Source of the DNA: Chrysochromulina tobinii
Taxonomy: Eukaryota
Direction of reading: 5' to 3'
Assembly (NCBI GenBank): GCA_001275005.1
Contig: JWZX01002916.1
Location: 1 to 45,557, forward strand
Length of the DNA stretch: 45,557 bases
Shown here: in pieces, positions 1 through 45,557 of the stretch
How positions within the stretch are numbered: the stretch's first letter is position 1
Layout: each line of letters begins with the position of its first letter
The notes under the pieces: generated by a model
What the model was told of the DNA's origin: nothing
The model's database searches: none
Seen by the model: the letters and a program-made list of their open reading frames with translations, nothing else
Program-made: the position numbers and the translations under genes

Positions 1-878
1 TTCGCATGTGCCAGATGACGACAGCCGGTCCAATCGCGCTCCCAAGCGCAAGATGGCGAGTCCGAGACCAGGTTCACTTGTGAGGAGAATGTCTCGTGAG
101 GAGGCCGGATGCGAGCCAGCGCGGCGGTCTCCCGGTGTGTGTAAGCGCGCGCGCGCGCGCACGCCCATGCCCGCGCGGTGGTAGATGATCATCCATTCAC
201 CCGGAAGATTCTGAATCGTTTCAAATCCGCAGAGGTTGTGAAGTGCGACACCGCTCGCACACAACAGCGCACACACGCATCGTTCGTGATCTGCGTACAT
301 AACCAGAACCACTCGACAGTTTGACCGGGCGCACCACGCTACAGACCCCGGACACCGGACCGTGCGCGCGCGCGCACACCATGACGTTGGAGGAAAGGAA
401 GGACGGAACCGTACCGTACCGAACCGTCCACCATAGGAATACCTAATACACACGTGAAGTGCGTGAGCCGTCCTTGGACAGAAATGCTCACCATGGCCGT
501 ACATGAACACACGAAGAGAAGAAGCCGTCCAAACCGATGAATGATGCGCACGAGAGAGCGCCCGCCCTACCATCGCCACCCCCCTCCCCCATTTGAAATT
601 GCGGAAGCCCACAGCGGCGGCGCCGTATTCTCGTCATCGTATTGATGGCGCGCCCCGCGTACCCCGACGGCACGTAAGCATGAGATAGTGGCATGATGAC
701 GACTGATGATCATGAGAACCGGAAGACTGACCCGGAGGACGGCCGATGGGAACGGGCGCCCTCCTAACTGGAACGGATGCACTTTGTAACTGCGCAGAGC
801 TGAGAGAGAGAGAGAGAGAGAGGAAAGCTCTGGGAGCTGAGAGAGGGAGGCACGTCGCCATAAGGGGGGGCGTGGTCC

Positions 879-1164
879 TCAGACGTGATGAGGTCCCTAC
901 TCAGAATTGGAACCCTCCTCAGAACTGGGACGGGTTGACTTGATGAGGTCCCTCCTGAGAATTGGGACGGGTTGACTTAATGAGGTCCCTCCTCAGAATT
1001 GGGACGGGTTGACTTGATGAGGTCCCTCCTCAGAAATGGGACGGGTTGACTTGATGAGGTCCCTCATCAGAATTGGGACGGGTTGACTTGATGAGGTCCC
1101 TCCTCAGAAATGGGACGGGTTGACTTGATGAGGTCCCTCCTCAGAATTGGGACGGGTTGACTTG
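879..1164. repeat. 37-nt minisatellite (TCAGAATTGGGACGGGTTGACTTGATGAGGTCCCTCC), 6 full units plus partial units
   Basis: Units start at 919, 956, 993, 1030, 1067, 1104 and 1141. The array overlaps the stop codon of the minus-strand gene. No unique spacers. Confidence 0.95.
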
Positions 1165-4100
1165 GTAGAGGAGCAGCCCCGGCTTGTAATGCTGCTCGGA
1201 GCACACGGCGGCGACCGAGGCCCAGTCGCCCCCCAAGACGGCGCCATCGACGGAGTGCACCCAGCCGCCGAGCGCCGGATCGAAGGCGAAGGAGGCACAG
1301 GCGCCGACGCCGTGTTGGGCGTGTTGGGAGCTGCAGAGCACGCCGCGCAGCGTGGCGGTCGCCGGTTGCGGCGCCGACTTGAAGGCGTGTTGCATGTCGA
1401 TGGAGGTGGGCAGAGCCCGGAGGAGCTGGTGGACGACCGGCGGGGCGGGCGGGACCGTCTCCCAGCTGAGGCCGACGGGCAGCAGCCCGGGCATGGGCTG
1501 CATCAGGTAGCGTAAGATCTGCATGCGGTTGCCGCAATTGTACGTGGGGCAGAGCGGCCCGGCCGAGGAGGCGAGCTGTGACGTGAGCGCGCCCGCGGCG
1601 GTTGCGGGGCCCGAGGCGAGCTGTTGCAGCAGCAGGGGGACGGACACGTAGGCGGTCGACTGCCTATAATGGAGCGGCTCGAGCATCTCATCGCATGTAC
1701 ACTCACACATCTCCATGATCGACATGGAGAAGTGGTGCTCAACGCACGAGACGAAACGCTGGTCGGCAGACTCGGTGAAGAGTCCGACGAGCGCTTCGAA
1801 CGCCTCCCCTACGTCCGATGCGCCGCTCAGCTTCAAGCGCGCGCCGTCGACGACCATCGAGGGCAGGTGGCTGCGCAGTCCTTGCGGGCTCGAGAGCGCT
1901 GTGCTCGACTGGGCGAGCGCCCGCATGGCGCCCTGCAGCCCGACGACGAGCGCATCCGACGTGGGCGCGATGCGGAGCACTTGCGCTTTGAATGAGTCGA
2001 GCTGGCAGAGGAGCGGCAGGCAGGCGCAGAGGAAGGAGGTCGCGTCGATGGGTACGGTCGGCTCGGACGCGCCGTGTTGGGCGCCACTTTCGGAGGAGAG
2101 CTGACTCTTGAAGGAGCCGTTGGAGCTGCCGTGGGCGCTGCCGCCCATGCCCATCTCGCTCATCTGCATCTGCAGCGCCTCGAGTTGGCTCGCCGTATAG
2201 GGTGCCCTCGTGACGAGGGCGTCACCCATACCGCCGGCGCCCATCATGGCGCTGCTCGCGCCCGTGCCCATCATGGCGCCCGTGCATGACGAGGGCGGCA
2301 GCGGCGGCATGATGGCGTGCTGCTGCGAGCCGCCCATGCCACCCTGCCCGCCGCCGCCCATGCCCCCGCCGCCCATGCCCCCGCCGCCCATGCCGCCCGA
2401 GTAGCTGGGCAGCGGCGGCATCCCCGGCTGCTGCTGGCCGCCCATGCCCATCTGTCGAGCGCCGCCCATACCCATGCTGCCGGCACCGCCGGCGCCGCCC
2501 TGGCCAGCCATGCCCCCTCCGAGATTCATGCCGAGATTCGTGCCAGCCATGGCCCCTCCCATGTTGTTGTTGGGGCCGCCGCCGAGATTCATGCCGAGAT
2601 TCGAGCCGAGATTCGTCGGGCCGCCGATGCCAGCACCTGCCATCATACTACCGCCGAGATTCGCGCCGAGATTAGCGCCTGCCATCATACTACCGCCGCC
2701 CGACAGGTTGCCATGGAGCCCTCCGGCGCCGCCCATGCTGCCGGCGCCGCCCATGTCGCCGGCGCCGCCCGGGCCGCCCGCGCCGGCGGGCTGGCCCGGC
2801 TGCACGCCGAAGCTGATGCCGTTGCCGTCGAGGTCGGCGGGCATCGCGCCACGCATGAAGGCAGGGTTGATCTGAACCGGCGAGCCCAGGATGAGCACCT
2901 CGCTGCGCTGGAGCGCCGCCGAAGCCGAGGCGGGGCGTAGGAAGCGGCAGAAGGCATGGAGGGCGAGGCCGTCGGGGGGCATGCGCACGCGCCGCTGCTT
3001 GAACTTGGCGCCCTGTCGATGGAATTTGATGCCCCCGGGCGCGAGCTCCCCGAAGACGAGCAGCGCCTCGGCAACCTGAAGCTCGGACGCATGGCTCGGC
3101 ACGCGCATGAGCATCACCGTGAATGGGCAGATGCGTCGCTCGTTGGCTGACACCGGCCCGTAGACCTTGGCGCCCGGGCGTGACGTATTGCACCGGTTGC
3201 ACTTGTCGCGGAAGGCGAAGTTGATGTTTCCGCAGTTGGCGCACTTCCAGTCACCGGTCGCTGAGCCGGGCCCCTGGCCCGGCAGCATGCCCGGCTGCAC
3301 CATGTAGCCGCCGCCGCCGTAGCCCTGCGAAGGCATCATCGGCTCTGTGTTCCGCCGCTTGGCCTCGTTGGCGCGCATCACCCACGCGTCAGCACCGCGC
3401 ACCAGGCCCCCGGGCGACCCAGGGCGACCGCCCGTCGCGTTGCCGGTCGCGCCCGGACTCGTTGCGCGCTCGCCCGCCGCGCCGGCGCCTTGGCCCACCA
3501 CGGCGCCCTGGCCCTGGCGCTGCTGCATCACCCGCAGCAGCTGGTTCTGAAGCGACTGCTCCGCCTGGCCAACACGCTGCGGGCACGAGATGGGGGCGAG
3601 CTGCACGTGCAGGCAGCGCCAGCCGCCCGCGTGCCCGAGCGGGATGGTGCGCACGTTGCAGTTGGCGAGCAGCCGCAGCGCCTGCGTCTGCCTCTGCTCG
3701 TCGGTGAGCATGAAGAGGCCGTTGAACTCGCCCGGGGAGGCTCCATGCTTGACGCGCCGCATGTTGGGGAAGCGCATCGCGAACGACTGCAGGTGCTCCG
3801 GCTTCAGGTGCAGCACGCCGCCGATGAGCAGCGCACACTGCGCGCCGCACGCCTGGAACTCGGCGTTGTAGCTCCAGAACTCGTCGCACCTGATGAGGGA
3901 GGCCATCAGAGGACATGAGCAGAGGACACGAGCATGCACTCAGACGCACTCCGCTCCAGAACTCGTCGCACATGTGGAGGCCCAGATCGAGCGCCATCTC
4001 AGCAGGGCAATCGTGGAGATCGATCAGGGCAATCATGGAGATCTATCAGGTCAATCGCGGAGATCGATCAGGGCAATCATGGAGATCTATCAGCGCAATC

Positions 4101-4808
4101 ATGGAGATCTACATGTGGTTGCCCTGATCGAGCGCCATCTCGGACAGCCAACGGCCACAAAACTCGCACACGATCGGCTGAGGCGAGTGCGGCACGTGGC
4201 CACCGTGGCCGCCGTGGCCGTGCCCCATGGGCCCGCCGTTGGCGCCGCCGCCGCCGCCGTGGTGGAGGTGGCCACAGCCCGCGTGGCCCCCCTGGTGCGC
4301 GCCCGGCCGGCCGCCGCCGCCGCCGAAACTGGCGCCCGGCATGGCGCCCGGCATGCCACCGTGCATGTTGAAGCCCTGCTGAGGCATCCCGGGAGAGGAC
4401 ATGCCGCCCTGTGGGGAAACGCCCTGTGGGGAAACGCCCTGAGGGCCGCCCTCGAAGCCCTTCGGAGGCAGCGGCGGCTGCTGCCCATACGGCCCGTGCT
4501 GCTGTGGGGAAACGCCCTGTGGGGAAACGCCCTGTGGGGAATGCCCATACGGCCCGTGCTGCGTGCCCATTCCGCCTTGCTGCGTGCCCATGCCGCCTTG
4601 CTGCGTGCCCATGACGCCTTGCTGCGTGCCCATGCCGCCTTGCTGCGTGCCCATGCCGCCTTGCTGCGTGCCCATGCCGCCTTGCTGATGAGGGCCGCCC
4701 ATGCGCCCCTGTTGAGCGTGTGCGCCACCGCACATGCCCCCCCCCATGCCGTTGTGAAAGCCAGCCCCTGCGCCCATGACCTGCAGCTGGCCGCCTTGGC
4801 CACTCGAG

Positions 4809-4851
<43 letters not shown>

Positions 4852-5998
4852 ACTGCTGCTGTTGCTGCTGCAGCTGCTGTTGCTGCTGCAGCTGTAGCTG
4901 CTGCAGCTGCTGCTGCTGGACGGCAAGCTGCGTCTCCGCTTCCTTGCGCTGGCGCATGGCCTCCGCAGCTGTCTGGATGGCAGCGGCGCGCTCTACCTGG
5001 AGTTGGGCCGCCTGCTGGTTAGCCGCGGCGACGGCGAGCTCCGCCTCGCGCTTCTGCGTCTTGAGCGCGACTCGCGCCTCGTCGAGGGCCGCTGACGAAA
5101 CCGCCGACGGACGAAACCCCTCGACTGACGAAACCGCCGACGGCCCGCCCGTGCCGTTTCCCTCGCGCACCGCTGAGGATGCCTTGGTGGCGCTCGACAC
5201 GGCGCGACCCTGTTCGGCTTGCTGCTCGGCGAGGGAGAAGGCGAGCGCGCCAAGCAGCTCCTGCTCCTCGAGCGCCGTCTGTTCCGCCTCTGAGGGCTGG
5301 TGACCGTACGGGCGCGCCATACCGGGCAGCACTGCGCCCGGCAGCGCGCCCGTCAGCGCGCCCGTCAGCGCGCCTGGCAGCGCGCCCGGAAGCGCGCCCG
5401 GAAGCGCGCCTGGCAGTGGCAGCGCGCCTGGCAGTGGCAGCACACCCGGCAGCATGCCGCCGCCGCCCATGCCGCCGCCGCCCATGCCGCCGCTGCTGAG
5501 TCGGTCGAGCTGCTGTTGCTGCTGCTGCTGCTCCGCTTGCGACCGCTTGCGCTGGATGATTACGGTGAGCGCACGATGCGAGTCGTTGCCGCATGCCTCG
5601 AGGACCTGCGCGCAGAACTGCCACGAGCTGCCGGTCGCGTTGACGAGCTCCTGCACCGTTGGGTTGCCTGCGGCTTGGGGCTCCATCCCCGGAAGCGCTC
5701 CACCCACGGTGCTGGAGTCCATGCCTGGCAGGCCGCCGCCATCGCCCGCGCCCAGATTGCGCTGAAGCATCCAGTCGAGCGAGCCTGCCGACAGGCCGGA
5801 CTGCGAGCCCATCCCATCGCCCATGCAGCTGCTCATTTGCGAGCTGCCGCCGCAGCCATTGCCGCCGCAGCATCCCACACACGCCCAGTTCTGCGACTGC
5901 CCTGCGCCAGAGACAGGGAGCATGCCGTCCTGGAAAGAGCCGTCGTGCAGGTTGCCGGGCGATGAGAGCGAGCCCGTGGGCTGCGACGCGCCCCACAT
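1141..5998 (-). CDS. Multidomain protein: UBA-like, Gln/Gly-rich regions, RanBP2-type zinc finger, RRM, and C-terminal USP53/54-like (peptidase C19 fold) domain. Exons 5998-4113 and 3889-1141
   Basis: ORFs 4109..6496 and 1141..3939 join in frame (HM|CDEFWSY) across GT-AG intron 4112-3890. Motifs: GDWKCANCGNINFAFRDKCNRC (RanBP2 ZnF), HAFCRF (RNP1-like), SFLCACLPLLCQLDSFK / DVGEAFEAL / WASVAAVC..PGLLLYQ (USP53/54-like). Start codon and 3' end are uncertain. Confidence 0.7.
3890..4112 (-). other. Spliceosomal intron (223 nt) containing a copy of the spliced exon junction and 22-nt repeats
   Basis: GTAGAT donor and CCTCCCTCATCAG acceptor; removal restores the frame. Positions 3953-4000 copy both flanking exons. 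Confidence 0.75.
4809..4918 (-). repeat. CAG-rich trinucleotide tract encoding poly-Gln
   Basis: (CTG)n on the + strand inside ORF 4109..6496. Confidence 0.9.
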
Positions 5999-6594
5999 CG
6001 CGCGCGCGGGAGGCCTTAGGGGCCTCGCTCGCGCTCGAGTATGCCTGACTCGCCCTGTGTGTGCATGTTTCCTCGCAGACAAAGGTGCATCTTTCATAGT
6101 CTTTTCATGCACCGAAATTTGGCCAAATGCTGATGAGCCGGGTTCGCTGGCTCTCGGCTCCGCCCCCCCCTCCTGACGCCACCGCGAATCACGCATTGGC
6201 TTTCGCTTTACACCGTACACCAGGCAGTGGAGGCCCGAGAAAACAACGGTCCATGGGCCATCGCCTCGTTTAATCGTATATCGTTGTTGTTGCACACATC
6301 GACACGTCATCAAGATCTGCCCCCCTCCACACGCACTCATTCCGCCCTGCTGCATGCCGATGTGCCACGTGGCTCGTGAAGCGCCGCGTCGGCGCGGTGC
6401 GCCTACGGCGAGCCCCGTGCCTGCCGGACGTGCGCACCGCGCACCGCCCCGCTCGCCTGCCTCCTCTACCAGCCTATGGGACCACACCACACGCACACGT
6501 CACGTCCACTGCCCGACTGGGCGCAACACGCTAGGCGCCGTGAAGGCTCGTGACGGCGCTGTGAAGGCTCGCGGCGCTATCGCGGCGCGCGCGC

Positions 6595-8928
6595 TCAGAC
6601 CTCATCCTTGTCAGCGCTGCCCTCCTCCTCCTCCTCCTCCTCCTCCTCCGCTGCGTCCTCGGGCTCATCCGCCACCTCGAGCTCAGCCTCGAGCGCCGCG
6701 CCGGCCACACCGAGGTCCTGCGCGACGACGCGCGCCACGCGCTCGCCAAAGTCCTGCGCGTCCTCGGGCATGAGCTGGTAGCCAGCCGCGACCACGGCCG
6801 ACAGATAGAGCGAGAAGACCATGTCCTTGAGCTTGTCGTCGCCCTCGGGCTTCTCGGAGAGCCGCGTATTCAGCTCGACAATCATCGGGTGGCGAGGGTT
6901 GACCTCGAACATGCGCTTCGACTTCATGAACTCGAACTTGGTCTGGTCGGCGAAGGCCTGCGACTTCATCACCTTCTCCATCTGCGCGGTCCAGCCGTAG
7001 TCAGCCGAGAGCACGACCACGGGCGACTGCACCAGGTGCTTCGAGATCGACACCTTCTCGACCTTCTTGCCCAGCGTCTCCTTCATGTAATCGAGGAGCG
7101 GCTTGAACTTTTGCTTGTACTTCTCGTCGCGCTTTTTTTCTTTGTCGCCTTCCTCGAGCTTGAGGCCCTCGCGCGACGCGTTGATCAGCCGCTTGCCCTC
7201 GAACTCGGTCAGGTGCTGCACCGTGTACTCGTCCACCGCGTCGGTCATGAAGATGATCTCAATGTCCATCGAAAGCAGCTTCTCGACCGACGGCGACTTG
7301 AGCAGCGACTCCTTGTCCTCGCCCGAGATGTAATAGATGTTCTTCTGGTCCTCCTTCATGTTGGACACGTAGTCCTCGAGCGAGATCTCCTTGTCGCCCG
7401 ACTTGGACGTAGCGTAGCGCAGCAGCTTGGCGAGGCGCGTCCGGTTGGCAGCGTCCTCGATCAGACCCATCTTGATGAACTTGCCGAACGACTTCCAGAA
7501 CTGCGTGTACTTGGACTCGCCCTCCTCCTCGCCCTCGCCTTTCTCCTCGACCGCCTTCTTCTCCTTCTTCTCGCCATCCTCGTCCTCCTCGTCCTCGCCA
7601 CCGTCCTTCTTGTCCGCGTCGGCCATGCTCTTGATCATCGCGAGCGCCTTGCGCGTCATCTTCTTCCCGATGACCTTGAGCACCTTGTTCTGCTGCAGCA
7701 TCTCTCGCGACACGTTGAGAGGGAGCGAGTCCGAGTCGACGACACCCTTGATGAAGGAGAGGTAGCGCGGCAGCAGCTCGTCGAACTCGTCCGTGATCAT
7801 CACGCGGCGCACGTACAGCTTCAGGTTGTTCTGCTTCTTGTTGTAGTCCTGGTACGCATCGGGCGGCGCGTCCTTGGGGATGTACAGAATCGATTTGAAC
7901 TCGACCTCGCCCTCGGCCGAGAAGTGCGTGTGGACGAGCGGCTCTCCAAAGTCCTTGGTGATCGACTGGTAGAACGACTTGTACTCCTCGTCCGTGATGT
8001 CCGACGGGTTGCGCGTCCAGAGAGCCTTGGCGTCGTTGACGAGCTCCCAGTCATGGACGGTCTTCTTGACCTTCTTCGTCTTGGGCGCGTCGTCCTCCTC
8101 GTCCTCCTCCTCGTCGGCGTCGGAGACCTCCTCCTCCTCAGACTCCTCCTCCTCCTCCTCCTCGCCCTCCGCCTCCGCCGCATCGCCCTCCTCAATCGGC
8201 ACCTCCTCCTCCTCCTCCTTGGTCGTGTACAGGTAGATGGGGAAGTTGATGAACTCGGAGTAGCGCTTGATCAAGCCCTTGAGCCGTTCCTCCTCGAGGA
8301 ACTCGAGGCAGTCCTCCTTGAGTGTGAGCACAATCTTGGTGCCGCGGCCGAGGTCCTCCTCGTCGTCGCGCTTCTCGCGCACCGAGAAGGTCGAGTCCGC
8401 CGTCGACTCCCAGACCCACTGCTTCTCATCCTCGTTCGACTTGGAGTGCACGGCCACGTTGTCGGCCACCAGGTAGACGGAGTAGAAACCGACGCCGAAC
8501 TGGCCGATCAGGTTGACGTCCGCGCCCTCCGAGAAGGCCTCGATGAACGACGAGGTGCCCGACTGCGCGACGGTGCCCAGCTGGTTGATGAGGTCATCCT
8601 TGGACATGCCGCAGCCGCGGTCACGCAGCGTGAGCGTCTTCGCCTCCTTGTCAGCCATCAGCTTCATCTCGAGCTTGGCGATGTCGCCCTCGCCGAGCGC
8701 GGACGGGTCGGTCAGCGACATGAAGCGCGTCTTGTCGAGCGCATCCGAGCCGTTCGAGATGAGCTCACGCAAGAAGATCTCCTTCTTCGAGTAGAGCGAG
8801 TTGATGATGATGTCCATGAGCTTGTTCACGTCAGCCTGGAACTGGAAGGTCTCGCCCTTCTCCTCCGCGTGCGCGGTACGCGCGAAGAGGCCGAGCACGA
8901 GCACGAGCGAGGCGAAGAGGCGAGGCAT
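6595..8928 (-). CDS. HSP90B1: Endoplasmin / GRP94 (ER Hsp90), intronless
   Basis: Signal peptide MPRLFASLVLVLGLF, Hsp90 signatures (YSKKEIFLRELISNGSDALDK, IGQFGVGFYS, LPLNVSRE), and C-terminal KDEV, an ER-retention-like signal. Confidence 0.97.
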   Translation of the reverse strand: MPRLFASLVLVLGLFARTAHAEEKGETFQFQADVNKLMDIIINSLYSKKEIFLRELISNGSDALDKTRFMSLTDPSALGEGDIAKLEMKLMADKEAKTLTLRDRGCGMSKDDLINQLGTVAQSGTSSFIEAFSEGADVNLIGQFGVGFYSVYLVADNVAVHSKSNEDEKQWVWESTADSTFSVREKRDDEEDLGRGTKIVLTLKEDCLEFLEEERLKGLIKRYSEFINFPIYLYTTKEEEEEVPIEEGDAAEAEGEEEEEEESEEEEVSDADEEEDEEDDAPKTKKVKKTVHDWELVNDAKALWTRNPSDITDEEYKSFYQSITKDFGEPLVHTHFSAEGEVEFKSILYIPKDAPPDAYQDYNKKQNNLKLYVRRVMITDEFDELLPRYLSFIKGVVDSDSLPLNVSREMLQQNKVLKVIGKKMTRKALAMIKSMADADKKDGGEDEEDEDGEKKEKKAVEEKGEGEEEGESKYTQFWKSFGKFIKMGLIEDAANRTRLAKLLRYATSKSGDKEISLEDYVSNMKEDQKNIYYISGEDKESLLKSPSVEKLLSMDIEIIFMTDAVDEYTVQHLTEFEGKRLINASREGLKLEEGDKEKKRDEKYKQKFKPLLDYMKETLGKKVEKVSISKHLVQSPVVVLSADYGWTAQMEKVMKSQAFADQTKFEFMKSKRMFEVNPRHPMIVELNTRLSEKPEGDDKLKDMVFSLYLSAVVAAGYQLMPEDAQDFGERVARVVAQDLGVAGAALEAELEVADEPEDAAEEEEEEEEEGSADKDEV

Positions 8929-8957
8929 GACGCCGAGCACAATGAAGGAGCGGTCCG

Positions 8958-9440
8958 CCACGTAAGATTCTGTCCAGAAAGACACGTGTACACGGAGTAC
9001 ATGACGTGGATGCTGGCCCCTAAACACGTGGCCTAAGTGCGCCCCCCCCTCCGGGGGGGGGGAAACGCCCCCCCTGAGGTTTCCCAACTTTTTGTAACCA
9101 CCACACGGAAGTGAAGCACCCCACAGGACACTTACCATGGCTGTGGACGCACTTCTGCTTCCGCGGGCTGTGGGAAGACGAGATGTTTGCTCGTCAGACG
9201 TGGATGGAGTTTCGTTGCTGGACACGTGGCGGCATGCGGGGGGCGAATTTATGGATCATCAAAACTTCCTCCTCAGTTTGGCGCGAGGGTGATACCATTG
9301 TCACTAGAGGAGTGACGATGAGTGACGTGGTGGTTTGGCGGTTAGCCGTCGGGACGTTTCGCGAAGGGGACGATCGAGATCGGAGGAAAGGCGACGATTC
9401 TGTGTCACGTTGAGACAACGTGATAATAGTATCACGTCAT
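8958..9440. promoter_or_regulatory. Divergent promoter region with clustered ACGT-core motifs, including UPRE-like TGACGTGG at 9002-9009 and 9323-9330
   Basis: Exact TGACGTGG occurs 74 nt upstream of the GRP94 ATG, with several CACGTG/CCACGT motifs nearby. Function is inferred. Confidence 0.4.
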
Positions 9441-9505
9441 CAAGCGGTACGTGTACTCGCACTCGCTGCTCGGTTCTACTGTGAACGTGAATTGTTTCCG
9501 GCTCG

Positions 9506-12500
9506 ATGCGGGAAGCCTGCCCCATCGGGCTCAGCCGCTCCATTTGGCTGCCCGATCCCGAGCAGCTTGATCACTTTCTGGGCAGCGGCATCTGGCCAGC
9601 CGCCTTCGTCCTGGGCGACGAGCTGCTCGCCCGTCCGGCATCGTGGCTCGCGGGCTTGACCATCGTCGAGCTGGGGGCGGGGGCGATCGGGTACCCGGGG
9701 CTAGTGGCCGCGCTGCGCGGCGGGCCGGGCACGCACGTGTTCCTCACGGACAAGCACGAAGGGCTTGTTGCTCGGCTGCGCGCGAGCGTCGAAGCGAATG
9801 GTCTGGCGTCACAGTGCGACGCGCGCGTGTATGAGTGGGGCGAAGGATCTGAAGTGCTGATGCAGAGCCTGCCGGGTCCGCCGGACCTGATCCTCGCGTC
9901 CGACTGCCTGTACACGCACGGCTCGACCGGCGCCTTTTGCGACGCGCTGGATGAGCTGTACACGCCCGGGACGACGCGTATCCTCGTGAGCGCAGAGGAG
10001 CGATGGAGTCGGCAGGAATGCATCGACATCTGCGCCGAGAAAGGTTGGCGCTTCACGCAGCTGGGCGGCGAGCGCCGTCCGAGTGCAGCCCACCTCGCGT
10101 GCGTCGAGAAGCGGATGCGCGAGATGGGCGAGGGCCGATGGTACGTGTACGAGGTGACTCGAGAGAGCGCTCAGGAGAGCGCTCGGCCGCACGGACTCCG
10201 GGAGTACTTGGGGTGCAAAGCGACCCGAGCCGAGCGAATGGAGGCGGAGGAGGCGCACAGCACAGCCGAGGCGGCTGAGGCATCCGAGGCGGACATTGTG
10301 TTCGGCGCGCAGAGCGTGGAAGCGACGCCCACTGCCCCGCCGCTCACGGCGCCAATCGCCGAGCCAATCGCCGAGCCGCGTGCCGACGCTCTGACGCTTT
10401 GGGTTCCGCCAACTGACTCGTCGACGATGGAGGCGGCGGCAGCGGCGGAGAGGGCGGCGGCGAAGGCGAGGGTGGTGGCGGCGAGGGCAGCGGCGGTGGC
10501 GCTGCGGGCAGAGGCGGTGGCAGAGCAGGAGAGGGCGGCGGCGAAGGCGAGGGTGGTGGCGGCGAGGGCAGCGGCGGTGGCGCTGCGGGCAGAGGCGGTG
10601 GCCGAGGCGGCACGCTCGATCGAAGTGGCCGTCGCCAGCTCGATCGAGACGAACGCCGTCGTCGACAATGGCGCCCATGACGACGCCCACGCGACCTCGT
10701 CCATGGCGAGCCTTCCGGACGCGCCGCTGCAGAGCAACAGCAGCGGTGCTCGCCTTCGGCTCGATTTGGGAGTCTCATTCGAAGATGCAGCGGGTCGGCT
10801 ACTCTCGTCACAGTTCTCGGAGACGTGCATGGAGTGGCTCAGCACAGCAGGCAGCTACAAGGCACTCAGTGCCTCCGACTGCGTGCTTCGTCAGATCGCT
10901 CCATGTGCCGCGTGCTTCGAGAACCATCTGGCAATCGCGCTGCCTGACTCGCCACCGCCGTTTGCGATCCGACCCCCCACCCAAAAGGTGCCTCCCTAGT
11001 CGATTGCATGCTGATTGCGATCCGCCCCCCACCCAAAAGGTGCCTCCCTAGTCGATTGCATGCTGATTGCGATCCGCCCCCCCACCCAAAAGGTGCCTCC
11101 CTAGTCGATTGCATGCTGATTGCCTCGGATGGCAAGCTGATTGGCACTGATTGCATGCTGATCGCCCTCCCCCCAACAGGTGCCTCCCTAGTCGATTGCA
11201 TGCTGATTGGCGCTGATTGCATGCTGATCGCCCTCCCCCCAACAGGTGCCCACGAAAGAGGAGGCCGCCTTGGGTAGTCGGACCGAAGTGCACCGGTTCG
11301 TGCTGCACGAGGGCATCGCCGAACAGATCAACACGGCGCTCAAGGAGGACGGCACGAGCCGCCTCGCCCACTGGCGCGCGCAGGTAATTGCGCTTTCTGG
11401 CGTCTGGCTGCCTCTCATGTCCTCTCATGGCGTCCCATAACCTCCCATTGCCTCTGATGACCTCTGATTGCCTCCCAGTGCCTCTGATGACCTCTGATGT
11501 CTCTCATGGCGTCCTATTGCCTCCCACTGCCTATCATTGCCTCTAATTGCCTCTCATTGCCTCTCTCATTGCCTCCAATGTCCATCATGGCGTCCCATGG
11601 CCTCTCATTGCCTCGCCATTTGGTGCGCGCAGCATGCGGACGGGAAAGGTATCCGTCGGAGTAACGTGGGCGGTTTCCATTCGGAAGAGGAGCGCTTCAA
11701 TCGTTCGTCCTCTGACTGGTACGGGCGCCTGTGCACAACCCTCACCCTCGCCCGATCCTCAACCCGAACCCTGACCCGAACCCTGACGAACCCTGACGAA
11801 CCTTGACGAGCCCTGACGAACCCTGACGAACTGTGACGAACCCTGACGAACCCTGACCCGATCCTCAACCCGAACCCTGACCCGAACCCTGACGCGAACC
11901 CTGACGAACCTTGACGAACCCTGACGAACCCTGACGAACCCTGACGAACCCTGACGAACCTTGACGAACCCTGACGCGAACCCTGACGAACCCTGACGAA
12001 CCCTGACGAACCCTGACGAACCTTGACGAACCCTGACGAACCCTGACCCGAACCCCAACCCTACGGTCGAAAGGTACGGGCGCGTGCACAACGTGCTTCT
12101 CGAGGCGCTGCTGATGCTGGAGAACGATCACAAGCACGAGGGCGAGAAGGAGAGTGCGCAGGCCGGCGAGCAGTGTGACGTGCGCCGTGACGAGCAGGGT
12201 GACGAGCGCCGTGGCGAGCAGGGTGACGAGCTGGGCGGCGCGACGGCGGCTGTGAAGACGGCTGTGAAGACGGCGGCCGGCGAGGCGGCTGCACGGCGAG
12301 TACCCGCCGCGCCGACCTACTCGCCCGTGGCCCAGATGCGTGTGAGCGGCTGGATGAATATCTCAAGCGCGCACGACTTCAACACGCTGCACGACCATGG
12401 CGAAGCGCTCTGGGCGGCGGTGTACTTTGTGGAAGCCGACGACCATGCCTTGATGGTGCTGGATGCAGGAGCGGCCGTGTACTCGGGGGCTTTGCTGCTC

Positions 12501-12871
12501 AAGACGCAGCTTGCGCCGTGGACGACCGATTTCGGCTTCTTACCCATCCAGCCTCGGCCTGGCGAGCTGTGGATCTTCCCGGGGTGCGTTGATTGCCACT
12601 ATCATCGCTGATGACCGCTGCGCTGATGACCTCTGATGACCTCTGATGACCTCTGATGACCTCTGACTGCCCCCCCCTCTTCAGGTACGTCCCTCACGCG
12701 GTGCTCCCGCACTACCTTCCACGAGCTTCCGGCCCGGACGACGAGAAGCTCGAGAGCCGTCGCATCTCGGTGGCGTGCAACATCTTCCGAGGCCCGCAGG
12801 GGGGCGGGGCGCTCGGGAGCGCGCAGGAGACGGCGGGGGTGCTCCGCAGCATGATGCGGCGTCGAATGTGA
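9506..12871 (+). CDS. Fusion protein: N-terminal METTL21/Methyltransf_16-type protein methyltransferase plus C-terminal TIGR02466-like 2OG-Fe(II) oxygenase. Exons 9506-10987, 11246-11383, 11633-11718, 12074-12583, 12685-12871
   Basis: Methyltransferase motifs GSGIWPAA, IVELGAG, FLTD, DLILASDCLY. Oxygenase motifs SNVGGFHS, GWMN..FNTLHDH, WIFPGYVPHAVLP, RISVACN. Four GT-AG introns restore the frame. Start is uncertain. Confidence 0.75.
10988..11245 (+). other. Intron (258 nt) built from repeated exon-intron junction copies and GATTGCATGCT units
   Basis: AAG|GTGCCT ... AACAG|GTGCCC, phase 0. Internal AG|GT sites at 11039/40, 11092/93 and 11179/80. Confidence 0.8.
11384..11632 (+). other. Intron (249 nt) with ATTGCCTCT/GATGACCTCT filler; its 3' end duplicates the upstream exon end
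   Basis: CAG|GTAATT donor. TGGTGCGCGCAG (11621-11632) matches exon end TGGCGCGCGCAG (11372-11383) at 11/12. Confidence 0.8.
11719..12073 (+). other. Intron (355 nt) filled with (GACGAACCCT)n; its 5' end duplicates the downstream exon start
   Basis: G|GTACGGGCGCctGTGCACAAC versus AG|GTACGGGCGCGTGCACAAC. Splicing gives WYGRVHNV in frame. Confidence 0.8.
12584..12684 (+). other. Intron (101 nt) with (GATGACCTCT)n
   Basis: GG|GTGCGT ... CTCTTCAG|G restores the FPGYVPHAV motif. Confidence 0.88.
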
Positions 12872-13034
12872 ATCGCACCAGAGTATTGGAGAGACCACCG
12901 GCGACCGGGGTCAGTACGGACCAGGATTGCGCGCACCGTTGGGCGCGGAGGAGGAGGGCGAGCTGGTGAATTTTTGTTCAGTTCAAGTTACTACATAAAC
13001 AACAGACAACCTAACGGAAGCTTATCGAATGCGC

Positions 13035-13070
13035 TTGAACTTGAACTTGAACTTGAATTTGAACTTGAAT
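13035..13070 (+). repeat. (TTGAAY)6 hexamer microsatellite upstream of the VPS9 gene
   Basis: ttgaac ttgaac ttgaac ttgaat ttgaac ttgaat in AT-richer intergenic DNA. Confidence 0.9.
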
Positions 13071-13162
13071 TTTTGGGGCCGGAAAACTAAAGTTCACTCA
13101 GGACCGACGAAACCGTTCACAGCGTCCATGGCTCTCGCCGCGCGTGCCCTCCTCTCCCGCAA

Positions 13163-14797
13163 ATGGCAGCCCAGTCCGCCAAGCCCAATTCATCCTACCA
13201 GGCCTTTCTTACAAAGCTCAACGACCCGCAGGCCGCCTCTTTGCTCCGTGCGATGAAGCTCTTTGTGCGCAACGCGCTTGCGGCCACGGAGAGCGCTAAT
13301 CGCAGCCTCTCCATCGACGAGCTCGCTGAGGCTGTGCAGGCCTTTTTCCAGCAAACGGAGGCGGACATTGCCGGTCACCCGCTGTGGGCGGGCTGCGATG
13401 CCGCCGAGCTCCAGCGCGCGTGCGACAGCGTCGAGAAGTTTGTGATGACAAAGCTGCACGACCGCGTGTTCGCGGCCGAGCCCGTCGAGGCGCAGGAGGA
13501 TGAGGCGGTGCACCGATGGATGCAGCGACTGCGCTTCTTGACAGTCGACCACTTTGCCATCTCGCCCGAGTTCCAGGCCCTGGCGCCGTGGACGTTTGCT
13601 CAGCAGGAGCTCGTCAAGATCGCCACTTACCGGACGCCGCGCGACAAGCTCGTGTGCATCCTCAACTGCTGCAAGCGCATCAACAGCGCGCTCTCGCACT
13701 CGTCCACGGGCACTCACGGCGCGGATGAGTTCTTCCCGGTGCTCCTCTACGTGACGCTGCAGGCGTCGCCCTTGGGACTGCACGCGAGCCTGCAGTACAT
13801 TGTGCGCTTTCGCCACTCCTCAGGGCTGGTCTCGGAGGCGGCCTACTACCTGACCCACATGCAGAGCGCCCTCTCGTTCCTATCGAATGTGCAGCCTGAG
13901 CAGCTGAGCATCGACAGTGCGAGCTACGAGCAAGGTCTCGCCGAGACGCACGCCGCCCTCGAGAGAGAGCGCGCCGTACGGGAGGCAGAGGAGGCACGCG
14001 CGGCGGAGGTGGCAGCCGCCGCGGCCGCAGCAACCGTCGCCGAGGCGGAGGCGGCAGCCGCTGCCACAGCCGCGGCCGCAGCTGCCGCCGCCGAAGCCGC
14101 CGCCATCGCCGCCGCGCCGACGAGTGTCGACGCCGCCGGCCACGTCAACGGCTTCGTCAACGGCTTCGTCAACGGCTTCGGCTCGACACCACCGCGGAAG
14201 GCGCGGACCAACAGCGGTGTGAACCGCGGTGTGACGTCGTCCGCGCTCGTGAGCGAGACAGCTCCCGAGACGCCCCTGCTGCTTGGCAGCCCCCTTTTTG
14301 GCGGGCGTCCGCTTTCAGCTGCGGACGACTCGGCTCTGCCGTCAGCGGCGACGCCCGCGGCGGCGCGCAAGCGCCCAGTGAATGGGAATGGTATGGGCGT
14401 GTGTGTGGAGCTGCGCCTCGTACCTGCGCCAGGTTCTGACGATGCGGCACTCCGGCCGAACGATGCTGTCGGCACCGGCGGCGGCACGCCGTACGTTCGC
14501 CTCGAGCTCGAGCTCTGCAGCTGGCTGACCGTGCGCCGCCGGCAGCTCGTTCGGCAGCTCGGTACGGCGCCGAGCTTACGGTGGCTCGAGACGCGCAACA
14601 TCGCCGAGCTGACCATTGGCGATGTGCGCACCGTGCTCGAAGAGTATAGGTGGCTGAGCGCGGTCTTTAGTCGAGGCGCGGCTCACGAACGAGCCGCGGC
14701 GGCCAAATGCGCCGCCGAGACGACGACGTTACGAGCGAAGAGTTCGATCGAGCGCGCAGGCGGCTCCGGCGCGGGTAGCACTAGCATAAGCAACTAA
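13163..14797 (+). CDS. VPS9: VPS9-domain Rab5 guanine nucleotide exchange factor (VPS9a/Rabex-5-like)
   Basis: HPLW..EL..A.D.VEKFVMTKL helical bundle, PRDKLVCILNCC, GADEFFPVLLYV, SEAAYYLT, and C-terminal ELTIGDVRTVLEEYR. Confidence 0.92.
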   Translation: MAAQSAKPNSSYQAFLTKLNDPQAASLLRAMKLFVRNALAATESANRSLSIDELAEAVQAFFQQTEADIAGHPLWAGCDAAELQRACDSVEKFVMTKLHDRVFAAEPVEAQEDEAVHRWMQRLRFLTVDHFAISPEFQALAPWTFAQQELVKIATYRTPRDKLVCILNCCKRINSALSHSSTGTHGADEFFPVLLYVTLQASPLGLHASLQYIVRFRHSSGLVSEAAYYLTHMQSALSFLSNVQPEQLSIDSASYEQGLAETHAALERERAVREAEEARAAEVAAAAAAATVAEAEAAAAATAAAAAAAAEAAAIAAAPTSVDAAGHVNGFVNGFVNGFGSTPPRKARTNSGVNRGVTSSALVSETAPETPLLLGSPLFGGRPLSAADDSALPSAATPAAARKRPVNGNGMGVCVELRLVPAPGSDDAALRPNDAVGTGGGTPYVRLELELCSWLTVRRRQLVRQLGTAPSLRWLETRNIAELTIGDVRTVLEEYRWLSAVFSRGAAHERAAAAKCAAETTTLRAKSSIERAGGSGAGSTSISN

Positions 14798-15007
14798 GCG
14801 CTGGCCGCTGCACTCCGCCCGCCATGCCGCCCGCCCGTACGCCGCGGAGGTTTGTAAAAAAGCCTCGTGAACACGTCCGTTTCGCGTTTCGGCTGTCGCG
14901 TACATTTGAGCTCTCTCTATGATCGTTTGCCGAGGTCGCTGCAAAATCGAAAGACGAAACCAACTGCAACTTCACATGAAACGCCCGCGATCGCGCGAGT
15001 CCCCGCG

Positions 15008-15664
15008 ATGGCGAAGCTGCAGCCATTGTCAGGCCCAAGGTCGCCGACGAGAACGTACACATGGCGGCGACACGATCAATGGAGTGCGGCGCTGCCTGTC
15101 GCAGAGTCCCTTTTGCAGTCCACGACAGCGTCACCGGAGCATCCACGGGTTGCCCGCCCATCCTCAGCATCAAGAAGCCCTCGTCGTTCGTCGGCAGCAG
15201 CAGCGGCGCAGCAACCTGCAGCTATCCACGTTGACTACGGTTCCATGGGTTTGACAGTTCAACAAATCTCTCCTCTATCTGTGGCTGCACAAAGCGACCA
15301 CGTTGCGCTCGGGTTGATACTGAGAGCGATGCCACCTGGCTCGCCGCCGCCTGTCGAGGTGAGTGCCGAGCAGCCATGCACACGCAAAGTCGCAATGGAT
15401 CGATTTATTGGCATGCAGATGCTGCCGGACCCGTCGCCACTGACGAATCCACCGCGGCGGGGTCGGGGTTTGGGCACGTCCCGAACGATTCCATCAAAGC
15501 GCTTGGCACCGACATCCTGGTCTTGCGCTATCTGCTTGAGCTCACGCTGGGTTGAGGCACGCCTCGCGCGCCTAGTGTGTGGGCACTGCTTTCACGTGGA
15601 ATGCTTGGGCCAGTGGACCGTCCGTGCAAATCTGTGCCCTTGTTGTCGGCAGCCGCTTGAATAG
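15008..15664 (+). CDS. RING-H2 finger protein (putative E3 ligase)
   Basis: C-terminal CAICL..LVCGHCFHVECLGQW....LCPCCR. First in-frame ATG taken as the start. Confidence 0.7.
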   Translation: MAKLQPLSGPRSPTRTYTWRRHDQWSAALPVAESLLQSTTASPEHPRVARPSSASRSPRRSSAAAAAQQPAAIHVDYGSMGLTVQQISPLSVAAQSDHVALGLILRAMPPGSPPPVEVSAEQPCTRKVAMDRFIGMQMLPDPSPLTNPPRRGRGLGTSRTIPSKRLAPTSWSCAICLSSRWVEARLARLVCGHCFHVECLGQWTVRANLCPCCRQPLE

Positions 15665-16032
15665 GACGGAACCACCGGAACGTAAAGTGATCGAGCAGTT
15701 CTCTGCTCTTCTGAGGTTCTTGCAGGCGTCTGGTCGTTGCCGCGCATGTTACCGCGTTACCGCGTTCATGTTCTCTCTAATATTATCTTGTCTACGACTC
15801 TCCATAGATGCTCTGAGGGGCTCTTGATCCAGCACACAGTCTACCGCACCGTCCCAGCTCGGTGGAGCCGCCTGTTCGAAGCAACCGCCCCGTACACCAG
15901 GACCACCTGGCGAACACATCCAACCACTGTCGACCACACACATACGCGAATCTGCCCGTGCACTGCAGGTGTTCATGTTCAACTTGTTCCCGTGCAGCCT
16001 GCCTGCCTACTGCTCCTTGAGATCTGTGTACT

Positions 16033-16115
16033 GACCACGCTGCGTGATCTCCAACGTGCGGCAGGCGAGGAGTCTCACCTTTGTGCCACTCGCCGTCATG
16101 GCTGCAGATGTAGTC
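16033..16115 (-). promoter_or_regulatory. SECIS element (type II) in the 3' UTR of selenoprotein W
   Basis: Minus strand reads ATGA-cggcgagtggca-c-AAA-ggtgag(actc)ctcgcc-tgccgcacgttg-GA. This gives the AUGA/GA core, a 12-bp helix II with 11 pairs, apical AAA, a 6-bp mini-stem and a lower helix (gactac..ctgc / gcag..gtggtc). Confidence 0.9.
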
Positions 16116-16155
16116 CGGCACCAGCGACCATCATGCAAAAGTGCCTGGAGAGTCC

Positions 16156-16407
16156 TTACTTGACGAGCGGCTCCAGCGCCATCATGAGAGCTTGGTACTC
16201 GGCACGAGTCTGAAGTTTGCCGCCCTGGCCTCCGAGCTTGCTGTGGACGAGCTGGCCATTCGCCGTAACCTCAAAGGAGCTTCTGCGACCTGGTTTGCCA
16301 GTGATGGTGCAGCCCTTGATGTCGGACTCCAGCTTCACCTTCAGAGCATCGAAGGCGGGCTTGTAGCCTCAGGCACCACAGTATTCGACGTCGATAATGA
16401 GAGGCAT
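16156..16407 (-). CDS. SELENOW: Selenoprotein W-like (Rdx family), 83 aa, Sec encoded by in-frame TGA at 16371-16369
   Basis: MPLIIDVEYCGA-U-GYKPAFDALKVKLESD...GRRSSFEVTANGQLVHSKLGGQG. CxxU motif and FEV..NG.LVHSK signature. ORFs 16369..16734 and 16156..16338 share a frame, and a SECIS lies downstream. Confidence 0.95.
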
Positions 16408-16707
16408 GTGCGCGGTGAGCGTCTTAGCGACCGTTTCGCGCTCGGCGTGTGAGTGCTTGCTCGCCGCGATTCCCATGTCTCGGTAATAAGCCCTGCGTTC
16501 GCGTTGGGGGTCTTCGAGGAACTTCGAAGTGTCTTCGGGTAAACTCTGAACTTGAATCGTGAATTTGAATCGTCGGGACGCCGTATCGACCCTCGCCTCG
16601 AGTCCCGAGGAAAATAGATACTTCTGTCCACCCGCTGACTGTGAACACCCGCTGTGCCGCCCGCTCTGCCGTGCCCAGCGCGTAAAAACGTGACAAACTG
16701 CTCCGTG

Positions 16708-19700
16708 ATGGAGGCGGTCATTCCTCGGAAGCAAGCCCGCGGCGCGATGGCGAGACGCAATCCAGACACGTGCTGCGCACTCCGAACGGCCGCGGCGTGT
16801 CTGTTCTTTTGGTTACTCTTTCGCCCGCTCGGCGCCTCGACCACCTCCATCGCCGGAGCGGCCGTGGTCGTCGACGCAGCCGAGGCCTCGCGCGCCCTCT
16901 CTTTGTACTCCATTACGACGGATACGCTCTGGCAGCGCGACTGGCGGGTATGCGCCTGCATGCGCCTGAGCCACGCTGTCCGCCGTTGCTGTGCCTTCGC
17001 TCACGCGCGGCTCGCCCATCACCCCATCGCAGGGCCGCCCGCTGGGCAATCACCGCGCGCTGCTGCGGGTGCAACCGGGCCCGAGCGAGCTCGCGTGGGC
17101 GCGCGTCGAGTGGAGATTGCCCGGGCTCGCCGTGGAGGACCACCAACCGCTGCTGGTCAACGCCGAGACGGGCGCCATGGTGCGCGGCGTCATGTACGCG
17201 TCCGCCTCGAGTGAGCGCGGGGACGTCGTCTTTGAGCTGCGCCCGCCCATCGAGGTGGCTACGACCTTTTACCTGTACTACCTGCCCTTTGATGACCGGC
17301 CGTGCCAGACAGGACCCTCCTCCCAGTGCACCACGCACTACTACAAGGGACGGAACAAGCGACGGCGCCTGTTCGCCTCTGCCGCGGGCCGCGGGCGTCG
17401 AGCGGCAGCCGGCGGCGGCGGCGGCGGCTTCCGCGCGCGCGTCGCCGCGGTGCTGGAGCGGCCCGACTGGCAGGGGAGCCTGCCCCGCGCGAGTGTGATC
17501 GGGCTGGAGGCGCGCACCTCCAAGGACGCCTTCCACCCGATGGAGGTGGCGGTGACCAGCGCGGAGACGGCGAGCCTCGTCGCGCACGCGTCGCGCCAGC
17601 TGCGCCGACTCCTCGTGTGGCCCGAATCCCGCGAACACCCGATTCGGATGCTCGACCGGCTGCCCCTCCGGTGGCTCGCGGCGGGCGTGCCCGCCCCCAA
17701 TGCGACAGTGCACGCGGGCACGGCTCTGCGCGGCGAGTTTTACGCGTTCCAGCTCGGAGTGTACGCACCCGTCGCCGCGCTGCGCTTGCTCCCCTCGTGG
17801 AGCGCTCCTGTGCAGGTGAGTGTCGTTAATTGCCTCTTGATGGCCTCTGATGGCCTCTGATGGCTCCCCTCGTGGAGCGCGCGCCCGTGCAGGTGTCGTT
17901 AATTGCCTCTTGATGGCCTCTGATGGCCTCTGATGGCTTCGTGGAGCGCGCCCGTGCAGGTGTCGTCAGGCCACTCGCTGGGCTCGTGGGCTGTGCGGTG
18001 CATCAACCGGCCCAACGGCTCGGCGCAGGCGAGCAGCGGCATCTACCTGCGTGCGGGCAGCGTGCAGCCGCTCTGGTTTGGGGTCGAAGTGCCCGAGGGC
18101 GCGTCGCCGGGCGAGTACACCTTCCGAGTGCGCGTGTCTGAACTCGACCACGGAGCGGCGGAGGAGACGACCGTGCGGCTGACGGTCACGGCGGACGTCA
18201 TCGAGCAGCATGGCGACTCAGAGCTCTGGCGCCACTCGCGGCTGCGGTGGCTCGACTCGACCGCGGGGGAAGGCGTGGTCAACCTCGCCGCTGTCAAGGC
18301 CGCGCAGTCCGCCGCTTCCAACCCGCACGCCTCTGCCCAGCTCGCGGCGCGAGGGCGCTCGGATGTGTGGCAGCCGGTGACCGTCGATCATGAGGCCCTG
18401 ACTCTCACAGCCTCGGGTGCGCGCGTGCTGCGCCTCTCGCGGCGCGGGCTGCCTTCGTCGCTTCGAGTGGGCGCGGTCGAGTTACTGGCAGCGCCCGCCC
18501 AGTTGCGCCTTCTTGGTGCAACGTCAGGGACGGGGGCTAGTCATGAGATCAGGTGGTCGTCGAGCGCGGCTGGCCCGCAGTTTGCCGTCGACGCCAACGG
18601 CGGCGTCGAGTGGGTTGCTGAGGGGCACGCCAAGGAGGCGGCAGAGGGCGGCTGCGGCGGCCTCAAGGTTGAGGTGCGCGGCGTGCTCAACACTGATGGG
18701 CTCGTGCAATTGACTATGCGCCTTGAGGCTCGAGCGGATGGGGGCGGCAGCTGTGACTTGAGCGACGTGCAGCTGCAGCTGCCGATGGTCGAGGGCGCCA
18801 CACGGCTGGTCAACGGCTTCGGCTACAAGGGCGCTCCGCGGCCCGATGAGGTCATCTTCAAGTGGGACGCCGAGGTGACCGAGCTCACGTCTCACAACCA
18901 AAAGGGGCTCGACTGCCGCGTGTGGCTCGGCGGCGCGGATGCGGGCTTGCAGATCAACCTTCAAGGGGTCGAGCAGGCGAAGCAGGCGGCGAGCTCGCAC
19001 TGTGGCAACAATGACCGTGGCGAGCTCGTCTGCGACGACCTGATCGACGCCCAATACAACGTGGCACTCGGATCCGCCGTTTGGTTCAATCGCAACAAGG
19101 GCGGTGCGACTGTCAAGGTGATGGGGCCCTCGGGGGTCGCGCGACTACGCCAGCTTCGCCAGCTGAGCGGCTCGTCCTCGACGGCGGCGGCGGCGGACAA
19201 TGGCGGCGGCGGCAGCGGCGGCGGCGGCGCGCGCGTGGCCATGGTCACCATCTACACCGGCAAGATCCGCGTGAGTGCGCTCGAGCCGCTCGTGCTGCCC
19301 GTGCGGCTGCTGCTCACGCCCGTGCGTGGCGCCGGCGGCCCTCGTACGGCCGACTTCGACACACGCTACTTCCACATGCAACGCTTCACCACGGTGGCGA
19401 AGGCCACCTCGGCAGCGCCGCATCCCTGGATCATCCTCCACCAAGGGAACCAGCTCAACCCGTACATCAACTACCCCTTCCTCACCGTCGAACCCCTCCG
19501 CCAGTACGTCAAGGAGGCGCACGCGGCGGGCGCGAAGGTGAAGCTGTACTACACTGTGCGCGAGCTCTCGACCTCGGCCACCGAGCTATGGGCGCTGCGC
19601 TCGCTCAATGGCGAGGTGCTCGTCCCATCGAAGGTCGAAGGAGGGCACGCGTGGTTACGTGAGCACGTGCGTACCAACTACTCAGCCGCGTGGCACGAGC

Positions 19701-20716
19701 GACTCGCCGACGGCGAGGTGGACTCGTCCGTTCACACCCCCGCCTTCACGACGCGCTGGGACAATTACTGGATTGAGGGCATCCTGTGGCTTGTGCGTAA
19801 CCTCGACATCGACGGCATCTACCTCGATGGCGCACCGTACGAACGCAACGTCCTCCGCCGCCTTCGCGCCGCGCTCGAGCCCATCACCGCGCACCGGCCC
19901 AACCCCTTCCTGCTCGATTTGCATGCCTCGTGCTTTGGACATCCTCACCTTCCTTATATGGAGCTCTACCCGTTCATCGACTCGATCTGGTACGGCGAGC
20001 AGTGCAACTACATCGGGTATAGCCCCGAGCAGTGGCTCGCGGAGGTGGGTGGCATCCCTGATTGCGTCCCTGATTGCGTCCCTGATTGCGTTCCTGATTG
20101 CGTTCCTGATTGCGTCCCTGATTGCGTCCCTGACTGCGTCCCTGATTGCGTCCCTGATTGCGTCCCTGATTGCATGGCAGTGCTCACCACGGCGCCCTCT
20201 CCCCACAACACGGTGGCCGGCATCCCCTTTGGGCTGCCAGGCCAGATGCTCGGAGACCAGCGCGACCAGTTCCACGGCCTCGTCTTCGGCATGACCTGCC
20301 GCATCTACCCGGACCCCGATCGGTGCAACCCGCGCCCCCTTTGGGCGGCCCTCGACGGCCTTGGTATGCGCAGCCCGCGCATGATCGGCTGGTGGGATCG
20401 CCTCTCGCCCGTCGCCGCGCGCCCGGCCGAGCATGTGAAGGCCACCCTCTTCATCGGCAGCCGCGGCGGCCAGCCCACCTTTGCGATCGCGATGGCCAAT
20501 TGGGCACGTGAGCCCGTGCAGGCCACACTCACGTTGGACCTCATCGCGCTCGAGGCGCTCGGACTGCACGTGCCGGGAGGGGGGGACGTACGCATGAGCG
20601 CGCCCGCCATCTCCGGCTTCCAGGGGCATGCCACGTGGGCAATGGGCGCGCCGATCACGTTGCAAGCCAAGGGGAGCGGCAGCGAGGGCAAGTTTGTGCA
20701 GCTGGTCACGGTGTGA
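16708..20716 (+). CDS. DUF6067 / GH123-like putative glycoside hydrolase with N-terminal hydrophobic segment. Exons 16708-16947, 17033-17815, 17960-20044, 20213-20716
   Basis: [69 protein letters not shown] and [12 protein letters not shown] resemble the mostly bacterial DUF6067 family (recognised from memory). Introns restore the frame. The third intron has an atypical acceptor. Confidence 0.75.
16948..17032 (+). other. Ordinary intron (85 nt)
   Basis: CGG|GTATGC ... CATCGCAG|GGC, phase 0, joins ORFs 16654.. and 16991.. Confidence 0.8.
17816..17959 (+). other. Intron (144 nt) with duplicated exon end as acceptor, GATGGCCTCT repeats and an internal AG|GT
   Basis: CAG|GTGAGT donor. 17939-17959 matches exon 17795-17815 at 19/21. 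Internal junction copy at 17863-17899. Confidence 0.85.
20045..20212 (+). other. Intron-like in-frame insert (168 nt): exon duplicate, 10 x 12-nt repeat and cassette, ending in ACG rather than CAG
   Basis: GAG|GTGGGTGGCATCCC ... AACACG|GTGGCCGGCATCCC. Interrupts the WLAE-VAGIPFG motif. (CCTGATTGCGTC)n at 20057-20173. Confidence 0.65.
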
Positions 20717-20805
20717 GTTCGAAGCGTTTTTCCGGTGGCCCCTCGACTGTGAATGTAACTGTCCTACAAGTCTTTCACAGCTCGGCGTCGGCCCCGATCG
20801 CTCCG

Positions 20806-22081
20806 ATGGCGTCGATCCAATGGCAACTTCCCTCGCCATCAAAGGTCCGCCGCACGACGGCGCTGAATAAGCGCATCTTCCTGATGCTCGTCGGAGTGAT
20901 CGCCGTATTCTCCGGCAGCCTCGTGCTGGCATACCGCGCCCTGCTCTCCTCCGGCTCCACCACAGCACAAGCTGCAGCGCCGCCAAGCAGCCACGAGCAC
21001 CTTCGAGCACGTTCTACAGCAGCGGTGATTAGCGCCGTGCGCGAGCGCTTGCAGGCTCATGGTACCGAGGCTGAGCAGCAGCCGACGCGCCCAGAACCAC
21101 GCCGCCGGCAGAGCGAGGTCGCCGCTGCCGCTGCTGCCGCTGCCGCCGCCGCTACCGCAGCTTTGGCTGGGCCGCACCGCTGTCTGCCCATTGACGGCGG
21201 GCCCGCGGTGGCGCTGCCATCCGCGCTCGTGGACGACGATTATTGCGACTGCGCCGACGGCTCGGATGAGCCGCACACGTCGGCGTGTGCGGGCGTCGCC
21301 GCGAGCGCGCGCTTCGCATGCGAACGCGACCCGAGCGATCGTCCCTTGTCGCGCTCGGGTGGTCCGAGCGATTCGCCACACGCACCAGTGACGATCGCCG
21401 CATCACGCGTGCACGACGGCGTGTGCGACTGCTGCGACGGCTCCGACGAGCCGCCCTCGGCTAACTGTACGTCCGAGCGCTGCGAGGTACTCGAGGCCGC
21501 CAGAAGTGCCCAAGTGGCTGAGCGACTTGAGGGTATACGCCTCCGAGATGCACTCGCGGCACTCCCTGCATGCAAGTGCTCATCACGGCGCCCTTCCCCC
21601 TTTCCCCACAGGTATACGCCTCCGAGATGCACTCGCGGCAAGGGCTTCGTCGGCCGCACTGGCCTCGCAGCCCATGAGGAATGCGCCGCATGCCGCCTTT
21701 GCCGCCCTCTCAGGCCGCTGCTACCAGTCGGCGCAGGGCGAGTACACGTACGAGGTGTGCCTCTTCGAGCACGCGTCGCAGAAGACGGCGGGTGTCATGC
21801 ACGCGTCGCAGAGGAAGGCGGGTACCATCTCTCTCGGTCGGCGCTGGACCTGGGGCGCCTCCACGGGCGTCGTATCGGGCGCATCCACGGGCGTCGTATC
21901 GGGCGCAGGAGGAGCGCAGCCCATGGGCGTCTTCTCGGGCGGCGACAATTGCTGGGGCGTCGGGGACCGCTCGCTCACCGTGCGCTTCGCCTGCTCGGCG
22001 CACGCTGATGCGCTCGGCCACATCGCTGAACGCAGTACTTGCGTGTATGAGGTGACCCTATCGACGGCCGCCGCGTGTTGA
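20806..22081 (+). CDS. Glucosidase II beta subunit (PRKCSH)-like protein with N-terminal TM anchor, LDLa-like repeats and MRH domain. Exons 20806-21532 and 21612-22081
   Basis: [19 protein letters not shown] and [16 protein letters not shown]; after splicing, [16 protein letters not shown]...[19 protein letters not shown]...[18 protein letters not shown] (MRH). Confidence 0.85.
21533..21611 (+). mobile_element. Introner-like intron (79 nt): 50-nt cassette flanked by a perfect 30-nt direct repeat
   Basis: 21532-21561 equals 21611-21640. Cassette 21562-21611 is identical to the reverse complement of 25743-25792. Removal restores the frame. Confidence 0.85.
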
Positions 22082-22372
22082 CGCTTCTACATACTCGTGT
22101 CGTCGTGTGCCTCAGACGCCTGACGCGTGTCACGCGCTCCAAACGCCATCGGAGGGCAACCCGAGTTTTCCACGTCTGAAGCACCCGGGCGCACGGTACC
22201 GGTACGTTCACTGCGGCCCACTAACCTGGGTGGTACCGTATGACAATGGCCCTCCGCCCGCTTTGAAAGTGGGTCCGCCTATATAGCCCTTTACTGTCTC
22301 ACAGACCACAGCTCACTCGCATCAATCTCACTCGCAGCTAGCAGATCCCTACACTCGGCAATGAGCACTGGC

Positions 22373-22801
22373 TTAGGCGCCAGCGGCTGGCAGGCCGGCC
22401 GGCGGGCCGGCTGGCGGGCCGGCCGGCGGTGCGGTGCGTTCCCACGGGAAGCGCGGTGGCGCCTTGCCTGCTCGCTCGACAAATTCGATCCCATGCTCCT
22501 GCAGGGTATCCAGAACCAGCTTCACTTTACCGGTGTAGCGCTTCTTGCCGCGCTCAAAGGTCAGCTGCTGCTGGTTCGCCTCACGCGCGCGCCTTGCGAG
22601 CAAGCCTGCAGCTGCGCGCGCTGCGGTCTTGTCCCAAGTATTCTGCAGGCTCTCGCGAAGGGCCTTCTCCATCGTGTTGGCCCATAGGAAGATGTGGCCC
22701 GTACGGTTATTGACGACCTGCAGCGAAATGTACTTGTTCGAAGCAAAGATCTTGAGCAGGTTCTTCTCCGCCATTGGCAAGCGTTTGTACATGGCGGCCA
22801 T
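22373..22801 (-). CDS. rpl18: Organellar (probably mitochondrial) ribosomal protein uL18
   Basis: LKIFASNKYISLQVV...ANTMEK...AARAAAGLLARRA...FERGKKRYTGKVKLVLDTLQEHGI matches the L18p pattern. Confidence 0.85.
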   Translation of the reverse strand: MAAMYKRLPMAEKNLLKIFASNKYISLQVVNNRTGHIFLWANTMEKALRESLQNTWDKTAARAAAGLLARRAREANQQQLTFERGKKRYTGKVKLVLDTLQEHGIEFVERAGKAPPRFPWERTAPPAGPPAGPPAGLPAAGA

Positions 22802-23174
22802 GGCGGCCGCGTCGAAGCCGTGCGCCGCCTCGTGTGTCTTCCGGAGTCACGGACGCCGTGCCGAGCGCACGAACTTGCCGAATTGTGGAGAATGGCAATC
22901 AGGAAAAATAATTCGGGTGAAGTGACCTCACAACTTACACGATACATGTCTCCGCGGCGCACGCAGCAGCCTGGATACGACTCCGTAGGTAAATGCTGAG
23001 CCAGGGTACAAGGTAATAGTTTAACGGCTCGTCGCCACAGCCCGGCCGTGGCTGCCGCCGCGGGCGCTGCTGCTGCGGCGCTGCTGCTGCGGTCGCGGCC
23101 TCTACGGCCTCCGCCGCCGCGCGCTTGCCGCCGCCCGCTCTGGGGGCGCGCGCGCGGATTTCGTCAGGATTTCG

Positions 23175-26100
23175 TCAGGGCTTCGCGTCCTCCGCCTCCA
23201 CCTTCCGCTTGCGCGTGGATCCACCTCCCGGCGGCTTCGCAGAGGGTCCGGACGGGGCGCTGTCGTGAGCGTTCGAGAGGTCGCCTGGTCCGCCATTGGC
23301 CAATTTCGTCATTCGTCGTTGGCCCGTCTCGTCGCCGATTTCGTCAATAGCCTCCCGCGCGCTCACGACAGCGCCCGGGTCCTCCGCGTTGGGCGCCGTC
23401 TTGGGCGCCGGCCGCTTGCGCGGCTTTTTTTCGGGCGGCGCCGCGCCACTCTCATCCGCGGGGGCTGCTGCCGTACCGTCGGCCGCGCCCTTTGGCGCGC
23501 CGCTGGCCGCGCGCTTGCCCTTGGAGGGCGGGGCGGGCGGCAGCTCACCTTTGGCAGCTCCTTCGCACGTGGCGGCGGACTTGAGCAAGCGAGTGAGCAC
23601 GTCACGGAAGAGCGCCGTTCCGAGCACCGCCTCGATCGGACGCGGCCCGCCGCCGGGGAGGCCAACGGCCGGCCCAGCGGTCGGTGGGTAGTCCCACTCC
23701 CATTCATCTTCGTCGGTGACCCATTCTCGCTTCGAGTAGCCGTCAAGAAGCACCTGTGAAGGGAGGTCAAGGCGCCGTGGTGAGCGTTTGGGGAGGTAAT
23801 GGCGCCGTGGTGAGCGTTTGCATGCAAGGCGGGCGCGCATCGGGCACGAGAAGCCGTCGAGGAGTACCTTGAGGCCGCGTTTGGTATCGACGCTCTCGAC
23901 GACGCCGCCGTAGGGCACCGGGACGCCCTCCTCGTTGTAGTAGATGCGCAGGCGCATGCCGACCGCCTGCTTGCGGCTCACCCCGTGCAAGCCGACGACG
24001 ACGAGGTCCTTCTCGGCGCTCGCGACGGCGCTCGCGTGCTCGGCGGCACCCGCCGGAGCGCCGTGGTGAGCGCCCTCGGCGGCGCCACGCGTGGCGACGG
24101 CGGCAGGCGGCGCCACCGTGGGCGGCGGCGGAGCGCCGTGGTGAGCGCCGGGGCGCATGGCGTAGGCGCCGTGATGAGCGGCGGCGGCGGCGTGGCTCGC
24201 GGCGTGCAGGCTCGTCGCGAGCGGCGGCGGCATGGCGCTCATCACGGCGCTCAGCATCCCATTCGTCTCGAGCGGCGTCGTATTGGGCGCCCCGAACGGC
24301 GTCGTATTGGGCGCCCCGAGAGGCGTCGTATTGGGCGCCCCGAATGGCGTCGTACTGGGCGCCCCGAGAGGCGGGCGCTGAGGGTGCACCACCCGAGGGA
24401 GGGCATGCAACGGCGCTGCGCTGGCGTCGTACTGGGCGCCATTGAGGTGCGTCGTGCCGGGCGCGCCGAGGGTGGCGGGCAGCGGCTGTCGCGCCGGCTC
24501 GAGCGGGGGCGAGATCGGCAGCCCTTCGGAGCATAGGAGCGAGGCATGCGGCGCCGTGGCGAGCGCCTCGTAGCCATGGGGCGCCGTGGCGGGCGGTAGC
24601 GCCGTGGCGGGCAACGTGCGTTCGACGGCATCGAAGATGGCGTTGGCATCGATGGGAGTGGCGCCGTCCCGGGCAGGCAGTCCAGCGGCGCTGGCGGCGG
24701 CGGTGGCGGCGGCGGTGGCGGCGGACAGCGCGGTGGCGGTGGCCACACGCGCCGCGACAGGGATAGCGGCGGCGGCGGCGGCGGCGGCGGCGGGCAAGTG
24801 GTAGTAGAGGTTTGGTGTGAACTGCGGTGTGAAGCCGTGGATTGCATGCTGATTGCATGCTGATTGCGGCGGGAAGCCGTGGAAGGTTGGGTGCATCGGG
24901 ACGGCGCTGCCCAGGACGGCGCTGCCCAGGACGGCGCTGCCCGGCGGCGGAGGCTGCAGGACGGTGGGCGGCGGCGGCAGTGGAACCTGCTGGGAGCCCA
25001 GGACGGCGCTGCCCGGGACGGCGCTGCCCGGGACGGCGCTGCCCGGGACGGCGCTGCCCGGCGGCAGTGGAACCTGCTGGGAGCCTAATGGCAGCGGCTG
25101 CAGCAGCGGGTGGTGTTGCGTCGGCGGCGGAAGCCCGAGGGAGCCATCGTAGAGGCCGGAGCGCTGCGGCGGCGCTGTGGGGAAAGGCTGGCACGCCGTG
25201 CTCGCTGTGGGCGCGTCGAGCGAGGGCTGCGAGGGGAGTGCCGGTGAGGGGAATGGTGCCGAGCTCGCAAGGGGAGCGTACTCGGAGATCAGCTTGGTGA
25301 GCAGCCCGCGCAGCGTGGCGCCCTCGTCGAAGGCAATGCCGACCTTGTCCATCGCCTCGAGCGCCTCGCCGAGCACCACCGGGCCCGCATAGTGCGTCAA
25401 CGCTCGGTGCACCGTCTTGAGCGCCGCCTCAGCCTTGGCGAGGTGCGCGAGCAGCTGGTTCCACAGCGCGCCACTCACGCGCAGCTTGGCCCCCTCGCGC
25501 TGCACGCGAAGCAACTCGCCCATCGGCGGGCGCCCTCCCGTGCGCTGCCACTGCGCCGGCGCCGGAGCGCCGTTCTGGGCGGACGCGCCGTTCTGGGCAG
25601 ACGCGCCGTTCTGGGCGCCCCGCTGCGCCGGAGCGCCGCCGGCCGCGCCCGTCGCGCCGTTCTGGGCGCCGGCCGCGGCGGCGGCGGCGGCGGCCGCGCA
25701 GCCGTCGAGGAGGGTGTGTGCCTGCCGCCCCCACGCGACCACCTGTGGGGAAAGGGGGAAGGGCGCCGTGATGAGCACTTGCATGCAGGGAGGGGGGGAG
25801 GGTGTGTGCCTGCCGCCCCCACGCGACCACCTTGGCCGAGTAGTCGCGAAGGGGACCCATCGAAGGGAGCGCCATGTTGAGCGCCTCGCCCTTGGCGAGC
25901 AGCTGCTCGAGGCGGCTCGGGTCAGAGTCGGTCTGGCCACTCATGCACTGCGCGGCCTCGCCCTCCCAGGCCTTGGCCTCGAGCAGCCGCTCGTGCGCGT
26001 GCGTCAGCTCGGCGAGCACAGCCGCCTTCTCGGCCGCGAGCCACGTCGCCTCCAGCTGCGGATCCAAGCGGCGCCTCGGCGCGGCCGGCGCGCCTGGCTC

Positions 26101-29100
26101 GCCCATTACAGCGCCCACGCCCAATACAGCGCCGTTGGCCTCGGCGGGCTCGGGCGCTGTGTTGGGCGTAGGCGCTGTATTGGGCGCTGCCGCCATCGGC
26201 GCGTCGTCGCCGAGCAATGCGGCGGCGGCCTGCAAGGCTGCGCTGCGTGCCGCCTGCATCGCCGCCGCAGCGGCCGCCGCAGTCGCCGCAACTCCCCCGA
26301 GCGGTGCAGCTGCGCCGCCCCCCTTTTTGGAACCCCTTGGTGCGGGGGCACTACCGCTGCCGCTGCTACCGCTGCCGCTGCCGCTACCAAGGGCCTCCTC
26401 GATCGCGCTGCTCACGCCGCCCGCCCTCGCAGAGCTCAGCAGCTCTTCGAGGCTCTGGAGGGACACCGTCGAGGTGCCCACGGCGGCGCTCGCTGCGGCG
26501 CTCGCGGCGGCGCTCGCGGCTGCGGTTGCCGGCACGCCCGGCGTTGTCGTGGGCACCTCGCCGCCCAATACAGCGCCGTCCAATACAGCGCCGGACGCCG
26601 TCGTGGGCACCTCGCCGACCGCAACGGCACCGCCTGCCGTCGGCGGCGCGGGCGGCGGCGCGGCTGGGGCGGGCGGCGGCGGAGGCGGGCGCAGCTGGCG
26701 TGCCCACCGCCATCCTTTGAGCAGCGCGACCAGATCGCACTCGAGTCGAAAGCGTTCGCCTTCTTCGAGCCATCGGCACAGCTCCTCGTTCGTGACGCCA
26801 CCGCCCACCGCGTGCCCGACGTGCCCTCTGGGGCCGGGGGGCACGCCCAATACAGCGCCCGCATGCGGGGCATGGCGCGCCGTATTGGGCACGACCGTCC
26901 GTCGATACGATTCGAGCAGCGTGGGCAGCAGCTCGAGCTGCCACGTGGACACGTTGGTGACCGCCTTTTCGAGCAGCTCAGCCTCCTCGATGCGCACCTG
27001 ATGAGGGATCCAATCAGCACGCACTCAGCATGCACTTTGAATGCACTTTGGATGCACTTTGCATGCAATCAGAGCTCCAAAGTGTATGCATTCAGCAGCT
27101 CGGCCTCCTGGCGGCGCACCCGTAGCTTGGCCACCTTGCGCACGTGCTGCTCCGCCTTGTGCACGCTCGGCAGCCGCTTGATCTGCGGCGCGGTCACGCG
27201 CGGCTCGAATGGGAAGTTCACGCCGCGCTGTTCACAGCACCTTGGGCAGTGGAACGTGGCCGTGGCGCCCTCGGCTGTGAACTGCTTCGACTTGGCAGGC
27301 GAGATGCCGAGGCAGGTGATGTGGTACCACCCCTGGCATCCTTCGCACTCGATCATGGTGACGCCTGACGAACCCCAACGTGACGAACCCCAAGGCGCGC
27401 GGCCCATCAGTCGCACTCCATCGCAATCAACGAACCCCAACGTGACGAACCCCAAGGCGCGCGGCCCATCAGTCGCACTCCATCGCAATCAACGAACCCC
27501 AACGTGACGAACCCCTAGGCGCGCGGCCCATCAGCCGCACTCCATCGCAATCAGTGGCTGCCATCCGCGGCACGCACCGGACGAACCCCAAGGCTGGCGG
27601 CACACGCAGTAGATGGCCTCGCCGTCGCTCTCGAGGATCTCATGGAGGGTCGACATCTGGATGGCCGCGTGCTTGAACATGGAGCGCGTCTCCTCTAGCC
27701 ACCCCTGCCCACCCGCCTCGCGCTCCTTGAGCCCATCGACCTTGTCGGAGAGCAGATGGATCTTAGTGTACTGCTTCACACACTTGGCGAGCTCGTCGAG
27801 CGTCGCCGTGGGCGCCTGCAGCGCGTCCGCGGCCGCGAGCCACGTCTCGGCGTCGCTCATCTGGCGCTCAAGCAACGACTGCTCAGGCATGAGCACGTGT
27901 AGCTGCTGCCCCTGGATCGCGAGCTCGCGCATCTCGGCGAGCGCCACCTGATGAGGGAGGCAATCAGAGGTCATCAGGGCGAGGAGCACCTGATGAGGGA
28001 GGCAATCAGAGGTCATCAGAGGCAATCAGAGGTCGTCTCGGCGAGCGCTACCTTGTCGGTCGTGAGGACCCGCTCAGCGCGCGCCCTCCACTCGCCGGCC
28101 TGCTGCAGCGTCTGCTGCAGCGCCGCCCACTCGGCCGCCGCGCTGCGCCACTCGGCGCGGCCGCGCGCGCCGTCGTGCGCTTCTGCTGTGGCCTCCGCGC
28201 TGGGCGTCGTGGTGGGCGCGGCCGTGGCGCTCGGCTCGGCCCCCCTCTCTCCCTCGGTCGCGGCCGCCATCGTGGCCGGCGAGCTGGCGCTCGCACCGCT
28301 GCCCAGGGCCGCCTCGGCGCGCCGCGGCTCGCCGCCACCAACACGATCGGCGTCCGCGCCTGTCTCAGCCCCGGCGGCGGCGCCCAACTCGGCGCCCAGC
28401 TCGCACGGGGTTTCGTCAAGGCCGAGCGCGCGCCCCTGCTCGAGCAGCGGCGCCATCTCGTCCAGCTGCCCGCCGCCCTCCTCCTCCTGACGAAACTTGA
28501 CCTCCTGCCGCCACGAGCGCAGCCGGAGCGTCGTGGCCATCCCCACAGCGACCGAGAGCGCCTCCGATTCGCGCAGCAGCTCGCGGAGCCTCTCTCGGGC
28601 CGCCGCCGTGCCCGCTACCGCCCTCCGCGCTGTCCCGAGCGCGCCCCCCCGCCGCGCCGGCGGCCACGCCCTCTTCGCCGTCGTCGGCGGCTCCACCTCC
28701 ATCGGTGTCGGCTGCCCATTGGCGTGCGCCGGCGCGCCGTCCGGCGCTCGGGACGGCGCGCCGTCCGGCGCTCGGGACGGCGCTCTATCCGGCGGCGCCG
28801 ATGTGGCCTCTTCACACTTGGCCTCTTCACACTCGGCCAGGGCCGCTTCGGCGCGGGCTGTCCAGCTCTCGGCATCGCGCAGCTGCGCCGCAAGGGCGTA
28901 CACCTCGGGCAGCGTGATCGGGAGCGCCTGCCCCGCCTCGTACAGGCGCAGCGCTTCGTCAAATGAGGCGCGCGTCGCGACGCCGCGCGTCGAGCGTGCG
29001 TTGAGCGATCGGCGGCACTGCTCGAGCCACGCCTTGGCGTCGGCGACGGACTGGCGGAGCGTTTCCATGGGTTCCATTGAGACGCCATCCGCGTCGGCTT

Positions 29101-31783
29101 CGGACAGGAGCGCGGCGGCGTCCTTGATCGTCGGCTTGCCCTTGAGCTCCGCGTCCAGGCGCACCGCCCACGCGCGCGCCGTCTCGAGCTTGGCGACCAG
29201 CAACTTGGTCGTCTCGGCCGGCATCGTGCCACTCTTGCCGACGAGCTCCTCGAGGTCCTCGATCGTCGCGGGGCCCTCGAGCGCGAGCGCCGCCTGGCCG
29301 CGCCACGCATCCCCCGCTTGCTGATCGGAGACCAGCTTGACCTCGGGCAGCTCGATGCCCTTGGCCCTGGCCTCCTTGACGAGCGCCATGAGCTCCTGCA
29401 TCACATCCATTGTCGAATTGTGAGCGGTCATCAGTGGTCATCAGTGGTCATCAGTGGTCATCAGTGGTCATCAGCGGTCATCAGCGGTCATCAGCGGTCA
29501 TCAGCGGTCATCAGCGGTCATCAGTTGCACTCACCTGCCACTCGGCATTCGACTCCATCGCCGCCTTGGCGCGCTGCAGCCAGCCACGTACGGTGCCCAG
29601 CCGGCCGTCAAGCACCTCCTGCTCGGCAAGGTTGAGGTTGAGCTCCTCAGCACCAGTACTCAGCTCGTCGAGCAGCTTGAGCACCGTCGGCGTCACTGGG
29701 ACGGGCGGCACCAGCAGCGCCCGCGCATCCTCGGACCACTTGCGCGCCATGTCGAGACGGTCGCGCACCTGTGGGGAGGGGAGAGGGCGTCGTGGTGAGC
29801 ACTTGCATGCCCTCCCGCGCCATGTCGAGACGGTCGCGCACCTGGGTGATCTCGACCGCGTCAAGGCGCAGCGTGGCTGCCTCACCGAGCAGCCCCTCGA
29901 CGACGGCGACCGAAAGGCGAGCGCCTGAGGCTTTGCGAGACGACGTCCGCCGGAGCAGCTCATTGTTGACCGTCGTCATCCACTTTTTGCACGCCGCCGT
30001 GCGATCGCGCAGCACGTCGGCCTCGGGCACCTTGATCCGCAGAGCCTCGGCCTCGCGCTGCAGGTCCTGCAGCTCGCGCAGCTCGCAGCTCGCCTTGAGC
30101 ATCACTTCGCGCGTGCCAGCGAGCCAGGCGTCGACGCGCCGCAGTCGGCCGCGCACCTCTTCGACCTCGGCCAGCCGCAGAGGAATGCGCTCCCCCTCAG
30201 CCAGCAGCGCCTGCAGGCCCTCCGTCGTCTGCGGGCGGGCGAGCTGCTCGGCACAGCGCGCCTGCCACGACGCGCCGTGCTGGAGCGCCTCACTGAGCAT
30301 CGCGAGGCGCCCCGTCGAGCCCGTCGAGCCGAGGTACTTTAGGATGTGGCGGTTGAGGTCCGCCCCTCGGTCGGGCAGGCCATGCGCTTCACGCAGCTGC
30401 TTCACACTTCGACCAAGCTTGTGCGCCGCCGCGCCGTCGTGCACGAGCTTCTCGAGCTCCTTGATCTTGAGCACCGCGCCACCGCGAGATTGAGATTGAG
30501 ATTGAGATCTCAACGACCCTTGGGGCTCGTCGTCCGGCGCAGCCGGCGCCGCGCCGGCGCCGGCGCCGGGCTCCGCGGCAGAAGGCTGAGCCGCGCCCGC
30601 TTGCGCGTCTTGGCTGCTCCCGAGGAGCGCGTCCACTTGCGCGCTCCACTCGCTCACCGCCACGCGCACCGCCTCGGCCTGCTGTCGCTCGTGCGTCTCG
30701 AGCAGCGCGGCCGCGGCCGCCTCGTCCTCGCTGCCGCGGCCGAGCGCGGCGAGCGAGGTGGGCAGCGTGCCACTGACCGCGTCGGCGATGCCAGGCGCGA
30801 GCACGTTGGGGAGGAGCAGAAAGGCAGAGGCGTGCGCGGCGCCCACCACCGCGAGCAGCGCCTCGCCAGCCGCGTGCCCGAGTGCCTGCAGCTGCGCCGC
30901 CGACTCGTCCGGCAGCGCGCCCAACCACTGCTTGGCAAGGAGCAGGGCCGCCTTGGCCCTGGGCAGCGAGTAGCCACTCAGGTGCAGGTGCGTCATCAGG
31001 TACTCGGCGAAGAAGGCGTCGGACAGCGTCGCGCTCTCCACCAGCCGGTGTGCGAAAGCGAGCAGCTCGCACAGCGCCTCTTCGGCACAGCCTTCGGGCA
31101 CCCAAGCAAGAGAGCCCGCGCCGACGGCCAGGGGCTTCTCGGCCGGGTCGCGCTCCGCGCGAAGCATCGTGGGCGCGATCTGGTACTTGGTCGCGTCGAC
31201 GCGCGCGGGCTTACGCGGCATGCCACGCTCCGCGTTCTCGTGGCTCTGGTTGGCCTCGGCGAGGAGCTCCGCTTCCGTCTTCTTCTTACGCTTACCTTGA
31301 CTGTGCGCCGGGCAGGCCCACTCGCCCTCGGGCGCCACGTCGAGCGGCGGGTCGACGCAGTGCAGGTGGTACGAGCGGTCGCACCGATCACACAGGATCA
31401 GCTCGCCACTCGAGCCGCACTTGAAGCAAAAGTCGTCGTTCGTGTCCTCGGGCTCGTCAGCTGGCGGCGCGGCCGGCAGGCTGGAGGAGGAGGAGGAGCC
31501 GCCACCCTTGCCCGACGACGGTTTGCTGCCACTGTCCCATGCCGATGCTGCGATGGGGAGCACGCAGCGCGTCAGCACGCTCGATGGTCAGGCGAATACG
31601 CAGGGAGAACGCGCCGCGGGGCTGTGGCTGTGCCTGGCGGCGCTCGCGGGCTGGACAGAGAGAGGAATGGTTGGTGCCACGCGCACCCTGGATGGCTTTC
31701 GCGGCGAAGTCATCGTCACCGCTGAACCCACGGTATGGTACCAGCCTGGCACAGGTAGGATAAGCCAGGCCATTGGTGGCCAT
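23175..31783 (-). CDS. Large chromatin protein: PHD, ELM2-like, PLU-1-like helical repeats, second PHD, low-complexity region, Tudor-like domain. Exons 31783-31687, 31547-29842, 29768-29535, 29395-28052, 27947-27578, 27364-27120, 26997-25831, 25742-23868, 23753-23175
   Basis: PHD1 CFKCGSSGELILCDRCDRSYHLHCVDPPLDVAPEGEWACP. ELM2-like RVDATKYQI..EYLMTHLHLSGYSLPRAKAAL. Repeated L..L..EA..L....PE...L......W motifs as in KDM5 PLU-1. PHD2 YCVCRQP..MIECEGCQGWYHITC..FHCPRC appears only after splicing. All eight GT-AG introns restore or keep the frame. Confidence 0.8.
23754..23867 (-). mobile_element. Introner-like intron (114 nt, in frame) with diverged exon duplicate and internally duplicated cassette
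   Basis: 23847-23869 matches 23733-23755 at 19/23. Core TGCATGCAAACGCTCACCACGGCGCC...TTCACAG. Confidence 0.75.
25743..25830 (-). mobile_element. Introner-like intron (88 nt): cassette flanked by a perfect 36-nt direct repeat
   Basis: 25709-25744 equals 25797-25832. AAG|GTGGTC ... CCCCACAG|GTGGTC joins ORFs 25429..27024 and 23175..25940. Confidence 0.85.
26998..27119 (-). other. Intron (122 nt) starting with a diverged copy of the downstream exon
   Basis: The first 27 nt match the downstream exon at 22/27 (VRRQEAELL vs VRIEEAELL). Filler is GATTGCATGC/AAAGTGCAT; acceptor is CCCTCATCAG. Confidence 0.8.
27365..27577 (-). other. Intron (213 nt) with a ~62-nt tandem repeat x3; acceptor copied from the upstream exon end
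   Basis: G|GTGCGT donor. TTGGGGTTCGTCAG acceptor resembles exon end TTGGGGTTCGTCCG. Repeat period is 62 (27381, 27443, 27505). Splicing rebuilds the PHD finger. Confidence 0.85.
27948..28051 (-). other. Intron (104 nt) with 18-nt exon duplicate and internal AG|GT
   Basis: 28036-28053 matches 27932-27949 at 17/18. Two CTGATTGCCTCCCTCATCAG acceptors, at 27990 and 27948. Confidence 0.82.
29396..29534 (-). other. Intron (139 nt) filled with (CTGATGACCR)~10
   Basis: CAG|GTGAGT ... ATGCAG|GAG, phase 0. Tandem 10-mers at 29424-29524. Confidence 0.8.
29769..29841 (-). mobile_element. Introner-like intron (73 nt): cassette flanked by a perfect 29-nt direct repeat
   Basis: 29743-29771 equals 29816-29844. 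Core GCATGCAAGTGCTCACCACGACGCCCTCTCCCCTCCCCACAG. Removal restores the frame. Confidence 0.85.
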
Positions 31784-31951
31784 CCTTCGCCGTGCGGAGG
31801 AAAAGAAGAGTTGCGGCGAGAGCGCTCCGCTCGGAGCGAAACACGCGCCGACGCCGCCCAGTCGCCTTCGTGTGCGCGCCGCCGCCGTCGGGTCGTCCAT
31901 CGGGACGCCGTCGCCTGTGTCCTCCGACGGTGCCCTTTGCTTTCACTAACC

Positions 31952-34176
31952 ATGCCCCCCACGGACGACGAGTTGCTCGCAAGCAACCCGGATGCAGCCA
32001 TGTTAATCGCAGCCGGCGCGCCACGCAAGGAGGTCCTCCAGAACCTTCGCATGACCGCTGAGACGTCTGGTCCACTCAAAGGCGTGATCATGCGCGCCGA
32101 CCGCTCGCGCTTCGCCTCGTCGGTGCTCCCGCTCGGTGCCTTCCACATCTCCGCCGTCGCGGCGCTCGGCATGCCGCTCGCCGACGGCGCTCTCGGTCTG
32201 CTGCTGCTGCTGCTGTTGCTCGTCGTGCACCGCATGCTCTGGGTGCGCCTGGTGCCGCCGATGGTCTTGGCGGCCGAGCCTCCGCCGCTCCTTGGGGCGC
32301 CGACGTCGCTCTCCACCGCAGTCTTCCTCGCCGCCGCCTCGCTCGCAGTCTCGCTGCTCTCCCCTGCGGGCTCCATCATCGGTGGCAGCATGAGCGCCGT
32401 GCTCGCCGCTTGCGCCGTCACCGCGGCCGTCGTCGCCTCGGGCCAGCCTACCGACCAAGCTGCCGCCACCTCAGCCCCATCGCTGCTGCCGCCCCTCGTC
32501 CCCGCGCTGCCTTCGTGGCTCGTGCGCGGCGCGGGCGCGCTCATCGTCACTCTCGTCGCGTCACTCTCGTCCCTAGGCTACCACGGCGTGATACGCGCGA
32601 GCTGCCCCGCCGCTGCCGCCACGAGCCCGTGCGCCGCCGCGGCGTCGCACACGCCTCTCGTGGCCGCATGGGCCATGCTCGTCGGCCTCGTCGTCGCGCT
32701 CGAGCACTCGCTCGAGCGCGCCGAGGGGCCGCAACCGCCACCGAGCCGCTCGGATCGCTCGGATCGGGCTGACTTGCGGTTGCTCACTATGTACCAGCCC
32801 GGACCGGCGGTGCTTCCGAGCCGATCGGACGCGTGGCCGCTCATCGGGCAACAGCTGTGGCTGCGGCTTCGGCCGCTGCTTCCCGCGGCCCTCTCCGGTG
32901 CAGCGGCACGCGCTTGCCAGCTGGCGATCGGGGCGACGCTTGCGGCGTGGCTCGCGCCGTCGGCGGTTGACTCGCTAGGCGCTCTCGCTCTCGCGCTCAG
33001 CGGCGGCTGCACGCCCTGCGCCGCACCGGCGGCCGAGGAGCTCTCCATGGGCGACGCGCCGGGCAGCGAGGCGGCCGCGTCCGCCGCGTCCGCCGCGTCC
33101 GCCGCGTCCGCCGCTGGCCTCGGGCTTTGGTTCTCGATGCTGCTGCGCAGCTGGGCCTTCGTCGCCTCATGCCGGCTCGGATTCAGCGCCGTGCACGTGG
33201 CGTACACGCAGCCACTTGATTTCCGACGTGCCTCGGCGTCTCCGCTCGGCGACGAGAAGGTCCTCATGGCGGCCATGGCCAAGGAGGCGCCGCCCCTCAC
33301 GCAGCACCTCGCCTACCTAGACGCGGTCACTCTCGCTCGACACGAGCCCGCGCGACGCCAAGCGCTCTTCTTGTTCAATGGGGGCGCCGCGTGGCACGGC
33401 TTCCTCGAGCTCCTTCTCAAGCCCATCGACGTGATGGCGGCTAATCTGAAGGCGCGCAAGGCCCGCGCAGTTCAAGAAAAGGCGCGCGCTCCAAACGGCA
33501 CCTCCATTCACACCTCCATGCACACCTCCATGCACGCCTCCGCCCTTCCGAAAGGCTCGCTGCCCCTGCTTGCAAGTGCTCACCACGGCGCCCGCCCCAC
33601 CCTCTCCCCCCACAGGCCGCCGTTCCCAAAGGCTCGCTGCCCCTCGCTCTGCGACGTCTGACCGCGCGGCTAACCGCCATGCGTGCGGCGATGGACGAGC
33701 AGGCGGCACGGAGCTTGATCCTTGGCTCGACGCAGCTCGTCGTGTGGGCCGCTGAGGCCTCGAGCTGCCTGCTCGCCGCCGCGTTGATAGAGGACCAGGC
33801 GGGCGTCGTGCACAAGAAGGGATCGCTCAGAACGGCGCTTGCCTCGCTCGCGAGCTGCCTGCAAGCTCTGGAGGCGTTCACGGCGGGCGGCGGCGCGCCA
33901 CTCGGCGGCGCGCGCACGCGCCAGCCCGCCGCGCAGCAGGCCATCGCGCTGCGTGTAGGCGAACGCAGCGGACCCGCGCAAGACCGCGCTCAGAACGACG
34001 CTCATCGAGCGGAGGCCGTCAAGGGTGCAATCAGCCGCGCGCTCTTTCTGCTCATGCAGACGTATGGCTACCGCGCCATCGCCATCGAGGCGGCGCACTT
34101 GCCCGAGGAGCAGAGGCAGCGGCTCCAGGCATTCTTGCGCGAAGCGGGTATGCTGATCATAAATCATCATCCCTAA
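31952..34176 (+). CDS. NDC1: Nucleoporin NDC1 (TMEM48)-like membrane protein. Exons 31952-33481 and 33616-34176
   Basis: Several N-terminal TM segments, then QHLAYLD....EPARRQALF and VWAAEASSCLLAAALIEDQAGVV (Ndc1 ED.xGVV motif). A GC-AG intron joins ORFs 31421.. and 33679.. in frame. Confidence 0.75.
33482..33615 (+). mobile_element. GC-AG introner-like intron (134 nt) with cassette preceded by a 28-nt copy of the downstream exon
   Basis: AAG|GCGCGC donor. 33540-33567 matches 33617-33644 at 26/28. Core TGCTTGCAAGTGCTCACCACGGCGCCC...CCCCACAG. Confidence 0.7.
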
Positions 34177-34403
34177 CGTGTGATGCACGGAGAAGTGATT
34201 ATGTGTGGGGCGCGCAAACTGGGTCAGGGAGGCACGCTCAACGGACGAGCAAATTGTTAAGGGGAGGAGAGATAGAGGGCTTCTCATTCAACCTTGTTTG
34301 GGTCAACATTGGACTCCTTTTATGGTACAGATGTGGCAAATTTCCTAATCCAGCGACAAAAATCAACTCCTTCTGCTATTCGCACGAACAAAAACTGCTC
34401 GAA

Positions 34404-34733
34404 ATGCTGTCGACGCACGTCCCCAACGCCATGTCAACGACTCGTCTGCGAATTTGCAGTAGCTGCTCCAAGTCACTGAAGAGCGGCTCGGCGGTCCTGA
34501 TGGCTCTCGATCAGCCGTTCTGCTCCGAGCGCTGCCGATCTGAGTTCGTGTTCACGCAGGCTACTCCTAACTCGGAACCGTATACTCGAGCATACAGACA
34601 GCGAAGCGAAGGACAGGGCGTGTTCATTTCGGATCCAAAGCGCTCGAAGGATTCGCCTCAAAGCCCTCGAGAGTTCATCCAATTGTATCCAGTCACTCAG
34701 CCAAGATGGAGCGAAAGCTCGCTTGCCACATAG
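34404..34733 (+). CDS. Small FCS-like zinc finger (FLZ/DUF581-type) protein
   Basis: CSSC-x17-FCSERC matches CX2CX17-19FCSX2C. Start is uncertain. Confidence 0.65.
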   Translation: MLSTHVPNAMSTTRLRICSSCSKSLKSGSAVLMALDQPFCSERCRSEFVFTQATPNSEPYTRAYRQRSEGQGVFISDPKRSKDSPQSPREFIQLYPVTQPRWSESSLAT

Positions 34734-35322
34734 TCACTCACAGCTTCAATGGCAGCGCAGCTGTGCGGTGACCACACTGCGTGAATGTGCAGACAAAGGC
34801 CGTTATCTGCATAGACTGTGTGTGGCACGCCGTCCTCGGCCATGTCTGAGACTGTGGCAGTCTGTCGCACGGTATGTCCGTCTCTCTCGGCGGCATGCTT
34901 GTGGCGGTTGCCGGTTGGGTATAGGACTCATAGGTCTGGCGTCTGGCGCATGCGCGCCCCGTTAACGGCGCGCTGTCAAGGAATGGCGGATTGTGGACTA
35001 ATCCCGAGATCCTCAACGTTACGTTTCATAACTACACACGTGCGTACGTGACTTCTGACTACCGGCTGCGACGCTTACTGTCGCTTCTCGATTGATACAC
35101 TTCCGCCCCGGGGCGGGGGCTACGTGCTGTGTGTCGCCTGTCCGCTTCCCACTCCGCTTATTCGCATGCTCGGAGATAGACGAGAAAGAAGAAGGAAGTA
35201 CCCGAGGCGCCACCCGCTGCCGGGGCGAGCGCGGGCGCCGCGAATACGGCACGATGAGGGATCAAGTGGGCCAGTCCAGCCTAGTCCGTGAGCTCCGCTC
35301 GCCCATACCGTTCAAGCTGCTC

Positions 35323-35946
35323 TCACTTCTTTGGCGCGCGTGGCAGCTTGGCGCCCAGCTCTCGCTCCATCTTAGCGATGAGGGCATTGTTGGGGATCGC
35401 CTTGCCCGACTCATACTCTTGAACCGTCTTCACGTCGGTCATGAGCTTCTGCGCTAGATCCTTTTGCGACATACCCTTTGCGTTGCGCGCCTGCATGATC
35501 GCCTTCTTGAGGTCAGCGCTGACCGTTTGGTCTGTGGCGGGTGGGCATTCGGCGGATGTGAGCTCGGCATTGCGCACGGGGCGGAGAGGGAGCACCGCTT
35601 CGAGAACAAGCCGAGGCTTACGCTTGAGCTCCTCGGTCTCATCCTCAAGCTGCTGGTTGGTCTTGCCTGCGACCTTGGACATTGATGGACCCGGGCCCGC
35701 CGGGGCACCATCCGGGCCGCGGGCGGACTGCGGACGGGCAGAAGTTGGCCGGCTGCTAAACACGACGTTGGCACCCCAGTCCTGCGGCGTGCGCATCCGG
35801 GTGAGGAAAGTGGGGACCGCGAGGCGCGTGGAAGTGGCCCGGGAGCGGTGATTCGCGTGGGTGGGGCACGCGCGATGATGGGACTGCGGGGCGATAGCAA
35901 TCATGCGGCGTCCCACCTGACCAGCCATCTCTCCGCGCGACGGCAT
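35323..35946 (-). CDS. MBF1: Multiprotein bridging factor 1. Exons 35946-35917, 35781-35622, 35531-35323
   Basis: Spliced Q|DW at the N-terminus, LEDETEELKHQTVSADLKKAIMQARNAKGMSQKDLAQ...YESGKAIPN. Two in-frame GT-AG introns (135 and 90 nt). Confidence 0.93.
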   Translation of the reverse strand: MPSRGEMAGQVGRRMIAIAPQSHHRACPTHANHRSRATSTRLAVPTFLTRMRTPQDWGANVVFSSRPTSARPQSARGPDGAPAGPGPSMSKVAGKTNQQLEDETEELKRKPRLVLEAVLPLRPVRNAELTSAECPPATDQTVSADLKKAIMQARNAKGMSQKDLAQKLMTDVKTVQEYESGKAIPNNALIAKMERELGAKLPRAPKK

Positions 35947-36154
35947 CAGTGCGTGCTTTCTTCCAGCGGCGCGTGCTTTCTGATCAAGATCCGGCAGACG
36001 CCTCGGGACGCTTTTTCAGTGTGAACGTGAACGTACATGTAGTAGAACACGCAGGGCCATCGGAAAAACTCTTCGCGTCATTTGGCCATTTCCGACGCTG
36101 CGAGCAAAAGTCGATCAACACCCACCCGCTTTTGCACGTTCGAGCATCTTCGAG

Positions 36155-39100
36155 ATGCCGGCGGCGCGGGTCGGCATCAGCACCCGCGAGCATCACGGCT
36201 CGGATGCGAGCCCAGCGCCGCCCAAGAAGCAGCAGATGACCGACCTCACGCTCTGCTTCAGCCTTTGCTCGCTCTTTGACTTCGACAAGTCCGGCATGGT
36301 CACGCAAGAGGACTGGATCCGTGGCATGCAATGCCTCATGCTCGACGATCTGGGCAACGACCCGAAGATGTGGGCCAAAATGACCGAGATGCATGGCGTC
36401 CGCGACGGCGGCAAGGCCATGGTCGACGTGAACCGCCTCGCAGACATCGTGCCCATCGACCCTCGAGTGGCGGTGCTGCTCAATGCCGTCGTCAAGGGTC
36501 TAGTGGGCATGCGCGACTTTGTCGAGCGCTCATTCCGTAAGGAGACCAAGGAGGCGGAGGTGAAGCAATCGCGTGCGCTGATCAACATCCGCCGGCGCAT
36601 CATGCATCCCGTGCTCCATGCATGGAAAACGTACGTCACGCAAAACAAGAACCTGCTCCGAAAGAGCGCCGGCCAGGGACTGTTTTACAAGCAGCACAAG
36701 GCGTTTCGGCAGTGGAAGTACGCGCGTGAACTCTGCATCGAGGAGAGGCTCGAGGCGCGTCGGCAGGCGCGCCAGAACAAGAAGCTCGCCGCCGCCGCCG
36801 GCCGTTTCATGAACGCTAAGATGTCGATTGCATGGAACTCGTGGAAGGCGATGTATGTCGAGCGCAGAAAGATGCTCAAGATCTTCGGGAAGCTCAAGTA
36901 TCGGGCGGCCAGCTTGGCGTGGAACTCGTGCGTGGAACTCGTGCCGCCCCGCCGCGCCCGCGCCCGCGCTCACTACAGCGCCTCTACGCGCCTACGCCCA
37001 ATACAGCGCCTCTCACGCGCCTCCGCGCGCGCGCAGTCTCTGTTGCCTCGCCCCGCGTCCTGTGCTGTGCACGCCCCGCTCCTGCCATGGGAATGCTCTC
37101 GACCCTCTACCAGGGTGTAACCTGAGGGACAGAGTAGAGAGCTGTCACCCTCCATGGAGCCATGGGAATGCTCTCTACTCTGCGCTCGCACCCTCCTGCG
37201 GCGGACTACTCTGGGAATGCTCTCTGCACTGCCCTCACCTCCTCCGGCTCGCCACGGCCTGCATGCAAGTGCTCACCACGGCGCCCATGTGCTCGCCACG
37301 GCCCTGCCCTCGTTGCAGATGGCTCGAATTGCTCGCCGAACGCGACCGCATGAAGCGCTTCTTCCGGCGACTGATGAACATGGAGCTCGCTCGTAGCTTT
37401 TCAAGCTGGCTCTCTCACCTCGACGACCTCGCCGAGCAGGCGCGACTGATTGGCTCTGATTGCGTCTGATTGCGTCTGATTGCGTCTGATTGCGTCTGAT
37501 TGCGTCTCTGAGTGCATGCTGACGACCTTGCGCGAGGAGCGAGCCAAATCGAGCGCGACGCTGTGATCGCCTCTGAGTGCTTCTAATTGCCTCTGAGTGC
37601 TTCTAATTGCCTCTAATTGCTTCTAATTGCCTCTAATTGCTTCTAATTGCCTCTAATTGCCTCTCATTAGGCGCGCGAGGAGCGTTCCAAATCGAGCGTG
37701 GTGCGCCGCTTCCTACTCAAGGACGTGGGGCGGGCGCTCAACCACTGGACGGGGCTGTGGCGCGAGAGGCAGCGCTTCAAGCTCATCGGCCGCCGGATGG
37801 GCTTCGACGGCGGCCTCTCGCGTGCCTGGCGCCAGTGGGAGTACCAAGCCGCGGACGATCAGAGGCGCAAGGGGATCATCGGCCGCTTCGCCAACGTGGG
37901 CCTCACGCGAGCGCTCAATCGATGGCTCGAGTCGCTGGAGGAGCGGCGGCTGATGCGCCATTTCCTCAAGCGCGCGATGAACGGTGGGCTCGCGCGCGCG
38001 TTGACGAGCTGGTACGAGACGATGCATCAAGGTGCGTTGCCGCCGCCCCTTGGGCTCCGCACCCGTCTGGAAGGGGTGCCACCTCCGTCTGGAAGGGGTG
38101 CCTCCTCGAAGGTCTGGAAGGGGCCTCCTCGAAGGTCTGGAAGGGGTGCCTCCTCGAAGGTCTGGAAGGGGTGCCTCCTCGAAGGTCTGGAAGGGGCCTC
38201 CTCGAAGGTCTGGAAGGGGCCTCCTCGAAGGTCTGGAAGGGGTGCCTCCTCGAAGGTCTGGAAGGGGCCTCCTCCGATCCTCATTCATTCGACCGTCCGC
38301 GCGCGCCGCCGCTTGTCGTGCCCGCTCACGCCCTCCACGCACCGCCCCTCTCCCCGTCTTCTCCCCGCCCCGCACAGCCAAAAAAGACCATGCGCGACTC
38401 GCGCGCTTCGGCGCCAAGTTCCTCAAGCTCAGAGAGTTGCGCGCTTGGAACTGCTGGCTCGGCCTGCTCGAGGAGCGCGCTCGCCTGAAGGTGGTGGCGC
38501 GGCGCATGATGCAGGTCGGGGTAGTGAGGGCCATCAACCAGTGGTGTGCGTACCTCGACGGGCAGGAAAGGTGAGCGTCGCGTGTTCCTCTGCCCTCGGT
38601 TCCTCCCTCTGTGTGGTGCTCATCCTCTCTCTCTCCCTCTGTGCGGTGCTCGCCGCCGCCTGTCTCGTTGTCGCGTAGGCTACGCGGCCTCGCCACCCGC
38701 TTCACCAACTCGCCGACGGTCAAGGCGTTCAACTCATGGGTGGCGGTGCTCGGAGAGCTGCGCAAGCTGCGCGGCCTCTTCGGGCGCGCCCTCGACGGTC
38801 GGCTCTCGCGCGCCTTCAACCAATGGCTCAACTCGAACTACTCAATCAATCAGCTCGCCAAGTTTGGCGCGCGCATGGCGAATGCCGTCGCCCTACGCGC
38901 CTGGAATCAGTGGATCCACGTCTGCGCCGAAATAGGTCGGTTACGTGTCTTTGGCCGACGCATGCTCATGCAGGCGGCGAGCAAGGCCATCAACACATGG
39001 GTCGAGTTCGTCGACGAGCAGGCGCGCCTTCGTCGCTTTGGGCTGCGGCTACTCCACAGGAACGTCATCAAGGCGCTCAACACATGGGAGGTCGAGGCGG

Positions 39101-39588
39101 GCAAGAGGCGACGAATGCGCGCCTTCCTGGGTCGGATCCTCAATACTCGCGTCGCGCAGGCCTGGAACCAATGGACCGGCGCCGCGGATGAGCACAACCG
39201 CATGGTGCTCTTTGCGAGCAAGATGCTGCAGCAGCAGTCTCTCAAGGCGTGGAACAAGTGGTACGCGCAGATAGCCACCTTTTGGAGATTGCAGGAGGTC
39301 GCGCATCGCATGATGAACCTGGGGGTGCTACGTGCCTTCGAGACGTGGCTCAGCGTCCGAGAGAAGGACACCAAGATGTCGCGGCGTGAGCGTGCGTGGA
39401 TGACCATGTTCAAGATGCGGAAGCTGACGCGCGCGTGGCGGCTATGGCGCACAAACGCGCACGAGCAGGTTGCACGCGGGCGCATCCGTGACACCTTCCA
39501 CTTCTCCAAAAAGGCCGCCGAGGAGGAAACCTTCGCCGAGGCTGTAGATTGGCGAAAGCAACTCAACTCGAAGCGGACGAAGGCGTGA
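36155..39588 (+). CDS. EF-hand plus Sfi1-like (A-[FWL]-x2-W) repeat protein. Exons 36155-36927, 37319-37439, 37671-38031, 38378-38570, 38679-39588
   Basis: FDFDKSGMVTQEDW EF-hand loop and many periodic AWNSW/AFNQW/ALNRW motifs. Four introns restore the frame. Start is uncertain. Confidence 0.72.
36928..37318 (+). other. Intron (391 nt) with a 13-nt tandem duplication of the donor region and a cassette copy at 37260-37286
   Basis: TC|GTGCGT ... GTTGCAG|A gives WNSWLE. TGCATGCAAGTGCTCACCACGGCGCCC is present. Confidence 0.8.
37440..37670 (+). other. GC-AG intron (231 nt) with GATTGCGTCT and AATTGCYTCT arrays and an internal copy of flanking exon sequence
   Basis: CAG|GCGCGA ... CATTAG|GCGCGC, phase 0. 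37521-37555 resembles exon GACGACCT plus GCGCGAGGAGCGTTCCAAATCGAGCG. Confidence 0.75.
38032..38377 (+). other. Intron (346 nt) containing a 22-25-nt minisatellite (GTCTGGAAGGGG[TG]CCTCCTCGAAG) x9 at 38065-38275
   Basis: G|GTGCGT ... CGCACAG|CC restores the frame. Confidence 0.82.
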
Positions 39589-40070
39589 CCGTCATGGTTG
39601 CCGGCAGCGCGTCGGCGCGTACAAACAACAAAGGAGAAAAGTCGGCACCCGCGTACAAATAAGTACAATGATTAGCGTTCCCGTTCCGGTTTGGAGCGAG
39701 CGAGCATCTTTTTATACAATGTTAGTTGGAGCAGGAAAATCGGGAATAAACGTATTTCGGTCGTGAGTCGCGAGTCGACTCAGACACGAGACCGTCGACA
39801 GGCGGGGCCCCCCGGCGCCCCGCCGCCGCCCGACCACCGCGTGCCGCACAGCGTCAGCGACACCCGTCAGCCCTGTGTCCCCCTCGCTCAGCCCACAGCC
39901 GCTACGACGCGCTAACCCCCTAAAAGCTCTCTCGGGCCCACATCAGACATCTCACACGGATCAGCACCAGGGTGCCACGGTGGCGTGCACGAGCCCAGGC
40001 ACATGATGACATGAAGCACGATCTCGATCGACACACAGCTGTACCGTTTGAGGTAGGTGAGCAGCGGTGA

Positions 40071-40541
40071 TCAATCGCGACTGCTCATCCCGTGATTGCT
40101 GCCACGACGCAACCCGAGGCCGCCATACGCGTGCAGGAGAGACCCCGTGCACATCACAGGGTCCTCCATGTTTGGTCCCTGCAGAACGAACGGGTTCGTA
40201 TCGCCGAGAACCTTGGTCGGACGCGGAGTACGGTGGCTGCGCTGCGTGACGTCGGCCAGCTCGGCCAGCCGGCTATCGAACGCCGAACGAGGAGTGCGGT
40301 GGTTCGTGCCGTTGGGTGATGAAGACCACCCATTCTGCGCATTCTGCGCCTTGGGTAGGGACATTGCTTTCTTGTGTGCCGCCTCCAGCCGGGCGAATTC
40401 CTTCTGGGCGAGCGCGCCTCGCTCAGCGAGACTCAGTGGCCTTTCTGGGATATCTAGTGTGAGCGCCTGCACCGGCTCAGCGTGGCCGATGCGGGTGGGC
40501 ATGTTCGAGGAACCGGCCCTTGAGGACACGGCGGCGGCCAT
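40071..40541 (-). CDS. Hypothetical protein
   Basis: Part of ORF 40071..40760. The ATG at 40541 is in a good CAAAATGG context. No recognisable domain. Confidence 0.4.
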   Translation of the reverse strand: MAAAVSSRAGSSNMPTRIGHAEPVQALTLDIPERPLSLAERGALAQKEFARLEAAHKKAMSLPKAQNAQNGWSSSPNGTNHRTPRSAFDSRLAELADVTQRSHRTPRPTKVLGDTNPFVLQGPNMEDPVMCTGSLLHAYGGLGLRRGSNHGMSSRD

Positions 40542-40758
40542 TTTGTGGACTGAAAATGGCGAGAGCTGAGTTGTTTCCTCTGAAACGGCGGTTTTCGCAA
40601 ACGTAGATCGAGGGGGTGGTTGACGAGCAACGGCTAGATAGTCGACACACGATGCCGAACCACCCGGAGAGTTTGGACGAACGAAATGCCCGACATGACG
40701 CTTCATGAGTTTTTGCGCACACACGGTCGTCGCGTACTCGTACTTGTCGCTTGTCGCC

Positions 40759-40983
40759 ATGGCGAGCTACGGCCAAGTTGATGCTACCTCGGCAGCTGTG
40801 TCCTTAGGTCTCTGCATTCCGATCACCATAGCCTCGACCATCGCGATACTCATCATCGGTTACCGCTCTGCTCCATATGACAGCAGGAGCAGCATCAACA
40901 CCGACGCTGCATCTCAAATCTATCGTCTATGGCAAAGGATTCGTGGACGTGGTGGCCTGCCTGCGGAAATCCTCAGGGATTGA
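40759..40983 (+). CDS. Small single-TM hypothetical protein
   Basis: GCCATGG context and one hydrophobic segment (AAVSLGLCIPITIASTIAILIIGY). Confidence 0.35.
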   Translation: MASYGQVDATSAAVSLGLCIPITIASTIAILIIGYRSAPYDSRSSINTDAASQIYRLWQRIRGRGGLPAEILRD

Positions 40984-41776
40984 CTCATTCACCTGGAAGT
41001 AGTGTCCGCTTGTCTCAGGGCTCTTATACCTCAGGTGTACGCTTTCCCCTCTGTACAGAAGTGGACAGTCATGCAAAAAGCGTCGTCACTCGAGAATTGG
41101 TTCAGCTAGACAAATTGGACGGGATGCATTAGCATTCCATGTGAGATAGCTCTATAGCACGAGATAGAGCACGAGATGGACGACATCTTCTCGACGAAAT
41201 CGAGATCTACATGTCCATTCCGACGGAATACGCGCCCGTGCGGCGCCTCCTTTCTAGGTCCTTTGACCTTTCCCCCTTGAGCGCTCCCTTGCGCCCGAGA
41301 CGATGCCCACACCCGCCCTAGATTCTTTCTGGTTTCACAAAGTCTAGCTGACCCTCCAATCACGATTCTACATTCATATTTTTGCGTACGACTATGCATG
41401 ATCGACGTTGACACCCTCGCCCCGCGAGGCTTTCCGCAGACCGCACGACCGCCGGCGGTCCGCGCTAGCGCGACCGCGAGGTCCGAGGAGTCATGAACAC
41501 GAGTACAGCCGCAACAGTACGGTCAACGGTGCTCAGAGGACCGGCCTTAGACCCGGCACACAGCGAACCACGAGCCAACCCGCACAGCGACATCCGGATA
41601 TGCTCTCTCTCTCTCCACAACAGATTCTCGCACGAAACACACGGTCTCAGACGCGGTGACGCGCAGGGACGCAGAGCACATGTCTCGCTCAGAGCCAAAC
41701 ACTGAGGGTGCAGCGCGGACGTGTTCACAGCCAATGTTCACAGCCAAACACTGAGGGTGCAGCGCGGGGCGCCGCC

Positions 41777-43116
41777 CTAGATGGCATATTCCTTGAGGAG
41801 CGAGCCCGCGATTACTAAACGCTGGATCTCGCTCGTACCTTCATAGATCTCCGTGATGCGTGCATCGCGGTAGAAGCGCTCGGCCGGCATGTCGGTCACG
41901 TAGCCCATCCCGCCAAGCACCTGGATGGCAGCGTGCGCATTCGCAGTCGCGGCCTCCGAGGCAGCGAGCTTGGCCATCGCCGCCTCTTTTGTGTACGGCT
42001 GGCCGTTACTCTTGAGCCCCGCGGCGCGGTGGGTGAGAAGCCTAGCCGCCTCTACGCGCATCGCCATGTCCGCTAACTTGATCTGGATCGACTGGTGCTT
42101 GGCGATGGGCACGTTGAAGGTCTTGCGCTCCTGCGCGTACGCAATCGCGCACTCGAGCGACGCCTGAGCGATGCCAAGAGCCTGCGCCGCGATGCCGATA
42201 CGCCCTCCATCAAGCGTCATCATCGCAACCTTGAAGCCATCGCCTTGCTTGCCGAGCAAGTTGGCCTGGGAGACGCGGACGTTCTCGAAGATGAGGTTGC
42301 CTGTGGACGAGGCGCGGATGCCCAGCTTGTCCTCCTTCTTGCCCAGAGAGAAGCCGGGTGCGTCCGTGGGCACGAGGAACGCGGAGAGCCCCTTGTGCTT
42401 CAGCTCCTTGCTCGTGGTGGCGATCACGACGGCCGCGTGCGCGTCATGCGCGTTGGTGATCCACGCCTTGGTGCCGTTGATCACCCACTCGTCGCCCTCG
42501 AGCCTCGCAGTCGTGCTCGCGGCCGCGGCGTCCGAGCCGTTGCCCGGCTCCGAAAGGCCGAAGCAGCCGAGCTTCTTGCCCGACGCAAAGGGCGTGAGCC
42601 ATTTCGCCTTCTGCTCGTCAGTGCCAAACTTGTTGACCGGATCGCAGTAGAGCGAGTTGTTGACCGACATGATCACGCCAGATGAGGCGCAGCCGCGCGA
42701 GATCTCCTCCATCGCCAGGGCGTACGCGAGCGCGTCCATGCCCGCGCCACCCCACTCCTCCGGGATGGCGATGCCCATCAGGCCCATCTCGCCCATGGCG
42801 GCGATCTGCTCAGCCGGAAAGCGGTGCTCTTTGTCGAGCGCGGCGGCAATCGGCTTGAGCTGTGCATCCGCAAAATCGCGGCACGTTTGCCTGCGCGCAG
42901 CCACGAGAGCGCTTCGTCAGTACGGACATCGCGAGCTGATGGCGCACGCTCGACTGCGGTTGGCTCGCACGCTCACCTCAGCATCTCGTGAGTTTCCGAC
43001 ATGACGCCAACCGGACCTTCGTCATCGGCGAAGGCCGTCGAGAGCTGCCGAGTTGCGAGACGGCGCAGGCCGGTGGTGCCGGTGCGGGCGGCACGCTTCA
43101 GCTGGAGACCAAGCAT
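41777..43116 (-). CDS. ACADS: Mitochondrial short-chain acyl-CoA dehydrogenase. Exons 43116-42977 and 42890-41777
   Basis: Arg-rich presequence, [60 protein letters not shown]. Intron 42976-42891 (GTGAGC..GCAG). Confidence 0.95.
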
Positions 43117-43384
43117 GCTTGTGTTCGTCGTGTGCTTGATTGCTAATCAAGCTTTGCGGAATACACATTGTCGTGGGTCGACGCGCTTGACCCCTGTGAA
43201 GCTACGCAGGCTGTGGTACCTATAACGCCTTAAACAATTCCGAATCCCTTTGTAAACGCGGATCTTCGGCTCCGACCGCGCCTGGAGAGTATAGAGTCTG
43301 GAGAGACTCGATATGACTCTGAGACCATTAAGCCACCAGTACGCCAAAACAAGGGCTCATTGCACAGAACGCGCGACCCCATCG

Positions 43385-43958
43385 TCATGTCGGCACAAAT
43401 CCCGCGTCCGGCATAAGTCGGAGCCATTTGCCAGCATCCTCGACGAACGAGTCGCACTTGAAGACGTCGTACTCCGTAGTGAGCACAGCAGCATTCACGC
43501 CATCCGCCCCCTCAGCACCCTCGTCGGGCCGATTGCTAAGCACGGCGGCCTCCTCGCCCTGGTTGCGAATGAAGACTTGTACTGCGCACCGATGCATGCG
43601 GAGCACGCTTGATCACTGTGAGAGTGAATTCGCAGGTCGCATGCAGGAATGCAGGATTTGGGGAGCACCCAGCTTCCAAGAGTGCACGAGCTGGCCAGGG
43701 CTGCGCACCCTGTGGCTCGACAGGTTCAAAGTCGGGCGAGTCCGTAACGTGCGGCTGCTCGTGCTGCTTCTCGACCCAGTGGTACACCTCGCAGCGATCA
43801 ATCCATTTGCAGTTGATGCAGATGCACGAGCGCGGTGCATCTAGCCGCCGCCGGAAGCTCGATGGCCGTGGAGAGAATTGCGACGGAGCCGTCGACCTCA
43901 ACGAGAGCGATGCGTGCGCCGCGCCGATGAGAATCATGGGCATATGGAGTTTCGGCAT
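43385..43958 (-). CDS. ycf34: Nucleus-encoded Ycf34-like protein with N-terminal targeting extension. Exons 43958-43709 and 43581-43385
   Basis: CICINCKWIDRCEVYHWVEKQHEQPHVTDSPDFEP ... EYDVFKCDSFVEDAGKWLRLMP. Intron 43708-43582 joins the two ORFs. Confidence 0.88.
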
Positions 43959-44081
43959 GGTTTAGCGCGGGGAGAGTGTGAATGCCTCATTCACACGCCC
44001 TCATCATTCATGGGCAGAAGAGCGTAATCCGAGTTTTTATTCCAGGTTTCTGTTTTTAGGATACCTTTCAATGGTGTGAAA

Positions 44082-45089
44082 ATGTCCGACATCACGAACG
44101 TGTTCCGCGAGAGCGTGCGCCGTCGTCGTGCAGCCCTCGGTCGGCCCACGCCGGCCGATGAGCTCATGCCCAAAAGTCGCGAACGCTCCGCCTTCGGAAC
44201 AGAGGCACGGCGGACGCTGCAAAAGATTCGCTCCACCGCGCAGTTCCTTCGCGACAGCCATGCTGCGTACCTCATGGACGATGGGATGCACGGCGGCATG
44301 TCCGAAGCGGAGCGCGACGACGTCGACGCGGAGACGCAGCGCTTCCTTCAAGCATGCGGGGAGAGCATCGAGGGCCTCAAGCAGCATGCCGCCGCAGAGG
44401 CGGGCGAGCTGACCGCCAAGGGCCGACCTGTCGTGTCGCCGCAGCTGAGTGCACACCGGCAAGCCACGCTGCAGCTGCTCTACGATCAGCTCAAGCGCGT
44501 GGCATCCATCTTCGACGAGCACCGCGGGTACCGTCTGCGCCGGGCGACCGAAGAGCGCGACCGGCGGCTGGGTGCGGCCGCGGAGGCTGCTGGGAGCTTC
44601 GGGCATGGCGGAGCGCTGGCGGCGCTGCCCTCGGGCAGTGAGCAGGGCGTTAGTTTCGGGCGATTTGGAAGCGCCATCACCGTCGGGCGTGGCCACGATC
44701 AGCGTGCGGAGGTTGTCAATCTCGACTGGGGCGAGGGCGAGGTGCTCGAGGACGAGCCGCTCGACGAGGCCGAGCAGGCGCAGCTGCAGCTCGAGAACGA
44801 GGCGTTGCAAAAGGAGCTCGAGACGATGGTGGAGCAGGCGCGCGAGGCGGAGACGCGGATGCTCGAGATCTCGAGCCTCTCGCACAGCTTCGCTACCAAA
44901 GTTGACGAGCAAGAATCAGAGGTCGAGACGCTCTTCCAGCACGCAGAGCAGACATCGGAGAATCTGGTGCGCGGCAACGCTTACCTCGACTCCGCTGCGA
45001 AGCATTCGCGCGACTTTCGGTTGCTCGTGCTGTCCATTCTCCTGCTCTCGTCATTTGGGCTCCTTTTTTTGGACTGGTACTACGAGTAG
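44082..45089 (+). CDS. STX18: Syntaxin-18 / SYP81 / Ufe1-type ER Qa-SNARE
   Basis: MSDITNVFR N-peptide, MSEAERDDVDAE, SNARE helix EISSLSHSFATKVDEQ..ENLVRGNAYL, and C-terminal TM ending LLFLDWYYE. Confidence 0.9.
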   Translation: MSDITNVFRESVRRRRAALGRPTPADELMPKSRERSAFGTEARRTLQKIRSTAQFLRDSHAAYLMDDGMHGGMSEAERDDVDAETQRFLQACGESIEGLKQHAAAEAGELTAKGRPVVSPQLSAHRQATLQLLYDQLKRVASIFDEHRGYRLRRATEERDRRLGAAAEAAGSFGHGGALAALPSGSEQGVSFGRFGSAITVGRGHDQRAEVVNLDWGEGEVLEDEPLDEAEQAQLQLENEALQKELETMVEQAREAETRMLEISSLSHSFATKVDEQESEVETLFQHAEQTSENLVRGNAYLDSAAKHSRDFRLLVLSILLLSSFGLLFLDWYYE

Positions 45090-45557
45090 GTAAAGTATCC
45101 CGTACAGGTTCGTGTCAAAAAGTGTCGCAGGACGCCCATTTGGGATTTCGGTTTCGTCGACAGGCTCGGCGGCCAAGCGCACACGCGACGGCCACGGCGA
45201 GCCCTGGCCCCTCCGCTCCTGGAGCCGCCGGCGGCCTCTGTCATCAACCGTCATAAGATAGATGATTTTTGGATTTACAGTTTAGCGCCTGGTCATCACA
45301 TGTGCCGGTCGGGTATTAACGTCGAACCGACGCCGTCTCAGACGGTTTCACTGCACGGCCGCTCTGAGAGTCGGACTCTGACGCTCGGACTCACCTTGTG
45401 GACTCGCTTTCACGTTTATACCGAGTTCTGGAACACCCTCCTTTTTTTCTCTTGAAAAGCCAAAGGGGTGCGGAACGCATTTGAGCGCGTCGCTGCCGGG
45501 CTCGCTGGCGGCTTCAGACGCGCTCGGGTCGGCCCGTTCGGGCTTCGAGGCGACGCC

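Follow-up and report, generated by a model that had tools for sequence, protein, structure and literature searches.

The stretch of DNA analysed here (hereafter referred to as the window) comprises 45,557 nucleotides of Chrysochromulina tobinii (GCA_001275005.1 JWZX01002916.1:1-45557), probably a Prymnesiales-like haptophyte, and includes a glucosidase II beta-like gene, a PLU-1/PHD gene and a GH123-like gene. Removal of the inferred introns yields uninterrupted frames in seven of seven genes, and many of the introns contain a copy of the exon sequence adjoining them (Table 1).

Table 1. Introns and related features of the window
Feature	Coordinates	Strand	Organisation
Intron, 223 nt	3890..4112	-	internal copy of the spliced junction between two fillers
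Intron, 258 nt	10988..11245	+	tandem units across exon end and donor; internal 26-nt exon copy
Intron, 249 nt	11384..11632	+	CTAATTGC/CTGATGAC array; short upstream-exon-end copy as acceptor
Intron, 355 nt	11719..12073	+	downstream-exon-start copy as donor; CCCTGACGAA array
Intron, 144 nt	17816..17959	+	own donor, filler, two upstream-exon-end copies, the last as acceptor
Intron, 168 nt, GH123-like gene	20045..20212	+	14-nt copy as donor; CCCTGATTGCGT array, motif
Intron, 79 nt, glucosidase II beta-like gene	21533..21611	+	perfect 29-nt copy of downstream exon start as GT donor
Filler of the 21533 intron, 50 nt	21562-21611	+	branch-point motif, pyrimidine tract, AG
Intron, 114 nt	23754..23867	-	21-nt copy (4 mismatches) as donor; doubled motif filler
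In-frame insertion, 42 nt, in minus-strand PLU-1/PHD coding sequence	24831..24882	+	10-nt duplication around TGCATGCTGAT filler
Intron, 88 nt, PLU-1/PHD gene	25743..25830	-	perfect 34-nt exon copy as donor, and 50-nt filler
Intron, 122 nt	26998..27119	-	26-nt copy (4 mismatches) as donor, and filler
Intron, 213 nt	27365..27577	-	upstream-exon-end copies, one adjoining acceptor AG; 62-nt internal tandem units
Intron, 104 nt	27948..28051	-	16-nt copy as donor; CTGATTGC/CTGATGAC filler, internally repeated
Intron, 139 nt	29396..29534	-	CTGATGAC-array filler, without exon copy
Intron, 73 nt	29769..29841	-	perfect 26-nt copy as donor, and motif filler
GC-AG intron, 134 nt	33482..33615	+	internal 28-nt exon copy, 5' of motif
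Intron, 391 nt	36928..37318	+	11-15-nt tandem copy across donor; motif near 3' end
GC-AG intron, 231 nt	37440..37670	+	two filler arrays flanking an internal 26-nt exon copy

A preliminary description of this DNA had listed about 16 introns as copying the adjoining exon. Duplicates of the end of the upstream exon or of the start of the downstream one, as judged by ungapped score, were sought in 24 inferred window introns and found in all 16 listed introns and in none of the eight others, three of which have boundaries off by 1-2 nt. A score of at least 8 was reached by 16/16 listed introns and by 24 of 552 mismatched intron/exon controls, and a score of at least 10 by 14/16 and 2/552, respectively. 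The start of the copy coincides exactly with the donor in eight introns (11719, 20045, 21533, 23754, 25743, 26998, 27948, 29769), and its end lies at the acceptor AG or 2 nt before it in three (11384, 17816, 27365). In the remaining five (3890, 10988, 33482, 36928, 37440) the copy is internal, and these copies are later additions rather than a source of splice sites. Thus, all 16 coordinates of the preliminary description are borne out, as are its short, variable duplications (given as about 12-36 nt, measured here as 10-34 nt), the lack of terminal inverted repeats, none being found at these introns, and, on the evidence of the frames opened by splicing at the predicted sites, the apparent scarless restoration of the coding sequence; its statement that the copy usually supplies the donor or the acceptor holds for 11 introns and fails for the five with internal copies.

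The motif GCATGCAAGTGCTCAYCACGGCGCC occurs seven times in the window and not once in 100 shuffles. The 50-nt fillers of the 25743 intron and of 21562-21611 are identical, although they lie 4.2 kb apart in unrelated genes on opposite strands. The junction copy within the 3890 intron joins 29 nt of the upstream exon to 19 nt of the downstream exon, and the filler at 24831-24882 is antisense to its host gene. No RNA family matched the window in an Rfam scan at the gathering threshold.

Homologous proteins and the ends of RNA contigs speak for the predicted spliced junctions. Six RNA contigs stop matching within 6 nt of predicted intron boundaries yet continue with further sequence; contigs of X12 and X15 start at 17954 with additional letters (17816 intron), and X15 contigs stop at 10985 (10988 intron) and at 3887 (3890 intron) and then continue. 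Among the RNA-contig joints listed over positions 3000-22900 (15 of 286), which were crowded with filler repeats of other loci, no true junction was present. The 20045 intron has no AG at its acceptor in the window, which carries an extra letter at 20211. Since DNA run X1 is without this letter, giving a CAG acceptor, and a strain protein reads ...PPQ/VAG across the junction (slash at the splice site), the missing AG is probably an assembly error or a variant. That the introns as a whole are assembly artefacts is exceedingly improbable. Repeats are difficult to assemble and single-letter differences between the window and X1 do fall inside the 20045 intron; however, the same introns recur with strain SNPs in independent assemblies (contig L020, which also has the 36928 and 37440 introns, and other pairs; P0085, P0001-P0004, P0045), an X1 DNA contig covers 3000-4044 without differences from the window, and the exon copies carry mismatches.

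A survey of 130 loci from metagenomes, which together with the window contain 287 copies of the same 25-nt branch-point motif, extends this anatomy; the part shared between introns is only 25-55 nt long. A copy of the downstream exon was found within 150 nt of the acceptor at 133 of 192 motif-bearing acceptors, or 126 of 184 with orthologues removed, as compared to 0.5% of shuffled pairs and 3/186 same-locus distal controls. The copy begins with GT in 114 and with GC in 9 of the 133. In 98 clean cases it has a median length of 26 nt (range 10-44) within introns of 57-101 nt and is perfect in 41, while 91 different pyrimidine tails are present. The simple cases consist of the copy and a half-intron alone, with a gap of 0-10 nt in most. 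Complementarity of the termini averages 3.3-4.1 of 12 bases (maximum 8), which indicates that there are no terminal inverted repeats.

The motif copies are of several kinds. While 194/287 end precisely in ...CAG, the other 93 are without an acceptor of their own, and a local duplication flanks 58 of these (control 11/300). A mirror class carries the donor and the motif, its AG being that of a duplicated end of the upstream exon (L004, L038, L046, L091, L117), and L009 15493 and L070 958 are full-length, having donor, motif and acceptor alike. Among 64 classifiable internal copies, 53 are in sense and 11 run against the nearest intron marks; five antisense copies were confirmed (L129, L128, L056, L102, L041). 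The motif was found once in viral contigs and was not found in prokaryote genomes. Mismatches between copy and exon are not concentrated at third codon positions (3.9, 4.0 and 5.0% at positions 1-3), and a stable hairpin is unsupported (filler folding gives z 0.14 against shuffles, and among three whole introns one exceeded its shuffles). DNA repeated between loci (L007, L017, L039, L070 and others) represents, by visual inspection, proline-rich gene families and not transposons.

Several window introns are absent from relatives. P0005 and P0006 (76-77% identical; open frames of 4.9-7.3 kb contigs) read through the 27948 and 29396 introns and end in filler-like translation where the window has no intron; P0008 (46% identical) reads through 29396 and 29769, P0046, P0048, P0049 and P0050 read WLAE/V straight through the 20045 site, and P0086 reads through the junction peptide of the 21533 intron. 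A homologue search with 23181-25739 gave no match. Among strains, a 78-nt intron of L021 is scarlessly missing from L022 and an 81-nt intron of L061 from L011 and L033, with flanks 97.2-98.0% identical in both polymorphisms. The L061 intron has a perfect 33-nt copy and the filler of a neighbour 524 nt away. For the two polymorphisms, gain is argued from the perfect copy and the neighbour match rather than from an outgroup; a repeat-to-repeat deletion would be equally scarless.

These data may alternatively reflect older ordinary introns, in which later tandem duplication and gene conversion copied exon ends and homogenised neighbours, the empty alleles being precise losses. Tandem duplications are indeed common here, in exons as well (strain proteins differ by repeat units), five of the 16 window copies are internal, and P0005 begins at the 29769 acceptor, which suggests an intron common to the 77% relative. 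Such a history is nevertheless quite improbable, given that the simple cases contain nothing beyond the copy and the borrowed half-intron, that the sites are read through by relatives at three distances, that a different position in the 77% relative is occupied by a filler intron of its own and that the L061 intron is built as described above. The recent, scarless intron birth proposed in the preliminary description is supported by the read-through in relatives, the two strain-level cases and the statistics of the 130 loci.

The filler itself has local kin. The nearest filler lies in the same locus in 26 of 102 cases (permutation mean 2.3, maximum 9) and, in near-identical culture contigs alone, in 23 of 88 (2.9 expected, maximum 9), where the exons of close filler pairs are unrelated; for a second filler family the value is 18/81 (5.7 expected, maximum 16). 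The sequence from copy to motif is wholly explained by a same-locus mate in 6 of 45 introns (0.56 expected; maximum 3 in 500). Remnants of donors are also visible: L039 12534 holds the end of the exon copy from the L039 10000 intron and L052 728 that from the L052 2426 intron, each with 5 shared bases, L039 15824 and 17560 share 7 bases, and in L035 9123/7231 the copy takes in the upstream exon end of the donor. Microhomologies in six local donor/recipient cases are 0, 1, 2, 5, 7 and 12, the last being the L052 event viewed from the side of the donor; three of the six (0-2 nt) are no longer than chance; control matches from other loci reach up to 3 (n=58). Judging from these sequence relationships, the fillers were taken from other introns, for the most part nearby ones, and this source is new here. 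Near-identical fillers are also shared between different contigs (L015/L110; a 55-nt 5'-half family), which a master element would explain too.

As with introners in the broad sense, the introns share sequence at unrelated sites (287 motif copies in 130 loci and the window) and are present or absent in close relatives (L021/L022, L061/L011-L033, P0005/P0006). Similarity of whole elements with fixed boundaries was not found: the 5' gaps are variable, 91/98 tails differ, and 3'-half, 5'-half and cut copies occur. A classical introner would be a non-autonomous transposon of about 75 nt, mobilised by a transposase and hopping locally, its truncated and chimeric forms due to later decay. The full-length form, the near-identity of the 55-nt 5' half on several contigs and the introners published for a Chrysochromulina sp., whose duplications measure 4 bp and which have no inverted repeats (PMC9860276), are in keeping with it. 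The duplications, with a range of 10-44 nt and a median of 26, are by contrast not the fixed 3-9 bp of MITE-like introners, the ends are not fixed, terminal inverted repeats are absent, tails differ although 41 copies are still perfect, and fillers contain pieces of the exon copies of other introns. No transposase was present among the 26 window frames. For most cases the data already speak against such an origin, which is improbable overall.

Target-primed reverse transcription, in which a retroelement or a telomerase-like enzyme would nick the gene and reverse-transcribe the 3' end of either an intron RNA or some neighbouring transcript, with a second nick 10-45 nt away making the duplication, would account for the copy-filler-copy geometry, the precise ...CAG end of 194/287 motif matches, the long, variable target-site duplications without inverted repeats and the strong bias to sense and to the same gene; introners derived from non-LTR elements have been reported (PMC12130899). 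However, the combination of a fixed, tailed 3' end with variable 5' truncation that marks a SINE-like retrocopy is not seen, as 93/287 motif copies are without the acceptor end, 5'-half copies miss the 3' end, others are cut 5' of the AG and poly(A) tails are absent. In addition, the L035 copy includes the upstream exon end of its donor, antisense copies do not fit priming on the 3' end of an excised intron, and the window showed no reverse transcriptase among its 26 frames and no RNA family at the gathering threshold. We consider this route rather unlikely.

These introns combine 10-45 nt duplicated from the exon next to them with part of another intron, often one within a few kilobases. On balance it is probable, in our estimate, that they were born by repair synthesis with template switching, in which the synthesis departs from its template at a short microhomology, copies half of an existing intron and comes back slightly upstream of its point of departure. 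We count as established the duplication-plus-filler anatomy, the absence in relatives, the scarless empty alleles, the local filler kinship, the donor remnants with microhomology, both types of half-copy and the antisense copies. A staggered break or a slipped fork end would first extend 10-45 nt into the exon, anneal to another intron via 2-7 matching bases and copy about 40-60 nt, the template being DNA or possibly unspliced nascent RNA; re-annealing at the start of the new stretch would then leave that stretch doubled. In coding exons, the survivors would be those whose borrowed half contributes the branch point and a splice site, with the second splice site coming from the duplicated exon segment (a GT/GC that opens it or an AG that closes it), together with insertions staying in frame by chance. 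Each new intron may serve as the next template, so that the family would spread without fixed ends or a transposase, and extra rounds inside introns would generate nested copies and arrays. A candidate enzyme is one of the polymerase-theta or break-induced-replication type.

Templated insertions made by polymerase-theta end joining (TMEJ) or MMBIR are short copies of nearby sequence joined at microhomologies, in either orientation, with repeated rounds and tandem duplication. The introns described here resemble them in that the template is near the site and both orientations occur (five antisense motif copies and 24831-24882), and appear to share the repeated rounds and tandem duplication. At the switch points, one half of a small sample of six events has microhomologies of 5, 5 and 7 nt and the other half 0-2 nt. 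Against template switching stand the dominance of the sense orientation, the visible local donor in only 6 of 45 testable recipients and the pyrimidine tails that differ even within clear donor/recipient pairs. Staggered-break repair with templated filler, one of the options of the preliminary description, fits these observations, the filler being traceable to neighbouring introns; its other option, target-primed or telomerase-like addition, is a poorer fit, given that fillers lack a fixed end and can be traced in this way. For a possible telomere-repeat origin of the arrays, no paper was found.

Whether the system amounts to a transposon-free, self-propagating intron factory, with young introns in the genome, numbering of the order of ten thousand, that similarity-based introner screens have missed, is in our view evenly balanced. 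The break-repair model leaves open where the sequence of a new intron comes from, and in recent surveys transposons are held responsible for most of the intron gain now under way. If the proposed mechanism is true, intron density could run away through repair alone, gains clustered within single genes would have a mechanism, and screens based on whole-intron similarity would undercount intron bursts. As the young introns show both parents, the doubled exon and the lending intron, the birth order, the donor distance and the junction microhomology become readable for every intron of the genome; wild populations, moreover, contain polymorphic alleles.

In the literature covered, in which subscription journals are thinly represented, no description of the exon copy combined with a borrowed half-intron was found, nor, among the papers listed, any of polymerase-theta or MMBIR insertions as a mass source of introns. 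A parallel is provided by introners, including family 5 of Chrysochromulina sp. TARA_PON_109 from the same algal group, which likewise form many related introns, carry one splice site and take the other from the duplication, are spliced without a scar and in some cases have no inverted repeats (PMC9860276). They duplicate 3-9 bp of target (4 bp for family 5) and the elements are whole and similar throughout, in contrast to the ragged half-introns, long variable duplications and local donors found here. The view of the preliminary description that the mechanism differs from known introners is qualified by the existing description of introners that co-opt a splice site from a 4-bp duplication without inverted repeats. 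A 2025 survey assigned C. tobinii 0 introner families (PMC12130899).

The tandem genomic duplication model (PMC3443670) also derives splice sites from duplicated exon with the coding sequence unchanged; there the intron is the AGGT-containing duplicate itself, whereas here the duplicate gives one site and the branch point and other site are imported. Intron transposition by reverse splicing (Micromonas, Oikopleura, fungal ILEs) similarly makes introns from existing introns, but it inserts the whole intron (PMC3443670, PMC4540971) cleanly, in sense and without long duplication, unlike the partial copies, donor exon remnants and antisense copies seen here. With the repair of staggered double-strand breaks in Daphnia pulex (PMC4202315, cited in PMC4540971), new polymorphic introns lie between direct repeats of the adjacent exon end and young introns receive secondary nested insertions, as here. 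The Daphnia repeats measure 4-12 bp, and the inserted sequence is stated to be of unclear origin, whereas the repeats here are 10-44 nt and supply a splice site, and the insert can be traced to other introns, often neighbours.

The window is eukaryotic and dense in genes, with a GC content of 56-76% (63.4% is given for C. tobin in the available portion of PMC4580454), and its DNA is present in mixed-culture metagenomes and in six RNA runs. The closest named homologue of a window protein, at 52% identity, belongs to Prymnesium parvum, which suggests a Prymnesiales-like haptophyte as the host; a freshwater Chrysochromulina would be our own inference. Pfam matches to Hsp90, methyltransferase/2OG-Fe(II), VPS9, GH123, glucosidase II beta, PLU-1/PHD, acyl-CoA dehydrogenase and syntaxin 18 mark ordinary genes, and neither a reverse transcriptase nor a transposase was found by Pfam among the 26 window frames. 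The genes adjoining the three intron-free genes (Table) hold 4-8 introns each; the window introns are concentrated in certain genes, a pattern predicted by local copying.

Features of the window and of strain-specific loci
Feature	Position or locus	Strand	Remarks
Tandem array, ~39 nt units	880-1165		3' end of a minus-strand gene; possibly a minisatellite or a further filler-type intron
Hsp90 gene	6598-8931	-	intron-free
VPS9 gene	13166-14794	+	intron-free
Antisense in-frame filler, 14 codons	24831-24882		between 10-nt direct repeats, in PLU-1/PHD coding sequence
Intron with 27-31 nt tandem array	38032-38377		unrelated to both filler families; without exon copy
Syntaxin-18 gene	44086-45086	+	intron-free
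Strain-specific intron, 78 nt	L021 present, L022 empty		flanks 97.2% identical
Strain-specific intron, 81 nt, perfect 33-nt copy	L061 present, L033/L011 empty		flanks 98.0% identical

Sixteen window introns had been described as holding a copy of the adjoining exon, and such a copy was found in all 16 at a score of at least 8 and in 14 at a score of at least 10, against 24 and 2 of 552 mismatched intron/exon controls, respectively; the other window introns hold none (0/8). The preliminary description took the copy usually to supply the donor or the acceptor, which holds for the eight copies starting at the donor and the three ending at or adjoining the acceptor AG, and not for the five that are internal. 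Secondary duplication within old introns would cover these internal copies, but these alone, and is very unlikely to explain the system. Splicing was also said to restore the coding sequence; removal of the inferred introns leaves open frames in 7/7 genes, the longest of up to 2519 codons after removal of seven introns, and junction peptides are matched in relatives at 27948, 29396, 29769, 20045 and 21533. Six RNA contigs stop within 6 nt of predicted boundaries and continue with extra letters (3887, 10985, 17954 twice, 20212 twice); since the listed rows of the table of RNA-contig joints on the window held repeat noise alone, splicing at the predicted junctions is supported indirectly. GC donors occur at introns 33482 and 37440 and begin 9/133 donor-supplying copies among the matches listed in the 130 loci described below. 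Relative to the DNA run X1, the acceptor of intron 20045 carries one extra letter in the window, at 20211, by which the AG is lost and the intron left in frame. Three further single letters of the window, at 20092, 20103 and 20134, are missing from X1.

The 25-nt branch-point motif, used as a query, matched at least 133 stretches, giving 130 metagenome loci of 724 kb in all. As these were chosen by the motif, they provide no unbiased density; the seven motifs in the 45.6-kb window would extrapolate to roughly 9,000 per 59-Mb genome. Among the matches listed, the start of the downstream exon is copied just upstream of 133 of the 192 motif copies that lead into a pyrimidine tract and YAG (126/184 with orthologues removed), compared with 0.5% of shuffled pairs and 3/186 same-locus distal controls. 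The anatomy of exon copy plus filler, the filler being the rest of the intron with the branch point and the other splice site, appears to be genome-wide. The 106 simple cases minus eight internal tandem repeats form a clean set of 98, in which, among the matches listed, the median length is 26 nt (range 10-44) for the copy and 78 nt (57-101) for the intron, 41 copies are perfect, 91 different tails occur and, as the preliminary description had it, terminal inverted repeats are absent. The base preceding the copy is G in 83/106 and AG precedes in 44/106 (25% and 9% at random exonic GT), and a purine stands at +3 in 90% (50% at random exonic GT), again among the matches listed; the doubled stretch looks like a donor, via selection or via re-annealing on AG|GT. 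Copy/exon mismatches among the matches listed in the 130 loci are spread evenly across codon positions, which is what neutral decay of the copy would produce. A second filler family consists of CTGATTGC/CTGATGAC arrays ending CATCAG or ATTAG, with a copy in 63/133 acceptors among the matches listed (control 42/600).

Among the matches listed, 93/287 motif copies lack their own acceptor, and local duplications flank 58 of these 93 (control 11/300). A mirror class (loci L004, L038, L046, L091 and L117) comprises donor and motif, about 55 nt, the AG being supplied by 14-26 nt copied from the end of the upstream exon. A few full-length forms with both splice sites are found among the matches listed; a classical introner may be the ancestor of this form, but it does not fit most cases and is an improbable account of the whole. 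Five motif copies among the matches listed run antisense to the gene that holds them, and two of the five are in frame within coding sequence; sense prevails (53 sense versus at most 11 antisense among the matches listed). The copied piece has neither fixed ends nor a fixed strand. Under target-primed reverse transcription both the duplication and the predominance of sense copies would be accounted for, while the 5'-half, cut and antisense copies would stay unexplained, and we consider it unlikely, though less so than the introner. Near 10001 in locus L016 and in its orthologue L094, the motif, in sense orientation, is part of a coding sequence, apparently in frame; it has neither a pyrimidine tract nor a duplication and is possibly an exonised remnant. 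One viral-collection contig (L001, 1001-1025) carries motif and acceptor, which may be host contamination or belong to an intron of a virus infecting the alga.

The filler itself appears to derive from other introns, mostly neighbours, a point new with respect to the preliminary description. Introns 21533 and 25743 lie 4.2 kb from each other in two unrelated genes of opposite strand and have an identical 50-nt filler, although almost all other tails differ. Among the matches listed, 26/102 sites have their most similar filler within their own locus (permutation mean 2.3), as do 23/88 in the near-identical culture contigs alone, with unrelated exons (mean 2.9, maximum 9 in 500 permutations), and 18/81 in the second family (mean 5.7, maximum 16). 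At least 10 bases upstream of the motif are common to 9/435 same-locus and 22/20188 different-locus pairs among the matches listed, a 19-fold difference in which not all pairs are independent. The L039 12534 intron holds the end of an exon copy from an intron 2.5 kb off and the L052 728 intron that of L052 2426, each joined at 5 shared bases; L035 9123 contains the L035 7231 intron together with its exon end, and the strain-specific intron of L061 has the same filler as a neighbour 524 nt distant. A local donor mate is visible for only 6/45 testable recipients among the matches listed (0.56 expected); the six donor/recipient junctions overlap by 0, 1, 2, 5, 7 and 12 bases, and near-identical fillers also occur across different contigs.

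Recent intron birth, proposed earlier, is supported by relatives and strains: these introns have been gained, some very recently. In a relative 76-77% identical, open frames read through two window introns, and stop in filler-like translation where the window lacks an intron; a frame in a 46% identical relative reads through two window introns, and full-length single frames (contigs of 3.8-12.6 kb) read through the GH123 intron sites. Eighteen overlapping locus pairs were grouped and 14 different ones aligned; two of these show an intron in one strain alone (Table). At each empty site the doubled sequence stands once, without a scar; the empty alleles may instead be losses by deletion between the repeats. 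Insertions with non-intron filler between duplications separate L022 from L021 (30 nt), L011 from L033 (39 nt) and L020 from the window 34400 region (155 nt), one of them intergenic, suggesting the same process using other templates. At 28730-28800 and in proteins P0001-P0004, P0022 and P0028, exons vary between strains by in-frame tandem units of 5-8 residues, which suggests that short tandem duplications arise at a high background rate.

The long variable duplication, the ragged fragment, the near donors, the microhomology at some junctions and both orientations are most simply accounted for by template-switching repair synthesis and subsequent selection, a reading that is somewhat more likely than not. 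Repair synthesis would switch template, leaving a borrowed fragment and a long exon duplication; selection would keep products that splice or remain in frame, and each new intron would become a template for further copying.

The same structure is not described in the available portions of PMC11282704, PMC4580454 and PMC12480563, and no report of a long exon duplication joined to half of a neighbouring intron was found in the mostly open-access literature searched. The accessible part of the PMC12130899 supplement lists 0 introner families for C. tobinii. In the available text of the respective papers, the routes of intron gain reviewed include tandem duplication and the transposition of introns (PMC3443670), and introners are known in which a short duplication provides a splice site (PMC9860276). 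Daphnia neointrons, whose insert source is given as unknown, have exon repeats of 4-12 bp in the portions available (PMC4202315; PMC4540971), in contrast to the median of 26 nt (10-44) here. Similarly, an introner family of a marine Chrysochromulina sp., as far as the available part of PMC9860276 goes, shares the lack of terminal inverted repeats but has a 4-bp duplication, against 10-44 nt. The system is filed as a variant uniting three ideas already known; the odds are even that it should count as a transposon-free route to mass intron gain in its own right.

Follow-up and report, generated by a model that had tools for sequence, protein, structure and literature searches.

A short repeated cassette in Chrysochromulina tobinii forms the 3′ half of a family of spliceosomal introns of recent origin, in which a duplicated piece of the target, 12–47 nt long, makes up the 5′ half. 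We propose, with moderate confidence, that the cassette spreads via microhomology-guided template switching while DNA is repaired or replicated, any copy already present being able to serve as donor. The window, a 45,557-nt stretch of contig JWZX01002916.1, contains seven copies of the cassette core, all of them confirmed at the positions and on the strands given by the first-pass annotation (seven matches with ≤3 mismatches, none in 100 shuffles). The five host genes it had counted were also confirmed, namely a GH123 gene (cassette 20171–20212, +), a PRKCSH-like gene (21562–21611, +), a PLU-1/PHD gene (23754–23826, 25743–25792 and 29769–29810, all −), an Ndc1-like gene (33567–33615, +) and a gene with no Pfam match (37260–37318, +). 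The claimed identity of the copies at 21562–21611 and 25743–25792 over 50 nt was verified, and the copy at 23754 contains an internal repeat. A terminal CAG, claimed for every copy, is absent at 20171, where the window reads ACG; base 20211 is absent from a DNA run, its removal gives back AG at the end of this copy, and it is probably an error in the window sequence. The placement described as invariable, in sense and at the intron 3′ end, is confirmed for the window, but related loci deviate from it. This earlier reading overlooked that the donor originates in a long target duplication.

In six of the seven window cassette introns the 5′ portion repeats the opening bases of the exon that follows, and five of the seven introns are removed exactly in RNA contigs. 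The cassette's CAG is the acceptor, the duplication, starting with GT or GC, is the donor, and removal of the intron returns the coding sequence to its original state. In the 79-nt PRKCSH-like intron (21533–21611, +), which is present or absent among strains, alignment shows that bases 21533–21561 match the exonic original at 21612–21640 in 29 of 29 positions. RNA and alignment support two PLU-1/PHD introns, at 23754–23867 (−, 114 nt; 21-nt exon-start copy, 17/21 identical; RNA joint 23751>23866 in three of four RNA runs) and at 29769–29841 (−, 73 nt; copy 26/26; joint 29742>29816 in four of four). Supported by Pfam in addition, the GH123 intron at 20045–20212 (+) has a 14-nt copy, 12/14 identical (joint 20043>20212 in four of four runs), and its sequence contains a 12-mer TGATTGC array, while the 134-nt Ndc1-like GC–AG intron at 33482–33615 (+) has a diverged copy of ~27 nt (joint 33479>33614 in four of four runs, with short sides) and short tandem repeats, seen by alignment, between the GC donor and this copy. 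The 391-nt intron of the gene lacking a Pfam match (36928–37318, +) is spliced in RNA (joint 36927>37319 in three of three RNA runs, absent from a DNA run), and alignment gave no clear copy of its downstream exon start. For the introns of cassettes 21562 and 25743, no RNA joint was found among the matches listed. The former is supported by intron-less homologues; for the latter (25743–25830, −, 88 nt; exon-start copy 34/34), a homologue search with the PLU-1 exon gave no match and hence no outside support, and splicing is inferred from the reading frame.

A second family of introns, with a TGATTG..CCCTCATCAG end, is also present in the window. Its member at 26998–27119 (−) has the same design, with a diverged exon-start copy of ~26 nt and an RNA joint, and a GC–AG intron at 37440–37670 (+) contains an internal 26-nt exon-start copy and likewise has an RNA joint. 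The intron at 27948–28051 (−) combines a 16-nt copy (15/16 identical) with a 10-mer array and is supported by alignment and reading frame, with no RNA joint among the matches listed. Alignment also revealed an exon-start copy of ~19 nt in a predicted intron at 3889–3970 (−), whose borders are possibly off by a few bases.

Across the window and 123 related loci we obtained at least 133 distinct acceptor sites, that is, many sequence-related introns at unrelated sites, as in an introner family. The exon-start duplication was present at 82 of the 133 sites among the matches listed, compared with 0.7% of shuffled pairings. Among these matches its length varied continuously from 12 to 47 nt (median 27), and 71 of 77 duplications started with GT; at 51 of the 133 listed sites an ungapped 12-nt duplication was missing, many of these sites having gapped or older ones. 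About one-third of each intron is locus-specific. The cassettes themselves have variable ends (tails of 10–40 nt, linkers of 0 to >30 nt) and lack terminal inverted repeats. The A at core position 16, the putative branch A in CTCAC, lies 22–29 nt from the acceptor at 109 of 133 sites among the matches listed; CTCAC-like motifs are found in older introns too. Some related loci span AG|GT (L068, L084). Duplication age showed no rise with core mismatches (rho −0.25) among seeds chosen for exact cores. Duplication and insert length were inversely related (rho −0.43), a relation that was weaker in perfect duplications (p 0.19) and was not used. An additional unit in L111, a possible assembly chimera, was left out of the counts, and contig depth figures were not used as copy number.

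Empty alleles were observed at four sites within 19 locus pairs among the loci listed, and in each the insert-free allele has a single copy of the repeat. The filled/empty pairs are L005/L006, L080 (two introns) with L046 and L074, and L015/L105; their flanks diverge by 1.5–1.8%, and other intron markers are retained in the insert-free contigs. The intron at 21533 is missing from 11 of 16 near-identical proteins listed (five of the 11 on contigs of 4–16 kb) and present in four, and three distant homologues likewise lack it. At this site (21533–21611), as at the four above, strains without the insert keep one copy of the duplicated piece, and gain is therefore recent. The empty alleles indicate that cassette and duplication arrive together, although part of them could be losses, since duplicated targets can be lost precisely. 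The earlier proposal of a mobile unit that provides 3′ splice signals thus stands in so far as the acceptors are used in RNA and empty sites exist.

Earlier copies of an ordinary kind apparently served as donors. Sequence from L014 was carried over into L067 (18 nt upstream, the same tail, junction matches of 8 nt and 5 nt), and a second carry-over, from L074/L046 into L080, lies 225–330 nt downstream in the same gene with a 7-nt match. Exon-derived sequence of L071 was found in L021 and L019, and L021 looks like the entire L071 intron, copied without any duplication that can be seen. Copies share 2–8 nt of microhomology at their junctions; it was present in three donor–recipient pairs, and 9 of 17 direct 5′ junctions showed at least 2 nt of it, compared with a background of ~8%. 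Near-identical copies made up 7.2% of 83 same-region pairs and 2.0% of 6,017 pairs (permutation p 0.002), a local-donor signal that derives from few clusters and non-independent pairs. Among non-exact copies, 54 of 66 start at core position 1–2, and GCATGC is changed at 1 of 318 positions versus 87 of 1,060 elsewhere.

The first-pass suggestion that the unit supplies only 3′ signals and always in sense was too narrow, as mirror-type, whole-intron and tail-less antisense in-frame copies in exons occur. In the mirror-type copies (L073, L035) the cassette gives the 5′ site and the acceptor comes from a duplicated end of the upstream exon. Copies without an acceptor stop at the core end or slightly beyond it, and where such insertions have a flanking repeat, the period is divisible by three in 8 of 12 cases. 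Antisense copies were found at six sites in four related loci, none of the six with a CCCCACAG tail; the host strand was judged by long ORFs and intron markers. Such tail-less, antisense, in-frame copies inside exons of related loci suggest that the sense and GT bias likely reflects selection. Antisense calls from a codon model (6 of 50 scored sites, 32 of 82 being unscorable) were dropped, since Pfam and homologues place one of these six sites, 21533, in sense.

In the template-switching mechanism that we favour, synthesis would pass through the target and then jump, at 2–7 nt of microhomology, to a donor just upstream of GCATGC. Some 40–70 nt of the donor would be copied before synthesis re-enters the target upstream of the exit point, often where a G|GT-like sequence matches the acceptor junction of the donor, and re-entry at such a position would duplicate the target around the insert. 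Raw insertions would arise in both orientations with variable 3′ ends, and selection would retain the ones that splicing removes exactly or that remain in frame. The donor would often be nearby, and because each new intron could act as the next donor, no master element or terminal repeats would be needed; the longer master copy or small RNA that had been anticipated was not found, with no Rfam match in the window. The fairly fixed 5′ edge and the near constancy of GCATGC are not predicted by pure template switching, which therefore has to be supplemented by a factor that recognises the sequence or by selection on splicing. When folded, the cassette and three introns showed no convincing structure (z +1.15 to −1.76); 53 non-exact copies mostly keep a weak 5-bp stem at the putative branch A. 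No exact matches were found in viral contigs.

Target-primed reverse transcription would likewise account for duplications of long and variable length and for the 5′ carry-over. A reverse transcriptase acting in trans (non-LTR or Penelope-like) could copy an intron or pre-mRNA in this way, with the duplication marking a staggered cut and the cassette a SINE-like passenger, an origin that we consider unlikely but worth weight. The target-site duplications are of variable length, as for a SINE or non-LTR passenger, the 5′ junctions show microhomology, the 5′ edge is fairly fixed and the donor-flank carry-over agrees with copying of host transcripts; moreover, the accessible parts of two sources describe variable-size duplications from CRE-clade elements (PMC12278014) and a listed non-LTR family in a Pavlovales haptophyte that co-opts its 5′ and carries its 3′ splice site (PMC12130899). 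However, the cassette copies have no poly-A or fixed 3′ tail, the CAG tail is on none of the six antisense sites, nearby donors appear to be preferred, and no reverse transcriptase was found in the window (18 exon pieces covered). The precise CAG|GT junction at most sites (95 of the 133 listed end in CCCCACAG), the splice-junction-like target consensus and the older acceptor at which 11 of 72 duplications begin would instead suit spliced cassette introns that reverse-splice into DNA or RNA, fully or by the first step only, a model that the consulted text of PMC4540971 puts forward for Micromonas. A half reaction followed by downstream bottom-strand cleavage and fill-in would explain why the CAG junction is precise, the 5′ end shortened and the exon start copied, and the L021 whole-intron copy without a duplication fits reverse splicing equally. 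We nevertheless regard this origin as improbable: reverse splicing cannot produce the insertions that are antisense, lack the tail or are of mirror type yet carry these duplications, selection alone predicts the GT bias, and the reverse-splicing model for introner elements of Micromonas and introner-like elements of fungi expects whole introns, in sense only and without duplication, whereas 82 of the 133 listed sites here are duplicated and antisense copies exist.

A non-autonomous, MITE-like DNA transposon with a target-site duplication would share the splice logic of the Symbiodinium/Polarella classes that co-opt a donor from the duplication, and GCATGC, being constrained, might serve as a binding site for a protein. 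The duplications of those classes have a fixed length of 3–8 nt, against 12–47 nt here, and this length spread largely refutes a transposon. The absence of terminal inverted repeats, the variable ends and the donor-flank carry-over also speak against it, and we consider it very improbable. Equally remote is an origin without mobility, in which the introns stem from tandem duplications and the core either represents a strong branch-point motif reached by convergence or was spread by later gene conversion among old introns. Short tandem duplications are abundant in this genome and older introns carry CTCAC-like motifs, but cassettes of unrelated genes are nearly identical over 27 nt, and the filled/empty pairs refute this origin unless all are precise losses.

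Comparison with known systems shows both shared and distinct features. As in Symbiodinium/Polarella introners, a duplication becomes the donor, the insert provides the acceptor, the mRNA is restored exactly and many introns are related; unlike the introns described here, those introners have fixed duplications and defined ends, often with inverted repeats. The portion of PMC12130899 consulted describes Emiliania huxleyi fam24 and Pavlovales fam1 (5 and 7 copies; mechanism given as unknown or non-LTR), which by description resemble the cassette in being haptophyte families that co-opt the 5′ and carry the 3′ site, fam24 being noted for terminal direct repeats of 10 bp. In Daphnia, the introns gained at double-strand breaks, as presented in the consulted parts of PMC3443670 and PMC4540971, are polymorphic, have 5–12-nt direct repeats and are read as repair scars; their repeats are shorter and their donor unclear, whereas the cassette introns have longer repeats that form the donor site, one repeated family as filler and traceable donors. 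In AGGT tandem-duplication gain (PMC3443670, same portion) a duplicated exon piece likewise gives a splice site, but here a foreign cassette between the copies gives the acceptor and a probable branch point. Templated insertions by polymerase theta, typically 3–30 bp from a template within ~30 bp according to the accessible text of 10.1101/2019.12.20.882852, similarly involve short synthesis primed by microhomology, on a template that lies nearby in direct or inverted orientation, as it may often do for the cassette too, while the cassette is 38–73 nt, has donors hundreds of bases or kilobases away and is self-amplifying. Our literature search found no published description of such cassette introns.

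The origin of new spliceosomal introns is a long-open question, and for most recent gains the source is untraceable. In one culturable algal lineage, alleles with and without the insert can now be seen alongside the donors and the junction scars, which makes the mechanism directly testable, and the design unites two usually separate models, direct-repeat repair scars and repeated introner families. If the window density applied throughout a 59-Mb genome, there would be ~9,000 such introns (range 3,600–18,700). More tentatively, this may be an intron family with no master element or transposase of its own, in which repair synthesis copies each intron to new sites with a long duplication, CAG|GT ends improve priming on the next donor-like target, and thousands of introns have been so made, with in-frame peptides also written into proteins. 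In the table of PMC12130899, as far as that source was accessible, Chrysochromulina tobinii scored 0 introner families, and the core string was missing from the 12 of its 14 supplement files that were searched. As the 12–47 nt at the 5′ side are locus-specific, similarity does not extend to near both intron ends; surveys that require it would score such genomes as introner-free, and this cassette route to introns may be undercounted elsewhere.

In six of the seven window introns that carry the ~50-nt branch-point/acceptor cassette, the start of the downstream exon is copied in the 5' part of the intron, with alignments of 29/29, 34/34, 26/26, 17/21 and 12/14 bases and one diverged copy of ~27 bases; alignment of the window intron of 37260 gave no clear copy of its downstream exon start. 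An exact-match scan of metagenome contigs for the cassette core found at least 123 loci (L numbers below). Among the matches listed, 186 of 254 had a pyrimidine tract, an AG and enough flank (68 were left out) and merged into 133 distinct acceptor sites, 82 of which had an ungapped exon-start copy upstream of the core, compared with 0.7% of shuffled pairings; these duplications were 12–47 nt long (median 27), and the 77 non-tandem ones started with GT in 71 cases and were preceded by G in 60. The intron therefore consists of a duplication, which supplies the donor, and a cassette, which supplies the acceptor, and the coding sequence is restored. The first-pass annotation, which described a half-intron giving only 3' splice signals, was right about the acceptor but missed the exon duplication as donor source, and in mirror copies (L073, L035) the donor comes from the copy itself and the acceptor from the repeated end of the upstream exon.

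The seven cores (20171, 21562, 23754, 25743, 29769, 33567 and 37260) were recovered where that annotation had placed them, against a chance expectation of 0, and lie in five host genes as it proposed, with the PLU-1/PHD gene alone holding three. The identical pair (21562 and 25743) lies on opposite strands with 4.2 kb between its members. Splice joints, read from assembled metatranscriptome contigs and not raw reads, joined five of the seven cassette introns in RNA (five runs, among the joints listed). The claim that every copy ends in CAG fails for 20171, which has no AG in the window; the AG returns in a DNA run lacking base 20211, which looks like an error in the window. Single-base indels between the window and the DNA run occur at 20211, 25759, 28760–28764 and 33590. 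Two of the 14 joined window introns are GC-AG introns with RNA support (33482, 37440). The cassette branch point is a putative one, placed by motif and distance. The host is a haptophyte: the nearest named relative of the window syntaxin-18 is Chrysochromulina rotalis (72% cluster), with a match in Tisochrysis too.

Among 19 aligned pairs of homologous loci, four cassette introns were cleanly missing in another allele, which has the repeat once: one in L005 (empty in L006), two in L080 (empty in both L046 and L074) and one in L015 (empty in L105), with flank divergence of 1.5–1.8%. The empty contigs retain other intron sequence and are therefore not spliced RNA. For the 21533–21611 site, 15 of the 24 members of one protein cluster and one further protein were read; the insert was absent in 11 of the 16 (five on contigs of 4.0–15.9 kb), its translation was present in four and one protein begins downstream, and three distant homologues also lack it. 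Because the repeats are near-perfect and given the outgroup state, recent gain is favoured for the cassette introns, and precise loss between the repeats could still account for a single site taken by itself. A 615-nt insertion polymorphism at L077 262–877 (versus L032) has no relation to the cassette. Whole cassette introns also occur in tandem, with differences from allele to allele (L046 1500–1600, L122, L016, L071, L085, L014), likely through unequal exchange between duplicated targets, and an additional unit at L111 300–420, whose middle part matches another locus (L103/L120), is either an assembly chimera or an inter-copy exchange.

The cassette had been called always sense, but six sites in four loci (L008, L043, L049, L073) appear to read antisense, a call resting on a long ORF or neighbouring intron markers rather than on Pfam or RNA confirmation of the host strand; none of the six has the CCCCACAG tail. 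Antisense copies insert short peptides into long ORFs at L008 1290–1700, L049 1500 and L043 1427–1530, and L008 holds four in tandem. Among 19 hand-chosen copies without a normal acceptor, 12 had a flanking repeat score of at least 12, with periods divisible by three in eight of the 12 (p 0.009 refers to 8/11, one tandem array excluded). A second family of introns, made of 10-mer arrays (TGATTGC/CTGATGAC) often ending in CCCTCATCAG, lies in the window at 3889–3970, 10962–11240, 11383–11633, 12585–12685, 17817–17960, 26998–27119, 27948–28051, 29396–29534 and 37440–37670; it follows the same designs, with exon duplications in many members. Together with the second family, the acceptor-less, antisense and mirror copies point to a raw event in which the target would be duplicated and a templated piece put in between, with raw insertions then filtered for exact splicing or a kept frame, so that the orientation and acceptor pattern likely reflects selection rather than targeting.

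Hybrids of the two families exist (e.g. 20045–20212). A 16-nt motif, GYGCYCAHNAYRGCGY, akin to the 3' part of the core, occurs 18 times in the window versus 0.05 in shuffles, in Ala/Pro-rich exons and both orientations (2084, 2237, 2264, 23359–26892, 36966), and may represent a cassette source or older cassette products. Longer tandem arrays lie in probable introns at 880–1165 (37-nt units), 11740–12070 (~11-nt) and 38060–38270 (23–25-nt).

Some copies carry sequence traceable to donor introns. L067 has 18 nt in common with an L014 intron, namely that intron's exon-derived end; both have the same tail, and the two junctions of L067 show matches of 8 and 5 nt. Both new L080 introns have the linker of an older intron lying 225–330 nt upstream within that gene, and at one junction the match is 7 nt. 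Exon-derived sequence of L071 recurs in L021 and L019; L021 looks like a nearly whole copy of the L071 intron, with no duplication visible. Near-identical cassettes made up 7.2% of 83 same-region pairs versus 2.0% of 6,017 other pairs (111 sites; permutation p 0.002), an excess driven by few clusters. The duplication adjoins the core at 18 of 64 sites; with one tandem copy removed, nine of 17 direct junctions showed at least 2 nt of microhomology, against ~8% by chance. We lean towards spread by microhomology-guided template jumping onto existing copies, in which synthesis would switch to a cassette copy through microhomology, copy 38–73 nt from it and go back to the target upstream. Chain copying from intron to intron without a master element is a little less than an even prospect. 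Target-primed reverse transcription, which accounts for the variable duplications and carried-over flanks but leaves tail-less copies and nearby donors unexplained, seems unlikely. Reverse splicing agrees with L021 and the precise acceptor, yet antisense copies do not fit it, and we consider it improbable.

Template jumping itself does not sit well with the nearly fixed 5' edge (54 of 66 non-exact copies, from 71 less five spurious matches) and near-invariant GCATGC (variation 1/318 versus 87/1,060 elsewhere). These two features call for either a function in splicing or a mobility factor with sequence specificity. In animals the RBFOX element is UGCAUG; GCATGC is absent from many spliced window introns.

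In the accessible text of the sources cited here, introners co-opting a donor have fixed duplications of 3–8 nt (10.1101/2020.10.14.339549; 10.1101/2022.06.06.494994), in contrast to the 12–47 nt of cassette introns; Daphnia intron gains have 5–12-nt repeats and an unclear donor (PMC4540971, PMC3443670), CRE elements have variable duplications and a poly-A tail (PMC12278014), and cassette inserts are longer and less local than polymerase-theta insertions (10.1101/2019.12.20.882852). One survey demanded similarity near both intron ends (10.1101/2022.06.06.494994). Marine Chrysochromulina genomes contain introners, one with a 4-bp duplication. A 2025 table gives C. tobinii zero introner families and E. 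huxleyi a family of five copies with 10-bp direct repeats (PMC12130899). The available text of the C. tobin genome paper names introns once (PMC4580454), that of PMC12480563 holds nothing on such introns, and the cassette family is not described in the literature within reach, which leaves out most subscription papers and bioRxiv supplements. The family is introner-like in action and lacks the defining features of MITE, SINE and reverse-splicing types; it is a real intron-making family that is actively spreading.
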